Assembly (NCBI GenBank): GCA_047495785.1
Contig: JBLDXI010000042.1
Span: forward strand, 4,154,001-4,218,000
From: Lepidodermella squamata
Taxonomy: Eukaryota > Animalia > Gastrotricha
DNA length: 64,000 nt
Direction: 5' to 3'
Shown: positions 1 through 64,000 of the stretch, in pieces
Layout of the letters: each line of letters begins with the position of its first letter
How positions within the stretch are numbered: the first letter of the stretch is position 1
Made by a program: the position numbers and the translations under genes
Notes under the pieces: generated by a model
Database searches by the model: none
What the model saw: only the letters and a program-made list of their open reading frames with translations
What the model was told of the DNA's origin: nothing

Positions 1-227
1 CTTTTGACCTTATTAAAAAATTACACAAAAATCAGGCGTTTAAATCGAGGTGCCGCGTCTTGGTACGTCTCATGGTGAGTGGGGTACCAAAACCTGGAAG
101 AAGGGCAATCTTAAGCTGTCATTTAGTATAGTTCCTATCCTATTCCTATTCTATTCCTATTCTAATCTCTATTCCTCCAAGGGTACGAGGCATCACGTGT
201 TGCAGTATTCACGCATTGCGTACAGTC

Positions 228-350
228 AGCCAATCATAAAGCGTGTGAATTATAGGGCCAGCCAATCAACACACAGAGTGCGCTTCTTTATAATTGCATT
301 TTTTCAGACTGACCAATAAGAACGCGCACAATTATTAGCCTTTATAAACA
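228..350 (+). promoter_or_regulatory. H4 promoter with three CCAAT boxes and a TATA-like box
   Basis: CCAAT at about 230, 262 and 313; TATAAA at about 343, roughly 100 nt upstream of the ATG. Confidence 0.6.
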
Positions 351-443
351 ACCGCAGCTCAGTTTTTTTTGCATCACATACGAACGCGCTACTGCTGATT
401 CATCGATTTTTCTGCTTACTAACTACTTCACTTTTTACACATC

Positions 444-815
<372 letters not shown>

Positions 816-1544
816 AATAACACATTCTTTGCTATTTCTCCACAATTCCAGTCTCTCCTTTTTGCAAATTTCACTAACGAAATGACGTGCTTTTAACTAA
901 TAAAATTCGACAAGGCATCATGATAATGGATCGTTTATTAAGGAGGTCGAAACACAGGTAACACACGTCACCTTGATGACAACCACTGTGGCTTCACACA
1001 GATCTGACGAGATTCTGCCCGTTCAGCGCGGAGCACAGCGCAACATTTTAGGATATTAGACATTTGGAGAGCGTCTTACAGAACTTGGAGAACAGTAATT
1101 TGGAGCTGTTTCTCGGCTCCTCTCTAGCAAGCTCAAGCTCGTGAAAATTGTCCAAAGTCTATTTTGAGGCTACTAGTCACGCTTAAAGGGCTCATGAAGT
1201 ATTGCATATGGTTTAAATCTTAATTATTAATTTGGGAACACAATTCGGAAATATCTAATGACATCCGCTTGCAAATAAGGTAATGTTAAGCGATTTGCGC
1301 AATTTTCGACTGGTGTGCGTTTCTTAGTGTACACTCACGTCATTTCGATTTTACGAGCGTCTCCGTTCAGTGAAAACTGAAGTAATCACGTGATTTTACT
1401 GTTTTAACAAATATGTAATCTGTAATGAATTGCAAATTTTGTTAATAATAGACGGTGTAACATGGACTTTCAATATCGATGAAGTGAAATGAAGTTTCTG
1501 AGCAGATTGAGTTAATGCATGATCAGGAAACGTGTAACCTAGTT

Positions 1545-2751
1545 CTAACTCTGCTGTTGAACCAATTGCAGCCTATCGGCTTTCCCAGCCACCTGACTTC
1601 TCAACCGCAGGACAAGAAATCTACGAAGGAAAACTCCTGATAACAGAGGTTAAATCAGCGAAGTATGGCGCTTACATTGCTCCTGCGAGTGCTATTAAAG
1701 TAAGGCCAAGGAGACCTCCCAGAACGCCACCTAGTATAGCTGCTAATTGATCATCATGGGTTTTGGGCTCCTCAGTAGTAGCGGGGGTAGTAGTGGGTTC
1801 GTCTGGTTCAACTAAACAACCCTCGTCAGTAGCCAAAATCGGATCCATGCGATTGTCATTGCAATGATCGCCACAACAAGTGCATGCCTTTTCGAAACTG
1901 CTGAATCCCGTAATAGTTTTGTTACTCGTAGCAGATTTGCCACAGCCCCCGATCGACTTGGGAAGAGATGTGCAGCCCCATTGGTAATCGACAAAGGATT
2001 CCAGTGCAGGTATTGAAGTCGACATTTTCTTCGAATGAAGGAAATTCAGAAGTGTTAGACAGTGACTTTGAAACGTTACCGAGCAATATTGATTCGATGT
2101 ACATGATATTTCGCTTCGCGTAGCCGGCTGTACACCATCCGTAGCGTCCTGTTCACAATTGCATTTACTCCATATATTCACCGGAAGGGAAATCAATTAG
2201 TACCTTGACAGCATAAGCGAAGCACGTTTTATCTGCCACTGGTTCGGCCAGACATTCGCTGTCCATGTTAGCTCCGTTACAGCCATCGCCGCAACACAAG
2301 CACAATCGCTTATAGATTTCCACACGTTCGTAAGTTTTGCCGTCGATCGTGATTTCTTGGTGGCTCTCAGTCCGGAATTCGATGTTTTCGTCACATTGAT
2401 AACCGAAATCAGCACCGAAAAGAGCAAGCTCCGCCGTACAGCCCCATTCGATATTGACCAGACGGTCTAGCTCTTTCCCGTTGTCATCCTTGAAAATTTC
2501 TAACGCGTATGATTTCTGAAAAGCTCAATCATTTAATACAACATTATTTACCATCCATTAAAAGATACCATGCATATAGATGAATCCTCCACGCAATCGC
2601 GAGAGACTGAGCCTTCAGGTAGGGATCCGGATTGTTTCTCGCCCGGCTTACCTGGACCTTGGTTGACTTGATAACAGGAAGCTGCAAAGCTGGCTCCGAG
2701 CAAGCCACTTGTTAATAAAAAAATGAGGACGATACAATGACTGTGTGACAT
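1545..2751 (-). CDS. Type I membrane protein with two Ly6/uPAR (three-finger)-like domains
   Basis: Five-exon model. Signal MSHSHCIVLIFLLTSGLLGASFA; domain 1 SCYQ...WGC...CLCCGDGCN; domain 2 TCFA...WGC...CTCCGDHCN; Thr/Pro/Glu stalk; TM LAAILGGVLGGLLGLTLIALAGAIFLVL; short tail ending VQQQS. Confidence 0.75.
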
Positions 2752-3078
2752 ATTTCTGTTATGCAAAGATAAATTTATTTTCTGTTCAGAATTTCTTCTG
2801 CGTTTGTTTCAGATAAAGTCAGGGAAGCATTATCATAAAACCTCGTAAAGAATAAGTATACATTCTACCGTCTGATAAGGAAAAACCGCTTGATGATGAT
2901 GATTACACTTTATACACTCTCATCATCTGATTTCGCCGTGCGGAGGTGCAACAATTCCTAACGAAGAATACACATTTTGAAGACAGGATTTTTATTAATA
3001 CTTCCTATAGCACGTGCTTTTGCTACAATACAAGAATTTAATAATCAGCTGAGTCAGTCTTCATATGTTTCGGTCACC

Positions 3079-3973
3079 TCAGTGCTTGGTGCATTGAGCT
3101 GCCGAGTCGGTGCGCTTGATATCGATTTCGAACCTGAAGGAGCGGTACTTGAGACCAGGGCAGCACGAGTATTCCTTGTCCACGTACGACGCCTTGGTAG
3201 CCACCAATTGGTATCCTTGCGACTCCTCAAAGTCTTCCGTGCCGATTTCGCTCTTACCGTCAGCGAAGCTGATGTCCATCTTCGTATTGTCGTGAACCCA
3301 TGAGCCGGCTTTCAGACTGCACTTGAGAAGACCGCCGTCAACAGACTTGCAAGCCGCTTTCTGCGGAACTTGGCCGATCCAGATCACGGAACCATCAGCC
3401 ATGACTAATGCATCAGATGCCAATCGTTGGCGCAGTTGATCGGCAGCACCGCCGTTGAAACTGTTGTTAAGAGAGTAGGAATCACATGAGACAGATAAAT
3501 GAAAGCTAGATAACAAAATTACTCATTGTAAAAGACAACGTCAGGCCTCCAAATTTTATCGGCAGGGAGAGCGACGGAGTCGGCGCCTTCAAAGCGTTTC
3601 GGGTCCCAGGAAAGGGCGGCATCGTTCCAGAACAGTTTGACAAAAGATGAAATGGTTGCAAAGTTTTCCGAATCAACGCTCACGATCTTGACCAAGTCCA
3701 GTCCAAAAGAAACTTTGACAGCTTCGGATCTGAATGTAGAAAGGATTAGAATTGATTACTCTGCAGAAAAATAGGCTTACGGTTTAGATACTGGGCGACC
3801 TGACGTACCCTGTTCGGCGGCGGTATGTAGCAAATGCTTGCCCAAATCACGTTCAGGGGCATCTGGAACCCAGAAAAGAAAGTCTAATACTGAATATAAG
3901 TTTCTAGCGACTTACTTGTAGCCGATGCGACGAGAAAGATAGCCGAAGCGATGCAGAAAATCTTCAGAGCCAT
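3079..3973 (-). CDS. Soluble acetylcholine-binding-protein-like (Cys-loop receptor ligand-binding domain only), copy 1
   Basis: Four exons. Signal MALKIFCIASAIFLVASA; motifs WNDAALSWDP, IWRPDVVFYN (loop A), CKSVDGGLLKC, GSWVH (loop B), YSCCPGLKY (loop C). Stop after KRTDSAAQCTKH, with AATAAA about 85 nt downstream and no TM exon. Confidence 0.9.
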
Positions 3974-4515
3974 TTTCGCGATATATTTCAGTGGAGTCGT
4001 ATATGTAGAAGAAATGTCGATTGTGAAAAACTGCGGTTGATTTCAGCCGCTATTACGCCGGGTTATATAGCTGATGTCCGCGCGTACTATTCTTAAATTA
4101 TAAAGCGGCAAAAAACAAGATTTTACTAATAATAAGGATAGTACCCATGTTATCAACGGACTTGGCATGCGCGTGCGTCAACGGACTGGCAGTACTTACA
4201 CGTGAGGCAATCAGAACACAAATACTCATGTTGATAACGAATATGTATGAGATTCCCAGGTTAACCACGGAATGTAATTACTATTCTCGGAATGGCGTCT
4301 GAACTTTGCGGTCATTCTTCAGTAATTAAGGACAATCTCACGTTGGATTTTCGCTGCTTCCTTAATGTTAATCCTGATCCAACCAACGACACTAGTCCAC
4401 TTCAAGCGATTTGTCTGTCGATTCCTTCAAATAATGTTACGACTCGATCTGCAATGGTTACTGGCAGCTGAGAGTTCAGTGACCAGGGGTAGCCAGTTGT
4501 AATTATTGTTACGTA

Positions 4516-4720
4516 TACAGTAAAACCTGTTATCTCGAACTCTGTGTATCTCGAAAACCTTTGTATGTCGAAGTCTTACCGAGGAACCGTGGGTTTCTCA
4601 GCATGTAGCACATAATTCAGCCCGCGATGTCGAACTCTGTCTCGAAAGTCGAAGGGCGGGAAAGGAACGGTAGCCATATAGTGTATTATTTTTACTCTTT
4701 GGAGTCGAATTTTCGTAGCT
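4516..4720. mobile_element. Probable single end of a pogo/Tigger-like DNA element
   Basis: TA then CAGTAAAACCTGTTATCTCGAAC with repeated TCTCGAA/TGTCGAA subterminal motifs. No matching opposite end was found. Confidence 0.45.
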
Positions 4721-5289
4721 CATTCTTAGTTTTGAGCGATGACGCGCGCGCGCAAGGCAAGGAGCAAAGTAGCTAAAGATCGTCTAAGCGTTTTGTTCAA
4801 CTACCTGCAGCGCGCTCGGCGAGAAGCTGAAGCCGTTTGTAATCGACAACCCCCGGGTTTGACTGGCCGGAAGCTCGTAATACCGGACGCGAAGAGGAAA
4901 GAGGATTAGCTAAAATGTCTGCTCAAACTGCAAATTGCGTGAAGGTAAACAGTTGCCAGTAAGGTTTGAAAGGGATGGAAAGCGGAGGGTTGGCTTGAAG
5001 ATCTAAAATAAAGCATGCATAACTTGCCTTTTGGGATTTTTTTTCCTGTTTTGATTGGCGTCAGCTGAGACATTTGTTTAACACTTACGGTTGATTGCAG
5101 TCATCAAATTCGGCTGAAGTATGCTGCGGTGGGCTTGTGGTGCAATAATGGCAATTAGATCATTACTTCGTTCATCGATGGAAGAATAATATACGTCCGA
5201 AATGGTTAATCGTCTCAACTTTTATTTTTCTTGGAGTAAATAATGTGAAACCAGCATTCTGAAATTCCTATAACTTATAGTTCTTACTT

Positions 5290-5611
5290 GGGGAAAAAAA
5301 GATTTCATCCGACAAAATGTCTTTTATTATCAGATAAATGTCTTATTCCATCCAAAATCCAAAAATGTGACTAAAATCATCCGACATGAAAGTATCGATT
5401 TTCTCGATTTTCTCGGATTCGATTTTCCCGTAGGGGCATTCCCCTTTTATGCACCCTATTTTGGCCCTGAACCGGAAGAATTTTATGGTAAAAGATTTAT
5501 GGCGATCTAAGTAGTCACTTTTTTACTTCAATTTTTCGAAAATATGACAATAGTCACATTTTTGGATTTCGAATGGAATAAGACATGTGTCGGATGAAAA
5601 AAGTCTCACCC
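5290..5611. mobile_element. MITE with imperfect TIRs and 8-bp TSD
   Basis: Left TTTCATCCGACA...ATGTCTTATTCCAT...AAATCCAAAAATGTGACTA is mirrored by right TAGTCACATTTTTGGATTT...ATGGAATAAGACAT...TGTCGGATGAAA. Direct repeat TCTTACTT at 5282-5289 and 5612-5619. Confidence 0.85.
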
Positions 5612-5880
5612 TCTTACTTCTTGTTGATCATTTTGGCTCTTGCATTTGAACACGTGGCTACCCGTAAGAACGCCGCCTCAGAATCGCGACACTGTTATCA
5701 GTCGAACTCAAGTCTGCCCCCTCAGAGATGACCAATCGTATGCAACAAAAGAACTCACATCGAAAAGCCCACTCATTTCGTCGTCGTTTTTTGGCGCACT
5801 CTTCGTCCACTCAGCCAGATGTCGCGGCTACGCAGCTTTTCGTACCGTCGGACCTTAATTCAAAAAAATTATAGTCAGAA

Positions 5881-8800
5881 ATGGCAGATCTATGTTCATG
5901 TTGCCGCAGGAAGAAGAAAGCGGAAGAAAGTGAAGGATGCATGGATGAAGTTGACGAGGAATTCGCTGAATTCACTACTTGCCACGGAGCGAAACGCATC
6001 TGCAACCGCAAGTGGAACATCTGGCGCCGCCTCCTTTCGCTACTTCTTGTCATCGCTAGCATGAGCGCTCTTGGGCAACAAGTCGCCGATCGTTTCACCG
6101 CATTTCTTCGATTCGAAATGAAAACTGATGTTTCGTTCAGTTTGGCTCGGCATCTCAAACTACCAGCTATTACTCTTTGCAATGTCAACATGTTTTCAAT
6201 GGCTCAACTTGGGCCCATGGATTTCGAGTTATTACTCAATGTTTCCGAGGCGCTTTTCACGGAATACTACGCTGATTTGTTCAAGAACATGTCCGCTAGC
6301 TTGATCGAAGATTCACTAGATGATAATGTAGACTTTTCGTGGCGTGAGCCATACTGGGCAGTTGCTGACAAATTTGCCAAGAAAGAGGCCGAAATCCTAC
6401 TGCGATACAATGGTTTGTGTAAGATTGGATTTGCTATCTGTAAGAAACATAAAAAAAGAAGGATTAGCAGCAAGATTTGCTAAATTTGCGAAGGTTAGGT
6501 ACTTATCCAAATGTTTATAACGCATTCATTTCAGAAATCGAATTACCCTCACTTGCGCATTTATCACTTGCGCATTTATCACTTGCGCATTTTATTTTTA
6601 CCCTTATTTTATCGCTTGCGCATTTTATCTTAAAAAAATTGAAATATCAAGTGCTCTATTGCCATTTTGTCGTATAATTAAACAATATTTATCAAAAAGT
6701 TCGACATTTGTGGTACAAACGTTTTTGTCAACTTTCCATAGTCCTATAACGGACTAGGAGACAGAAGTGACTGTTTATTTCGAATCAAAAAATCGAAAAA
6801 CATGCTAAAAGAAAAAGATTGCTTGTTCGTATAAGATGATGATTTTAGCCCGTCGTTAGATTTGATTTTCATCATCCCTTGCCATACTGCGGGTGGTAGC
6901 GCCGTGAGCCGGCCGAATACGTCCATTTTGTCCGATAAAACCGCTCAGTTTATCGAGATGGCTGTAAACCTCGGCAGCATCGATCCCGGCATTCCAAATG
7001 TTGTCGAATTCGACAGTAGCTTCTTGAATTTGGCCTTCAATTTTCGCATACTTCTTCAAAAATCTATTGACACGTGCTCCAGACTCGAGCTTTCGTTGTC
7101 TCGCTGCGGCTACGACCTCCTCTTCTTGAAGAACCAAAATCAAACGCCAAATGTTCAGATGTCTCTTGCGACACAGGCGGTTAAGTCTAGAATTATATAT
7201 TCATTCAAAAATGTCAATTTCTCAGCGCAAAGTTTGGCTTACTTATGATGCCAGCCCTCATTGGCGTTGTTGGTTCGGTGCCTTTCAGAATGAACACACC
7301 ATTCATGGATAGTCGCACGCCACTGTGATTTCCAATATTGAACGAAACCGGCCATTGACGGAGGACAATCTTGATAAAGTTGCGGAATTACGTCCAGGAT
7401 TTGTTCCGCGGTCAGCAGAGGCAGCACCATGAAGCGGCGAACAAACTTATAATACTGCCCCTGTCGAGAATACAGCGTGATCCCATTGTTATTCTGGACC
7501 CATCTATCAAAAAATGCCTTGATAGTAAGATCTAATGAAAAAAATCAAATGTTTACCGGTATAAACATTGCGTGTAGTGGAAGAAGCAAAGTCGTAGGTC
7601 GTGGTAAAACGCTCGCAAAACTGGGAGGAGACCGGTCTCGAAGTCCGAAGTGGCCGTTTTCACAGAGAAATCAACATAACGAGTTAGGCTCTCGAAAACT
7701 TTGGTGTAGAGCTCGGTTGTCTTCCTTGTCATAAAAACATAGATACCACTGACAAAAACACCGCGCACCAAGGAATTAATGGTAAATAGTTGATAGAAAT
7801 GTTCCGGAGCAGCCTAACAAAAGGAATTGAAATTAAAACGCACATAATGCAGCTAAAAAAGGTGCTTACATCGAAAGTGCCATCCATGAAGTGTCGCTTT
7901 GCACGTTTCAGACGCCTCAGTGCTCGATTGCTCGCAAAAACAATTGCGTGATCGTCGCCATCTTTGACCGAGTGGAGGTAGAATTTTTTGCCTTTTTTCG
8001 TCGCCTTGAATTTTGCAATTCGTTCATCAGGATTCTTCGAGCGCAATATTTTCACCAGCTCCTTTGCTGACTTGGGTAACGGTGGGACATTTTTCTTCTT
8101 CGCTCTGTACAAAGACGCCTGTATTTTGTAATAAGGCTGCAGTACTCGGTCATCCATTTCTGCTTCAATTTCTGCCTTACGGTACGCTTCAGGAATCGGC
8201 GCGTCCTCGTTTTTGATTTGAGCTTTCAAATTTTGAACAGGATGGAAGTCTTTGCAGGCGGGCTTCTCCGCGTGCCATTTCAAGTGAGAATACGATGTTG
8301 GGTTTTCCAGCCCTCTTATATCAAGCGATCCATCGTCGTTGATATAGATTTTTACTGGACATCCGCATTTCCGGTTGAATTTGCATTGGTAGAAAGCTCG
8401 TTTGTTCATTGTACGCAAATGAAAATGGTCGCCATGAAAGCACATCAAACTGTTACATTTTGTCGATCCTTGATCGTACAGTGTGTAGGAGCCTTTATCG
8501 GTCGCAGGAAATGCCTCAGTTTCAGGTAACACGGACAAGTTTGAATTAGCTGAACTCGAATTTGATGCTGTAGAATTTGAATCAGATCGAATCGATGCTC
8601 TTGATTCAGCTCTCGTTTCAGCTCGTGACTCCCTTGACTCCAGATCCCTGATCCTAGACTGTAATTCCCTGATCAGGTTAGTTTTCGGCGAAAAATTCTC
8701 CCCTTCACCACTTCGATCGTCAATCAGGACGTCCAGAACTTCTTCTTCGGCTTCATTCACGTCAAGCAGGACGTGCTGCGCTCTCAGCTCCTCGACTTGT

Positions 8801-10612
8801 GCCTTAGACAGGCCATGCTTCTTCCGATGATGGCAAGCTAAGCCCCGGGCGTCAGAGAAGGAATGCTCGCATCCATCAACAACGCAGTTGAGTTTCATTG
8901 CCCAGTCTCAAGTGTTTCAGAAAACATTAGAATGAAAAATGACGGTTTGAAAATCCACTCGACGTTCACCGCACCACATGGTGCTCGGCACGTGCTTGAA
9001 ATGGCGCCCAAAACATGTCTACTCTGTTTTTCTATTTTTCGCTTTCAATTCTGTCTCCTAGTCCGTTATAGGACTATGGAAAGTTGACAAAAACGTTTGT
9101 ACCACAAATGTCGAACTTTTTGATAAATATTGTTTAATTATACGACAAAATGGCAATAGAGCACTTGATATTTCAATTTTTTTAAGATAAAATGCGCAAG
9201 CGATAAAATAAGGGTAAAAATAAAATGCGCAAGTGATAAATGCGCAAGTGATAAATGCGCAAGTGAGGGCAACCCCAGAAATCGATTTTACTGTTTCTGG
9301 ATGGATGAAACGAGTAGGATGGCAACTAAGCAGGGAATCTGATGATGGTTCCTATAATGCGATTCTCAAATGCCGAGTTGGGAAAACTGGATGTAGGTTG
9401 GATAAAGTAAGAATCATAAGCGTTTTTGAGGTAGATTTTGCTGACCTGTTTCTTCCTTTCTTTTAGCACTTCAAGCAGACTCTAACCCACTCAGGCCTTT
9501 GCTACACCCTGAACTGGAAGGAGAATGCAAGCCGCTACACCCAACGAACCGCCGGGATAGACAGCGGCGTCGAACTCATCATCGATGTAGACGAGGATAA
9601 CTACTCGCCGTATTCTCTCGACAACGAGTGGTCATTCGGCGCCGGGCTCTCAGTCCTTATTCACGAATGGAACGAACCGCCTGAGATTGGCTTAGATATA
9701 GGAATTCCAACCGGAGTTGCGTAATAACCGAATATTATTTATTTTACCATCGCTAATTTATATTTTCTCCTCAGGAGTTATGTAGGCCTCGCGCAACTAG
9801 AACGGCAAATTGACAGCTATTCACCCTGGACGCAGTGCATTTCGATTGAGAATAGCACGACTGGGAAATCAGGGCCTTACTCGCAAATGGAATGCTTGGC
9901 TAGATGCAAAGCCAAGAAAACTCTCAGAGATTGCGGTTGTAGGCTATGGTTCCAACCTGGAAACGCCCCAGAATGTGGCGTCGCAAGGACCTCGGCCTGC
10001 CTCTACTATAAAGAAATAGGTACGGTTAAAGGTTCATTACAGTAAACCTGCACATTTTTTAGTTTAGTTGGGGACAATGAGGAGAAAGACGATGAGTGTA
10101 ATTTGGCATGTTTGGAAGCCTGCCACCAGATTGATTATACATATTCGACATCATTCACGAAAATGATTTCAAACAACACTTTTAAAAGTTTGGTCGGCAA
10201 ACTAAGCGAGCTGATCACTCCTGGGAGCGTCGAACTGACTAAGCCCTACATATCGTAATTGACGCACTCTTTACTTAAGTTGCTTAATACACATTTTTGC
10301 AGAAACAGCATTGTTTCACTTCAAATCGGTTATTCTCAGCTGTCAGTCGAGAAAACACGAACCTCCCCAGCTCAGAGTTTGAGCTCGTTCCTCGGTGACT
10401 TGGGCGGCCAACTCGGGCTATTCGCCGGCATTTCAGTCGTCACAATTTTCGAACTCCTCGAGTACCCTTTCGCTAAAATCTGGTTCATTTGGCGTGGCAA
10501 AAAGTCGGGCCATGAAAAGCCGCCTGTCAATACTACATCAAAAGCTGTTTCAGTAGTTGAACTCCAAACAACGGGCGATTTTTCACGATCAAGAAGTAGA
10601 CGCATAGATTGA
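5881..10612 (+). CDS. DEG/ENaC (ASIC-like) channel subunit, interrupted by a Mutator element at the intron 1/exon 2 junction
   Basis: FTTCHG (HG motif), TM1, LPAITLCNVN, GLCYTLN, GLSVLIHEWNEPP, Cys-rich thumb, TM2 LGDLGGQLGLFAGISVVTIFE. Exons 5881-6412, 9279-9406, 9467-9720, about 9775-10019, about 10068-10254 and about 10303-10612 splice in frame. Confidence 0.9.
6540..9275 (-). mobile_element. Autonomous Mutator-like (MULE) DNA transposon
   Basis: Near-perfect TIRs of about 227 bp (6540-6766 and 9049-9275) with CACTTGCGCATTTAT subrepeats. TSD CAGAAATC(G) at 6532-6540 and 9276-9284. Contains an internal transposase gene. Confidence 0.95.
6856..8898 (-). CDS. MULE transposase, about 625 aa
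   Basis: Exons 8898-7870, 7813-7557, 7503-7243 and 7186-6856 join in frame. N-terminal C2H2 finger, FLYWCH-like segment, MDGTF (D), SDFE (D), CFFH, TNNANEGWH (E). Confidence 0.93.
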
Positions 10613-10736
10613 AGTAAGGAATGAAGAAGAGAGGAGATGGTAAATAAAAAACAAGCTGCACCGGGTGTTATTGTTCTTGTTTACGCATTTCAGTACACAG
10701 AGTATTGAGTGCAAGAAATATGCATCTCGCTCTAAG

Positions 10737-12044
10737 ATGAAAGCTGAATGCATCATGGCATCACGTTTTTTCGACCTCAGCCTTCTGCCGATCAAAGTAG
10801 TGTATTTTCTGGTCTACGGCGGAGTTGCGGCCTACTCGCCTTATGTCGTCCTCTATTACAAAGCCAGGGGTCTGTCTCCCCAGCAAATTGGAATCGTCGA
10901 ATTCTGCTATGTTGTTACTAGCTCACTTTCACTGCCTGTCGTCACAATGCTCGCTGACCGGCTTAACCGGCCATCGACAGTTTTGGCGTCTGCCTTGCTA
11001 TGGCTAAACATCTTCGCTACATCGATGGCATTTGATATGCCAAAACTCATGATAGACACTTGGAGCCTGAGTCCTGTCTTCGTCTTTCTACTGCTAAGAT
11101 CTGTGCTATGCGGTGTTGCTGTGGGTCCTACTATGGCTTTGTGCGACTCGATAGCTTATGATCTATTAGGACCAGATAATTACGCGAAATGGGGCCAACA
11201 GCAAATGTTCGGGGCGTTAGCTTGGGGGCTAAGCGCAGTCACCTCAGGAATAATCATGGATTCCTCATCTAACGACAACCGAGCCTTCTACTTGAGTTCT
11301 TTCTTCCTGATAGCCGCCATCATTACGACTTTGGTCTGGCTGCCTAACCCTGGAGTAAGGGCTAAAATCGACAAGGAGCAGTCAATTTCTTTTGCAGATA
11401 AGCTTCGCCTGATTTTTTCATCAAGGCAATTTTGTCTGAATTGCGGGGTAGCCTTGATATCAGGAACTCTTCTCTCTGTAACAGAAGTCGTAATTCCTAT
11501 TCAAATCGATAGTCTAGGCGCCCCTAAGACTTTGCTAGGCATCGTTACAATCGCTGTTTGCTTATTCGAGTTGCCAACGCTATTCTTCTCTGGTCCGATT
11601 GTTGATTGGCTGGGCGGCGAGCAAACTACCTATCTGAGCATGTTTCTAGCGTATGGCTTGAGGTACTTCTTATGGGGTGTTTTGACGGCAGACACAGTTC
11701 GCCTGGCGATCCCCGTAGAAATGCTGCTTCACGCCGTCTGCTACGGCATCTATTACCCGGCTGCGGGTAGGATTGCTGCATCAAATGCTCCGCCTGGGAT
11801 GAGTTCGACTGTTCAAGGAATTTTAAGCACGTGCTACTCTGGTGTCGGGACAGCGATCGGCACTTTACTGGCCCCTATGATCTACGACGGCTTTGGGCCC
11901 AGTGTAGCTTTTAAATGCTACTCAATGGTTGCAATTGTTTGTTTTGTCGCTTTTACGAAAATAATCCTGCAGATGAGGGTAACTATAAGAGTTACACCGA
12001 GAGATCATTCATGTAAAATCGATTTTAAAGAGAATCAACAATAA
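10737..12044 (+). CDS. Major facilitator superfamily transporter (MFSD6/MFS_1-like), intronless
   Basis: About 12 hydrophobic segments. Motifs IKVVYFLVYG, PYVVLYYKARGLSPQQIG, LADRLNR, WGQQQMFGALAWG, ELPTLFFSG, APPGMSSTVQG. Confidence 0.88.
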   Translation: MKAECIMASRFFDLSLLPIKVVYFLVYGGVAAYSPYVVLYYKARGLSPQQIGIVEFCYVVTSSLSLPVVTMLADRLNRPSTVLASALLWLNIFATSMAFDMPKLMIDTWSLSPVFVFLLLRSVLCGVAVGPTMALCDSIAYDLLGPDNYAKWGQQQMFGALAWGLSAVTSGIIMDSSSNDNRAFYLSSFFLIAAIITTLVWLPNPGVRAKIDKEQSISFADKLRLIFSSRQFCLNCGVALISGTLLSVTEVVIPIQIDSLGAPKTLLGIVTIAVCLFELPTLFFSGPIVDWLGGEQTTYLSMFLAYGLRYFLWGVLTADTVRLAIPVEMLLHAVCYGIYYPAAGRIAASNAPPGMSSTVQGILSTCYSGVGTAIGTLLAPMIYDGFGPSVAFKCYSMVAIVCFVAFTKIILQMRVTIRVTPRDHSCKIDFKENQQ

Positions 12045-13637
12045 AATCGTTCTGATATTGTAGCTGGAATGGCTAAATTTTTATGAATTTCCGATCTTTA
12101 CATCTGCGATTTCCCAGTTGAAATGGATTTCCAAACTCAAGTCATCTGCAACTTTCTTTGAACTTCAAATCGAAAGCGTGATCGAAAACTGATTAGCTCA
12201 GATGTCGCATGTTGTTGCCATAATTGCAGCAATTTGTTAAATCACCAGAATCATTATTTTCGTGCCATCTGATGAATCATCGAGGTGCTTAAATTTCCAA
12301 ATTCTTTAACTACGTGTAGGTAGTTATAAAAGTATTCTATTGTCCACGTTATTGTTCGACTCCTTTTCCCGATTTCTGCTTGTTTGTTTCGCACGAGTTA
12401 TTTGACTCTAGCCTTGTTATACCTGGCACCTGGTTGCACCTGGTTTCAGGCAATGCTAAGTATCGTCAATCATCAAATCATCAGCCAAAATCATTGGATG
12501 CAGCAGTTTTACTCTGCCCGCCATAATTTGCCGCGTATAAAAAGTCGCGATCGCAGCTGGTGCTTCGCCACGTAAACACCACCAGATTAAGGTATAAAGC
12601 ATCAGATAACATAATAAACAAAAGGCTGAAAAATTGAGGAACCTCACCTAATAGACAGCGCTAAACGTATATTGCTTGAGTTTTAGTAGAGTATTAATGA
12701 GAAAACAGAGAAGGTTTGTGAGCGCAAAAGAGTCCGTAAAATGGATAAATAACCCGTTGATGGAAAACGAGACGAACTGCTGAAGTGAAGAATGAAATTC
12801 AAAGTCATTAGAAGGAAATAGGAGGGAAAGGGTGCTTTGGATAACGAAGACACCAAAGGAATTTACGAAGTATTTGGCGAGGGTCAAGATGAAGAGAAAA
12901 TAGAAAATCGTAGTAGAGAAAAGCTGAAGTGGAGATTGCAGAAGAATTATATCATTCCTTACTGTCTTCATTTCCTTATATCCTCAGCAGCTTTTCTAGA
13001 TATATGCGACTGGTATAATATGCGAGGAACGGGTGGTATAGAACAAAGGGTGGTTATTGAAGGAGAGGCTAAGACGGCGATGTCATTGTACGTGTGTAGT
13101 GATTGATAACAGACCACATCAAGAATTTAGAAATACAACCCACCGAGAGTCTTACACTTTTGGGCTAAGCCGAATCCATCATAACGTTTTTTGTCTTTTC
13201 TAGTTTCTAGAGACAATTGAAGATATTTAGCCAGCCGTCACATCGGGTAACTCAACTTGAGATGGGAAATGTATTTGCTAGTGAAACCACCCTTTCGCTT
13301 TCGCCATTTCACTGTCGTCAATTAAACTTTTCTTGTATTTATTTTATGTAGTTTTGTGAATTTTTTGCTTCGGACAAAATATTACACTACTGAATAGTGC
13401 TATCATCATCCGCTATAGCGTGAAGAATGATTATATTCTTGTAGCTGCATATGAAACCCGAAAGCAATTAGAACGCACCGAAGCGCGTCGCGGCTGATTC
13501 AACAATTAGAAGCTGAGCTATTTTTGTTTCATATGCCACGTCATGGAGGCTATAAATCGCGGTATTGTCGACTGAATATTTCACTTTCGACTTTTCATTC
13601 TCCTTTTTTCATTTTTGTTTCTTCTCTCATTAGAAAA

Positions 13638-13930
13638 ATGAACAAGCCCCTCACTTGCGCCTTCTTTGTGGTAAGCATGGCGGTAATCTTTTCGATGATG
13701 TGTAGATCTATTGCATTTTTCAGGCCATTTTCGTCGCTGGGGCATACGCCGGGCTACCCATGGCCCCTGCACCTGCACCGGCACCTATACGCATTGCAAC
13801 TCCCAAGGTCCCTGCCGCCGTGGCAACTGCACCCAAGGCGCCTGCAACCAGGGCACCTTTGCCCATGGCACCTGCACCTGCACCAGCTCCTATAGTTGGT
13901 GCACCCAGACCAACTGGTCGCAATTACTGA
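13638..13930 (+). CDS. Small secreted Pro/Ala-rich peptide, 79 aa
   Basis: Exons 13638-13670 and 13724-13930 give MNKPLTCAFFVAIFVAGAYA-GLPMAPAPAPAPIRIATPKVPAAVATAPKAPATRAPLPMAPAPAPAPIVGAPRPTGRNY. TATAAA at 13551. Confidence 0.75.
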
Positions 13931-14975
13931 ACACCCTGGGAGAATGTCTAGTGCCTACCGGATACGGATCTATATACCTATCGTCATTACTTTGCTTGGT
14001 TCGGAACATAGCCATTTGAAACACTTATTTACATGAAAATACTGAAGCGTGGTTTTGGTTACATTAAAATGTGTGAGCTTTCCGGCATCATTATTCTGAC
14101 CAATCATTCCAGCGTGTTATCAAATGTGACGATTGAAAATTTTTAGTCAAATTTACACCTTTTTATGACACGAATAATAGAAAGGTGATCCAGCTCAAAT
14201 TAATTGCTTGCTATCAACGGCCCATTCGACACCGCTAACGATGAGCCATCCCGTGATATGTTCTGCATTATAAAATTGAATTCTAGGCTATTCACGATGT
14301 TCTATCTCAAACTGTTTAATATCGTTCAGCTTTTTGCTGGCTGACTCAAATTTATACCGGCCTCCCTTTCTTTGCAGTTTCCATCGAATATCGAATATGA
14401 ATGAAGCTCAGCAGAAATGCATAATTCCTTCAGGCTTGTAATTATTTTTATTCGATTTGCGTTTGGAATGTGTTGGCTTGCAACCCGCGTCACCAATGCA
14501 GTGATATGGGCTTAGCCAAGAAATGTATTCTTTTGGCATGATTCACGAGATTTATTCAAATGCAATGTGATCACGACTCACGACTAGCATTCTTTGCCGT
14601 CATAGAGATCAAATAGAGATAGAGATTAATCTGATCTCTATGTTTGCTGTCTAATTTCATCTGAATTGTAAAGAGAAGTGTGAAATTCCTTTACTACCTA
14701 AAAGCTATTTCGCAAATTTTGGCAGTCATTAACACAACGAAAGGAACGTTGGCAGTTGGGTGCAGTGCGGCTGATTCAACAATAAAATGAACTTTGCCGC
14801 GCCGAGAATAAGAATACCTCAATGTCATTTTTCTTTATGATGTTTCAACCAACAAATTTGAAATTTGTAAAAATAAGTGTTTATTATTACTTCCTACCAA
14901 GTGTTTTTGTAACAATATATTGAATTACCATCAGTCAGCCTGAATATGTGCTCATATAATATGTTTTCGGTCACC

Positions 14976-15869
14976 TTAGTGCTTGGTGCATTGAGCTGCC
15001 GAGTCGGTGCGCTTGATATCGATTTCGAACCTGAAGGAGCGGTACTTGAGACCAGGGCAGCACGAGTATTCCTTGTCCACGTACGACGCCTTGGTAGCCA
15101 CCAATTGGTATCCTTGCGACTCCTCAAAGTCTTCCGTGCCGATTTCGCTCTTACCGTCAGCGAAGCTGATGTCCATCTTCGTATTGTCGTGAACCCATGA
15201 GCCGGCTTTCAGACTGCACTTGAGAACACCGCCATCAACAGACTTGCACGCCGCCTTCTGCTCAACCTGGCCGATCCAGATCACGGAGCCATCAGCCATG
15301 ACTAAGGCATCAGATGCCAATCGTTGGCGCAGTTGATCGGCAGCACCGCCGTTGAAACTTTTGTAAAGAAAATGAGAAATGCATTAGCCATACCAATGAA
15401 AGCTAGATGACAAAATTACTCATTGTAAAAGACAACGTCAGGCCTCCAAATTTTATCGGCAGGGAGAGCGACGGAGTCGGCGCCTTCAAAGCGTTTCGGG
15501 TCCCAGGAAAGGGCGGCGTCGTTCCAGAACAGTTTGACAAATGATGAAATTGTTGCAAAATTATCCGAATCAACGTTCACGATCTTGACCAAGTCCAGTC
15601 CAAAGGAAACTTTGACTGCGTCGGATCTGAATATAGAAGTGCAGGATTTATAGGTTTGGTAGATCATAAGTCTTACGGTTTAGATACTGGGCGACCTGAT
15701 GTACCCTGTTCGGTGGCGGTATGGAGCAAATGCTTGCCCAAATCACGTTCAGGGGCGTCTGAAATCCAGAAAAGAAAGTCTAATGCTGAATATAAGTTTC
15801 TAGCGACTTACTTGTAGCCGATGCGACGAGTATGATAGCCGAAGCGATGCAGAAAATATTCAGAGCCAT
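14976..15869 (-). CDS. Soluble acetylcholine-binding-protein-like, copy 2
   Basis: Same four-exon structure as 3079-3973 and a near-identical protein (MALNIFCIASAIILVASA...YSCCPGLKY...AQCTKH). About 300 bp of upstream sequence is also duplicated. Confidence 0.9.
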
Positions 15870-16735
15870 AGTGAATATAGATTTCAGTAGTTTTAAAAGT
15901 ATAGACAAAACTTTGTTAGCGAGAGACTGCGGTTGATTTCAGCCGCTATTTTACGCCGGGTTATATAGCTGATGTCCGCGCGTACTTTTTCTATATTATT
16001 GGGCCGCACAAAAAAACGAGATTTTCCTAATAATAAGGATAGTACCCATGTTATCAACGGACTTGGCATACACGTGCGTCAACGGACTGGCAGTACTTAC
16101 ATATGAGGCAATCAGAACACAAATACTCATGCTTATACCGAATGTAATGTGCTAGATTCCCAGGTTAACCGTGAAATTTAATTACTACTCATGGAATGGC
16201 GTCAGCAATAAGGAAAACATCAAGTGGGAGTCTCGCTTTTTTAAAAGGTTATGTCAGCAGACGGTCAGCAGTCTTGTAAAATTGTAAACTACATTACATA
16301 TCCAGCTGTCACCATTCTTAGACTGTCTTACGGTTTACGGCTCCCTCAGCGGTGTCCTTAGCTTATATCAACTCGACCAAGTTCAGGTCACAGACCTGTT
16401 AAATCATTCTGTCAGAGGCAAGCCTGAAACCGCGAACCACCCAAGTCAAGCCAACTAATTTATTCGCCAGAACCGAGAATATTCGGCCAGGCCGGCTATG
16501 GAGACCTGAGGAGTGTGCCTTTTGATGCGTTATAGATACGTTAGCGTATATCTAGAGGTATTAATATCGAGTGCTTGGTCGTTGGGTGCAAAGCGCCTCC
16601 CGTCATCTGTTTAAACAGCGGAAAGAGTTTCCGTCTAACATCATAATACCTAATGCTCATTCGCGTTTTATCATTTTTGTACATTTCTTTCCCATTAAAA
16701 ACCAACTTTACGCAAGCGAGGATAGACGATAGACG

Positions 16736-16986
16736 ATGAAGGCAGCACTCTACTTTGCTCTAATGGCAAGCATTCAAGCATGTTTAGAATTCTAAAATTC
16801 ATTTCCTGTTTATAATAGGCAGTTATGGTCATGGTAGCCTTCAGCCTCAAAATAAGCGAACCTTGGCCTGACCGCGAGCAGGAAAGAGAAATTGCATAAC
16901 TGTCTGCTGGAACTGAAAAATGCCTGAAGGAAAATACATTCAGAAAAATGGAAACCCAATGGAAAAATCATGCCAGTAAGATTTGA
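16736..16986 (+). pseudogene. Probable degenerate small secreted-peptide gene
   Basis: MKAALYFALM, a GC-AG intron (16766-16818), then AVMVMVAFSLKISEPWPDREQEREIA*LSAGTEKCLKENTFRKMETQWKNHASKI*. Layout and flanks resemble the 13638 gene; in-frame TAA at 16897. Confidence 0.45.
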
Positions 16987-17350
16987 AAGTGAGGATTATG
17001 ATGATGGAAAGCATCAAATCCATCCATCAAATTTGCCTCAGGGATCTTTTGCTGTTGGTCAGATCAGATTGACTCAAATTGATACCTGTCTTTCCTTTTT
17101 TTGCAGTTTCTATCGAATATGAATGAAGCGGAGCCGACTGTTACGGAGTAGGCCTGAGAGAAGCTCTTTTGGTACTCCGAGAAAATCGACCGAAGCCTCG
17201 GCGTTCTAAATAAAACCAAAGGGGATTGTAGAGCTCTGGAAAAGCCGCCGAGAGTATTTGGTCCTAAGGCAGCATCGCTTTACTTCATAATGAGTATCAT
17301 CTACTATGAAGGTATCTAAGCTAAACACAAAGCGAAAAAGAAGCAAGTGT

Positions 17351-18347
17351 TTACGAGAGCAAGGTTTTCAATTCTTTGCTGTTTGCTAAATCTTTCGGCT
17401 TTCGGCCGCATTTCGTCACTGCCATCTTATCAGCGCCCCTTTCCAGCAAAAGCTTGACGCCCTCCACGCTCCCATTAGAAGCTGCTCGATGCAGAGATGT
17501 GAAGTTATCGATATCTCCAGCGTTCACATCAGCGCCATTGTCCATAAGAATACGAGCTGTAGCCAACTTGTCATAACCAAAGGCTTGCATCAATGCCGTC
17601 CAGTTACCCTCGCGACTACGCGCGTTGACATCGGCACCACGACTGATGAGCAGCTTAACAACATCATCACATCCGTTTTCAGCAGCCCAGATCAAAGCAG
17701 TGTAGCCGTCTTCATTCTGCATATCGATTTGAGCGCCCTGGTCGAGTAGAAAGACCACCACAGAGATATGTCCATTCCCAGCAGCTCGCATCAGTGCTGT
17801 CCATCGGTAGTAATCAATCGCGTCAATATCAGCACCCTTTTCTGTAACTCAGGTTGAACCCCAATTAGGAATGTCATCTTCACTCTTTACCTATCAAGTA
17901 TTTTACGAGATCTAGATGGCCATTCTCGGCGGCCCTTCTCAACGCCGTAGTGCCGTAGTTAACTGTTCCGCTAACATCCACGCCCGCCTTGACTAGCAAA
18001 TCAACAACCCCCAAATGCCCGTTTCCAGCGGCTAGTGCCAATGCTGACCAGTCGTCCTTGCTCTTAACAGTAGGAACAGCTCCTCGTTCCAACAGCGGAC
18101 CCACAGTAGCAACATGACCACGTTCGCTGGCTCGAATCAAAGCCGTGTAACCCATACTGTCAGTCGCCTCAGTATCGGCGCCATGTTGCAAAAGAAAGGC
18201 CGTCATTTGGGCGTGTCCATTCATCGCAGCCCATATCAGCGGCGTAATTCCTTGCTCGTCTTTGACATTCACTTTTGCACCCTTTTTAAGCAGGGCCTCT
18301 GCTTCCGCGACATTTCCGGTTTTCGCTGCGCCGAAAAGATTGACCAT
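17351..18347 (-). CDS. Ankyrin-repeat protein, about 315 aa with 9-10 repeats
   Basis: Exons 18347-17891 and 17841-17351; recurring GxTxLxxAAxNGHxxxVxxLLxxGADVN units. Confidence 0.92.
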
Positions 18348-18368
18348 GATGAGGCGTAAACAGGTCTA

Positions 18369-19729
18369 CCCAGATGAAAGCGGCTAGGCCTAGGCTAGGT
18401 TTTGTAGCCCTACGGTAGGCCTAAATTTGAAAGCTAGACCTAGCTTAGGCCTAAATTTTTAAGCTAGGCCTAACGTAGGTCTAGATTTTAAACTAGGCCT
18501 AGCCTAGGCTTTTGATTTGCTAGCAAGAAAATGTTAGGCCTATCCTAGGCCTAGGAATCATGCCATTAGGCCTAACCTAGCCCTAGAAATGCATCATCTC
18601 GGCAAGGTTTTAGTTTTCAGTTTTCATAGAGAGATTATTATAAAGCTTTATAGAAGTTTATGAAAACTCATTAAAATCTGAACTGAACCTGCTGAAGCCA
18701 AATTTTCGATCAATTGACGTATTACCCCGCGTCGAGTGTCATGCAACTAAAGCCCGTTTTATAGTGAAATGTCCACTAGAATTTTAATGAAAAACAATAG
18801 GTATAAATGCCACCGTAATCGGGGCACTTCGAAACGGGACAAAAACCACGTTACACTTTATAATGGCATAACATTCAAAGCGCGGTACTACGGTAAATAG
18901 AAAGTGCCTGGTCTACTTCTTCTGCATGAAGCTGTCCAGCATAGGTTGGGGAAATCAAGCAAATTGTACACCCTTTGACCCCTTTTGCATCAATTTTTGT
19001 ATCGAATGACATCATAGTCATGCATTTCAGAAGAAAACCGATTGCACCAGGAGATTCCTCATTAAAAACTGCATCAGTAACCATTTTCAAAATAAAAAAA
19101 ATAAAAAAATAAAATAAAAATAAGGCATGTCAAAAATGATCCAGTGCTGGGGATAACCTCTGTGGTAGACCAGGGTTTAGATGGACCTCTTTCCAACTGC
19201 TATGTGGGGAAATCGACTTATTCTTGAGATTCTTGAACATGCGTGAAAAACGAAAAAACAATCTTGAAACTTATATACCCCTATTAACCAATAATTTGTA
19301 AGAGCGGCCAGCTGGTCTAGTGGTAGCGCGCCCACCTCTTTGGCAAGGCGACCCAGGTTCGACTCCAACCGACGACACAAGTCAACTTCGCCGGAAGTCA
19401 TTCAATTTGTCTTTCGATTCTTTCAAACGATCTAAGGAGCCGATCTACGGTGATAACCGGCACCTGAGACCTTAGGGGGCTGGGTAATTATAATTTTAAT
19501 TACTTATTGCTAATTGCTTTTATTGCTATAATTGATAACGGGAACATATCTAAGGTCTGATCTAGGTTCTAGGCCTAGCATAGGCCTAGCTATTCAAAAA
19601 TAGGCCTAGCATAGGCCTAAATGTCTAGGGTCCTCTTAGGCCTAAATGGGACACTAGTAGGCCTAGCCTAGGGTTTTTTTTGTAAAACGCGATTTAGGCC
19701 TACGCTAGGCCTAGCCTCTTTCATCTGGG
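18369..19729. mobile_element. Non-autonomous TIR DNA element with CCCAG termini and TA flanks, possibly CMC/EnSpm-like
   Basis: CCCAGATGAAAGCGGCTAGGCCTAG ... CTAGGCCTAGCCTCTTTCATCTGGG, TA on both sides, and many palindromic TAGGCCTA subterminal repeats at both ends. Confidence 0.85.
19303..19500 (+). mobile_element. tRNA-derived SINE-like sequence nested in the TIR element
   Basis: A box TGGTCTAGTGG and B box GGTTCGACTCC at tRNA spacing, but no proper acceptor or anticodon stems; AT-rich tail. Confidence 0.6.
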
Positions 19730-21510
19730 TAAAATGCCTATGAATAGAAAAATGAATATGGTTTGCGGTGCAGGTAGGAGAAATAATCAATGGGTTGTGC
19801 TTCCATGAACCATACGGAATTCACAATGATTATTGATCACCGCAAACATGGCAGTGGGGTGGCTCATGCGAGTGTTGTAGGTGAGCAATACTGCTTCAAG
19901 GGTGTGTGTTCAGTATGGTGTCAAGTGTTTAGCCAAGAATAATACAGGTGGCGCCTTCGTATCAGGATTTCGAGTTACTTGAAAATCTTGAAAAATCCGA
20001 ATACATGTTATCTTTCTATTGGGATTGGGTTGGATAAAACTCGCGTGTTTTTTTAATTTAAAAAATTCGATTCCCGGCAAAAAAAGGAAAAAAATTGCCC
20101 AACCGCTGCCCGAGAAATCTGGATCGACAGGTAAATTTTGAAGAATATATAAGAGCTTACCTTGATTTTCAAAAATAGGCCAAGAAACCTCCAAATTTTG
20201 ACATTTTTTAAAATTTTGACACCGTTTGCAAAATTCGAAAACTTGCATATGCTAATTAGACCTTACGCGAATTTCATTCCCTTATGCGCGATTTTTCTCA
20301 AGTTTTTTAAATCGATTTTAGACTAAAATAAGGCTACCGATTGAATTCTCTCATCGTCGAATTTTAATGCAGATGTACGCGCTATATCTACTATACACCA
20401 GGCACCAGGCTCTTAATATCGTGGAAGGGCCACGACTTCTCTCGAAACTATGATAAACCGCGTAAAAGTCTCCGATTAAAGTTGATAAGTCGCCCGCCGC
20501 GATTTTCGTATAGCATTTAATTTAGGTGAAGCCCAGTGTGCAAAGAAGATTTCAGCCCCAAACGCAAGGGGTGTTCCTAAACACCTTTCTGAGTGATCAA
20601 ACTTGGGCGATTTTTCAAAAATCGATGGTATATGAAACTATTGGCAAATTTGGTACCGCTGGAAAGCCCAAGAAGTGAGCTATTTCTCAGTGAAATTTCC
20701 CATTTTTTTATCATTTATGCACAACTTATTCAGGGCCAAGGCTCAAAGTGTCCAATTTAGGGTGTCCAAATTTTTGGCCCATTACGGTAGTGGGTTTCAG
20801 TTAAATCTCCAGAACCGATACTTGATCTTTGAGCGCCGCGATCGAATGCTGGATATTGGAATCTTCTATACGGCGAATGCAGCACAATATATGTCAAAAC
20901 TACAATTTTTACTTGAACTTTAACTCATTTTACTGCGTCAGGAAATTTGTACACCTTTAAAACAATAACAACAGCATCACTAAATAGAATTCGATGGCAG
21001 GTTATAACATCATCATAGCTATTCACATTTTAACAGTTAATATAATTTTTTAAATATTTTTTAAACGCATCATAGATATAAAGCCGTATTTCTGTAGAAT
21101 AGTAAGACTGTAGTAGGACGTATCAACTCGAAGCGGAAGACGTTTTCTCCGAAAACAAAGCAGCAGGCTTGAAAATGCAGCAGTAAAAGTTGAAAAGCAC
21201 CAATACAAAAAATTTGAAGCTCAAAAATCGATGCACATCGTCCTATAACAGATAACTCTGAGGTAGGCATGGATTAGAAAAACACGTATTAGAAAATTCA
21301 AACAAGGATAGGACACAATTTTTCAGCGTTTTAAACGTTGCAATATTTCACGTAAAAACTTTGAGGTAGAAAGTAGGAGCGAGAAGTTTTCTTTTCAAAA
21401 GTTGTATTTTTTAGTTTCCGTATATCAGTATTTTTTCAAATGAGGTGAGAGTGGGCTGAGGGCGAGAAACCGATGTGCATCCACTTTGTTCCATTTTTCA
21501 AGGCGCTTGT

Positions 21511-24500
21511 CTATTGCTCGAACGCGCAGACGACGCATCGACTGACGTGGTTGAGGACGTTGCCGGGTTTTAGGATTTTGCCCGGGCGGTGTTTTGCGCT
21601 GTCGACGCCTTCGTAGGGCGGGTTTGCTAGAAGCCAGTAGCTCATCTTGTCCGAGTAAAGGTGGCACGAACCATCGGCGTTGCATTCGATGTAGGGGTGA
21701 GGCCTGTAGTCCTCGAGGCAGGATCCAGGTGAAGCGAGGGGTTGACCGCCTCCCATGGCTCCAATCGAATGCTAAAGAAATGAAATGGATACAATTAAAA
21801 GAATATATTGGGAAAGTGAATGATCTTAGAAAATGAAAGAAAGGATACCCTAGATAGGATAGGCAAAGATATGACACTGAAGAATGCGGCATTAGGATTT
21901 AGTGGGATGTGGGATGAGAGTTAAGGTGAGGTGAAAGGAAAGGAAAGGAAAGGAAAGGAAAGGAAAGGAAAGGAAAGGAAAGGAAAGGAAAGGAAAGGAA
22001 AGGAAAGGAAAGGAAAGGAAAGGAAAGGAAAGGAAAGGAAAGGAAAGGAAAGGAAAGGAAAGGAAAGGAAAGGAAAGGAAAGGAAAGGAAAGGAAATGAG
22101 GTGGGGCAATTTGGGATAGAGACGTAGGAGAGGATTGGAAAAGCTAAGATCAGTCAATATTTTATGGGGAAGGATGAATCAAATCATTGTAAGCGAAAGG
22201 AGTATTTGTTTTATATTCTGATTGAAGAATAGTTCAAGTTAAGGGCAACATACCATGACGAAGCTGTAGCCGTGCCATAACTCTTTCCAACCAGCCCTAC
22301 AGCTGATGCTTTGATTGCTCTGGCTATGGAATGCCATGACAGGTCCTCTCGCTATGCAGACCGAGCAGCGACTGATGTATTGCTCGATTTCCTTATTCCT
22401 CAGCGTTTTCATCGGCTTCGTCACTGTTTCGTCATAGCCGGTGCCTGATGCGGCGAATTCAGGGTGACCAGTGTTGATATAGGCTGATAACCAGTATGAT
22501 TGCGATGTCCGGTGGGCGAACGAACAGATTTCGTCTGAACCGCAGAACATGAACGGCATTGGGTCGAATTTTAGTAAGCAAGACCCGGCTTGGCCCAGAT
22601 CCTGAACATGCGCCCTTCCTTCGTCTTCGGTATGCAACAGGGAGAATCCGTCCCAGAGGCGAGCGTGGCCTGGAGCGCAGCCACGTGTGTCGAGCTGATC
22701 CGGGTCAGTTGCTAACTGACTGTGGCGGGTGTAGATGTAAGCTGAGACACCCCTTTCTCCCTTAGGACCAAGATTGACAACTTCAGTCTCGCGGCCGGTA
22801 GCTTCGTTCAGAGAGTCACCCTTGTCACCTTTGTCACCCTTTTCACCCGGAGGACCAGGAGGGCCGGCTAGACAAGTCGCTGGGCAAGTTCCCGGTGCTC
22901 CGTCAGCACCAGCTGGACCAGCTGGACCTGGCTCACCACGCTCGCCCTGTTGACCAGGGAACCCATCCAACCCTCTGTCACCCTGGGGCCCGGGTCCTCC
23001 AGGCGACCCGGGTTCGCCTTTCTGGCCTTGAGGTCCTGGTACCGGTTCTTTCTCGCCAGGGGGGCCAGCGGGTCCAATCGGGCCAGGGACACCCTGAGGA
23101 CCCGGTGGGCCGGGAAGAGATGGACCCGGGGGTCCCTTGTCACCCTTGTCACCTTTCGAACCCGGAAGACCTTCGAATCCTGGGACACCAGCAGGACCCT
23201 TCGGGCCAGGGAACCCTGGATCTCCCATATCACCTTTCGGGCCTTGACTTCCCACAAATTGAGCACCCGGTTCACCCCTATCACCCTTCGCGCCATCTTT
23301 TCCGTCCCTGCCGTTGCGACCTGGGCTGCCAGGAGGGCCCTACGAAAAGAAGATTTCAAAATAAAGACGCTCTTACATCGGAAAAGTAACATACCGAAGG
23401 TCCAGGAGGTCCTGTGACAGATTCTCCTTGATCACCCTGAAAACCTGGCTCACCTCTATCACCCTATATTCGAACAAATTAAATAAAATGATCTCATCAA
23501 TTTTCGACATTCAACTCACCTTGTCACCCTTGTATACGGAGCTCCCTGATTCTCCTTTCGCGCCGCTATCACCCTTGTCACCCTTGTCACCCTGATGTCC
23601 GATGCCATCGCGACCGGGTGTACCAGACTCACCGCGATCACCTCTATCTCCGCGCTCACCTTTCGCGCCTTTGTAACCACGAGGACCGTCAGTTCCATTT
23701 TTACCCTACATTAATTGATTAATAATTACTATTTAATTTTTTAATTTATGAAAAAACTTACAGCAATGCCTGGGCAGCCTCGCTTGCCAGGGACACCCGT
23801 GTCACCCTTAGGGCCGGGAGATCCTCGGGTGCCTTGTTCACCCTTCTGACCAGGATTACCATTCAGACCGTCGCGCCCATTGTCACCCTGGGGCCCTGGG
23901 TATCCCCGCTCACCTCGAGGACCCGGCTCACCTGGTTTGCCAGTCGAACCAGGTGGCCCAGTCTCGCCTCGTTGGCCATTTTCACCTTGAGGGCCCTAAA
24001 TGAAAAAATGTATACAAAATCGGAATGTTTACAAAATAACTTACCGGTAACCCTGGGCGACCGGGTAACCCGGCCAGGCCGATCTCACCCTTGTCACCCT
24101 TCAAACCGCGAGGTCCGACGTCACCCGGTTCACCAGGCCGGCCGTTGAGTCCAGCGATGCCTTGAGCACCCCGCTGGCCCTGCTCACCCCGATCACCCTT
24201 AGGGCCCTGAGGACCCGGCGGGCCGTAACCTCCAGGAGGGCCCTGGCAATCGCACGTAGCCGAATCCGTGCAGAGCTCAGAAACACCCGCTCCAGATCCA
24301 TACGCAATCCTCGGGCCTTCAACTTCCAACTTATCCAAATGCTGGTTGTAACCCGACCTTAGCTTTGTCCCCTTCTTGATAGAATGAGCGCTTCTCGCTA
24401 TTTTAGGCACCGTCGCGTTATCTGAGTGGTGCTTGTGGTGGTGATGGTGCTGCTTTTTGACATAGGATACATTACCAGCCGCGGCTGGAGCCTCCGTTGA

Positions 24501-24719
24501 AGCGTCCGAAACTAGGCCACTTTCAACAACAGGCGCTGCGGTTTCCTCGACTACGACAGCGGCAGGTTCCACCACGACGGGTTCCACCTCGGATTCGGTG
24601 CCGGTTGAAGGTGTTGACGTGAATAACGATACGTTGAAGCCAAACAAATCGATAGCACCGGCGTGCGAAATCGCCAACAGCAGCGTTAAGGCGGCTGGGG
24701 CCAGGTGTGATCGCCTCAT
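21511..24719 (-). CDS. Short type IV collagen chain (7S-like start, about 430-residue helix, NC1 domain)
   Basis: Signal [22 protein letters not shown]; [11 protein letters not shown] precedes Gly-X-Y repeats spread over five exons. Bipartite NC1: YTRHSQ...LWDGFSLL...[10 protein letters not shown]...YISRCSVC and AFHSQ...LWHGYSFVM...[13 protein letters not shown]...HVSRCVVC. Confidence 0.93.
21934..22096. repeat. (AAAGG)n microsatellite, about 32 perfect units, in the last collagen intron
   Basis: Directly visible pentanucleotide run. Confidence 0.99.
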
Positions 24720-26719
24720 CGCCACTGGCCAATTTTCGAAAAAAAGAGGAAGTCTTGCCTTTCTAAGCTAAAACTGAGGAAAAATCGCGAATTAATCAAA
24801 AAATAATATTGAAGGGAAATGTATAGCGAAGGAAAATTTATAGGTAATTTTTTAAATTAAGGGTTGAACAATTAAAAAATTAAGGAAAATTAAGGAAAAT
24901 TCTAAGAAATAAATCGTAAAAATCGCAAATTATTGAATTATTAAAAAATTATCCCTTTAATATTTCGATTTATGAGAGTCACTTTAGAATAATTTAGCAA
25001 ATTTCCGAGATAGCCCCAATGTCCCGAATCTAGGTCATGGCTCATACATGCACAATTTTAGAATTTAAAGTAATAAAAACGCGATTTTGAAATTTTTTGG
25101 AATGGGGTCAAATTTGGTGGAAACTTTTTTGGTACGTTAGTGTTCGCCGGACAATAGCGCCGGAGTTGGCAGCGAAAACAAGTGACATGTTCATACGCCA
25201 TGAGGGGGTGGGTGGGCAGCTGGTCTATAAGGGGCATAAATTAGCGAAAAATGTAGCCGCACCTTATCTCAGGTATGGCGCGCGTCGCAAAAATGTGCGC
25301 GGTGGCGATGGAAAAAGCGAACGCGTAAACAAATAACAGGAATTTGTGCTGTATATATGTTGACAAATAAAGCGCCGTGTTTTTCGGCGCAGCCCCAACT
25401 CCGGCGCCACCTAATAAAACCGAGAGAGAGCTAAATTCGCGATATATTGCAGTCGGTGGTAATTAGATATAATTATTATCCGCACGCAGGTTGTTTACTG
25501 CGACCGTCGTCGCACACCGTGCGCTCGGGCTGGGAATAGCTGCTGGCTACTCACGCGGTGCAATCAGAGGTCGCTCTCGATAACGCGAGTCGATATAGAG
25601 CGCGCGCTTTTATGAGGCGACGCGCGCGCCCGGTTATCGCCTCGCCTCGCTTTAATAATGAGCGTCTCCGATGCTGCGCGCTTTATCTCAAGGCGAGATA
25701 GCGCGCCCATAAACACGCCCGGCCGGATACGCGCAGGCCTCTTACCGCCACCCACTACTATACTACTTATATGCGCGGGCCGCCTCAACAGGGCTCGACT
25801 TAATAGGGTGACCAATGGCCGGCGAAATAAAGGCGGGCAACAAGTTGTTTCGAGTGGCGTGAGAGCCGCCTGCAACGTCACGCGTTTCGAGGTCGAGCCG
25901 GGTGAACCTTGCTGCGAGTCGTAAAAACGCAATAATTCACGGGCTTTGTTTACGGCGCCACGTCACGCGCTAATGAGCCGCGTTACCGGTGTTTCGCGCA
26001 CATCGTTATTTTCCTCGGTGATAATTAGCCGAGTTGATGTGTTTACACCCGTGCGATTGCGATTGCGGTTATTAGTATCGATCGATTATACGCGCCCACT
26101 CGCTCTGACCGTTTCAAATCGAGGGCAACCGGCTGGAGTGAATGGCCTGATAGCCATCAGACGAGCCGCAATCAACTCGTAAAAAAATTCCCATTTATAC
26201 CAACTTAAAATCAGCGTTTATTTTTTCCATTTGAAAAATATGAGAAAAATTAAAGCAAAATAAAAAATGAAAAATAAAATGCCATTGGTGCCGCAAATCG
26301 ATGTTTCTCAGATCAGCCCTAGAAAATTCCTATCTCAAATCAGAAAAATTTGCTACGTATGTAATATTTTTACTTCTTTACAGAAATCACTTGCGTTTTT
26401 GAAATTGGGAAAAAGAAAAATAAGGCGCATTAGGCAATTTAAATCGCCAATGAGAATGAAAAATCCGGACAAATTCAAGTAACGAGTTTGGACAAGTGTA
26501 ACGAGGTAAAATACCAAAATTAACGGGCAAGTATCCTTTAGATATTTCTTCCTAAAAGAAAGATAAATTGGTGAGAAATCATTATGTCTCAGGATGCCTC
26601 TCAGAGATGGACGAGAGTTATGAAGGATAAGTAGGCCCATTTTCTTTTACATTTTCATTATGTTCAAAACAATTTTAACTAGCGATGTTGGTCACGTGCA
26701 TTCATTTTTTATTTACTTG

Positions 26720-26870
26720 GGCAGACCGTCATAACTCATAACAGCAAACGCGACAAACAGCAATTTTTTCAACTTGCGACATAACAGCAGAAACACGATG
26801 CATCTTTTACATATTAATTTTTTGCTGTTTTGTCGCATACGCTGTTTCGTGAAGTTGCTGTTTTGTCGCA
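26720..26870. repeat. Dispersed repeat, likely a MITE end; second copy at 46730-46856
   Basis: GGCAGACCGTCATAAC...ACAGCAAACGCGACAAA...TTCAACTTGCGACATAACAGCAG...ACACGATGC is shared by both sites. Confidence 0.75.
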
Positions 26871-27398
26871 GTACCTTTACTTGTTTCCAATGCCGCTTCG
26901 GTTCTGTGCTATTTGCGCAAACGAGAATTGCGCAACGAAAAAATAGCAAGGGCATAGGAGCGAAACGACAAAATAGCAAATTCAATAATTAATTTCTATG
27001 CGAAAATTGTAATAATTTCTTTGATTTGCACTTCTCTTGTTTCGCGAATTTTGTTGCGCGAATTTTCCCGCTCTAATTACTGCAGTAAATGATAATAGGT
27101 ACTTGACAAATTAATTTGCCATTTTGCCGTTTTGCTCCAAAGTCCCTGCTCTTTCATTGCGCAATTTTCGTTTGCGAAACTAGCGTAAACCCGATTTTCT
27201 TCATTTTTTCTCATATGTCTTACGAAACAATAAGTCAATCATCATCTCATCTTTCTCTTCCCGGCGATTATTTTTATTTTTCAGTTCAAGGCACAGTATA
27301 GCTAGGCAACGCAGGTAAAGAGGTCATTCGCTCTTCTCGGCATTTGTTAAGGATCAAATAATCGCCTCATCCACCCTTTGAGGAAACAGCTTACCAGT

Positions 27399-27673
27399 TC
27401 ATAAGCATATAGAATAACGCTTAGTTTGGCTGTCGCAAGGCCTGGCCACGCCAACGCCGCCAATCGCACCACGCGCGGCCTCCTCGGCGACTTGCTCCTC
27501 GATGGCTTCACGGCTAACTTCCAGTATAGCTCCAGCCTCGGCTCCACCTTCCGCATCGAACCCAAAATAATCCGGGTGGCCTACGATCAAAATAATAAGT
27601 AAAAGATAAGAGAAAGAAAAATGCATGGAATTTTACTTACCAATAGGGCGAAAATTACTGCGACCTTCAGCAT
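27399..27673 (-). pseudogene. EAxR peptide precursor paralog E, frameshifted
   Basis: Exon 1 MLKVAVIFALL (27673-27641). Exon 2 aligns with the 28503-28763 gene but has an indel near 27555. The homologous frame reads ...EVSREAIEEQVAEEAAR-GAIGGVGVARPCDSQTKRYSICL*. Confidence 0.7.
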
Positions 27674-28502
27674 TTTCGGTCGTTTCTTGAAGATGATAAG
27701 TGCAAGTTTGAGTTTTTCACGAAGAACAAAATTGCACGAATGAAAAGGAGCTATTCGACGTGGACTCATCTTGCTGACTTCCACCAGGCTATCGATTACT
27801 TGTAGGCAGGTGGATCTTTCTTGCGTCAATCATCGTGACATCAACCGGTGATCAACACTATCGTATGTAGATTGCCCGCTATAACTGTTTGATCAGCCGG
27901 ATGATGAGCTCATAGAATGGGAGAGGGGTCTCTGTTTCCATCTCATTATCTAGGTAAATTCTCTTGGCACTCATTCAATTTTTCCCAACCTGCAGTTGAT
28001 ATCTTTGAAAAAATAAAAAAATTCAAAACAAACTCGCATTGAATTCGTGAACATTCGAAATTTCAAAATTTGCAATACTTACTTTTGAAATGTTAATTTG
28101 CGAAAAAAAATTTCACTTGCTCGATATCTACTGTAATTTCTGAATTTTTTCGCATTTTTAATTTACCTCACGCCATATGGATTTTCTGTTGTAGAATTCC
28201 GAAACCATGTATATTTATTGAAAAAGTCATACCCATGGTGCTATCTTGGATACCGGAGCTGCCAGGGATGGAAAAAACCTTTACCTCGCTTTATTACCTA
28301 CCTTTTCAACAGGACAGAAATGTCCTCAATACCGCGCAAAACTGCGAATAGTTATGCAAGTTAACTTTTTATATTACTAGCTTCTCGAGTTTTGCGATTT
28401 CTATTCTTCTCTTTTATTATAATTATTCATCTCGAGGCAACACTTCAACCCTTTTTATAATCGACCTGAGCTCAACATCCAACCTTGCCGCGGCTGTATG
28501 AG

Positions 28503-28763
28503 TTAACCTTGAACGCATCCTTTTCCGGGTTTCCAGTGCGCTAGCGAGCCGCATCTCCTGTCGCGTGCAGCCTCCTCTGCGACTTGCTCCTCGTTGGCTT
28601 CACGGCTCACCGCCTGTAAAGATTCAGCTCCAGCCTCGGCTCCACTTTCTGTTGAACCCAAAATGACCAAGGTGGCCTGCATTTAATTTGATGAAGTAGT
28701 GCAAGTAAGAGAATGAAAAAATGTTCTTACCAAAAGTGCGAAAATGACTGCAACCTTCAGCAT
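28503..28763 (-). CDS. EAxR peptide precursor D, 68 aa, one mature peptide
   Basis: Exons 28763-28731 and 28676-28503: MLKVAVIFALLATLVILGS-TESGAEAGAESLQAVSREANEEQVAEEAAR-DRRCGSLAHWKPGKGCVQG*. AATAAA about 90 nt downstream. Confidence 0.82.
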
Positions 28764-30282
28764 TTTGGTATTTATGTAAAAGTGACAAGTGCAAGTTGGA
28801 AATAATTCGAGTTTTGATGAGGAAAAATTTGCACGAATGAAAAAGATCACCGGGTCAGCGATTCGACGAGAACTCATCCTGCTGATCAAACACATAATGA
28901 CTAACTTGCGCCAGGCTATGGATTCCTTATTGGCGGGTGGGTTCTCTCTTGCGTTCACTACGTGGCGTCAAAGCGTTGTCAACTTGTACGTGAAGATTTT
29001 ACGTGAAATTGCCCGCTAGCTGTTTGGTCAGCCGGATGATGAGTTCATAGAATTTTACTAACCTGCACTTAACATATTTGCGAAAAGCGAAAAGAACAAA
29101 ATTCTGAATTCACATAAACACTTTTTCCAATCGCACTTAACCACAGTAATACTTGTGGTTGTGACTTGTTTTCTTCATTCATTTAATTTCATATGCAACG
29201 TGTGCTATGAAGTTTTGTTGTTCAGTTCAAGAGGCTGAGTTTATCAAAATAAAATGGAAACAGTTGTAGCAAAGTGCATTTTTATGAAGATGAAAGAGCT
29301 TGAACATGATAATCGTCGCCGATTCGATACCCTCAATAATGCATTAGCAAATTCAGAATGACAGTATCGAACATTCAAGAAACCATGCGCTAGTTTCTCT
29401 TGAGTTTCTTTTCAGGTTTTCAAGAGACGAATCCTCCAAAATAACGAATCATGCGATCTAATCCTTCTCCAGGCAGTGAAGTTACTGCTTGGTCGCTTGT
29501 AAGCCGGCTTCACGGATGAAACGACTAAGTTCAGTCGGAAGCCTTTAAAGACACGGATCCTCCGAAGCGGATGGCACTGGCTAATGAGCTGCTAGCAGCA
29601 AAAAGCGTCGCAGCAGCAGCAGCTTTTGAGTACATACCTGTTTCCTTTTGTTGCTCATTGCAGCAGAGGCGGCAACGCGACGGAAAATAAAAAGCTTTGT
29701 AGACCTGCGCTACCGCCGCACGCAGCCAGCTTGAGTATACCCACGACGTTTTGGCGCCGATGCAAAAAGCGCGCCTCTTCTTCATTTTTCTTCGTCATCT
29801 TTTCTTCGGGTTCTTGCTCACCGTTGACTCATCTTAATACTTAATAATCGTTGCTGCATAATAGCCAGCAGAATAACAAACAAAGCTCATAATAACAAAG
29901 TCACTGCCTGGTCGCGTGCAAGCCGTGCCAACTTGTTGGCGACGGTGCTGGCTTCGTTAAACAACGGAAAAAACGCAACACACGCATATCGTTAGGTGGG
30001 CTACAGTATGACCTGCCTAAAATAGAAAGAAATAGCTTAATGCTTTTGATGCGTAGAATAAACTGACGCTCAGTTATTCCGGCAAGCGACTGACTAAGCG
30101 AAGAACTATTGGACGCTGCTGGCCGAAGTAATCGGGCCTGTTATTAAAATTTATATCTGCTATTCAAATCACTGTATAGCCAGCATTTCATTCAGCCAGT
30201 CGTGAAACTTCGCTTTCGTTGGATCCTGCGAAAATATATTATGTTATCCGGATTTGATTATTGTTTACGCCGGATAACAACC

Positions 30283-30427
30283 ATATCCGGCGGTGTCATC
30301 GGTGGACAGCAATGAATATTCGTCCTTCAGGCCACTATTCCGGCCCTCGGCTACGCCTCGGGCCTACATAGCAAGCCTTCAGGCCGATATCCATCGTGCT
30401 ATCCACCTATGATATCCACCCGGATAT
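30283..30427. mobile_element. Imperfect palindromic element resembling non-autonomous Crypton-type repeats
   Basis: ATATCCGG...TCATCGGTGGACAGCA mirrors TGCTATCCACCTATGA...CCGGATAT around a central GGCCCTCGGCTACGCCTCGGGCC. Confidence 0.55.
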
Positions 30428-30661
30428 TGTATAAAATGTAGGTGAAATCGGTTTTAACGCTTTATTGAATATTTGCATTGACTAAGCGAAAATTTAGCTG
30501 AGCATTAACGATTGAACTTTTTTCACAGCACCAACAGATTATTCAAGTTCAAGCATCTTCAGTTTTTGAAACTTATAAAAATAAAAAAGGACCATAGGCA
30601 TCACATGACCATGGGGATTGGAAGTCGCTAATGTTTCTGTGTCAGTTATGCTGCTACAACG

Positions 30662-31914
30662 TTAATTATTGCGTCTGGTTTGTTGTTGTGATGCAATTGG
30701 CACCTGATGAGGATGTGCTCCGGTGATGCTGATTAGCTTTTCGAATGTCATTTCACTGCCCAATAGTTCGGCGATCGGCCCTTCAGATCCTGGACCGAAG
30801 TAGTAGATTTTATTAGACGCCGCCGCTGTGCTATTACTTTTCCCCATTAGTTCGCGACCATAGTACGTTCGAATCGACCGAGCCATGTTGGCATAATTCA
30901 TCTTTGGTTTCGCCTTGTATTCCCCTAAAATTCCGTAATTAATAAGGTTTGGCTATTCCTTGAATATGACGAACACACACCCCATAAACGAGCCACGGCT
31001 TCCGGCTCGGCAATATTGAACTGCCAAGGTTCGTCGCCAGTCCAGTGGATAAGCAACTCGTATTGTTCCGGGTCGATCAGCAGTTGAAGCAGAAATTGCC
31101 TAATAGAATGCGGCATTGAAGCTTCTGGGAAAATGAATACTCTAGACTAGAAAGCTTACCATAGCCATAAGATTTGACCGGGCGGCTTTTGAATTTGGAT
31201 TCGGCGTTTCACGGGTAACGGAACTGGCTCATCGCAGGGTGCTGGAATTGTTTGCACGACTTCATTCGGCTACAAACAACAAAATAAGAATCTTACAACT
31301 TCTGTGTAATCTTCATAATACCATCACGTAGAAAGGATTGACGATGAAGCCCTCGCGTTCTAGCTCGTTTTCAAATTCCATCCAAGGATAGGCTACTTGG
31401 CTTAGTTCCGGTTCAACAACCACATAGGAGCCGTCGATCAGGGATACTTGATGGTAGACAGGTGCTGGCATCGGCCAAGATTGAGGCGCTTGCCAATCAA
31501 CGGGTTGCTGGTAACCGACCGCGTTCATGGAAGTCATCGCAGAATCGTAGGATTGTGTTTGATGTACTGTGGGATAGTTGTAGACTCGTTTATCTAATAA
31601 CACAGAACAAAATTAGCTTCCAACGGAAAATTATGGCGGCGCTATGCATCCTAAAAACTATCACCTATCAAAAGCTTACGCTTACCGAATCCGCTTTCTG
31701 TTGCCGAATGGCATGTCATCTTTTGCGGACAGTTATTGATACCGCCATCTGCCATGACGCTGCCCATATGAGAAATTGGAATAGGATTGTCTTCAAAGCA
31801 ATCGTCATCTTCAGGATCGATATCCAATGGAATGCCATTTCCAGTGCAAAACCCGATGTCGTCTTCGCTGATTGATAGAGACAAAAGCCAATCTGCGCAG
31901 TTGTCGACTGCCAT
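30662..31914 (-). CDS. Divergent ETS-domain transcription factor
   Basis: Five exons. IRQFLLQLLIDP...IHWTG...F.IAEPEAVARLWG splices to EYKAKPKMNYANMARSIRTYY, matching the ETS winged-helix consensus with both recognition-helix arginines. Confidence 0.88.
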
Positions 31915-33994
31915 CGACGTTTGTTATAGTAGTGAAACTTATTCAGCAGTTGTTTCCAGCTTTTGCTAAAGGTTCATAATGAAGGGAAGTGAGCGGTTTG
32001 AGGTGACTTAAATACCCGCGCGCACCCACAGCAATGGCGTGACCGCCCGAGATTTTATGAATGGAATGATGCATTTTGACGGCGTAAATGTCGCCGTACA
32101 ATGCAGTTTTAGCTTTAATTGCCGCCAAAATCGTTTCGTGTCTCGTTCCTACAATGAAAAAACAACTTCATTCGTAATTTCAAGCGTGTTGAATCAAGAA
32201 AAAACAGCGGCTAGGAAGCGGTATTGTGATAAAAAACAATGCAAATATTAAAGATCTCAAAGTCGAGAAAAATAGCCGTGTGGTGTGTGGGTGTGAATCA
32301 TAAAATATAGGTGCTAAAATGAGCCAATGGTTTTTCTGAGGCTGCTACAAATTAGCAGCTGAGGCGTACATCAGCTTTTGCTCTTGTCGGGAAAACAAAC
32401 AACTCGTGAAGTCTAAAAAATGCCGCTTATAGTATTATGAGGGAAATTTTTAGAAATTTTAGTTTGAGGAGTGTTTGTTGTTTTTCACAAGAGTGGGCAG
32501 TGTAATCTGAGCTGCGCAGCTGCTAGAACTACGATTGCTACATGAATCTGAACTTGAACGATAGTAACATTTTCTGTCTCATTTTTTCAACTTATGCAAT
32601 AATCTATGCATTATCGAAGGGGCAGCAACATCGAACAGTCTGCTGAATTTGGAATTTCTAGCCAAATTCGCTGACACGTGTCCTATTCCTATCTCATGCC
32701 ACGTTTCGGGTGCCCTTTTGAATTTTTGTAAGAATTTTTTCTGTGGTTGTGACTAGCATTAATCATTCATTTTTACCACAACATGAAGACAACATGCGCT
32801 AGGTATGAGACTGAGTTTATTCTATAAAAATAAAACAAAAACAGCTGCAGCCAAAAACTGAAGATGAAAGTAACTGAAGATGAAAGAGCGTAAATTCTAA
32901 TATTTGCCAATTTGATACCTTCGAGGGTTTTAGTGAATTTTGTCGCTGATCGGTGCATTTCAGAATGAAATATCGAGCTCTGCTCCAGTTTCTCCAGTGC
33001 CTTTCCAGTGCTCCAGTTTCTCTTGAGTTCAACTTTTCTGAGTTTCAGAATACTCAAAATACTTGAGAAATTCGAAGCTTATTTGTGGTTGATTCAGGTA
33101 CGTTAAGACATTTGGCGTTAACCTTTGGCATTTCGAGACATAATTTAGCAATTTGAGTATTTCGCGTTTCTGAAGCATGAATCTGACTTTTGAAAGTTTT
33201 TTTGCATTTAAGGTATTGTTCAAGGTGCCACATACTGATCGCACGAAGATCGCCATTTTTAGTTGGAGAACGGTTGATTTGCTCCTTATGTCGCCTATCC
33301 GGTTGCAGCGAAACGGAATCTTCCGTCTGAACCCAAGGCTTCAGTACGCTATAAGGCATTGTGGAAGACATGGCAAACCAAATCCAAACGTATATTCTAA
33401 TTTCTAATAATGCTCAACGTGAAGCTCACTGTATGTCTAACGCAATGACGCGTAATGACACTGAGCCCTACGACATATCAGCAGAGGATATGGCAGGTCC
33501 GAGCGTAGGTCACCGTCAGCGGCCGGGCGTTTCCAGCATCTCTAATGATGTGGACAACTAGTACATATAGCCGTAAGCCAAAACCCGCGAATCTCTGTGG
33601 CCATCGCAGAAACCAACATCTGGCCCGTCTTCTCTCGGTAATCCGTAAGTTCAATTGATTGATTGCGATTGTGCAGGCTAGGATTCGGTTCTAGATCTTG
33701 TTATCCAAGATCTGAACTATAAACGGTCGATTTGACTTCATATTGAGACGAGCATTTCATTCAGCTTCGGTCTCATCAAGCGAATAAAACGGAAAAATTT
33801 TACCGGCCAGAGTCGCGATTGGTTTAGAAATGCCACCCACACGCGCTGCGGGAGGGTTTGAAATTGTCTATACCTGCACCTAACCCACAGTCGTTATCCC
33901 GCATCCGACCTTAATTTTATCAATAGGAGAAACGAGTCCCGCGCCCCGTTCTGATCCTGCACCTGCGTGATGAACCACGGGGAGATAGCAGACG

Positions 33995-34095
33995 ATATCC
34001 CGCAGCTGTCCCGCAGCCATCCTGCAGCTATTCCACAACTATCCCACAGCTATCCCACAGTTGTCCCGCTAGCTATCCCGCAGATGTCCCGGAGA
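33995..34095. repeat. Degenerate 11-bp minisatellite (CTATCCCRCAG), about 9 units
   Basis: atatcccgcag ctgtcccgcag ccatcctgcag ctattccacaa ctatcccacag ctatcccacag ttgtcccgctag ctatcccgcag atgtcccg. Confidence 0.8.
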
Positions 34096-35048
34096 AGCCG
34101 CAGGAGTACGGGAAAAGTTCGTCATTTAGTCTTATCCTTATCTAAAAGTCTTGAACTCACTTAGTCTGATTACAAATAGTAACTTTTCAAAATTGAGTTG
34201 CCAGTCGCCAGGTCCTCCATTCCGAGTTACAAACAGCTCGAAGAATTGTGCTTTGCGGCACTTGCTTGTCGTCTTTTGCCAGGATTTATGAAAAGATGAG
34301 AAACTTGAGCTTTCCCGCAAAATAACATGTTTATTAGCTTAATTTCACCGGTTGAATAATGACGATTCAAAGTCTTAAATAACCATAATCCTTCGATCCA
34401 GGTAAGCGCGCGGCATCAAACAGCGTCATGCCACTTGCGTGAAATGTAATTTTTGGCCCAGCACAATCGCAGGATGGTGTAAGGTGCTGTCCGAGTGGCT
34501 GGAGGCTGGATGAGGCAGGATCAAGTGCAGGCTTACAGCGCTGCTCAGCCCAATTCAAGCTTTTTGACTTCTCCGTAATTTCATGGCTTTAAGCCAATCC
34601 AACACTGTGCTAATAGACCGCTGCTAGGTAAGCGCTGGACCAAAAGTTGAATACGAACAAACTTTTGCGGATCTGTTCTGTATGCGAGGTATGTTCATCT
34701 CATTACTTGCAAAAATATGCACCTTGCCAAACCACTGGGAAGCGCATCGAGCTCTCAATCAGCGGCCTTGTATCAGGGACTCTTCGGCATCTCACGGATC
34801 GCAATGCTTTTGGATTCTAAAATACTGCATTGACTACAGCGGTTACAATCATAACGAATTGGAAAATGAGTGCAGTTTTCCCTAAGAGTCTGATCTGATC
34901 GATCGAGGCACGTGTGAAATAATACGGAAGGCGTGGAATAAAAAAAATGAAAAAATCAATAAAAAGTCAATGGCTTCGAAATTCACCAAGCAATCAAATT
35001 TCCAACAGGCACAGAGCTTTCTCTTATGCTTTTTATAACAAACATTCA

Positions 35049-36692
35049 ATGGTGACATCAATCGTTCCTACAATTTTAGTTTTAATTCTGGCTTTCTGCG
35101 CTAGCCATTGCTCTAACCTACTACCCCAGCTCAATCTACCACCTTCTCATATTGAAAGGCTGGTGTCGTCAAACGAAACTCTTCGAAAGCTCTGTCTCAG
35201 CGAGGGTTCAAACTGCACGAAATGTTGGGGCTTTGAACGCTCATGCCCACCCGCGCAGTTGGCAGCATCAAAACAGCAGGCCTCTTGCGAAAACCCCGAA
35301 GATCTCGACAAGTTCTGGGAGATTGCCGATTTTGGTTACATTGCGAAGCACAAATCTTCCTGGGTGGAATATTGCAAGCCCCACGATCAAGCTAAGCCTG
35401 GCCAGTCCAACCTCATCTGCAACGAGTGGTTACAATTTTGCATGGCCAAGAATATCGCGATCGATTTCCGGAAACTCCCAGAGTTAAAGACAAGTCGTAG
35501 GCAGTATCGGACTGATTTCGTGACTGAAAAGGGCGTTATTCAAGGTAACTGCAATCTCAAATGGGACGATTTCCAACTCCGCCTGAGGAATTACGATGTT
35601 TTCTTGTCAACATGGGCCCACGAAATGCAGCACTTCACAGCAATGGATGAGCCAGTGTTCGACGAGCAGGATCCTCCGGAAGATTGCGATTTGGTGATCA
35701 ACCGCCCAGCTTTCATTGTCAAGCTGGATGCTGGCAGCAATTTGTACCACCATTTCTGCGACTTCATCAACATCTACGCCACGCAACATATGATAGGACT
35801 GTTTGATATGGACATCCAAATCATCAATTGGCACACCTCTGTCGAGCCTTATTACGAGTAATTTTCTAACTGATATCGATGTTTTGTAAACCCTTTGATT
35901 CAGCTTGTTCTCGTCAGCATGGTCAGCATTTTCTTGGCACAAACCGATTGAAATCAGTGAGTTGGCGACGAAACGGGTCTGCTTTCGGCAGGCCTATTTC
36001 CCTCTCCTGGCCAGACTCCCTAACGGTCTCTTCTTCAACATGAAATTCCCGAGAAACTGCGAACGATCGTCCTTATTCAAAGCCTTCCACGAAATGCTGA
36101 TTCATCGCTATAATCAGACGCAATTCGGCCCATTGCGAGACAAAATTCGCGTAACTTTCCTGAATAGGAATGTTCGAGTTCGGAACATTGCGAATCCAGT
36201 GGAACTGATCCAGGCTGCGCGGGAGATACCTGGTATCGAAGTTCAGGAGGTGGTCTTTGACAGTAAGGTGCCATTTCTAAGCCAAGTGAATCGCTCATTC
36301 AATACGGATATCTTCATTGGGATGCACGGGGCTGGTCTTACGCACTGTCTATTCTTACCAGGTACGAAATGCAAGACTTAGATTCCGGATTTCAAATTCA
36401 CTCTTTTTCAGATTGGGCAGTTTTGTTCGAGCTACATAACTGTGGTGAAGTGGATTGTTACCTGGACCTTGCTCACCTGCGCGGTGTTCACTACATGACA
36501 TGGGAGAAGGCGGACTTAGTGAAATCTTATGATGGCTCGCAACCTGGAGCTAAGGAAGGCTGCGGCAGGGATGATTACAGTTGCGAATTCGATGCAACTG
36601 AATTCAAGCGATTAGTCGAAAAAGCGGCCGACTACGTCCGCTCGCATCCGGTATATCGAGAAGCTCTGAGAACTGGGAAAGATGAACTGTAA
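35049..36692 (+). CDS. EOGT: EGF domain-specific O-linked N-acetylglucosamine transferase (GT61)
   Basis: Three exons. Signal peptide, CWGFERSC, FWEIADFGY, KLDAGSNLYHHFCDFINIY, IGMHGAGLTH, DWAVLFELHNC, CYLDLAHLRG and C-terminal KDEL. Confidence 0.95.
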
Positions 36693-38379
36693 TGATGAAA
36701 AACTGAATTCATGAATTGCGTTAATAAATTAATAATTCAGAGAGAATAATAGAAAATTGTGTTCTGATGGGTACATAGTTTTTATGGTTACATCAAGGCC
36801 AGGCTCACATTTTCCAGACTATTTAAGAAATCCAAAGAAACAATACAATTTTTTAGACGTTTTGTCCTCAGTTTAGCTAGTTTTCGAAACAGAAGTGTCT
36901 TTTTGCAAGTGACAAATTAGCAATTAAAAAGAAGGCTTAAAATTGAATTGAAAACACCGCGCGTTCGAAGTTGAAGCTGTCTTAAATTAGAGTTGGCAGG
37001 GCAACATATTAGGGCACACGATGGCCGATTAATTATCACTGTGTAACCACTGATAACATTTTTGCTTTTTTTGTTGCTAAAAACATCACCGATCAGGTGG
37101 GTGGCCTCAAAAATTAGCTCAAATGTTACCACTTTCTCTCCTGATTTTATCACAAAAATGCTCTGAGAATATCACAACCAGCATAACATTGCCTAACCTT
37201 CTATAAATTCTCGGTAAAATTTGGTTGTATTTTGAAAATTTTCAATTTTTAAAGTGAAATTTACTCGGGAACATGACTCGGCACTTTTTCTTAAAATATG
37301 GCTATGATGGGCTATGATCCCGCAATTAATATAACATATTATGACCTTGGAAAAGCAAGAAGGGGCTCCCATCTCTCGTTCTAGGAATTCCAAAATTTTT
37401 AGGAACGCTACATTTGAACCAAAAAAACCGCTGGCGGCTCTAATCGAATCTCGCGCGTGCATTTTTTTTTCAGAGATACATTTTTGCATCCTATAGTTTA
37501 GATTGCGTGCGATGCTTTTTGCGAAGAGCCGGAACTGACGATATAGGCTCCGCCACTGCCCACGGTCGATTTCCTTCAATTTAGTTTCAAGAGACGCCTA
37601 CTTCAGACCTCTCAACTTGCTGTGGCTGCAACAAACGCGTGAAATGGTCAACAACTCCTACTTCGGCCATATCTCACATGCGATTTCTTATAGGAATTTT
37701 TTTGCTTATGGTCCATGTTCTAGATTCTCATTGTCTTATTTTAGCCTAGGTTGAATTGCTATAAATCCCATCGGCAATATCCCAGATGATTCATCGGGAC
37801 AAAGCCCACGTGTCTCGACGGATTAGCGTATCGATATTTTTATTATTTGACAAATTATTTCTGCATTTTTCCAATCTTGAAAATGCGCTTTCTTTCCAAC
37901 TCGAATATCCCAAAAAATTCAAGATTTAAATATTGACGGCACAATTATTAAAAATTGAGTCGTTGAAATAGCACTTAATCAGAGGAAAAACAGCCCGAAA
38001 AATGAAATGTTTTTTTTTCAGCATGTTGTCTCACAAATTGACGAACGCACTTGAGAAAAATATTACTACGCGACTTGTCGTTATGGCCTTGAGCATATGT
38101 CAAACCTCAATTAGGCAAATTGAATAATCATACATGGGCTGTGTATCGAAGTTTGCGAGACACCGTGAATCATAGCGCAAAAGCGGGCTGCAAAAATAGC
38201 AGTTTTTAAAGTCGAGATAATGCTATATCAATTGGCTCACTCCATATATTTTCGCTGATTAGATACCTGGATCAAGTGAGATAAAAATGAGAATTTCCAT
38301 TAAATTTTCTCTGCCTCGCTTGAAGAAATAAATTGGAGAGTTTTTAATGCACGGTTTTTCACTCTCATAGATTTCGTTT

Positions 38380-39150
38380 ATGGAACTTCAAATACGGCTG
38401 ATAGCCTTATTATGCTTATTCGGAATATTTCTAGCCAACAAATGCCGGGTAAGTCAACAAATAAAGCTGGTCAAATTTTTTAAATTATTCATTTAAAATA
38501 AATCTTTGAAAATAAATCTATAATCCGAAAAATCACAGACAAAACTTGAAAATTATGAGCAAAATAATTTGTTTGGATTTTTCAACACATTTTACTTGAT
38601 TCGTTAGACCATCAGCATTTTAAATGAGGAATATTAGCCACACCAAGTTTTATTATAAGGCGGGCTAAACTGTGACCTATTTATTTGACCCAATTTTGCG
38701 AGAAATCAGGTCAACGACTTGCGTGAATCCGCATGAAAACAATAAAATATTCAAGTAAGAAAACTAATCTTTCCATCATTTCAGAATGCGGTAGCTGATC
38801 AGTTGTTATCTGCCCGAGTTGCTGCGCCGGGTCGCGGCCTCAACGCGCGATTCTGCACTTCAGACGCCCAGTGCGGCCCTAAAGACTGCTGCTTCCTAAA
38901 ATGGCGATATTACCAGCTGCCTGAAAAACTAACGCGCGACGCCACATTTCGCCGGCAACAAGTCGGCCGCTACACGCCACGGCAGGGCAAAGTTGGCCAG
39001 AATTCGGAAAACGGGCAAGGTTTCTGCATACCCAGCCGGTTAACTGTTGGCTATCGCCGATTAAATGGCCACCCTGCGACAGGATCCTGCGTCCCCCATG
39101 GAGTCAGCCTTCTTGTACCAAATTACAATTCGGAAATTCAAAAAACATAA
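38380..39150 (+). CDS. Secreted cysteine-containing protein with prokineticin/colipase- or knottin-like pattern
   Basis: Exon 1 (38380-38448) MELQIRLIALLCLFGIFLANKCR splices in frame to 38785: ...FCTSDAQCGPKDCCFL...GFCIP...GSCVP. The 3' end is uncertain. Confidence 0.7.
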
Positions 39151-39708
39151 TTATTTACCCATTAAATTCGGTTGAAATATCATTAAAAAGAATATAGGAC
39201 AGGATCCTTCGAAATGGCGATTTTTTATTCTTTTATTGTCCATTTTTTACAACTTTGGCATCCGCTGTTTACCTGTTTACCTGTAGCTAATATAGCTAAC
39301 AAATTACAACAATGATTCATCGATTCTTTCATCATAATTCGAAATAAAAAAATGGTGTGAGGCAAAACATAAAAAGGCTATACAGCTTCGATTTTTCTTG
39401 CATATTTCAGGTTGAATAAATTAAGAGTTGAGGATATTTACAAAAAATTGGTTGACTTCAGATATAAAAAAAACGAATAATTGAGATTTTTTGAGAGATG
39501 CCACAATATAACCGGGTATAATAATCTTTTCCAACTTTTATATACAAATTTTCGCAACATTGATTGATTTTCATTATAACGAAAGATGGCATATTGGTAA
39601 TTTTTTTCAATAAGGCACAACAGAAAAATTCGTTTCGAGCAGAGCAATTATTTCGATTAAAACTGTTTCACTCTCGATAAAAATATTTTGTTTTTGATGA
39701 TTCATCTC

Positions 39709-42700
39709 TCAAACGGCTCCACCGTCGTTGATCGAGAATGGATCTTGCATAGCGCCTGGGTCTTGGCTAGGCGATGGCGCAACTCGGGAGACCGATCTCT
39801 GCCGTCGCTGCCTCGCGTCCGAATCACTCGCCCCACTACCCCGTGAAGTGGCCGAGGGCTGTTCCGCTTGAACGACCCGGTTCTCGGCTCGGCCGGAATT
39901 GACGCGAATCTTACCAGCCGATGACGTCGTCACGGTGATGACCCCGTTCGAATCGTGGCGAAATTCGAGCTGGCCCGGAACTTTGGTCGCCGTCACGGTT
40001 GGCTGGACCTGCTGTGTCTGATCTTCGATTATCCGCTCGCCACTTGTTGAGCCGGGTTTCGAACTTGCAGTGCTGTTGACCGATGACCCAATTCCGGACG
40101 AATTGGCGCCATCACGGTGGCGGCGGCAAATGTGGCCCGATTTTGTAGGTGCAACATGGGATCCGGGCCTGGAACCAACAGCGGAACCCAGTTTACTTCT
40201 AGAACCCCTAAAAATTGAAGAGCATTTTTTTCAATAATTTGAAAATATTTTGAGGACTTACGCAGCTTTTCTGAAGCATAGGAACCAAACTAGGCCGAAA
40301 GCGATGACGCAAACGACGAGGCCAATCATGAGCCCAATCAGCAGCCAACCGTACCATGCGACGCCGTAAGAAGCTGAATTCGAGCTTGCACTCTGAGCCT
40401 GAGCATCGCTCGCGATGGTCACTGAAAATATAAAAAATTTTAAATTCAAATTATTTCATGAATTAGGAGAACCAGGTCATTCATTAAATTAATAAATAAC
40501 GGGTAAATAACGCCTATAAATTTCGGAAAACTGAAAGAATAATCAGAAATTTCAGAAGAAAATTGATTGAATTCTTAAAATTGATTTTAAAAATATTTCC
40601 ACCACTGAAAGGTTCCAGCTATAATTTGAGCTTCCTAAATTTATGTAGTAAAAAAGTCTGGGTCCCCGAATATTTGGTGGCCGCTTGAGCCCATTTCTAA
40701 TTATCAATTTTTCGAAATTAATTTTAGGATTGAAATCCTTAAAAAATTGATTTACTTGGCGATCCTGATTCCAAAACGTTGTTATTATTGTTTCCATTCC
40801 TTGCCGCAATCGTCGAAATACCCGCTCCAGCCGGGCGTTGGCAGATGAAACTTGTCCGGCCGCTCATCGCATTGCAGTCACGTGTCACCCAGTGGTAATT
40901 AGCCTCTGAACTGCTCATTTCAACGCAGGTCATTGAAATCGAGTCAACTAAAGGCTGGTTGTTGTAGGTCGACCAAGCTGCGTAATTAACTAGCGAACCA
41001 TCCGGCCATTGCCATTTACCGCTGCTTGTACCAATCCATACGAGGCCGAGGTATAAGTGATCCGCTAGGGTGGCTACAAGCTCTGAATGAACTTTGGTCG
41101 ACTCTGGGAAAATTATGAAATTTATCAGGAATTTTAATTTATTTTTTTTCAAATTTTACCGATTTTCAATAAATCGCCACCAAGTGATTGGCAATGAGCT
41201 CTGGCGGCGTGCCAAGGTTTTTGAAGGTCGTATAGGACGTAGCAAGTGGTGTATAAGCAGAAGTAAGCCGTCACGCCAGAGACATCGCGATATTCATCTG
41301 ATAATAATGAATTGAAATTTACGAAAATGATTTTTCGCTTTTCTCTTACCGAATTGGCAAATGTGAGCGAGCCGCGTTGAACATTGAACATCCCGCCAAG
41401 GGAATAAAGACCGTTTTCCCATGACGATGGCTCCGCAGCCGCCCTCATTTGCGGGTCGGCCGTCTTCCCAGGTCGAGTATGTCCCATCTGGAAAAATGGA
41501 GGTGAGCAAAAATTAATATTATCATAAAAATGATTTCAATTTTTTCCAGTTAATTAGCCTATTTTCCTAATATAATATTTACAACTAAAATTTACAGAAA
41601 AACCCGATGGAAATAGGTTTGGGAATTATCAGAATTTTATATCCTGAGACCTTATTGAGGCCTTACAAAACTGTTGAACTGAGGATAAGAAATCGTAACT
41701 CTCCAAAATGTTCAAGTTTTTTGCATAAAAAAATTCATTTTTTGACGAATTTCAGATTTTTTTAAATTTCCCGAATTATGTACCGTAAATTACCTAAAGA
41801 ATTCTTGAAAAATTCTAAACTATTTCGAAAATTTAAAAAAGTAAAAAAAAATTAATTTTTAAATGTCTTCTGAATGTTTAAATTTTATTCAAATTTTCGA
41901 ACTTCCAAGTATATTTCAGGATATTTAAGAAGGACTGTCAAACCTATTGCGTAGATGTAATTGGCCCCAACGCCTCCACATTGAGCATTCGAGTCACCAC
42001 CACACGGCGTGTTGCAGTTCGTAGTCGGCGGCAGGCTGCCGTAGTTAGACCCACAAAAGCACTGCCGGCCGCCCTGAACGCCAGCGAAGCGTGACGTCGG
42101 CTGCGTGCGGCAATACTCGACGCAATCGCCATTTTTCATCGTATACATAAACTGACTCGAGACATTCAAATCTCGCTTTTCGGTATTATCGATGTAGCAA
42201 CCCTGGCCGAAGAGCAGCGACCCGTCCTTAGCCCAGGTCCATTTGTCGCGGACGAGGCGCAGGCCGATCAACGCGCGGCCCCACGCGCGCATTTCGGCCG
42301 AGTTTGCGAGGAAACTCTGCACGCCGGCGTTGGCCACCTTGGCGAGTGTTTTGCCACGGGACTGGCACAAATCGACGGCTGATGTGTAGCTAACAGGTGT
42401 CGTGTTGTTGACAAAGTCGTAACAATTGCCGTCGTAGTACGCCTCGTCGTTAGTACAAAATTGCGATCCTGATTCGAAAAGCGAGAAAATTAATATTATA
42501 TATTATTATTATAAAAATCAAATATAATTTTCGAGGTCATTGACACGCATCGATAAGAAGAAAAAATTATTCATTTTCGGCAATATTAGAAAAAAAATTA
42601 TTCTAATAATGTTTTGAAATGCGTCAATGCCGACATTTAAGCAAATGTCAAATGGGCAATCAAAATTGCTAGAAATCCGAAAATTCAATAGTTCATTACA

Positions 42701-43156
42701 TTTCGCTCAATTGTCCTTTGCTCATCTGTCTTGCTCAATTTTAGTTTTTCTGAATTTTGTGCGCAAATGTCGCACGAGCTTTAAATACTTTCAAATTGAA
42801 TTTTCTAAGAAAACCTCGCCAATTAATTTCTAATAATTTTTTGGTTTCGGAATTCATTTAAAAAAAATGGGAAAATGTCTTCTTTACGTATTGATTACGT
42901 ATTTGACCGTGATCAAATTGAAACAGGTCAACAATTAAAAGATAGCTTATAATTCAAAGAATTTCGATCAATCATCGTCGATCACGTACAAATTATAATG
43001 AATAACGACCTCACGCAATTAATCATAAATTAAAACACTTACCCTCGGACAAATTTGAAAAAATTACTAAAAATAAATAAAAATACCTGGCATAGCGGCT
43101 TGAACGGCTTGAACGGCCAGGAAGAGGCACGTAATGTCCCTCAAGTATCGTATCAT
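39709..43156 (-). CDS. Type I receptor with two C-type lectin domains and a WSC domain
   Basis: Seven exons. Signal MIRYLRDITCLFLAVQAVQA; CTLD1 containing WSC (GCYID...CVEYC...QCFCG...CGG); CTLD2 with WIG...WPDGS...FICQ; TM WLLIGLMIGLVVCVIAFGLVWFLCF; Ser/Gly-rich tail ending GGAV. Confidence 0.88.
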
Positions 43157-43815
43157 GTCATATAAAAAAAATTGTCTTTAATTCGTCTATTTAAAATATC
43201 GAAATATAAGTAGTTGTACGTAAGACTAAAACTCGAAAGCGTTAAACAGCCTCATCATAATCATCATCAGCATTCGCGTCCAAGCCCGCCGCGTTGAATG
43301 GACACCTTACGCGTTACGCGCCGCGCGACGCCGTTTTTCAAAGCTTCGCGCGCCTAAGAACCCAACAACCGAACAATAGGTTGGCTATATACTAATCTAA
43401 TTTGCACCTCTTTTGCCCCAGTGTAAGTGATGATTTTGCGTATAAAATACAACAATTCAAGTTGGGCGTTTAACCAGCCGAAATACGAGGGTGTCTACAA
43501 CAAAATTTTAAGGCGGCGGTGATTGAATGCGCAACAAAAGGCACCCTCGCTATAAATATATTGTAGCCATTTTAAAGAGGTTTGATTGCTCGCATATAGT
43601 GGCCGCATGTTTATTGAAAACTTGTCACCAACACATATCACCCGCGCCCAGCCGCAGGCCTCACCCACCGTCCATGTAGGTCTATAAAAATGAAATATTA
43701 TTGTAGTGTAATTGTACACACACACACACTTCGGCGCATTGTTCTATTGGCCATCTTGTGGTCACCCTGTGTTGTTGGGTGTGTTTACCTATCGCCGGTC
43801 ACATATACTTATACA

Positions 43816-43842
43816 AATAATAATAATAATAATAATAATAAT
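43816..43842. repeat. (AAT)n microsatellite
   Basis: About nine AAT units. Confidence 0.9.
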
Positions 43843-46729
43843 GATAACGCGCCGCAGGGTGCGCAAGTCGGATGAATGTATCGAAATATTAATAATAATA
43901 ATTTTTATATAATATTTCACTCGAAATTGATATATAAACGCGTCACTAAGCAACTTCCGAGTGGTGCCAGTGTGGGTCGGCGCCAGCTCGCCTTGCGATG
44001 TAAATTATTGTTAACAAATTCTCTCCGTGTGGACAACAAAAAATTTGTTTGCGGCTATTAAAATGTAAAAACGCGCGCAAATATTTGCGGGTAATTTTTC
44101 GCGAAAAAACTGCGTAATTATTTGAGTAGAAAATGCCATTTTTAACATTATATTGTCAAATTTAAGAACGAGTGATCAAAGCTCAAACATACATACCTTG
44201 GTTACAACACATTTGATGACTGTGTATATCGGTATATACACATTATATTTGCAGTCCTAGGCGACAAAATGTGCGACAAGGTAGCAGTATGAAAAAAGTG
44301 CGCTCGTGTTTACGCTGTTATTTGATGGTATTTTTGATGCCGCCGCCGCTGCCGCCGCTCGATTTGCGCTCATAATCGATGCGATTCGTAAGATGCGCGC
44401 GCGCGCACGTATTTGCGATTAGCGTCAATAATTTATGACAATGGGCGGCAATTTTTTCCGTTTTATTGCACCTCCAACCAACACTCAGCCGTGCCGATTC
44501 ATCGGTGTATACTAAAAGGTGGAAGAAATATCAATTGGATAGAGGCTGAGCTTAATTGCTAAACTTAAGCTCCGTCATAAATCTTAATTAGGGCCGATAA
44601 AAGAGAGCATATCATTACTCAATATTTTTCGTTTGAAAGAGGTTATTGCGGAAGTGGAAAAAGCCCTATATATAACTGAAACTTTGCCAAAATGCAAAAT
44701 CCACCCTGAACCATAACACTGAGCCCGATCATCGTTTTGCTGCAAACGGCGATTTTGCCTTTCGAACCTTTAAACATTTCCCAGTATACATATACTGACC
44801 ATCAGAATCTAAACTGCGATGCAACGCCGTGTAATTTGCGTGTCAATATCATTAAAAGAATCCGAGTTCCATAAAAATAAAATCTCATAAACAACCAGAA
44901 AATCTGTGCCCGGTCAAATTTCTGCAGCTTCTCATTTTGATGTGTTAGATGTGATAAATTCTGGTGCCATTTTGGTACGAAACTAAATTATCAGGATCCC
45001 TTTCCATATTCATGATCGTGAGTACTAGGAATTAGTATGAGTATTAGGAATTCGGCCACGCTAACGGAAGAGAATAAAGTATTTCAGAGGGACTCTAGAC
45101 TCAAATTCGATTCTCCGAATCAATACAGGGTGTCTACAGCGCATACAGCGAACCTTCGAGGATCGAGTAAATCCTTAGGTAGAAAAAAGTAAGAAAATGA
45201 ATACGCTGATAATCATGAAAAAATAAATGCGTGTTTCTTTAATAAAAATAATGAAATTGCAAAGTAAAAAAGGTGTATGGCTCACACACACCAGATTTTC
45301 TGTACAATGCCTATTGACAGCTGGCAACACGGTATTTTTACGTTCGAGTACGCAAGAAAGATGAAAAATGCAATGCGAATCATAAAACATTGTCTTCCCC
45401 TTTCTTGCGAACGGTCTTATTTGTCTGTCTCTTTTGCTGCCGTATTTGCCCTAATAACGTTTTTCATTCGATTTTCTGTATTCTCACCAATAGCTGTAAT
45501 TCAAAATTCAATGGACAGGTAGCATTGACATGGTATATTTATAGGAACTTATTGGCTACATTCAGCCATCACAGTCGGGTTCTAGAATTTGACCAATGCC
45601 GGAAACTGGGATGACTCTTCCACTGCCTGCTGCATGAATCTCAGCTCTGACACTACAGCAGTGGTCCCAACGGACAGGCGAAGTGAAGAAGACCGTAGGA
45701 TCTTGGTATCCAATCAATATGCTTCAATATACTTTTTTATTTGCTTATGGCCAGTGTACGAAGTAGGATCCGGGAGCTAAGGTGTTTTCTAGCACCCAGC
45801 CGAAGAAACCAAGGGGCCCCCCTGTGGTTTTTCAGGTGCTCTCTGGTTGGAGTCTCGGAGCTGGAGGCAACCTTGTACTTCGCACCCTTATGACTTTTCA
45901 ACTCAGCCGAGCTGTCACTTGGGATGATTTTGCCCAAAACTAGCATTGATGAACAAGTGCAAAGTTGCTCGCTGATTAGTCAATTTGATCTCAGTTCAGA
46001 ATTCCAGCTTATGTCATATCAAGCGTGTAATCTATCGCTACATCTAACGTTCCGTTAACAACTTTTAACCGGAATGCGGTCAGCTATATCATCGATGACA
46101 TTAGCAACGCTTTATGCAATATGTCTGAGGATCTTGTAATACAAATCGTACAAATGTTCGAAGCAAAATTGTCCAAATTTCCGCAGAAATGTTTTCTAAC
46201 TGGCAATGAACTAACGTACAATTCTCGTTCCCATGAAAAAAATCAGTTTCACGGTATTGGCAATTGAGAAAATTTTGACAAACGCGATTAAGCATGTCAT
46301 AACAGGTGGCCGATTTTCAGAGGCCCTTGCTTGTGTTTCCAATCAGTAGTAGGAATCGACTTGACAGCTTAGCAATCGCCGGCTATTCGCATGATGTCTG
46401 GTTGAATTTATCACAAAACCTGTTAATATTCCGTTGGCCATGTGAGAACTCATTTGTCCATGTGTTTTGAATAAGCATTTCAGACGTCGTATCACATATA
46501 TAGATCTTACAAAACAGACAACGTGACAAAACGAATCATGCATGAGTGTTGCGCAAAGATGAGTGAGAGCGCATAACTTGGCACATAGCCAATCGATACA
46601 TCAGCATAACCCCCCCCTACCTCTCCCTGTTGTTGATCTTCCGGAAAAGGAAAACATCTCATTGGAAGTCTCCAAGTACCTTTAACCTTTAACGTAACTG
46701 AGGGATCTGGATTATTCCTCTGGGAATGC

Positions 46730-46856
46730 GGCAGACCGTCATAACAGCATATAGCTAAAACAGCAAACGCGACAAAAGAGCAACCCTTTCAACTTGCGAC
46801 ATAACAGCAGGGACACGATGCTTCGTTTACATTCTAAGTTGTTGCTGTTTTGTGTC
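46730..46856. repeat. Second copy of the dispersed repeat at 26720-26870
   Basis: Shared GGCAGACCGTCATAAC...AACTTGCGACATAACAGCAG sequence. Confidence 0.75.
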
Positions 46857-47057
46857 CGTAACGGGAATGCTCTGAATGGGTTACCTCAAGAATCATACTT
46901 TGAACAAATCTGAAACTTGAAATTCTTTGGATTAAACTCTCGGAAGTTTTTAAATCAAAGGTTAAAGTAAATAAAACAAGACTTTGAATTTTATTCGAAT
47001 CCAGTCGCAATTGGTAAACATGAAGTAACAGATTAAAGAATGTGTTATAGCTAGCGA

Positions 47058-47476
47058 TTATTGTAAAATATGATCGTCATGCTTGCCATCCATGATCTCT
47101 TTCGCGAGGTATTGCGCCCACAAGTAGAAAGACACGTTGTTCTCACACACGTGCATTGAGCCGAACATTTTGAGGCACCTCTTCATACGCAGCTTCCGTA
47201 AAACACGCTCCCGCAACTGGAGAGGAAACTTGAGCCAAACTTCCGGTTTATCCTGAATCAACCGCAGAACTTGTTCATCAAGTTTATCTACAAGGAAAAT
47301 GAATTGTAAAAAACAGCTCAATTTGAGAATAAGGCGAAATTACCTTCTACAAGGATGACTTTCTTCTGTCCAATCATTAGTTGGATATTCGAGGATGGTA
47401 GGCTGATTGTTGTAGGCGCGGCCCACAAACTGCCAGCAGTTGCGAAGATGATCGAAATTAGAAAAACGCTATTCAT
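47058..47476 (-). CDS. Secreted prepropeptide-like protein with RMKR site and C-x9-C ring
   Basis: Exon 1 MNSVFLISIIFATAGSLWAAP...VILVE, a phase-1 intron, then exon 2 DKLDEQVLRL...LRKLRMKR-CLKMFGSMHVCENNVSFYLWAQYLAKEIMDGKHDDHILQ*. TATAA about 70 nt upstream; AATAAA downstream. Confidence 0.72.
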
Positions 47477-49122
47477 TTTAAAGTTGAAATTGCTTAGAGA
47501 ATGATATTTCGTACTGTCTTCACTCTATGGAAATCTCACGGCTTATAAACTCTTGTTTGAGATAATACTTCTATGAATCTATATTAGTTACGCGCAATAA
47601 TTTTGCATGGCCTTAATTTATCTCGATCGAGTAAACTGCTTGCTACAGCCCTCACGTGGCCGCAATGATTCAATTAAACGTACTCAGCCGAGGAGGTAAA
47701 CACGTTGCGGGGGGCTATGATGTCTAACTAAGCGAGGTGATAAAAGTGTGCAGTTGCATAATTCAATTTCCCGCAGAGATGATGCCTGGCTGTAGTGACC
47801 AATCGCTAACTTCGGACAAAATCTGAACGTATACGAGTTCGAATCGCCTTAATGGGCAACACGAAGTGTCAAGATTCATGTCGGGTTTGCTAATTGAACT
47901 CGAACTTACTTGAAGGCCGAATCATAAGTGCGGGGCAACTTTCAAGAAGTTCTGGTTGTAAGCTTTCAACGTGTAAATGTTTATGTAGGAGTAAGGAGGT
48001 GAATCAAGGAACATCTAATTGCTATGCGTTGTAATTTGAGCAGTATGGGTCATTTTTAAAGTTGACCATCAAGTATCTGGAATAACATGGAACTGGCCAG
48101 GTAACTAAAAATAGTCATAAATCAACAGAAGTCCGATTCATACTTTGCATGTTACTAGCATGAACTCCTGTTAGGTATATGCTGGAAAATAGTGCGACTG
48201 CGCGTTTTTTCGACATCATAATATATTCACTTAGTAGTACTGGTAACGGTAATCCGAGTTCCAGTGGATGAACCAAGTAGGATCCTTGACAAGGGGGTTA
48301 CGGTTTACGGTACCCCCATACCCTCCAGCACTTCGCAGACTGCTAAGTTCTTTTCAGCTTTGGATGAAAGTTGGACCCGATAATTAATGTCAGGTAAAAG
48401 GGGAGCAAGAGACGTTATAAAGAAAACGTTTGTAAAGCAAATGATGCTCGCCCATGCTTTTCCACGGGTGCCTAGACCGTGATCTGTATCAAGGGTTTAT
48501 TATCAAGTCCTGTTAATTGACGCTGTTTAAGGTCCTGTTTGGAGTTGAATTTGTTTCGAGAACCGGAATGTTTGGATCTTTCATTATGCTATTAGCTCTC
48601 TTTTACCACGTAAAGTGAGAGCTATCATCAAGTCCCAATCCGAAATCATTAGTTATCGCGAAAGTAATGAAGACAATGCATTGCCCAGTTTTTATTTCAA
48701 CTTTAAATGCTGAAATAGCTAGAAGTTTCAAAACAGTTCATTCGTTTGATCACGTTGCTTCGATCGACATTTTAAGCACAGACAATTATTCCGCCGGCGA
48801 GAAACGAGACAGAAAGAGCAAACCTGCGGCATGCATTAAGAAATTGGCAAGTTATAAATAGGAGAGGTTGCCCTGGATGTTCTCCGATGTCGGCCTCAGG
48901 AAAAGTCTTCGATCAAGACAATTCCTGTTCGCCACGCCCTTACAGGTTGATAATGTCGAATGTGAGCTGGAATGTTCAAGTTGAAAATGTCATTTGACCT
49001 TTTCTCCGGTTTCCAATTACAAAAGAAACATGTCACCTAAATAAACAGCCAAATCGATCTTGCACCAGTACAAATAAAATATCTCCATAACATTACCGCT
49101 TTTCAACAAATTTGAAAACATT

Positions 49123-51558
49123 ATGTTCTTCTCAATGATGCTTATCGTTACCAATATTATAATGAGCTACGCCGCAAAGCCGAAAACCTTGTCTCTTCTT
49201 GCGCTCGTGCCCAAGTTTGATTTCGAGCCATTGGGAGGTCCGATTTGTGAGCTATCAATGCAAGTCGCTATGAATGAGGCAAACTCTCGAGTGGACTTAT
49301 TGAAAGACTACTATTTGAACGTGACTTACAGCGACGATGGCGAGGATACCCCTAGCCTTTTCGGGAATGCCCTGAAGAACTATTTTGAATACCTGAAGGC
49401 TGAGGAGAACCACGTTTTGACCGATAGCATAATAACCACTACTAGCCCTGTTTTTGTGGGGACATTCAGCCAAAACGGTTGTCAGTATCTTGGAGCTTTT
49501 GCCCATATCTACAATATGGTAAATATTGCCACGGGATGCAACTGGCCGGTTTTCACGGCAAACCGACGGATATATCCGAACTTCTACCGTAGTGCTATTT
49601 CTGATGAAATGACTATTTTCCCGGTGATCAAATTCATTAAAGAAGTCGGGAGTTGGAATAGAGTCGCTATCCTAGCCACATCTTTCCTACCATATGATGC
49701 CATGAGTTCTCAATACGCCTACCAAGGGTTGAGTAGAGAGGGCATTCAAGTTGTTTGGTTCAACCAATTTCCTGCAATCGACGATTCTTTCGCATCTTTA
49801 AAAGCAGCTAATGTTCGAATAATTGTCATCTATCTTCTTCAAACGGATGTTCTTTTTGAGACGTTATGCTTATGGCAAAAAGTAGGAATCACCCCGGAGA
49901 ATGGCTACATCTTCATCTTCCGAGGCCCGACAATTTACAGCGAAAACGAGGTGATTGATGCTTTGAAATTCGTGTGTCCAAAGGAGGTTGTCATAGCTCA
50001 ACTAAAGTCATCATTTTTCATTGGCTCTGTCGAATGGCAGATGACTTCTGAAGGGGAAAAGGTACCGACCAGCTTAAGATACAATATTTACGAGTTCGAT
50101 AGCCGATTGAGCGCTTTGGTGCGCGAAAGAACTACGACCCCAACGACTTATCTCAATGGTTACCAGTACAGGTCTCGATGCCACGATACCATGCTTCAAA
50201 GCATAATGACATTGGATAGTGCAGAGAAGATGCTCCAGAGAGAAAACCTGACCCTTTCAGATTACAGATTATTCCCCGAAAAAATATCAAGAGTTGTTAA
50301 CGAAAGTGCGGCTAGCGTAAGGTTCAGTGGTCTGAGGGGGGGTCTCACCTCTTATTCAGAGCGCGCTGAGTTTGATAACGAAGTCCAGCACATCAAGCAG
50401 TGGTCTTTGAATACAGGAGGTCTCGGTCGACTTTTGTACAAAGTCAACAAAATCAGGCCCGACCCTCACTCCAGCGGCTCCTTTGCTTTGGAGAAGATAG
50501 CAGATCCTGTCTGGTTCTTTACATCTCAAAATGGGCGGCCTCCGAAGGATTCATGGGGCTTGAAGTCAGAGCTAGTAACATCTTCGATACAAATGAAAAT
50601 TTCGGTCGTAACGATAGCTGGATTGCTGTTTGCTTGTGAAATTCTGCTGCTATTTAGGATGATCTGGTTTAAGATTAAAAGGGGAAAGCTTATGTCGCGG
50701 CATATAGCCTTAATCTTAGGACTAACTCTTCTGCTCGGTTCCTCAGTAAGTTTCATCCTGGATTTCGATAATTTGAAGGTGAGTGACGCAATGTGTCTTA
50801 TTCGCTTCTCGCTACTTGCTGTCGGCTTCTCCGTTGTCACTGGTACATCTTTGCCTGCGATGGTCACTGCATATCATTCCAAGGCAGCGATGTCTCAAGT
50901 GAGATTAGACCCTAAGACCAGTTGTGCTAGAGATTCGATTAGAAGGGAAAGCCACTTGAGCGTTAACTTCGCCCAAAACACCAGTATGTATCATCCGAAA
51001 ATTCGAAACTCTCGACAGTTCCAGCCCATGAGCGCTAAGCTTGAGAGAAGCTTGATTATTGTATTTTCGCTTGGCATCCCTATCCTGAATGCGATAATTC
51101 TTGTGGCGTGGTTCATTACCGAGAAATCCATCGCCAAATTGGTCGGCTTTTCGAAAATTCCTATGTACGACCCAATAACCGATACGTTCATTAGCGAGCT
51201 CGCAATCGCATGCTCATCTTCGAATCAAATTACCTGGACAGCTATACTCGTATCTATCCAAGCTGTGGTATTGATCGGATCCCTGTTTTTCGCGTACGAA
51301 TTGAGACATTTGCAGACACGCGATTGTGAAGAATTGAAACATGTCACGCAGCTGCGCATTGCTAGCGTGAATTCGGCGTTGATGTTCACAGCCACAGCGA
51401 TCATTTTACTCATATTTCCGAATTCACTTCACCAGCATGAAATAATGGCGATTTCAGTGTTGATTTACACATTGGCCACTAGCCTAATATTTTTCGGCGT
51501 AGGAGCGACTATGAAGCCTGCGCCGACGCCTCAGGCACTACTTCATCTCGTGACTTGA
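49123..51558 (+). CDS. Class C GPCR, GABA-B-like (Venus flytrap plus 7TM), intronless, 811 aa
   Basis: Signal; AMNEANSRVDLLKDYYLNV, YPNFYRS, WNRVAIL, ANVRIIV, FSGLRG, NGRPPKD; seven hydrophobic segments; no Cys-rich linker. Confidence 0.85.
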   Translation: MFFSMMLIVTNIIMSYAAKPKTLSLLALVPKFDFEPLGGPICELSMQVAMNEANSRVDLLKDYYLNVTYSDDGEDTPSLFGNALKNYFEYLKAEENHVLTDSIITTTSPVFVGTFSQNGCQYLGAFAHIYNMVNIATGCNWPVFTANRRIYPNFYRSAISDEMTIFPVIKFIKEVGSWNRVAILATSFLPYDAMSSQYAYQGLSREGIQVVWFNQFPAIDDSFASLKAANVRIIVIYLLQTDVLFETLCLWQKVGITPENGYIFIFRGPTIYSENEVIDALKFVCPKEVVIAQLKSSFFIGSVEWQMTSEGEKVPTSLRYNIYEFDSRLSALVRERTTTPTTYLNGYQYRSRCHDTMLQSIMTLDSAEKMLQRENLTLSDYRLFPEKISRVVNESAASVRFSGLRGGLTSYSERAEFDNEVQHIKQWSLNTGGLGRLLYKVNKIRPDPHSSGSFALEKIADPVWFFTSQNGRPPKDSWGLKSELVTSSIQMKISVVTIAGLLFACEILLLFRMIWFKIKRGKLMSRHIALILGLTLLLGSSVSFILDFDNLKVSDAMCLIRFSLLAVGFSVVTGTSLPAMVTAYHSKAAMSQVRLDPKTSCARDSIRRESHLSVNFAQNTSMYHPKIRNSRQFQPMSAKLERSLIIVFSLGIPILNAIILVAWFITEKSIAKLVGFSKIPMYDPITDTFISELAIACSSSNQITWTAILVSIQAVVLIGSLFFAYELRHLQTRDCEELKHVTQLRIASVNSALMFTATAIILLIFPNSLHQHEIMAISVLIYTLATSLIFFGVGATMKPAPTPQALLHLVT

Positions 51559-52328
51559 ATTTTCTTCCTGTCAAGGATCTTATTACACGGTTTTATCCCA
51601 TTTGCTATTTTCGTTATTTTCTGTGCATTCCATTCAAAAATCGCTGTGAATGAAAAAGAGAGTATAGGTAACTGAAGTGCAATAAATAGTACCTACAATT
51701 ATTTTCAGATTAAGTATTTACGATTCATTTTTTTACCAGCCGCATGACTGAAAATTCGGACTCCAGTGGAATGCAAAGAAATGAAGACCCGAAAGGCTGA
51801 ACGGGATACGATTCCTGAAGATGAGTGGATGAGTGAAGTGACGAGATTGACCTCTTACGACCTTTCGTGAAAGATTTTTGAGATCAGAGCTAGAATAGTG
51901 CCGAGTTAGAGTTTCGTAAACTTATCCTGACTTTATGAAGTATTTTAGCCATATATAATCATCCGATTTCCAACCAAAATTGGTATAACTATAACTTTTT
52001 CAATTCATAATTTCATTCTCGAAATATTTACATTTATTAAACTGGAAAATCACTAAATTAGTCTGTTTTATAAGGTTTTGACTGGAGCTGGGCTGATCCT
52101 CCATTCATCAATTTATTCGTAAAACGCTCCCAGTCGACTATACATAACCCAGATAATAGCCCATTGCTGTACACACGCACACACACACACATGCATCGTA
52201 AATAACAACAAAAATACGACTTTTAGTACACGTATGAATAAAGCAAACCAAGTAGCACTCACTACACACGATATTTATATATAGAGTACATGTAGTAAAA
52301 GGCTTTATATATAAGCATCACTGATAAA

Positions 52329-54377
52329 ATGGTAAATGGCGGAACAGAAGAAGCACAGAAAAATATGCTTCACTGGGCTGACTATGTTGTATTCGGCCTT
52401 TTGCTAGTTATTTCAGCCAGTGTTGGCCCTATCAGTTTATGGCGGAACCGCAACAAAGCAACGACCGCGGAAAGGTTATCATGAACATTTTAAAAATTTT
52501 CTTATTTTTCATGTGATCTGTTTTATAGTTATTTCATGCCGAAAAAGGGTCTTCACCTAATCCCGGCGAGCGCTTCCCTTTTCGCGTCTTTCTTCTCAGC
52601 ATCGAGCATAATTTCAAACCCCCTTGAACTCTACGTAGGCGGTGCTAGGTTTTTCATGACTAGCATCGGCCAAGCAATTGGGATCATCATCGGAGCAATT
52701 TTTATAGTACCAATGCTCTACCGGCTTAAAATCATGTCATCGTACGCATATTTTGAACTTCGATACCAGTCGAAACTTCTGCGAAAGGTGAATTGTGCTA
52801 TGGGCGCATTTGCCAGCACCTTCTACCTCGGCATTGTCACATTCGCGCCATGCATTGCCCTGGAAGCTGTGACTCCCATCCCCGTTTGGGCTAGTATCAT
52901 CGTCTCCGCCGGATGTACCATGACCTATTCCGTCCTTGGCGGAATCAAAAGCGTTGTCCTGGTTGATTTCATACAAGCAGGTGTTATGTTCATTGGCGTG
53001 ATTGCAGCATTGATAATTGGTTCGTCGAAAATCGAAGGCGGATTCTCAAGGGCGATTGAGGTTGCCTCGGAACATGGACGGCTGACGTTTTTGGACTTCA
53101 ACCCGGATCCCAGGAATACTTACTCATTCTATGCGACGGTTTTCCCCGCGATTGTCTTGGCGGCGAATATTTTTACGAGTACGCAGCCAGCTCTGCAGAG
53201 GTACGCCGCCCTTCCGAATGTCAAACAGGCTGTGACGTAAGTTTTTAATCCGTATTTTTTGGCTTTAATCCTAATTTCATTTTTTCAGATCCGTCCTGCT
53301 TCTTGCACCTCAATATGTTGCGTTGAAATCCCTACTACTCCTCCTCGCTACTGTGATGTTTGCTCATTACCAAATCAAAGGTAATTTACTTCAATATGCT
53401 TGGAATACAGGTTTAACTATAAAGTCTTAGGCTGTGATCCTTTGAGGGGTGGCTTGGTGAAAAATCCGAATCAGCTTTTGACTCACTACCTCTCCGAAAT
53501 ACTCCAATACCCAGGCGTTTTAGGCCTGTGGTTCGCTGCCCTCTTTAGCGGGGCTTTGTCTACAATGTCAACGCGTTACAACTCAATAGCTTCAGTGATC
53601 TGGGAAGATTTGCTCAAAGAACTTCTTTCACCACGCCTTTCACCCCGAGGAATCGCGATAGCTCTGAAAGTCACCTCATTAAGCGTCGGTCTCGTCTCTG
53701 TGGCTCTTGCCATGCTTTTTCAAACCTTCCAAGGCTCCTTGATGCAACTGGCCAAGGCAACATGTAAGTCAAGACCTTTCACACGCATTGATATTGATAT
53801 GCCTCGATTTTTTCAGTAAGCGTTTTCGGTAGTCCCCTGGACATCGCCTTCACAGCTGGGATTCTGTTTCCATTCGTGAATGCGGCTGGTACTGTCGTTG
53901 GAATGTTTTTAGCAGCAATCTTCACAGCGGCTATATCCGCTGGTCAGATCGGGTTCAGCCTAGGAAGTAAGAAAAGCTGGCTGCCAACGAACACTTTGAA
54001 CTGCACTGTTACAAATGCTACAACTGTGGCTAAAAATTCAACAACGAAATTTTACCTGCCAGAACCGATCGAATTTATGTTTTCGATCAGTTTTTATTTG
54101 TACCCTTTTATTGCTCTGCTGCTCGGCATGATTGTTGCGATGCTGGTCAGTTTATGTACAGGTTGGTAAATTCTAATTTTGCAATTCTTTGAATTCACGG
54201 GATTTTGATTGTTCAGGTGGACTCAAGAATGCTCGCTCAGTTGATGGTGCTACTCTAGTCGTGAGGAATTGTTTTGCTGGCAAGCTTCCGAGCAACGACG
54301 CTGTACAAGTTGGAGATGTTGGTCTGAAAGCTTGTGATACGCCATTGCTAATGCCGACACAAACCTCGAATTTGTGA
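52329..54377 (+). CDS. SLC5 sodium:solute symporter (SMCT/SMVT-like)
   Basis: Six exons. WADYVVFGLLL, ASLFASFFS, SSYAYFELRY, LGGIKSVVLVDFIQ, QPALQRY, CDPLRGG, ALFSGALSTMS. Confidence 0.92.
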
Positions 54378-54826
54378 GCTATAAGATGCTGACTACATTG
54401 ATCCTGGTGTTGAATACGGTATTTAGTAACTAAAAATTTATTGTTGCGAATGGCTTTCAAGTTTCAATAAATCTGTTGAAAAGTTGTCAGTTGCCAGTTT
54501 GGCGTGGAATCTCAAGTCAGAATTTATGACAAAAGCCTCATAAAAAGGTGTATGACTCCCTTGGTATGAAAATGGTAGCATGTAAAGTCAGCTGCGCCAT
54601 CACATTTTGATGGAATTGTCCACTCCAAGAAATTAACCTAGGCGAAAAACACCTCAATATTAGAATTTATTTACATTTGCAGTAGCTAGCCATTTATTTC
54701 AGTCAATCACAAAAACCAACACCTTTACTGCAACTCTCAAGAAATTGCTCACAATAATATCACTTTGCGACTCGACAAACATCTCCACAATTTCACGATC
54801 TAGCCACTACATCTTGCCGATGCCCG

Positions 54827-55141
54827 TTAACCATGGGTGGAGACGCATCGAGTTTCCGTCGCTTCCCTCGTGCCGTAGGGGCAGGAGCCGCGTTGGGCTT
54901 CTTGCAAAACTTCCGCCGGTTCCTCGCGTCCAGAGCCGATCTTCTTGCAAACCGTAAACGTTTCCAGCTTTTGGCCCCTGCCGCATCTTGTGGGGGCACG
55001 CTCGGCTTCTTGCAAAACTTCCGATTCAGTTTCGGCAGTGACGGCGAACACAACGCAAGCCTGAAATAAAATACGTAACTTTATGATATATGGAAATAAT
55101 ACTGAACTTACGACAATAGCAAGAGCAAGGTAAACTTTCAT
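54827..55141 (-). CDS. EAxR peptide precursor A, 87 aa, two mature peptides
   Basis: Exons 55141-55112 and 55060-54827: MKVYLALAIVACVVFAVTA-ETESEVLQEAER-APTRCGRGQKLETFTVCKKIGSGR-EEPAEVLQEAQR-GSCPYGTREATETRCVSTHG*. Confidence 0.88.
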   Translation of the reverse strand: MKVYLALAIVVSSVLFPYIIKLRILFQACVVFAVTAETESEVLQEAERAPTRCGRGQKLETFTVCKKIGSGREEPAEVLQEAQRGSCPYGTREATETRCVSTHG

Positions 55142-56624
55142 TGCGAATTTCAACTATTAGGACTGAAGACTGAACAAAAGTGTTTTAAAGATGAGAAAAA
55201 TGCAGAATGACACAGGGTCGCTCTGCCCATTCGATGAGCAGTTCGCTACACCTGCTCAAACATTTTCTGTGCCAAGTCGCCCGGGTGCTCATTATGTTAT
55301 GCCAAGGGCAAGGCCTCCTAATGAATAAAAGCAGCTGAATAATTGAAAATTAAATGAGAGGGGGATATTTTGCATGCCAATACTAATATGATAATAGGAA
55401 TAATAGTCATTTACCAAATGTACTAAAGTAAAAGGAAAAATTGTGAGAAGCAGTTTCGGTGCGAAAATTTATTTCAGTAATTAAGAGTCATCACTTGTCA
55501 TATAGTATGTACGTAGCTTTTTATGAGTTTTCGGTTGATTTTGTTATTTGTTGTTCATACTTCCGTAAGGTTGCCGTTCGAGTCGTCACGAACTCACGTA
55601 TTCATCCATTTTGCGCTATTTTTCTAAGAAAAGAATATTTTCGTTACCTGGCTAGCGCGCACCGGTCGCTGCACTCGTGCGAAGGGGCCACATATATATA
55701 AATTAAATCTTGAATGCATGTCCCGCTATTTTATAAATTGGCACTACGTGGCCCTGAAGATCAGTTCGCTACTAATAAAGGTGTATTTTCTCGGCTATTT
55801 TGTCTTGTTCGCTGACCGGGGACTTTCATATTTTTTTCGTATGATATTGAATATCGCACTGCCATTGCTTGATTCCAGCACGAGTTCTTATCGTTTGTTG
55901 CGATTTATTGCATTAATCACAATTGTCATCATGATTGAATAATTTTCACGCATACCCATTATGGGACACTGCACAATTGAAACGGTTAAAATTCATGATT
56001 GGGCCAGAGATGTCCAAAATTAAATGAACTAAAGTGAGACGAAATACGTTTAACGGGCGAATTTCTGCTCTTTCGGTGCGAAATCTTAGTAATTTAGGGC
56101 GATATTGCCGTTGTCTACCATCATATGAACCCTTCAATAACCCACGGTTTTCATGGGTTTACAATTGCCGTGATCACGACATTGATACTCGCTTGTCTCT
56201 ATCATCGCGCGCGTTTACTATTAGTCGCAATCGACATATCCGCCCAGTTGATTTCTTACGAGCATCGTAATTTCCCCATCAGATATATGATGTCCAGATT
56301 CATATTGCTTCGATGTCCAGATTCATATTGCTCCCATGAACAATCTTGAAACTACCGTCGGATCAAAGCAGGTTTCGTGATACACATGTGACATACCTAT
56401 TGTTCAGCGCACTAGAGAGCACCCTCCTCGCTCATTATTATCATGAAAAAGGAGTATCTGAGAGGAGCAGAAGCATTTATTTTAGACACTCTCCAAAACC
56501 GACATCCACGTTATACCATCAAGTCTCACAGCCATTATTGCTGCAAAGTAATTTCGTACTCAACAGCTATATCCACTGTTTACGATAATATATCCTTCCA
56601 GCCCTCTCAAATTGCAAATTCCTC

Positions 56625-56973
56625 TTAACCACGAGGGGGCAGGCATTTAGTTTCCTTTACTAGTCTGTCCTCGTTGGGTCCGCAATCGGGCATGTAAGGG
56701 TTATTGCCGCGTTGGGCTTCTGACTCTGGATCAAAGCTGCGGGGTTTGCCGTTGAGTTTCTTCACGCAATGCGCTATAAGCGTCGGGACTTGGCCTTTGG
56801 GGCATGGGTTTTTCCATTGCGGAGCGCGTGCAACTGCTTGAGGTACTTGGAATGCATATTTGCCTTCAGCTGTAGCGACGATCATAACGCAGACCTGTTT
56901 TTTATGCAAAAATTTAAATGGTATCAGCATCAACAGAACTTACCAGAAGAAGAAAAGTTAGGTAGGCTCTCAT
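56625..56973 (-). CDS. EAxR peptide precursor C, 99 aa, two mature peptides
   Basis: Exons 56973-56944 and 56894-56625: MRAYLTFLLLVCVMIVATA-EGKYAFQVPQAVAR-APQWKNPCPKGQVPTLIAHCVKKLNGKPR-SFDPESEAQR-GNNPYMPDCGPNEDRLVKETKCLPPRG*. Confidence 0.85.
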
Positions 56974-57157
56974 TTTGAGCTTTAGCGATTAACCGAGAAA
57001 ATAAAGTTTAAGATGTCAGAAAAAATGCAGAATGAAGAGAGGTTGCTCTTTCTATTCGATTCGCTACGCAACATGTTTTGACGCCAAAGTCGCCTGGGCG
57101 CCAGGGCTCATTGCGTCATAGGTCTAGCCGGGTAGGGAATATAATATACTGAATATA

Positions 57158-57890
57158 ATGTACTGCGATACCACTCTCTCGCAGCTGGCACCGACCAAGC
57201 TCAGCAAACTACAACGTCGCCAAGACCAGGCCGTAAGAATCATTTGCCACGCTCCGATGAACGCGGACCCAGCACCGCTCAGACAAAAACTCGGATGGCT
57301 GGATCTTGACGGAAAACGAAAAGTTCACCTGGCAACACTGATCTGGCGCTGCATTAATGGTGAGGCCCCGGTAGCAATAGCCAACTTCTTCAAACTTCGA
57401 ACCGCACCAATGGCTTCTACCCGCAAACAAAACGCCCTCAAAGAACTCTCAAACATCCTAGAGGTGCCCAGGGCTAAGTCAGCGATCATGGATCGGTGTT
57501 TGGCTCACCATGGATCGGTATTTTGGAATTCTCTCCCCGACCACATCCGCACATCCAAAACTGCCGACCAATGCAGAAACTTGGTTTACCGTCACCTGCT
57601 TACACAACAAAAAGAACTTACCTCAAATACCGCCGCCTGAAACCAGAAGACAAGAGCATTTGCATTTTATATTTTTATATTGATCCTGCTACAAACCAGC
57701 ATTCATCACAATTGTTTTCTTTGTTGAGCTATCTTCTTTTTTATACATATAAGTTACATGATGTTTATAACTATCTAATCTTGTGTACAGTTTAAATCGA
57801 ACCTAACTAATCCATTGTCTTTTTTTACAGCTGAGCTTTCCAACTTTTTCTAAAAACGGATGAATGGCTCATAAATAAATAAATAAAATA
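57158..57890 (+). mobile_element. 5'-truncated non-LTR retrotransposon (CR1/L2-group ORF2 tail)
   Basis: YCDT...KLQRRQDQAVRII...LGWLDL...WNSLPDHIR is typical of the post-RT region; 3' UTR ends in (TAAA)n at about 57871-57890. Confidence 0.85.
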
Positions 57891-58215
57891 ACAGCTGAAA
57901 ATGCAACGAAGAGACTTTTCGCACCGTCAGTCATAATACAAGATTAATAATAAAATAACTGTAGCTTAAGTTTGCCTCTAAATATGCATAAAAGTTGTCG
58001 ACTTATTACAATATTCGCCAAGAAGTACGAAGTGAGCAGTCTCTCGGGCTCCTCTGTCAGTTAAGATGCTCATTCTACCATTTTAATTGTATACAGCGGA
58101 TTTTATTAGCCGATCGAATACTTCGTTCTCGGTATGTACGAATTAGTATATGCAATTTGAACTATATTCATTATTGTAATAAAACATTTGAAATTAATAA
58201 TTAATGTCAAAGTTA

Positions 58216-60317
58216 TCAAAGGCGAGAGACAGCATCATTTTTGCTTGGTCTTGAGTTTCGAAGTTCGGCAAGACAAACATCGATTTGGCTTTTCACGCGA
58301 TAAACGTTCTCCATACTTTGCAGGAACATGTTGGCAACACCGCGGAAAACATCGGTTGTTACACAAGGATCTTGGACGAAATTGAACCGGACGAGGAAGT
58401 TCTTGCAAGAAGCAGTGCATTCCTGAGCAGGGAATGTTGCAGCGTTAACGCAGCTCGGCAGCAAACCTTGGCCAGGACTCATTGACAACAACCCCATTTT
58501 CATGCCGAATTCAAAGACCGAGCAGTTTTTGATCCTTAGGCTAGGCATTGAGAAACCTTGTGGCAAACTCGGCATCATCGGAATTTCAGAAGGCAAACCC
58601 ATTGGACCACCTAAGCTCGGTAATGGGAGAGGACCAGCACCTAGAGGATTCGGTAATCGCATCGGAGCTCCCGCTCCAGGTAGAGGCATTGATCCACCAG
58701 CACCAGGTGGTCCTCCAGATCCTAGCTTCCCGCCTGACATCATACCCATCAAGTTGGGAGCATTCATGGCCAACGTCATCAAACTCCGCATTTCACACCC
58801 GCTCAGCTGAAATTTTCGAATAATTATACACATTTGAAGAATAAGCTATTTTACCTCTCCGTTTGAGACATAAGGATGGAAACTGCTGTTCATTGGTCGA
58901 GGGTAGACCTCAAGAAAGACTAAGCACATCTCCTCCGTTGTTTTTTCCCCGAAAAAAGTGTAACGATCTTTGACCTCAGTAGTTGTGTATCCGCATTCAA
59001 TTTTAAGGTCGTCGCCCGCCTCCAATATCGGAGCTTGTTCCTTAGTCTCCCATACCAAGAATTTAGGCCTATCATAGGTAACTGGCTCATCGATAAGAGT
59101 AATCCTTTGCCCATCAGCTTTTGTGTGCACGAGTTTAACGTGCGTACCCAGCTGGTGCATGTGGAATAGAATAGAAGCAAGATAATACCTGCCGTTTCCA
59201 AACAACTTCTCACTGCAATTGGGCCGATTGAAAGCTCTCGCCTCAACTTGTATCGATTCAGCATTCGGGGGCAGAGCGAAATCGATCTGGCCAAGGTTGA
59301 TCATCGCGGTATCGAAAGGACGGCTCTTTTCCGCGTACCAAATGCTAATGCCAGACGAATCGACAATATTCTCGTACAGCAATGGGTTGTTGTAGTGAAT
59401 TTGAACAATAATCCGGCGGAAAGCATTTTTACCCATCAAAAGGCCTGTGTCGTTGTTGAAGCATCTCCCCTTTTGCCTGAGAAGAAGCTTAATTTTAACG
59501 ATTAAACGAAAATTTCTTGACTAACCCAAACGCCCAAACCATTCCCATGGACATGCAAATGCCAGGCGTCATCGGGCAAAATCCAGCTGTTTCGTACTTT
59601 TTGCTCGAAACCAGATTGTTGACCTCAGCATCGCTGTTACATGTGGCAACCGTCAAATGATGCATGAGCTCCTGATTATCGATGATCGGCTCCCACTAAG
59701 ATATGAAATCTTAGCTCAACCCATTTAGTAAATTGTGAACCTACCGCTATAACCTGATAATCCTTATCTGAGGGAACTTCAAACTGCTGACAGAAGTAGA
59801 TCGTATCGTTTTTAGGCAATAGAGTGTTGTTAAAGCGAAGCTCGATCATTTTCACCGAGGAATCACTGACAGCAGGACACAAATCGTCTTTCGTGATATT
59901 AAGGGCCTGAACGCATTGGCCGTTGTTTATTAGGAAGTTGTTCCTCTTGCGGCAATTCTCAGATCTGATGGGCTCGCAGACTCCAGGGTGGCTGAGCTGA
60001 GTCGATTTAGGGTGAGCTTGATCTGATGCCCAAAAACAGCTTGGATCTCCTAACTCCTCTCCATTCGTCTTTCCATCTCCATCGCTATCTTTGCGGCATA
60101 GCTCGGGAGTCCATTTCTTGCGAGAAGCTAAGAAGTCGCGACCAAATGGGTTGAGAGGGCCCATGCCCAGGACAGCCTCATGGCCAAGCCCTTTCCAAAT
60201 CTCACCTGGGCTGCATGGATTCGGAATCGCATCACCATTCGGTATTTCTAATTGAAACTGAGGGAAAGAAAACGCAAACAGTGGGAAAATAAGAAGGTTT
60301 ATGAGAAACGAAAGCAT
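58216..60317 (-). CDS. Secreted temptin-domain copper type II (DBH/PHM-family) monooxygenase
   Basis: Four exons. Signal; temptin motifs IPNG, GLGH, NPFGRDF, DSDGDGKTNGEELGDP; CuH ligands MHH and QIHYNNP; CuM ligands FHMHQLG and EEMC; Pro/Gly/Met-rich linker and Cys-containing C-terminus. Confidence 0.92.
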
Positions 60318-60952
60318 TTTAAGCTATGGAATAAGCAAAAGTTGTAAACATTTGCCATTTACACATGGTTAATATAGCTGATCCGCGTCTCTTCGACAAT
60401 GTTGAATTTTGTCTAGTGTGAAATGTCAAGTTTCTCTGTACATTTATTTATATGTAAACGCTACAATACTCATGGTAATACATCAATGAGCCTCTTTTTC
60501 TTATGAACAACACACTAGGGCATATATAGGGAGTAAAAAACGTGCTCTCTTCTACATTTCCCCAAAAGGTCTCGTTTCAACTTTTTAATGCAATGAAATC
60601 GATGCCAGATTTTATGAATTCTGGGAAAGCCCTTTTACACTCCATGTAGCTTATACAGAAGGTGCATGAATCCCCTGTAAAGAAATTGATAGCAGGTTAC
60701 AGTCAGCTGCGCCCTGCGCCATCACTTTTCGATGGAATGTTTTATGCTCCTAGAAATGCACCTAGCCGAATACCAACCCAAGATGAGAATATCTTTACAT
60801 TTGCAGCAGCTAGCCATTTATTTCAGTCAATCGCATATAAACGAACACCTTCAATGCAACTCTAAAGAAATTTCTCACAATAATATCACTTTGCGACTCG
60901 ACAAACATCTCCACAATTTCACATTCAAGCCACTACATCTTGCCGATGACCG

Positions 60953-61271
60953 TTAACCATGGGTGGAGACGCATCGAGTTTCCGTCGCTTCCCTCGTGCC
61001 GTAGGGGCAGGAGCCGCGTTGGGCTTCTTGCAAAACTTCCGCCGGTTCCTCGCGTCCAGAGCCGATCTTCTTGCAAACCGTAAACGTTTCCAGCTTTTGG
61101 CCCCTGCCGCATCTTGTGGGGGCGCGCTCGGCTTCTTGCAGAACTTCCGATTCAGTTTCAGCAGTGATGGCGATCACAAGGCAAGCCTGAAATGAAATGA
61201 ATAAATTTATGATATGGAACCAACTGATATGCTGAACTTACGATAACAGCGAATGCCAGGTAGGCTTTCAT
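60953..61271 (-). CDS. EAxR peptide precursor B, 87 aa, duplicate of A
   Basis: Exons 61271-61242 and 61186-60953. Signal MKAYLAFAVIACLVIAITA; pro and mature regions identical to A. Flanks also duplicated (about 54585-55560 versus 60700-61712). Confidence 0.88.
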
Positions 61272-61699
61272 TGCGAATTTCAACTATTAGGACTGAACAA
61301 AAGTGTTTTAAAGATGAGAAAACTGCAGAATGACACAGGGTCGCTCTGCCCATACGATGAGCAGTTCGCTACACCTGCTCAAACATATTTCTGTGCCAAG
61401 TCGCCCGGGTGCTTACTAAAGTGGCATGCCAAGGGCAAGGCCTCATAGAGAAAAATAACAGCTGAAAAATTGAAATTGAAAGTGAGAGGAGGCTTTTCGC
61501 ATACCAATACTAGTATGATAATATGATAATAAAAATAAAACGTCACTTACCAAATGTACTGAAGTAAAAGGAAAAAAATATGTGAAGCAACTTCTGGGCG
61601 AAAATTTATTTCGCTAATTAAGAGTGATCACTTTTCATATACATAGTTTTCTATGAGTTATGGATTGATAGTTTTCTATGAGTTTTGGGTTGATTTTGT

Positions 61700-61953
61700 T
61701 AATTGTTGTTTATACGTTTTCTTGGTCTTTTCACCATTGTTTTTCGCGCCCTATATTTTTGAAGGTCGAGTTTTTACGGCTGCTAGCTAGACAGGACGCC
61801 TTATAAACTCCCAATGCTTTTGCATGGGCCGATTTTCTACGGTCAGTTGGCGATCTGAAAAGAAAGAATTCATTAAATGAAAGTGCTTACTGAGAGTCGA
61901 ACCCGCATCCTTGCGTTGGACTGCTGCGATCTATCCAACAAGACCATGGCCGC
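61700..61953 (-). mobile_element. tRNA-derived SINE-like head
   Basis: Minus strand GCGGCCATGGTCTTGTTGGATAG...GGGTTCGACTCT shows A and B boxes and starts like the 19303 element. The 3' extent is uncertain. Confidence 0.5.
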
Positions 61954-62420
61954 AGCCATAATACACACACTATGTTGCATTGACCAACAAATTTTGCAAA
62001 ATGAAATGAAGAACCAAATGAGCTTCAAAATTCGCGAGCAGCATCAGGTGTTGTTTTTCAACCTGATGTTATCCTGCTAACAGAATTTTGGCCACAATTG
62101 TTAATTTTGGCCACCTGATACTCAGCAAACATTTTTAAATCGTCAAGCGATAAACTTCTGGTGTTGTATACGAATTTTATGCATCCTCGCTCTCTGCAAT
62201 AGCCGCTCGTGCCCTGACTCGGCCTGACTGGCGCCTCGTCAGATAAAATTCAGCTCGAGCGGCTGTCGCCGAGAGCTTGTATGATAACATACTCTTACTT
62301 CACAGCAGCCAGTGAATGGCTTGCACTGCGACTTGATTGGACAACTTGGCCATTTTAGCCACTGGCTACCAGTCACCAAGCGAGGAGCTGGATCTTTCCT
62401 TTTTATAAACCACTTTAGAA

Positions 62421-63120
62421 GCACATTTTCAGGCCCGCCTTCGTTACGGCTCTGCGCGCGCTCCTATTGGTCAGCTCATTTTAAACTGAAATCAAAGGGC
62501 AATCTATGAATTTCACGTCGGCTTTTACATCAAAATGAAGTAAATTGAATTCTCTATCGATTGAATATAGATTTGTTACGATTGAAATTTGATAATTAAA
62601 CATTGTACGTGCACAATTTTTACTTAGTGGTGCGCTCGTGTGAGGTCACCCGCCCTTATTTTTCGGTGCACGTGAAACTTGTTCCCTTTCAATTTTTTGA
62701 GCGGGAACCCTATATTCAATCGATAGAGGATTGAATTCTCTTTATTTTGGCATAAAAACCGACACAAAAAGTTACTCTTTGACAACTGCGCGCGCGGTAA
62801 AATTAGCGATAAATAACAGTGCGCCCGACTTGGGCGAGTGAGCGTGCCTTGTAAATATGTCATAAAGTTAGCCATGTTTGCTTATTTTTCGTACCTACCC
62901 TGCAAATTTTATATCGATAGATAAAGATTTTTTCGGTTAAAATTCTGTTTTATAAATCTGATAAAATATATGCGAAATGCGCGACTTTTTTGGGTTGAAA
63001 TTGATTCAGCCGTGCACGCACGCGTTTACGGCGCGCGTGTGTTGCGTAACAGTGTGCGCGAAATGGCCGGCCAATAGGAGCGCGCGCAGAGCCGTAACGT
63101 AGGCGGGCCTGATAATGTGC
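62421..63120. mobile_element. 700-bp Mutator-type MITE
   Basis: TIR GCACATTTTCAGGCCCGCCTTCGTTACGGCTCTGCGCGCGCTCCTATTGG is mirrored at 63071-63120. 9-bp TSD ACTTTAGAA at 62412-62420 and 63121-63129. Confidence 0.92.
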
Positions 63121-63772
63121 ACTTTAGAAAACACTTAGAAAACACGTGTTTCAAAGTACAATTCCCGAATTTCGTAGCCCGAATTCGCCCAAATCGAGCG
63201 AGTATCCAGTTTAGGTTCAGAAGCGAAGCTTTTAAGCAGACTTAGGAATGAGGCCGATTTGAGCGTCATTTCGGAAAGCGGAAAGAATTGATGATAAGCC
63301 ATGGAAATTCGGTGGCTGGCCGTGGTAAGCCGTGGAAAGCGAAGAAAAACGCGCGGTTTCAATGGAAAGTCGTGCAATTGTGTGCGCGAGCGGTTGCGCA
63401 ACCAAAACGCGGCTAAAAGCCGTGGAGTGCGCGAATGAGTGCGTGGAATTAATTGTGTGCGCAATAACCTCGGGCAGGAGAAAGGAGAAATTTCTATAAC
63501 GACGTTTTCCGCGTCGTTTTAAATACAATGGCGCACTGAGAACAATAGCGGGTCATTGTAGTGTTTTACGTATCATTTTATTTCCGTTTCCGCCCATTCC
63601 TTGATATCCCAAAATATATTACGAATTAAACAACACTTTCATCGAATGCGCCTCTTTATTTCGAATCTAACAGTATAAATTTGTTATCCGATTTCAGATT
63701 TTTTCAATACAATATATCCCTATTTTCAGAAAAAAACTGGCCGCTTACAAATGCTCAACTTGAAACAGTAAA

Positions 63773-64000
63773 TTAATCGGCGGTGTGAAGGCGATTATTG
63801 TGGCGCGCCCGGTCGGCGTCGCTCAAAAACGAGTAGCTGGGGCAAATTTTGCAGCGACCAAATTGAGGAGGACGAGAATTGAGGAGCTCGATTGGCGCCC
63901 GCCGAGCCGCCTTTTCGCGCAGCTGCTCGAATTTCTGGTAGTGGCCGGGTCGCGCCGGGTCGTGCTCCGGATCAGGCAAGCCTTGACTGACCAGGTATTG
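63773..64000 (-). CDS. C-terminal fragment of a gene running off the window, with a zinc-finger-like end; possibly a DNA transposase
   Basis: GHYQKF...CKICPSYSFLSDADRARHNNRLH (CxxC...H...H); only the last 75 codons are visible. Confidence 0.4.
   Translation of the reverse strand, partial: QYLVSQGLPDPEHDPARPGHYQKFEQLREKAARRAPIELLNSRPPQFGRCKICPSYSFLSDADRARHNNRLHTAD

Follow-up and report, generated by a model that had tools for sequence, protein, structure and literature searches.

A young, apparently functional Mutator-like transposon lies in exon 2 of a DEG/ENaC channel gene of the gastrotrich Lepidodermella squamata, where the staggered cut of its insertion left the intron-1 splice acceptor on both sides of the element. 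The locus is contained in a window of 64,000 nt, by which we mean the whole stretch of DNA that was analysed (assembly GCA_047495785.1, contig JBLDXI010000042.1, positions 4,154,001 to 4,218,000); all coordinates below are window positions. We think it probable that splicing of the host transcript is mainly truncating, which on this haplotype would leave one gene of a multi-gene family with lost or strongly reduced function. Taken as it is, the locus amounts to a young insertion allele of an ordinary sort, neat in its geometry.

Host gene and insertion site

The host is a six-exon DEG/ENaC gene on the plus strand (PF00858, amiloride-sensitive sodium channel, ASC), otherwise intact. Its parts and the borders of the element are as follows, with slashes marking splice junctions.

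5881..6412, plus strand: exon 1; 177 codons plus 1 nt, with the N-terminus, HG motif and TM1; Pfam ASC E=7.5e-13, profile 1-118
6413..6534, plus strand: native intron 1; 122 nt, ending in the proximal acceptor cattcatttCAG
6532..6539: target-site duplication, left copy; CAG/AAATC, the proximal acceptor with the first 5 nt of exon 2
6540..6770: left terminal inverted repeat; 15-nt sub-repeats TCACTTGCGCATTTA at 6549-6593 and 6612-6626
9045..9275: right terminal inverted repeat; sub-repeats mirrored at 9190-9266
9276..9283: target-site duplication, right copy; CAG/AAATC, the distal, spare acceptor
9284..9406, plus strand: remainder of exon 2; donor AAA/GTAAGA; homologous exon in paralogues
9467..9720, plus strand: exon 3; Pfam ASC E=1e-12, profile 168-245
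9775..10019, plus strand: exon 4; Pfam ASC E=3e-10, profile 273-338
10068..10254, plus strand: exon 5; Pfam ASC E=0.0031, profile 351-387
10303..10612, plus strand: exon 6; TM2, GLFAGISVVTIFELLE; stop 10610-10612; Pfam ASC E=2.5e-15, profile 401-455

Each of the six host exons has an open frame, and canonical splice sites and the family motifs are present. TATAG stands 6 nt ahead of the exon 1 ATG, and the exon ends in the phase-1 donor G/GTTTGT at 6412/6413. Original exon 2, now divided between 6535-6539 and 9284-9406, measured 128 nt. The ASC matches, above the cut-off in exons 1, 3, 4 and 6 and weak in exon 5, are collinear, and the gap at profile positions 119-167 is consistent with the 43 residues of exon 2; the exons outside the insertion are thus as intact as a first-pass annotation of this DNA had described them. 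At least five paralogous DEG/ENaC loci are present in the genome, so loss of one copy would plausibly be tolerated. Across the exon 1/exon 2 junction the host reads YN/EIDFTVSGW, compared with YH/VESFSVDHW and FN/QSNFTVRQW in paralogues, and the insertion hits a stretch of the extracellular domain (FxVxxW) that the paralogues have conserved. A second, empty-site allele was not found in the assembly. A length-limited protein word search with host exon 1 gave no match, a blank that says little, and a single exact-pattern scan of metagenome contigs with the exon-2 sequence gave none.

Positions 6540-9275 are taken up by a 2,736-bp autonomous Mutator-like element on the minus strand. Its termini, at 6540 (GAATTACCCTCAC...) and 9275 (...GTGAGGGCAACCC), were set by comparison with nine paired copies in the genome. 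The inverted arms (6543-6770 and 9045-9272) are 228 nt long and 99% complementary, are fully identical over positions 7-227 from the termini (221 nt), and contain three to four of the 15-nt sub-repeats each. The six terminal bases are unlike between the two ends throughout the family, GAATTA at one and GGGTT(A/G) at the other. The target-site duplication is exactly 8 bp, CAGAAATC, and spans the intron-1 acceptor; the insertion point is exactly 5 nt into exon 2. The first-pass annotation had recognised the insertion, placed its duplication correctly and seen that the duplication carries the acceptor. Of its distance of 5-6 nt inside the exon the lower figure stands and the upper does not, and the optional ninth base that it allowed the duplication drops out: bases nine and ten match solely through the element's own initial GA. 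Rfam models had no matches in 5500-10800.

The probable source assembly was made from a single animal by multiple displacement amplification, a method that gives rise to chimeric reads (PMC11660948), and the junctions could in principle be an artefact of assembly or whole-genome amplification. A chimera would not, however, yield an exact 8-bp duplication against exact family termini, nor would it set a complete two-ended element in a single-copy locus, and we consider this explanation exceedingly improbable.

Transposase gene and element family

The element encodes an intact transposase in four open exons on the minus strand, antisense to the host gene, as had been proposed.

7870..8898, minus strand: transposase exon 1; uninterrupted ORF of 343 codons with a C2H2 finger, a FLYWCH-like finger and the first Asp in MDGTFD
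7557..7813, minus strand: transposase exon 2; open frame; second Asp in SDFE and C-x2-H motif CFFH
7243..7503, minus strand: transposase exon 3; open frame; glutamate motif NNANEGWH
6856..7186, minus strand: transposase exon 4; open frame, phase checked; includes the stop at 6856-6858

Exon 3 is bordered by introns GTAAAC...GATAG and GTAAGC...TCTAG, and a poly(A) signal (AATAAA, minus strand) starts at 6779. The D (MDGTFD), D (SDFE), C-x2-H (CFFH) and E (NEGWH) motifs were seen by eye. Pfam scans were run exon by exon, with exons handled singly. Exon 2 matched MULE (PF10551) over profile positions 30-97 of 99 at E=0.0039 and 18 bits, below the 27.6-bit cut-off, and two homologous elements in the genome gave MULE matches at corresponding profile positions (E=0.0017 and E=0.011). 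Exon 1 matched FLYWCH at E=0.0034 and 18 bits, below the 23.6-bit cut-off; a 57%-identical relative on C29 reached 29.2 bits, above it. The closest named clusters in the Atlas were MULE/ZSWIM/C2H2 (score 0.84, a lead only), and a length-limited protein word search with transposase exon 1 gave no match, which says little. Target-site duplications of the Mutator superfamily range from about 8 to 11 bp. The 8 bp found here is at the low end of that range and is also typical of hAT, so that alone it does not discriminate. The name 'Mutator' used in the first-pass annotation is supported at superfamily level only, the MULE and FLYWCH matches of this copy being below threshold.

Exact 8-bp duplications directly abut the same termini in eight of the nine paired family copies. 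The target sequences of the nine are unrelated, with no motif in common, and the inclusion of an acceptor in the present duplication looks like coincidence. No other full-length copy occurs in the assembly, which makes this one useful for annotating a recently active Mutator-like family; three deletion derivatives match it at 97-99% identity. This similarity, together with the identity of the arms at 7-227 and the open four-exon frame, suggests that the element is young and apparently functional, a cut-and-paste transposon of the MULE kind. One other copy (C73) also splits an ORF. The nine paired copies read gave no sign that the family recurs as spliced introns in many genes.

Splice choice and fate of the transcript

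The two acceptors lead to different products. Joining exon 1 to the proximal one (6412 to 6535) reads EIELPSLAHL...HFVV and ends at a stop at 6675-6677, which truncates the channel after TM1; for this translation base 6412 was prefixed to 6535-6677 to complete the split codon. Joining it to the distal one (6412 to 9279) reads ..RYN-EIDFTVSGW, with frame and paralogue-conserved sequence restored, since the native donor at 6412/6413 and the duplicated acceptor at 9278/9279 are in phase at the element borders. In two paralogues (L046 and L047) the codon position of intron 1 is likewise interrupted by a phase-1 intron, so the distal join would be expected to restore the normal protein. Both outcomes had been given in the first-pass annotation, and direct reading bears them out.

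It had also remarked that the distal site is without a pyrimidine tract, and the counts agree. The 20 nt upstream contain 2 T at the distal acceptor, 10 at the proximal and 12 at that of intron 2. In the 12 nt before (C/T)AG, 5-8 T were counted at all eight acceptors recognised by eye in the host and transposase genes, against 1 at the distal site, which is preceded by GAGGGCAACCC in the G+C-rich transposon end. Between the two acceptors are 139 other AG dinucleotides. The other introns of the two genes are 47-122 nt long.

The reading that we favour runs as follows. An 8-bp staggered cut across the intron-1/exon-2 boundary was repaired to leave CAG/AAATC flanking the element on both sides, as the sequence shows; the consequences for splicing are inferred. 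The upstream acceptor keeps the whole 122-nt native intron and five exon bases and is transcribed some 2.7 kb earlier, and because of this native context and this head start the spliceosome would mostly join exon 1 to 6535. The mRNA would read into the transposon end for 47 foreign codons and then stop; its product would be a TM1-only stub, and the nonsense-containing transcript would probably be degraded. Residual normal mRNA might come from the weak downstream acceptor, by precise repair, or from a cut at the base of the 228-bp hairpin, by imprecise repair. The native context of the proximal acceptor and an otherwise intact, ASC-collinear host gene argue for truncation.

Several observations temper this. 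The splice choice is taken from general rules (intron context, first-come-first-served) that are possibly not those of this phylum. The acceptor assigned to one paralogue, aaaaaatcag, is T-poor, and T-poor acceptors may therefore work in this genome. The 228-bp hairpin would put the distal AG a few nucleotides from the proximal AG and could raise its use. The absence of decay in the gene fits a tolerated insertion as well as a very recent one.

A premature stop arising from the proximal site could also point to an old insertion in a dead gene, a channel pseudogene with a relic element. The six open host exons, with their canonical splice sites and family motifs, speak against this, as do transposon arms identical over 221 nt and an open transposase frame; we hold it to be very improbable.

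The first-pass annotation offered a transposon 'hidden as an intron' or a hypomorphic allele. Its anatomy holds, and the sequence leans to a disruptive allele and away from a hidden intron. That a substantial share of transcripts uses the CAG at 9276-9278, giving wild-type mRNA and a nearly silent insertion, seems to us unlikely, and we are similarly sceptical that intron 1 has become a 2,866-nt intron (6413-9278) enclosing the transposon. Use of this site is favoured by acceptor copies identical from -3 to +5, by a join that restores frame and conserved sequence, and by a host gene without degeneration; the inverted arms would fold the element away and bring the distal AG beside the native branch region, and transposon-borne introns that take their second splice site from the target duplication are documented (PMC11282704). 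However, the T-poor stretch before the distal AG would be tied up in the stem of the hairpin, the 139 intervening AG dinucleotides would have to be passed over, and an intron of 2.9 kb would be unusual beside the others. The proximal site, for its part, has kept its sequence, appears first in the transcript and bounds an intron of the usual short length.

Taken to its end, the same idea would have the ordinary spliceosome precisely remove an autonomous transposon, aided by the hairpin, and turn an exon hit into a silently enlarged old intron without splice signals from the element; the only autonomous copy of the family would then be sheltered in an expressed gene whose transcription runs through it in antisense. 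We regard this fuller scenario as distinctly doubtful. Other spliceosomal rescues were considered and rejected. None of the three GT dinucleotides upstream of the read-in stop could act as an in-frame cryptic donor, and leaving out exon 2 (128 nt, not divisible by 3) would break the reading frame, so the spliceosome has no further means of rescue. Two splice matrices were also set aside: an unseeded one, obtained by expectation-maximisation from the window, converged on coding-sequence noise, and a donor-seeded one (58 candidate introns; proximal 3.4 bits, distal 1.1 bits) was contaminated, discriminated poorly and was not relied on.

A third route, absent from the first-pass annotation, has been published. 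In SOS splicing, demonstrated in Caenorhabditis elegans with Tc1, Tc3 and Tc4 and in human cells with a reporter, pairing of the inverted terminal repeats is necessary and sufficient, and unrelated DNA transposons work too (PMC12779559). By analogy, the element might be excised after proximal splicing by a hairpin-triggered, non-spliceosomal cut near the stem base followed by RTCB re-ligation, which we judge improbable; its products would be mixed, with small insertions or deletions and some in frame, an outcome for which we see an equally slender chance. The process acts on exonic, not intronic, insertions, and in the nematode as in human it depends on AKAP17A, CAAP1 and RTCB (PMC12779559). 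The pairing arms are present here at 228 nt and 99% complementarity, and the element would count as exonic only after splicing to the proximal acceptor. In the genome a CAAP1-domain match (30.5 bits) exceeds the Pfam cut-off and an RtcB gene (425 bits) is present, but RTCB is universal and says little, and the AKAP17A RNA-binding domain (PF25015) was undetected in an exon-by-exon search in which control genomes were equally blank. Moreover, imprecise products would fall in the conserved FxVxxW part, and rescue might fail despite excision.

Comparison with known systems

The locus resembles the SOS splicing substrates of C. elegans Tc1/Tc3/Tc4 (Zhao et al. 2025, PMC12779559) in having a DNA transposon with pairing ends in a coding exon, with premature stops, in a gene that may still give some usable mRNA, and in a genome that encodes a CAAP1-like domain and RTCB. 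It differs in that the inverted repeats are 228 nt long, against 54 nt for Tc1 (PMC12779559), the element is Mutator-like and not Tc1/mariner, AKAP17A is undetected and the case is known only as genomic sequence. Here the duplicated host acceptor also offers a precise spliceosomal alternative. Should the spare acceptor fail, the locus would still offer, in a phylum so far unstudied, a clean natural substrate on which to test hairpin-triggered transposon excision from mRNA.

Introner elements of Micromonas, Aureococcus and others (reviewed in PMC11282704; see also PMC12130899) share with this locus a DNA-transposon insertion in coding sequence whose target-site duplication supplies a splice site, so that the element is removable as an intron. 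Introners are short, non-autonomous and high-copy, whereas the present element is autonomous, 2.7 kb long and low-copy. They carry one splice site and create a new intron; here donor and acceptor are both the host's, and an old intron would grow longer. With a working spare acceptor, the locus would be a natural case of an exon insertion that is made harmless by nothing but the geometry of its target-site duplication, and a simple path from transposon hit to enlarged intron, where introners instead bring a splice site of their own.

With Mutator elements and MULEs (maize MuDR, animal MULEs) the element has in common long inverted ends with sub-terminal repeats, deletion derivatives that share those ends, the DDE transposase motifs D..D..C-x2-H..E, as read by eye, and a putative N-terminal zinc-finger DNA-binding region of FLYWCH/WRKY type. 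It departs from them in its below-threshold exon-wise Pfam MULE matches and in the six terminal bases that differ between its ends.

In maize, exon insertions of Mu, Ds and dSpm are spliced from pre-mRNA through cryptic sites in or near the element ends, giving leaky alleles. The likeness is that exonic transposons are removed in splicing; those cryptic sites lie inside the element and their use is imprecise, whereas here an exact native acceptor stands on the far side.

Host gene and insertion site

The host is a plus-strand DEG/ENaC gene of six exons (~551 codons), and the element lies five nucleotides inside its exon 2.

Host gene and target-site duplication (window positions)
5881-6412, plus, host exon 1
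6532-6539 and 9276-9283, target-site duplication CAGAAATC
6535-6539 + 9284-9406, plus, host exon 2 (original), 128 nt
9467-9720, plus, host exon 3
9775-10019, plus, host exon 4
10068-10254, plus, host exon 5
10303-10612, plus, host exon 6

Every reading frame is open, and the gene encodes the HG motif, TM1 and the TM2 motif. Pfam ASC matches in exons 1, 3, 4, 5 and 6 are collinear with the profile (positions 1-118, 168-245, 273-338, 351-387 and 401-455) and bear out the first-pass annotation that the exons other than exon 2 are intact; the profile gap between exons 1 and 3 matches the 43-residue exon 2. In two paralogues, both on contig C13, a phase-1 intron falls at a codon position identical to that of host intron 1, and exon 2 aligns gap-free (YH|VESFSVDHW and FN|QSNFTVRQW versus host YN|EIDFTVSGW). 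TATAG occurs 6 nt upstream of the host ATG (5870-5883).

The insertion is a 2,736-bp DNA transposon at 6540-9275. Repeat search gave inverted arms at 6543-6770 and 9045-9272 (228 nt, 99% complementary), in each of which a 15-nt sub-repeat, TCACTTGCGCATTTA, occurs three to four times. Querying the window's own genome with the left end returned numerous copies with the same ends, whose borders set the true termini, GAATTACCCTCAC at one end and GGGTT[A/G]CCCTCAC at the other. Family-wide, the outermost six bases are asymmetric (GAATTA, 6540-6545; GGGTT[A/G], 9270-9275), which may mark functionally distinct ends; at positions 7-227 from the termini the arms are identical, a perfect inverted repeat of 221 nt.

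An exact 8-bp direct repeat flanks eight of nine paired family copies, the ninth being offset by one base. Here the duplication is likewise exact and, as had been proposed, carries the intron-1 acceptor on both sides of the element, the 8-bp staggered cut having covered the last three bases of intron 1 and the first five of exon 2. The reconstructed pre-insertion site is ...cattcatttCAG|AAATCgattttact... (intron 1|exon 2). Two further bases (GA) match past the duplication because the element itself starts with GA. The insertion is a real transposition, whose signature is an exact duplication at exact family termini in a locus that is single-copy in the assembly; a chimeric-read artefact would not yield this and is very unlikely.

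The element, its family and its transposase gene

In protein- and DNA-level searches of the assembly, no other full-length copy turned up. Those on contigs C43, C17 and C73 are derivatives with internal deletions that share 97-99% identity with parts of the window element, so the family has moved recently, with the window copy its only visible transposase source; the next transposase relative in the genome has 57% identity. The C73 derivative (locus L006, ~1500-2332; G000:C73, ~396,927-397,759) is 833 bp long with duplication CAGGTGGG, and seems to split an ORF: left ...AVLLPGG continues right as PGGAWIAAVQMSFKCC... The right-hand part, a 161-codon hydrophobic ORF, matched nothing in Pfam; the family may have struck a second gene here.

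Transposase gene (window positions)
7870-8898, minus, transposase exon 1
7557-7813, minus, transposase exon 2
7243-7503, minus, transposase exon 3
6856-7186, minus, transposase exon 4

Translated singly, each exon is open in its own phase, confirming a transposase gene antisense within the host. Its three introns (53-56 nt) have GTAAG or GTAAA donors and T-rich [T/C]AG acceptors, and the predicted product is ~625 residues. Exon 1 encodes two fingers, one C2H2 and one FLYWCH-like; the latter scores 18 bits, below the Pfam cut-off of 23.6 bits, which one of two homologous elements at other sites in the genome passes (29.2 bits). The Pfam MULE match in exon 2 is weak (18 bits, E=0.0039), and both homologues show an equally weak one at identical profile positions. 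Motifs read by eye (MDGTFD, SDFE, CFFH and NEGWH) occupy what we take to be the D, D, C-x2-H and E positions of the Mutator superfamily. The nearest protein atlas clusters are MULE/ZSWIM/C2H2 (score 0.84, a lead only). The earlier assignment to Mutator is supported at superfamily level; we file the element as Mutator-like, with a MULE match below the Pfam cut-off.

Predicted processing of the pre-mRNA

Three mutually compatible fates were considered. From the splice-site sequences, use of the proximal (native) acceptor is probably the main outcome. Exon 1 would be joined at 6412|6535 and the message would run into the transposon end, reading EIELPSLAHL...HFVV to a stop at 6675-6677, the channel truncation foreseen in the first-pass annotation. 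At this site both the complete native intron and the first five bases of the exon are preserved, and the preceding 20 nt include 10 T; transcription reaches it ~2.7 kb ahead of the distal copy, and it closes a short intron, the other introns of both genes all being 47-122 nt.

Joining 6412|9279 at the distal acceptor gives exactly the wild-type message, restoring YN-EIDFTVSGW as originally described, but it is unlikely to contribute meaningfully. The missing pyrimidine tract is real: GAGGGCAACCC precedes the site, whose upstream 20 nt contain 2 T; the 12 nt ahead of the CAG contain a single T, against 5-8 at eight acceptors mapped in the host and transposase genes. The stretch ahead of it would also sit locked in the hairpin stem. 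Other spliceosomal rescue is rejected: all three GT sites ahead of the read-in stop are out of frame with 9279, and leaving out the 128-nt exon 2 shifts the frame.

Somewhat less likely still as a meaningful contributor is hairpin-triggered excision. Zhao et al. (PMC12779559) describe a non-spliceosomal process that takes exonic DNA transposons out of C. elegans and human mRNAs; it is triggered by inverted-end pairing, requires AKAP17A, CAAP1 and RTCB, works efficiently though imprecisely, and leaves intronic insertions alone. Pairing arms are very long in the window element, and the genome has an RtcB gene and a CAAP1-domain match above the Pfam cut-off; an AKAP17A domain was not detected by an exon-by-exon search, which is insensitive. 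The single CAAP1-domain match (locus L057, G000:C33:1858094-1858198), a candidate orthologue of the required factor, adjoins an arginine/serine-rich ORF.

Related systems and neighbouring genes

Partial removal of exonic transposons from mRNA is already known for Tc1 and its relatives, and occurs with exonic insertions of maize Mu and Ds. Target duplications supply a splice site in introners (PMC11282704), and the present duplication also carries one. What is particular to this insertion is its geometry: the acceptor that was duplicated is the host's, so the element would have to contribute nothing to its own precise removal. A narrow literature search did not find this arrangement described.

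Host transcription would run antisense across the transposase gene, so in carriers that express both genes the two transcripts could pair into double-stranded RNA across the one autonomous copy of the family. The hairpin would itself be long double-stranded RNA.

In the stretch 10613-12044, an intron-poor MFS_1_like transporter gene (Pfam E=5.6e-48) begins at 10737, only 125 nt past the channel gene stop on the same strand. The two could be an operon-like pair, in which case premature termination inside the transposon might affect the downstream gene too. The intron scan also returned identical candidate introns at 3259-3544 and 15156-15441, ~11.9 kb apart, which points to recent segmental duplication inside the window.

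Follow-up and report, generated by a model that had tools for sequence, protein, structure and literature searches.

Do five small minus-strand loci in this stretch of DNA (the window, 64,000 nucleotides analysed as a whole) represent working genes, are they related to one another, and what would their products be? A sequence-only reading had seen in them a five-gene family of secreted, two-cysteine peptides. Our preferred answer, held at a little better than even confidence, is that they are co-driven genes for secreted prepropeptides that would be matured into amidated effector peptides with one disulfide.

Direct reading of the window confirmed all five loci, designated A to E, as small two-exon genes at the following positions.

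27399..27673, minus strand: gene A, a broken copy, entered as one part.
28503..28763, minus strand: gene B, simple-precursor layout; exon 1 28731-28763, intron 28677-28730 (54 nt), exon 2 28503-28676.
54827..55141, minus strand: gene C, binary-precursor layout; exon 1 55112-55141, intron 55061-55111 (51 nt), exon 2 54827-55060.
56625..56973, minus strand: gene D, binary-precursor layout; exon 1 56944-56973, intron 56895-56943 (49 nt), exon 2 56625-56894.
60953..61271, minus strand: gene E, a recent duplicate of gene C; exon 1 61242-61271, intron 61187-61241 (55 nt), exon 2 60953-61186.

As the earlier reading had it, a short first exon is followed by a phase-0 intron in every gene. Exon 1 is hydrophobic, with 11 codons in A and B and 10 codons in C, D and E, and the introns (60, 54, 51, 49 and 55 nt in A, B, C, D and E, respectively) all have GT..AG ends. 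In A, B, D and E the reading frame is preserved only by splicing, since the intron either has an in-frame stop or is not divisible by three in length. The intron of gene C is open in frame, and the 4-nt difference in length between the C and E introns makes it unlikely that this stretch is coding. Mean Kyte-Doolittle hydropathy over exon 1 and the start of exon 2 is 1.5-2.7, and an AATAAA lies 85-144 nt 3' of the stop codon in A to E. When the window was scanned for a short hydrophobic exon 1, GTAAG, a short intron and a hydrophobic continuation, A to E were recovered along with two chance matches. A to E are real, stand-alone genes for small precursors, with secretion predicted from their hydrophobic N-termini.

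The five genes share a core-promoter motif, TCATTC(N)TGCA, which occurs six times in the window against 0.53 expected. Five of the six copies sit 62-77 nt upstream of the ATGs of A to E, as follows.

27733..27743, minus strand: gene A motif (TCATTC-N-TGCA), 70 nt before the ATG; TCGAAT lies a short way 5' of it.
28830..28840, minus strand: gene B motif, 77 nt before the ATG.
55201..55210, minus strand: gene C motif, 69 nt before the ATG.
57026..57035, minus strand: gene D motif, 62 nt before the ATG.
61324..61333, minus strand: gene E motif, 62 nt before the ATG.

Combining the motif with TCGAAT 8-30 nt further upstream gave four matches (0.02 expected), all of them at A to E genes. The sixth copy of the motif (17712) lies inside an ankyrin-repeat coding region and was rejected as the mark of a sixth gene.

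Protein similarity gives a different grouping from that of the promoter. Gene A resembles B (E 2e-7) and C/E resembles D (E 4e-6), exon 2 of D being 36% identical to that of C, whereas A/B against C/D/E yielded E > 2 and an hhalign probability of 1.3%. These values support two sub-families, A/B and C/D/E. Since there is no peptide similarity between them, the description as a five-gene family survives with respect to the common promoter motif and gene architecture, on which it now rests, and fails with respect to protein similarity. Global nucleotide identities of the distant paralogues are close to the alignment baseline and thus uninformative.

The exon 1 peptide of gene A is identical to that of gene B. 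Spliced like its relatives, A has one frameshift relative to B and does not carry on the B-like frame, which ends without a terminal Gly. A longer, frame-keeping GT-AG interval in A that emerged from the scan was not adopted as the intron, as it is common to no relative. Genes C and E are identical at 162/162 nt over the peptide and linker coding sequence and at 61/62 over the promoter and 5'UTR, compared with 36/51 (71%) in the intron and 83-86% in the flanks; the motif of gene C falls within an island of ~125 nt that is 93-97% identical to gene E. Because peptide coding and promoter stand far above intron and flanks, the peptide part and the promoter appear to have been maintained, and the identity at synonymous sites could reflect gene conversion instead of selection.

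The same comparison bears on whether the loci are functional at all. Open frames that arose by chance, or a segment whose duplicated copies are decaying, would fit the broken copy A and the lack of homologues in the databases searched. Neither would be expected to conserve coding sequence and promoter far better than intron and flanks between C and E, to retain a common architecture in paralogues as diverged as 36%, or to give motif enrichments above every shuffle, and we consider a non-functional origin highly improbable.

What the genes would encode is indicated by the layout of their second exons, in which the following parts were delimited.

28506-28562, minus strand: peptide module of gene B, Cys-x11-Cys and Gly-stop; the acidic pro-segment that precedes it ends in EEAAR.
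54929-54997, minus strand: gene C, peptide 1 with its Gly.
54890-54928, minus strand: gene C, Arg-to-Arg linker of 13 residues.
54830-54889, minus strand: gene C, peptide 2 with its Gly.
56748-56825, minus strand: gene D, peptide 1 with its Gly (Cys-x11-Cys).
56628-56708, minus strand: gene D, peptide 2 with its Gly (Cys-x12-Cys).

The pro-segments end in EEAAR (B), EAER and EAQR (C and E), and AVAR and EAQR (D). Cys spacing in the intact modules is 11, 11, 11, 11 and 12, and GGT TAA terminates B, C, D and E. In each of these respects (a single Arg closing the pro-segments, with AVAR the one exception to the Glu-bearing ends; two Cys mostly x11 apart and x12 in one chain; GGT TAA in all four intact genes) the earlier description was accurate for B to E. 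A candidate amidation signal, Gly with a stop or a basic residue directly after it, is present in 5/5 intact modules, as Gly-stop in B, C2/E2 and D2, Gly-Arg in C1/E1 and Gly-Lys in D1. Despite their dissimilarity elsewhere, the modules have retained the two Cys and the distance between them, the Gly at the end with its stop or basic residue, and an Arg ahead of each peptide. The window contains six occurrences of the pattern Arg...Cys-x9-13-Cys...Gly-stop, compared with a mean of 1.29 in shuffles, and 4/6 are genes of the A-E set; this enrichment, like that of the promoter motif, exceeded every shuffle. Two further frames with the pattern (25476-25523 and 45856-45927) have neither the promoter motif nor an exon 1 and were rejected as family members.

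Charge is partitioned along the precursors. Acidic pro-segments and linker (pI 4.1-4.5 for B and C) adjoin basic peptides (pI 9.7-10.1); net charge is +3 or +4 for B and for the first peptides of C, D and E, and 0 for the second peptides. In C and E, the linker is the end of the pro-segment used a second time: it is 13 residues long with Arg at either end, carries Glu at positions 2-3 and -3, and has a pI of 4.5. AlphaFold2 placed beta strands at both Cys loops of C with pLDDT 74-77, within models of low overall confidence (overall pLDDT 60 and 52). Cleavage after the single Arg, disulfide formation and amidation are accordingly proposed as readings of these motifs.

It could be asked whether the chains are cut internally at all. 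Small secreted proteins in which the whole 45-80 residue chain is the product, with two or four Cys and with E-x-x-R and Gly incidental, would explain why E-x-x-R also lies inside the Cys loops of the second peptides (C/E and D), where cutting would destroy the peptide; given these occurrences, the motif alone cannot set the cut sites, as it would also cut the products. An uncut product would likewise explain the first site of D, the one among five N-terminal sites that has no Glu. Two further features of D count against the proposed cuts: its pro-segment is not acidic, and its first peptide is followed by Gly-Lys-Pro, a poor basic cleavage context. AlphaFold2 also puts both hairpins of C into one model, with a low pTM (0.41). 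However, the C/E linker repeats the pro-segment end, the first peptide of both C and D retains Gly and a basic residue behind it although the residues around them differ, Gly-stop closes 4/4 intact genes, and B carries the same module once only. These features point to processed precursors, and we regard an uncut protein as improbable.

Precursors of comparable design are known from spider venom. There, the processing quadruplet motif (PQM) has Arg at -1 and Glu at -2 to -4, its inverted form (iPQM) has Arg and then Glu, and a linker is defined as 11-13 residues with Arg at both ends and with an iPQM and a PQM (PMC7889660, PMC8290080). The linear peptides of the latarcins, cupiennins and lycosins arise from simple, binary and complex venom precursors that are cut at PQM/iPQM sites (PMC7889660, PMC8290080). 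The motif had been given in the sequence-only reading as Arg with Glu 2-4 residues before it, which agrees with this definition.

The order of parts in our genes is the same as in the spider precursors: a signal peptide, a pro-segment ending in E-x-x-R, and one peptide (B) or two (C, D, E). Glu stands at -2 to -4 of the pro-segment Arg in B, at both sites of C/E and at the second site of D, and is lacking at the first site of D, unlike in spider PQM sites. Two peptides are joined by a short Arg-to-Arg linker, the pro-segment end is reused as linker, and acidic spacers adjoin basic peptides. The anionic linker of 11-13 residues running from iPQM to PQM is found in C/E; that of D fits the spider definition loosely, as it begins Lys-Pro-Arg and has a net charge of zero. 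Spider products are amidated via a terminal Gly, and the same is predicted here.

The differences are equally clear. Spider linear peptides are cationic and free of Cys (or have one), whereas each module here has two Cys, is not a linear amphipathic helix, and in the second peptides has a net charge of 0. Unlike in the spider precursors, the pro-segments are short (12-27 residues) and an intron lies within the signal peptide, and Pfam, PDB and both large protein collections revealed no sequence similarity to spider precursors. Nor does the genome resemble that of a spider, with 43% G+C, 50-nt introns, proteins that have only distant database relatives, and a temptin/monooxygenase fusion; the fusion, located near the five genes, hints at a lophotrochozoan. 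It is tentatively suggested, as a reading we would sooner doubt than believe, that PQM/iPQM-like single-Arg processing, so far described for spider venom only, also runs in an unrelated, probably lophotrochozoan animal, where simple and binary precursors, controlled by a promoter motif of their own, would yield a previously unseen class of amidated hairpin peptides with one disulfide.

Genes A to E lie between a solute symporter gene and the temptin/monooxygenase gene. Among the neighbours in the window, an MFS transporter has best matches that are 25-26% identical, a class C receptor has no relative at E <= 1e-10, and the monooxygenase exon found one locus (28% identity) in a metagenome scan. 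Rfam gave nothing over the window at gathering score or E <= 0.5, and no tRNA was found in it. Four exact look-ups with ORFs from the window matched no record. The copper monooxygenase part of the nearby temptin/monooxygenase fusion gene was considered as the amidating enzyme and rejected, as it is DBH-like (E 5e-13, against E 2.5e-4 for the amidating enzyme); it gives no support for amidation.

Relatives of the peptides were sought widely, with exons searched separately, each as its own query. The B sub-family was compared in Pfam, in PDB and within the window, and C/D/E also in two large protein collections. A word-indexed search of 5.8 billion proteins with exon 2 of C returned no relative among proteins of 42-135 residues, and an exhaustive HMMER profile search of 1.84 billion representatives with the C/E/D alignment returned no credible one; its single match, to a frame of 960 residues made of tandem repeats, owed its score to the addition of 12 weak stretches and was rejected as spurious. 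Pfam, searched at E up to 10, assigned C, E and B to no family and D only to GST_N, a match put down to chance. PDB sequences, queried with whole second exons and with each peptide module separately, contained no relative, and a fold search with the C model found nothing (best E 0.63). The only match below E 0.01 in the Pfam, PDB and fold searches was to an Ala/Glu-rich stretch of a PsbY polyprotein, in which no single stretch passed by itself; the match was taken as compositional. A metagenome scan with the C/E/D alignment yielded no relative, and the four Cys-to-Cys loop strings had no match in full-text papers. The sequence-only reading had recognised no known family, and these profile and library searches bear it out: the predicted peptides match no described family in the collections searched and are a real orphan peptide family.

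Some known peptide classes are nonetheless alike in kind. Those of the arenicin/thanatin type are short, cationic, single-disulfide peptides from a larger precursor, with a beta-hairpin such as is predicted here, but they differ in Cys spacing and sequence, and cationic charge is missing from peptide 2 of C, D and E. A BRICHOS domain is part of arenicin-type precursors; Pfam showed none in the precursors described here. CCHamide/CCAP/vasopressin-type peptides have one disulfide loop, a signal-peptide precursor and an amide from Gly, as predicted for our genes; however, their loops span 4-6 residues rather than 11-12, they are cut at dibasic sites rather than at the single Arg proposed here, and they are single-copy and conserved across phyla, whereas A to E are tandem, divergent and without relatives. 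No search that was used matched a relative of either type.

The latter likeness raises the alternative that the genes encode lineage-specific signalling peptides, i.e., precursors of neuropeptides, hormones or waterborne pheromones that undergo the same processing and act on the animal's own or conspecific receptors. Typical neuropeptide features include precursors with several peptides, an amidation signal made of Gly plus a basic residue, and amidated products with one disulfide. Signalling would also suit peptides kept identical in C and E, and second peptides that are neutral instead of cationic, a feature that counts against effectors. Both a class C receptor gene and a gene with a temptin domain are close by, which may be coincidence. 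Yet neuropeptide families are usually conserved across phyla, and the databases searched held no homologue; the tandem paralogues have strongly diverged loops; and a single Arg in acidic context with no upstream basic residue is not the usual context for a prohormone convertase. We consider signalling a possible but rather unlikely role.

Effector peptides remain our preferred reading, and their production can be envisaged as follows. A to E would be compact transcription units of ~0.5-0.6 kb, and the common core-promoter motif probably drives all of them in one secretory cell type. The signal peptide, split by the phase-0 intron, would be removed, and an Arg-specific protease would then cut after the single Arg in acidic E-x-x-R context, releasing one peptide from B and two each from C, D and E, with the 13-residue acidic linker of C and E excised. 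The resulting peptides of 18-25 residues would each close one disulfide (Cys-x11/12-Cys), probably as a beta-hairpin, and the terminal Gly would be converted to a C-terminal amide. Tandem paralogues diverged to 36% in their loops and without database relatives fit fast-evolving effectors better than conserved hormones, and the most likely role would be that of lineage-specific effector peptides of a host-defence or toxin-like kind.

Animal genomes commonly harbour small secreted peptide families of their own lineage, so that the finding, as long as no function is assigned to it, is of moderate rather than outstanding weight. The 10-11 nt promoter motif, gene-specific within 64 kb, would be of use in tracing the remaining genes of the battery, as well as the cell type in which they are expressed. 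Should transcript and peptide data bear out the proposal, A to E would represent a new sequence family of amidated disulfide-loop peptides. Their acidic spacers, single-Arg cuts and reused linker would, if real, repeat the logic of spider venom in a distant animal and point to convergence in how animals cheaply make many small bioactive peptides.

Five small two-exon peptide genes, A to E, lie on the minus strand of the window. The strand was read directly and the second exons were translated, which confirmed the genes and coordinates put forward in the sequence-only reading:

27399-27673, minus strand, gene A
28503-28763, minus strand, gene B
54827-55141, minus strand, gene C
56625-56973, minus strand, gene D
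60953-61271, minus strand, gene E

As had been proposed, all five share a first exon of 10-11 codons and a phase-0 intron. The hydrophobic first exon (10 codons in C, D and E; 11 in A and B) is followed directly by a GTAAG donor, and the intron (60 nt in A, 54 in B, 51 in C, 49 in D and 55 in E) ends in AG. The first 9 residues of the second exon prolong the hydrophobic stretch (mean Kyte-Doolittle 1.7-2.7), and AATAAA occurs 85-144 nt past each stop. The frame is kept only with splicing in A, B, D and E; the 51-nt intron of C is open in frame, and it was taken as non-coding because the matching intron of E, otherwise a near-identical gene, has 55 nt. When both strands of the window were scanned mechanically for this anatomy, A to E were recovered along with two chance matches. 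Spliced as its relatives are, A does not carry a B-like reading frame, owing to one frameshift. In that B-like frame the spacing is Cys-x9-Cys and the terminal Gly is missing, in keeping with the earlier description of a frameshifted copy. For A, the mechanical exon scan also lists a longer GT-AG interval that would preserve the frame; it was not adopted as the intron because none of A's relatives shares it.

The predicted products are built from modules, each a pro-segment or linker ending in Arg, a Cys loop and a terminal Gly. B has one module, in which an acidic pro-segment (net -6) ending in EEAAR precedes a 19-residue stretch with Cys-x11-Cys and a Gly-stop end. C and E have two modules each: an acidic 12-residue pro-segment ending in EAER; a basic first peptide of 22 residues (net +4) with Cys-x11-Cys, then Gly-Arg; a linker that copies the pro-segment end and terminates in EAQR; and a neutral second peptide of 19 residues with Cys-x11-Cys and a Gly-stop end. 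D is organised in the same way but differs in its residues: an AVAR site precedes the first peptide (net +4, Cys-x11-Cys, then Gly-Lys) and an EAQR site the second (Cys-x12-Cys, Gly-stop). The translated exons thus read as previously described in their pro-segment ends, their Cys spacing and the GGT TAA that closes all four intact genes (B, C, D and E).

Several features set these genes apart from chance frames. The pattern Arg...Cys-x9-13-Cys...Gly-stop occurs in six frames of the window, where shuffles average 1.29; these genes account for four of the six. TCATTC(N)TGCA occurs six times in the window (0.53 expected); five of these precede the ATGs of A to E by 62-77 nt, and the sixth is within an ankyrin-repeat coding region. 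Paired with TCGAAT 8-30 nt further upstream, the motif is found four times (0.02 expected), always at these genes, and E has a one-base variant. C and E lie within a duplicated segment of approximately 1 kb (54545-55560 and 60659-61715), in which the peptide and linker coding sequence is identical at 162/162 positions, synonymous sites included, and the promoter plus 5'UTR at 61/62, compared with 22/30 in exon 1, 36/51 in the intron and 83-86% in the outer flanks. The peptide-coding part and promoter have therefore been kept by selection or gene conversion while the signal-peptide exon and intron drifted; the 162/162 identity could reflect gene conversion or unusually strong constraint. Judged from sequence, this profile is as expected for working genes. 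At 71-73% identity, exon 1 and the intron have diverged further than the outer flanks have.

The proposal of a single five-gene family stood in part. Protein similarity gives two groups, A with B (E 2e-7) and C/E with D (E 4e-6, 36% identity), and comparison between the groups gave E above 2 for proteins and 1.3% probability for profiles. Both groups nevertheless have in common the promoter motif, exon 1 size, intron position and phase, and the module plan of pro-segment, Arg, Cys loop and Gly. We infer one family, in which the modules are single as in B or doubled as in C.

Usual prohormone convertase sites have a basic residue at -4, -6 or -8. The predicted cut sites have none at these positions and are consequently not of the usual kind; the predicted cuts would require an Arg-specific protease tolerant of acidic neighbours. 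Gly followed by a stop or a basic residue, the standard amidation signal, ends all five intact modules, amid variable neighbouring residues. In spider venom precursors the pro-segment closes with Arg and has Glu at -2 to -4, the linkers are 11-13 residues long with Arg at both ends, the pro-segment end is reused as linker, and the C-termini are amidated (PMC7889660, PMC8290080). In layout, B resembles their simple type (one peptide per precursor) and C, D and E their binary type (two). On balance, the products are probably secreted, amidated, one-disulfide effector peptides of a host-defence or toxin-like kind. The main rival, that they are signalling peptides, we regard as rather unlikely. 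Against a simple processing model, Glu is missing from D's first site and D has a non-acidic pro-segment, E-x-x-R motifs also occur inside the second-peptide loops of C/E (54830-54889, minus strand) and D (56628-56708, minus strand), and the second peptides are neutral. The original interpretation is partly supported: it holds for orphan secreted-precursor genes, the E-x-x-R layout and the Gly signal, and is weakened by the AVAR site and the E-x-x-R within loops.

AlphaFold2 on the C/E/D alignment (mean pLDDT 60) gave both Cys loops as beta strands (pLDDT 74-77); with D as target (mean pLDDT 52), the second halves of the loops were in strands. A fold search returned no match below E 0.6. In these models, a disulfide-closed hairpin is plausible.

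The window is from an animal genome (G+C 43%, introns of approximately 50 nt). It also contains the following features, and its proteins have distant database relatives only, with exact look-ups of four of its open frames finding none on record:

5881-6483, plus strand, DEG/ENaC channel exon
10665-12044, plus strand, MFSD6-like MFS transporter (best database matches 25-26% identical)
22239-24725, minus strand, type IV collagen gene with long exons
40739-42370, minus strand, C-type lectin/WSC exons
49123-51558, plus strand, class C receptor of 811 residues (ANF_receptor plus 7tm_3) in a single open frame
52536-53819, plus strand, sodium:solute symporter
57158-57640, plus strand, 160-residue open frame between D and the monooxygenase gene, no Pfam family
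58216-60317, minus strand, temptin/monooxygenase fusion gene between D and E (signal peptide, Temptin_C at E 1e-35, copper type II monooxygenase)

The 160-residue frame may look like the C-terminal tail of a protein encoded by a non-LTR retrotransposon. The collagen NC1 domain is alignable with human chains, with an insertion of approximately 20 residues, and for the receptor the word-indexed search gave nothing related at E <= 1e-10. Direct repeats at 3068-4054 and 14965-15950 (87-98% identical, 11.9 kb apart) may have arisen by segmental duplication or belong to a repeated element. The fusion-gene monooxygenase was rejected as an amidating enzyme, and is silent on amidation, because its match to dopamine beta-hydroxylase (E 5e-13) is stronger than that to the amidating enzyme (E 2.5e-4). 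A 2009 paper with correspondingly old sampling reported such fusions from lophotrochozoans only (PMC2762978), which hints at an animal of that group here. The sequence does not look human, and a spider is an improbable source.

Similarity queries were drawn from individual exons; the C/D/E group was run against the large protein collections, and B's group against Pfam, PDB and the window. Pfam gave a chance match alone. PDB sequence searches with whole second exons and each module singly found no relative, a match of B being rejected as compositional (Ala/Glu). A word-indexed search of 5.8 billion proteins with exon 2 of C, covering lengths of 42-135 residues, was blank, as was a metagenome scan for relatives. 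An exhaustive profile search of 1.84 billion representatives, with no length limit, gave a single match, a 960-residue tandem-repeat frame, which was rejected since the match was built from 12 weak stretches. A search of a full-text library for the Cys-loop sequences found no paper. The earlier statement that no known family was recognised is upheld, and at the sequence level the family is new to every collection searched. It belongs to a familiar kind, that of tandem, rapidly diverging families of small precursors for secreted peptides. Its most interesting aspect, by analogy, would be a precursor logic resembling that of spiders in an animal distant from them.
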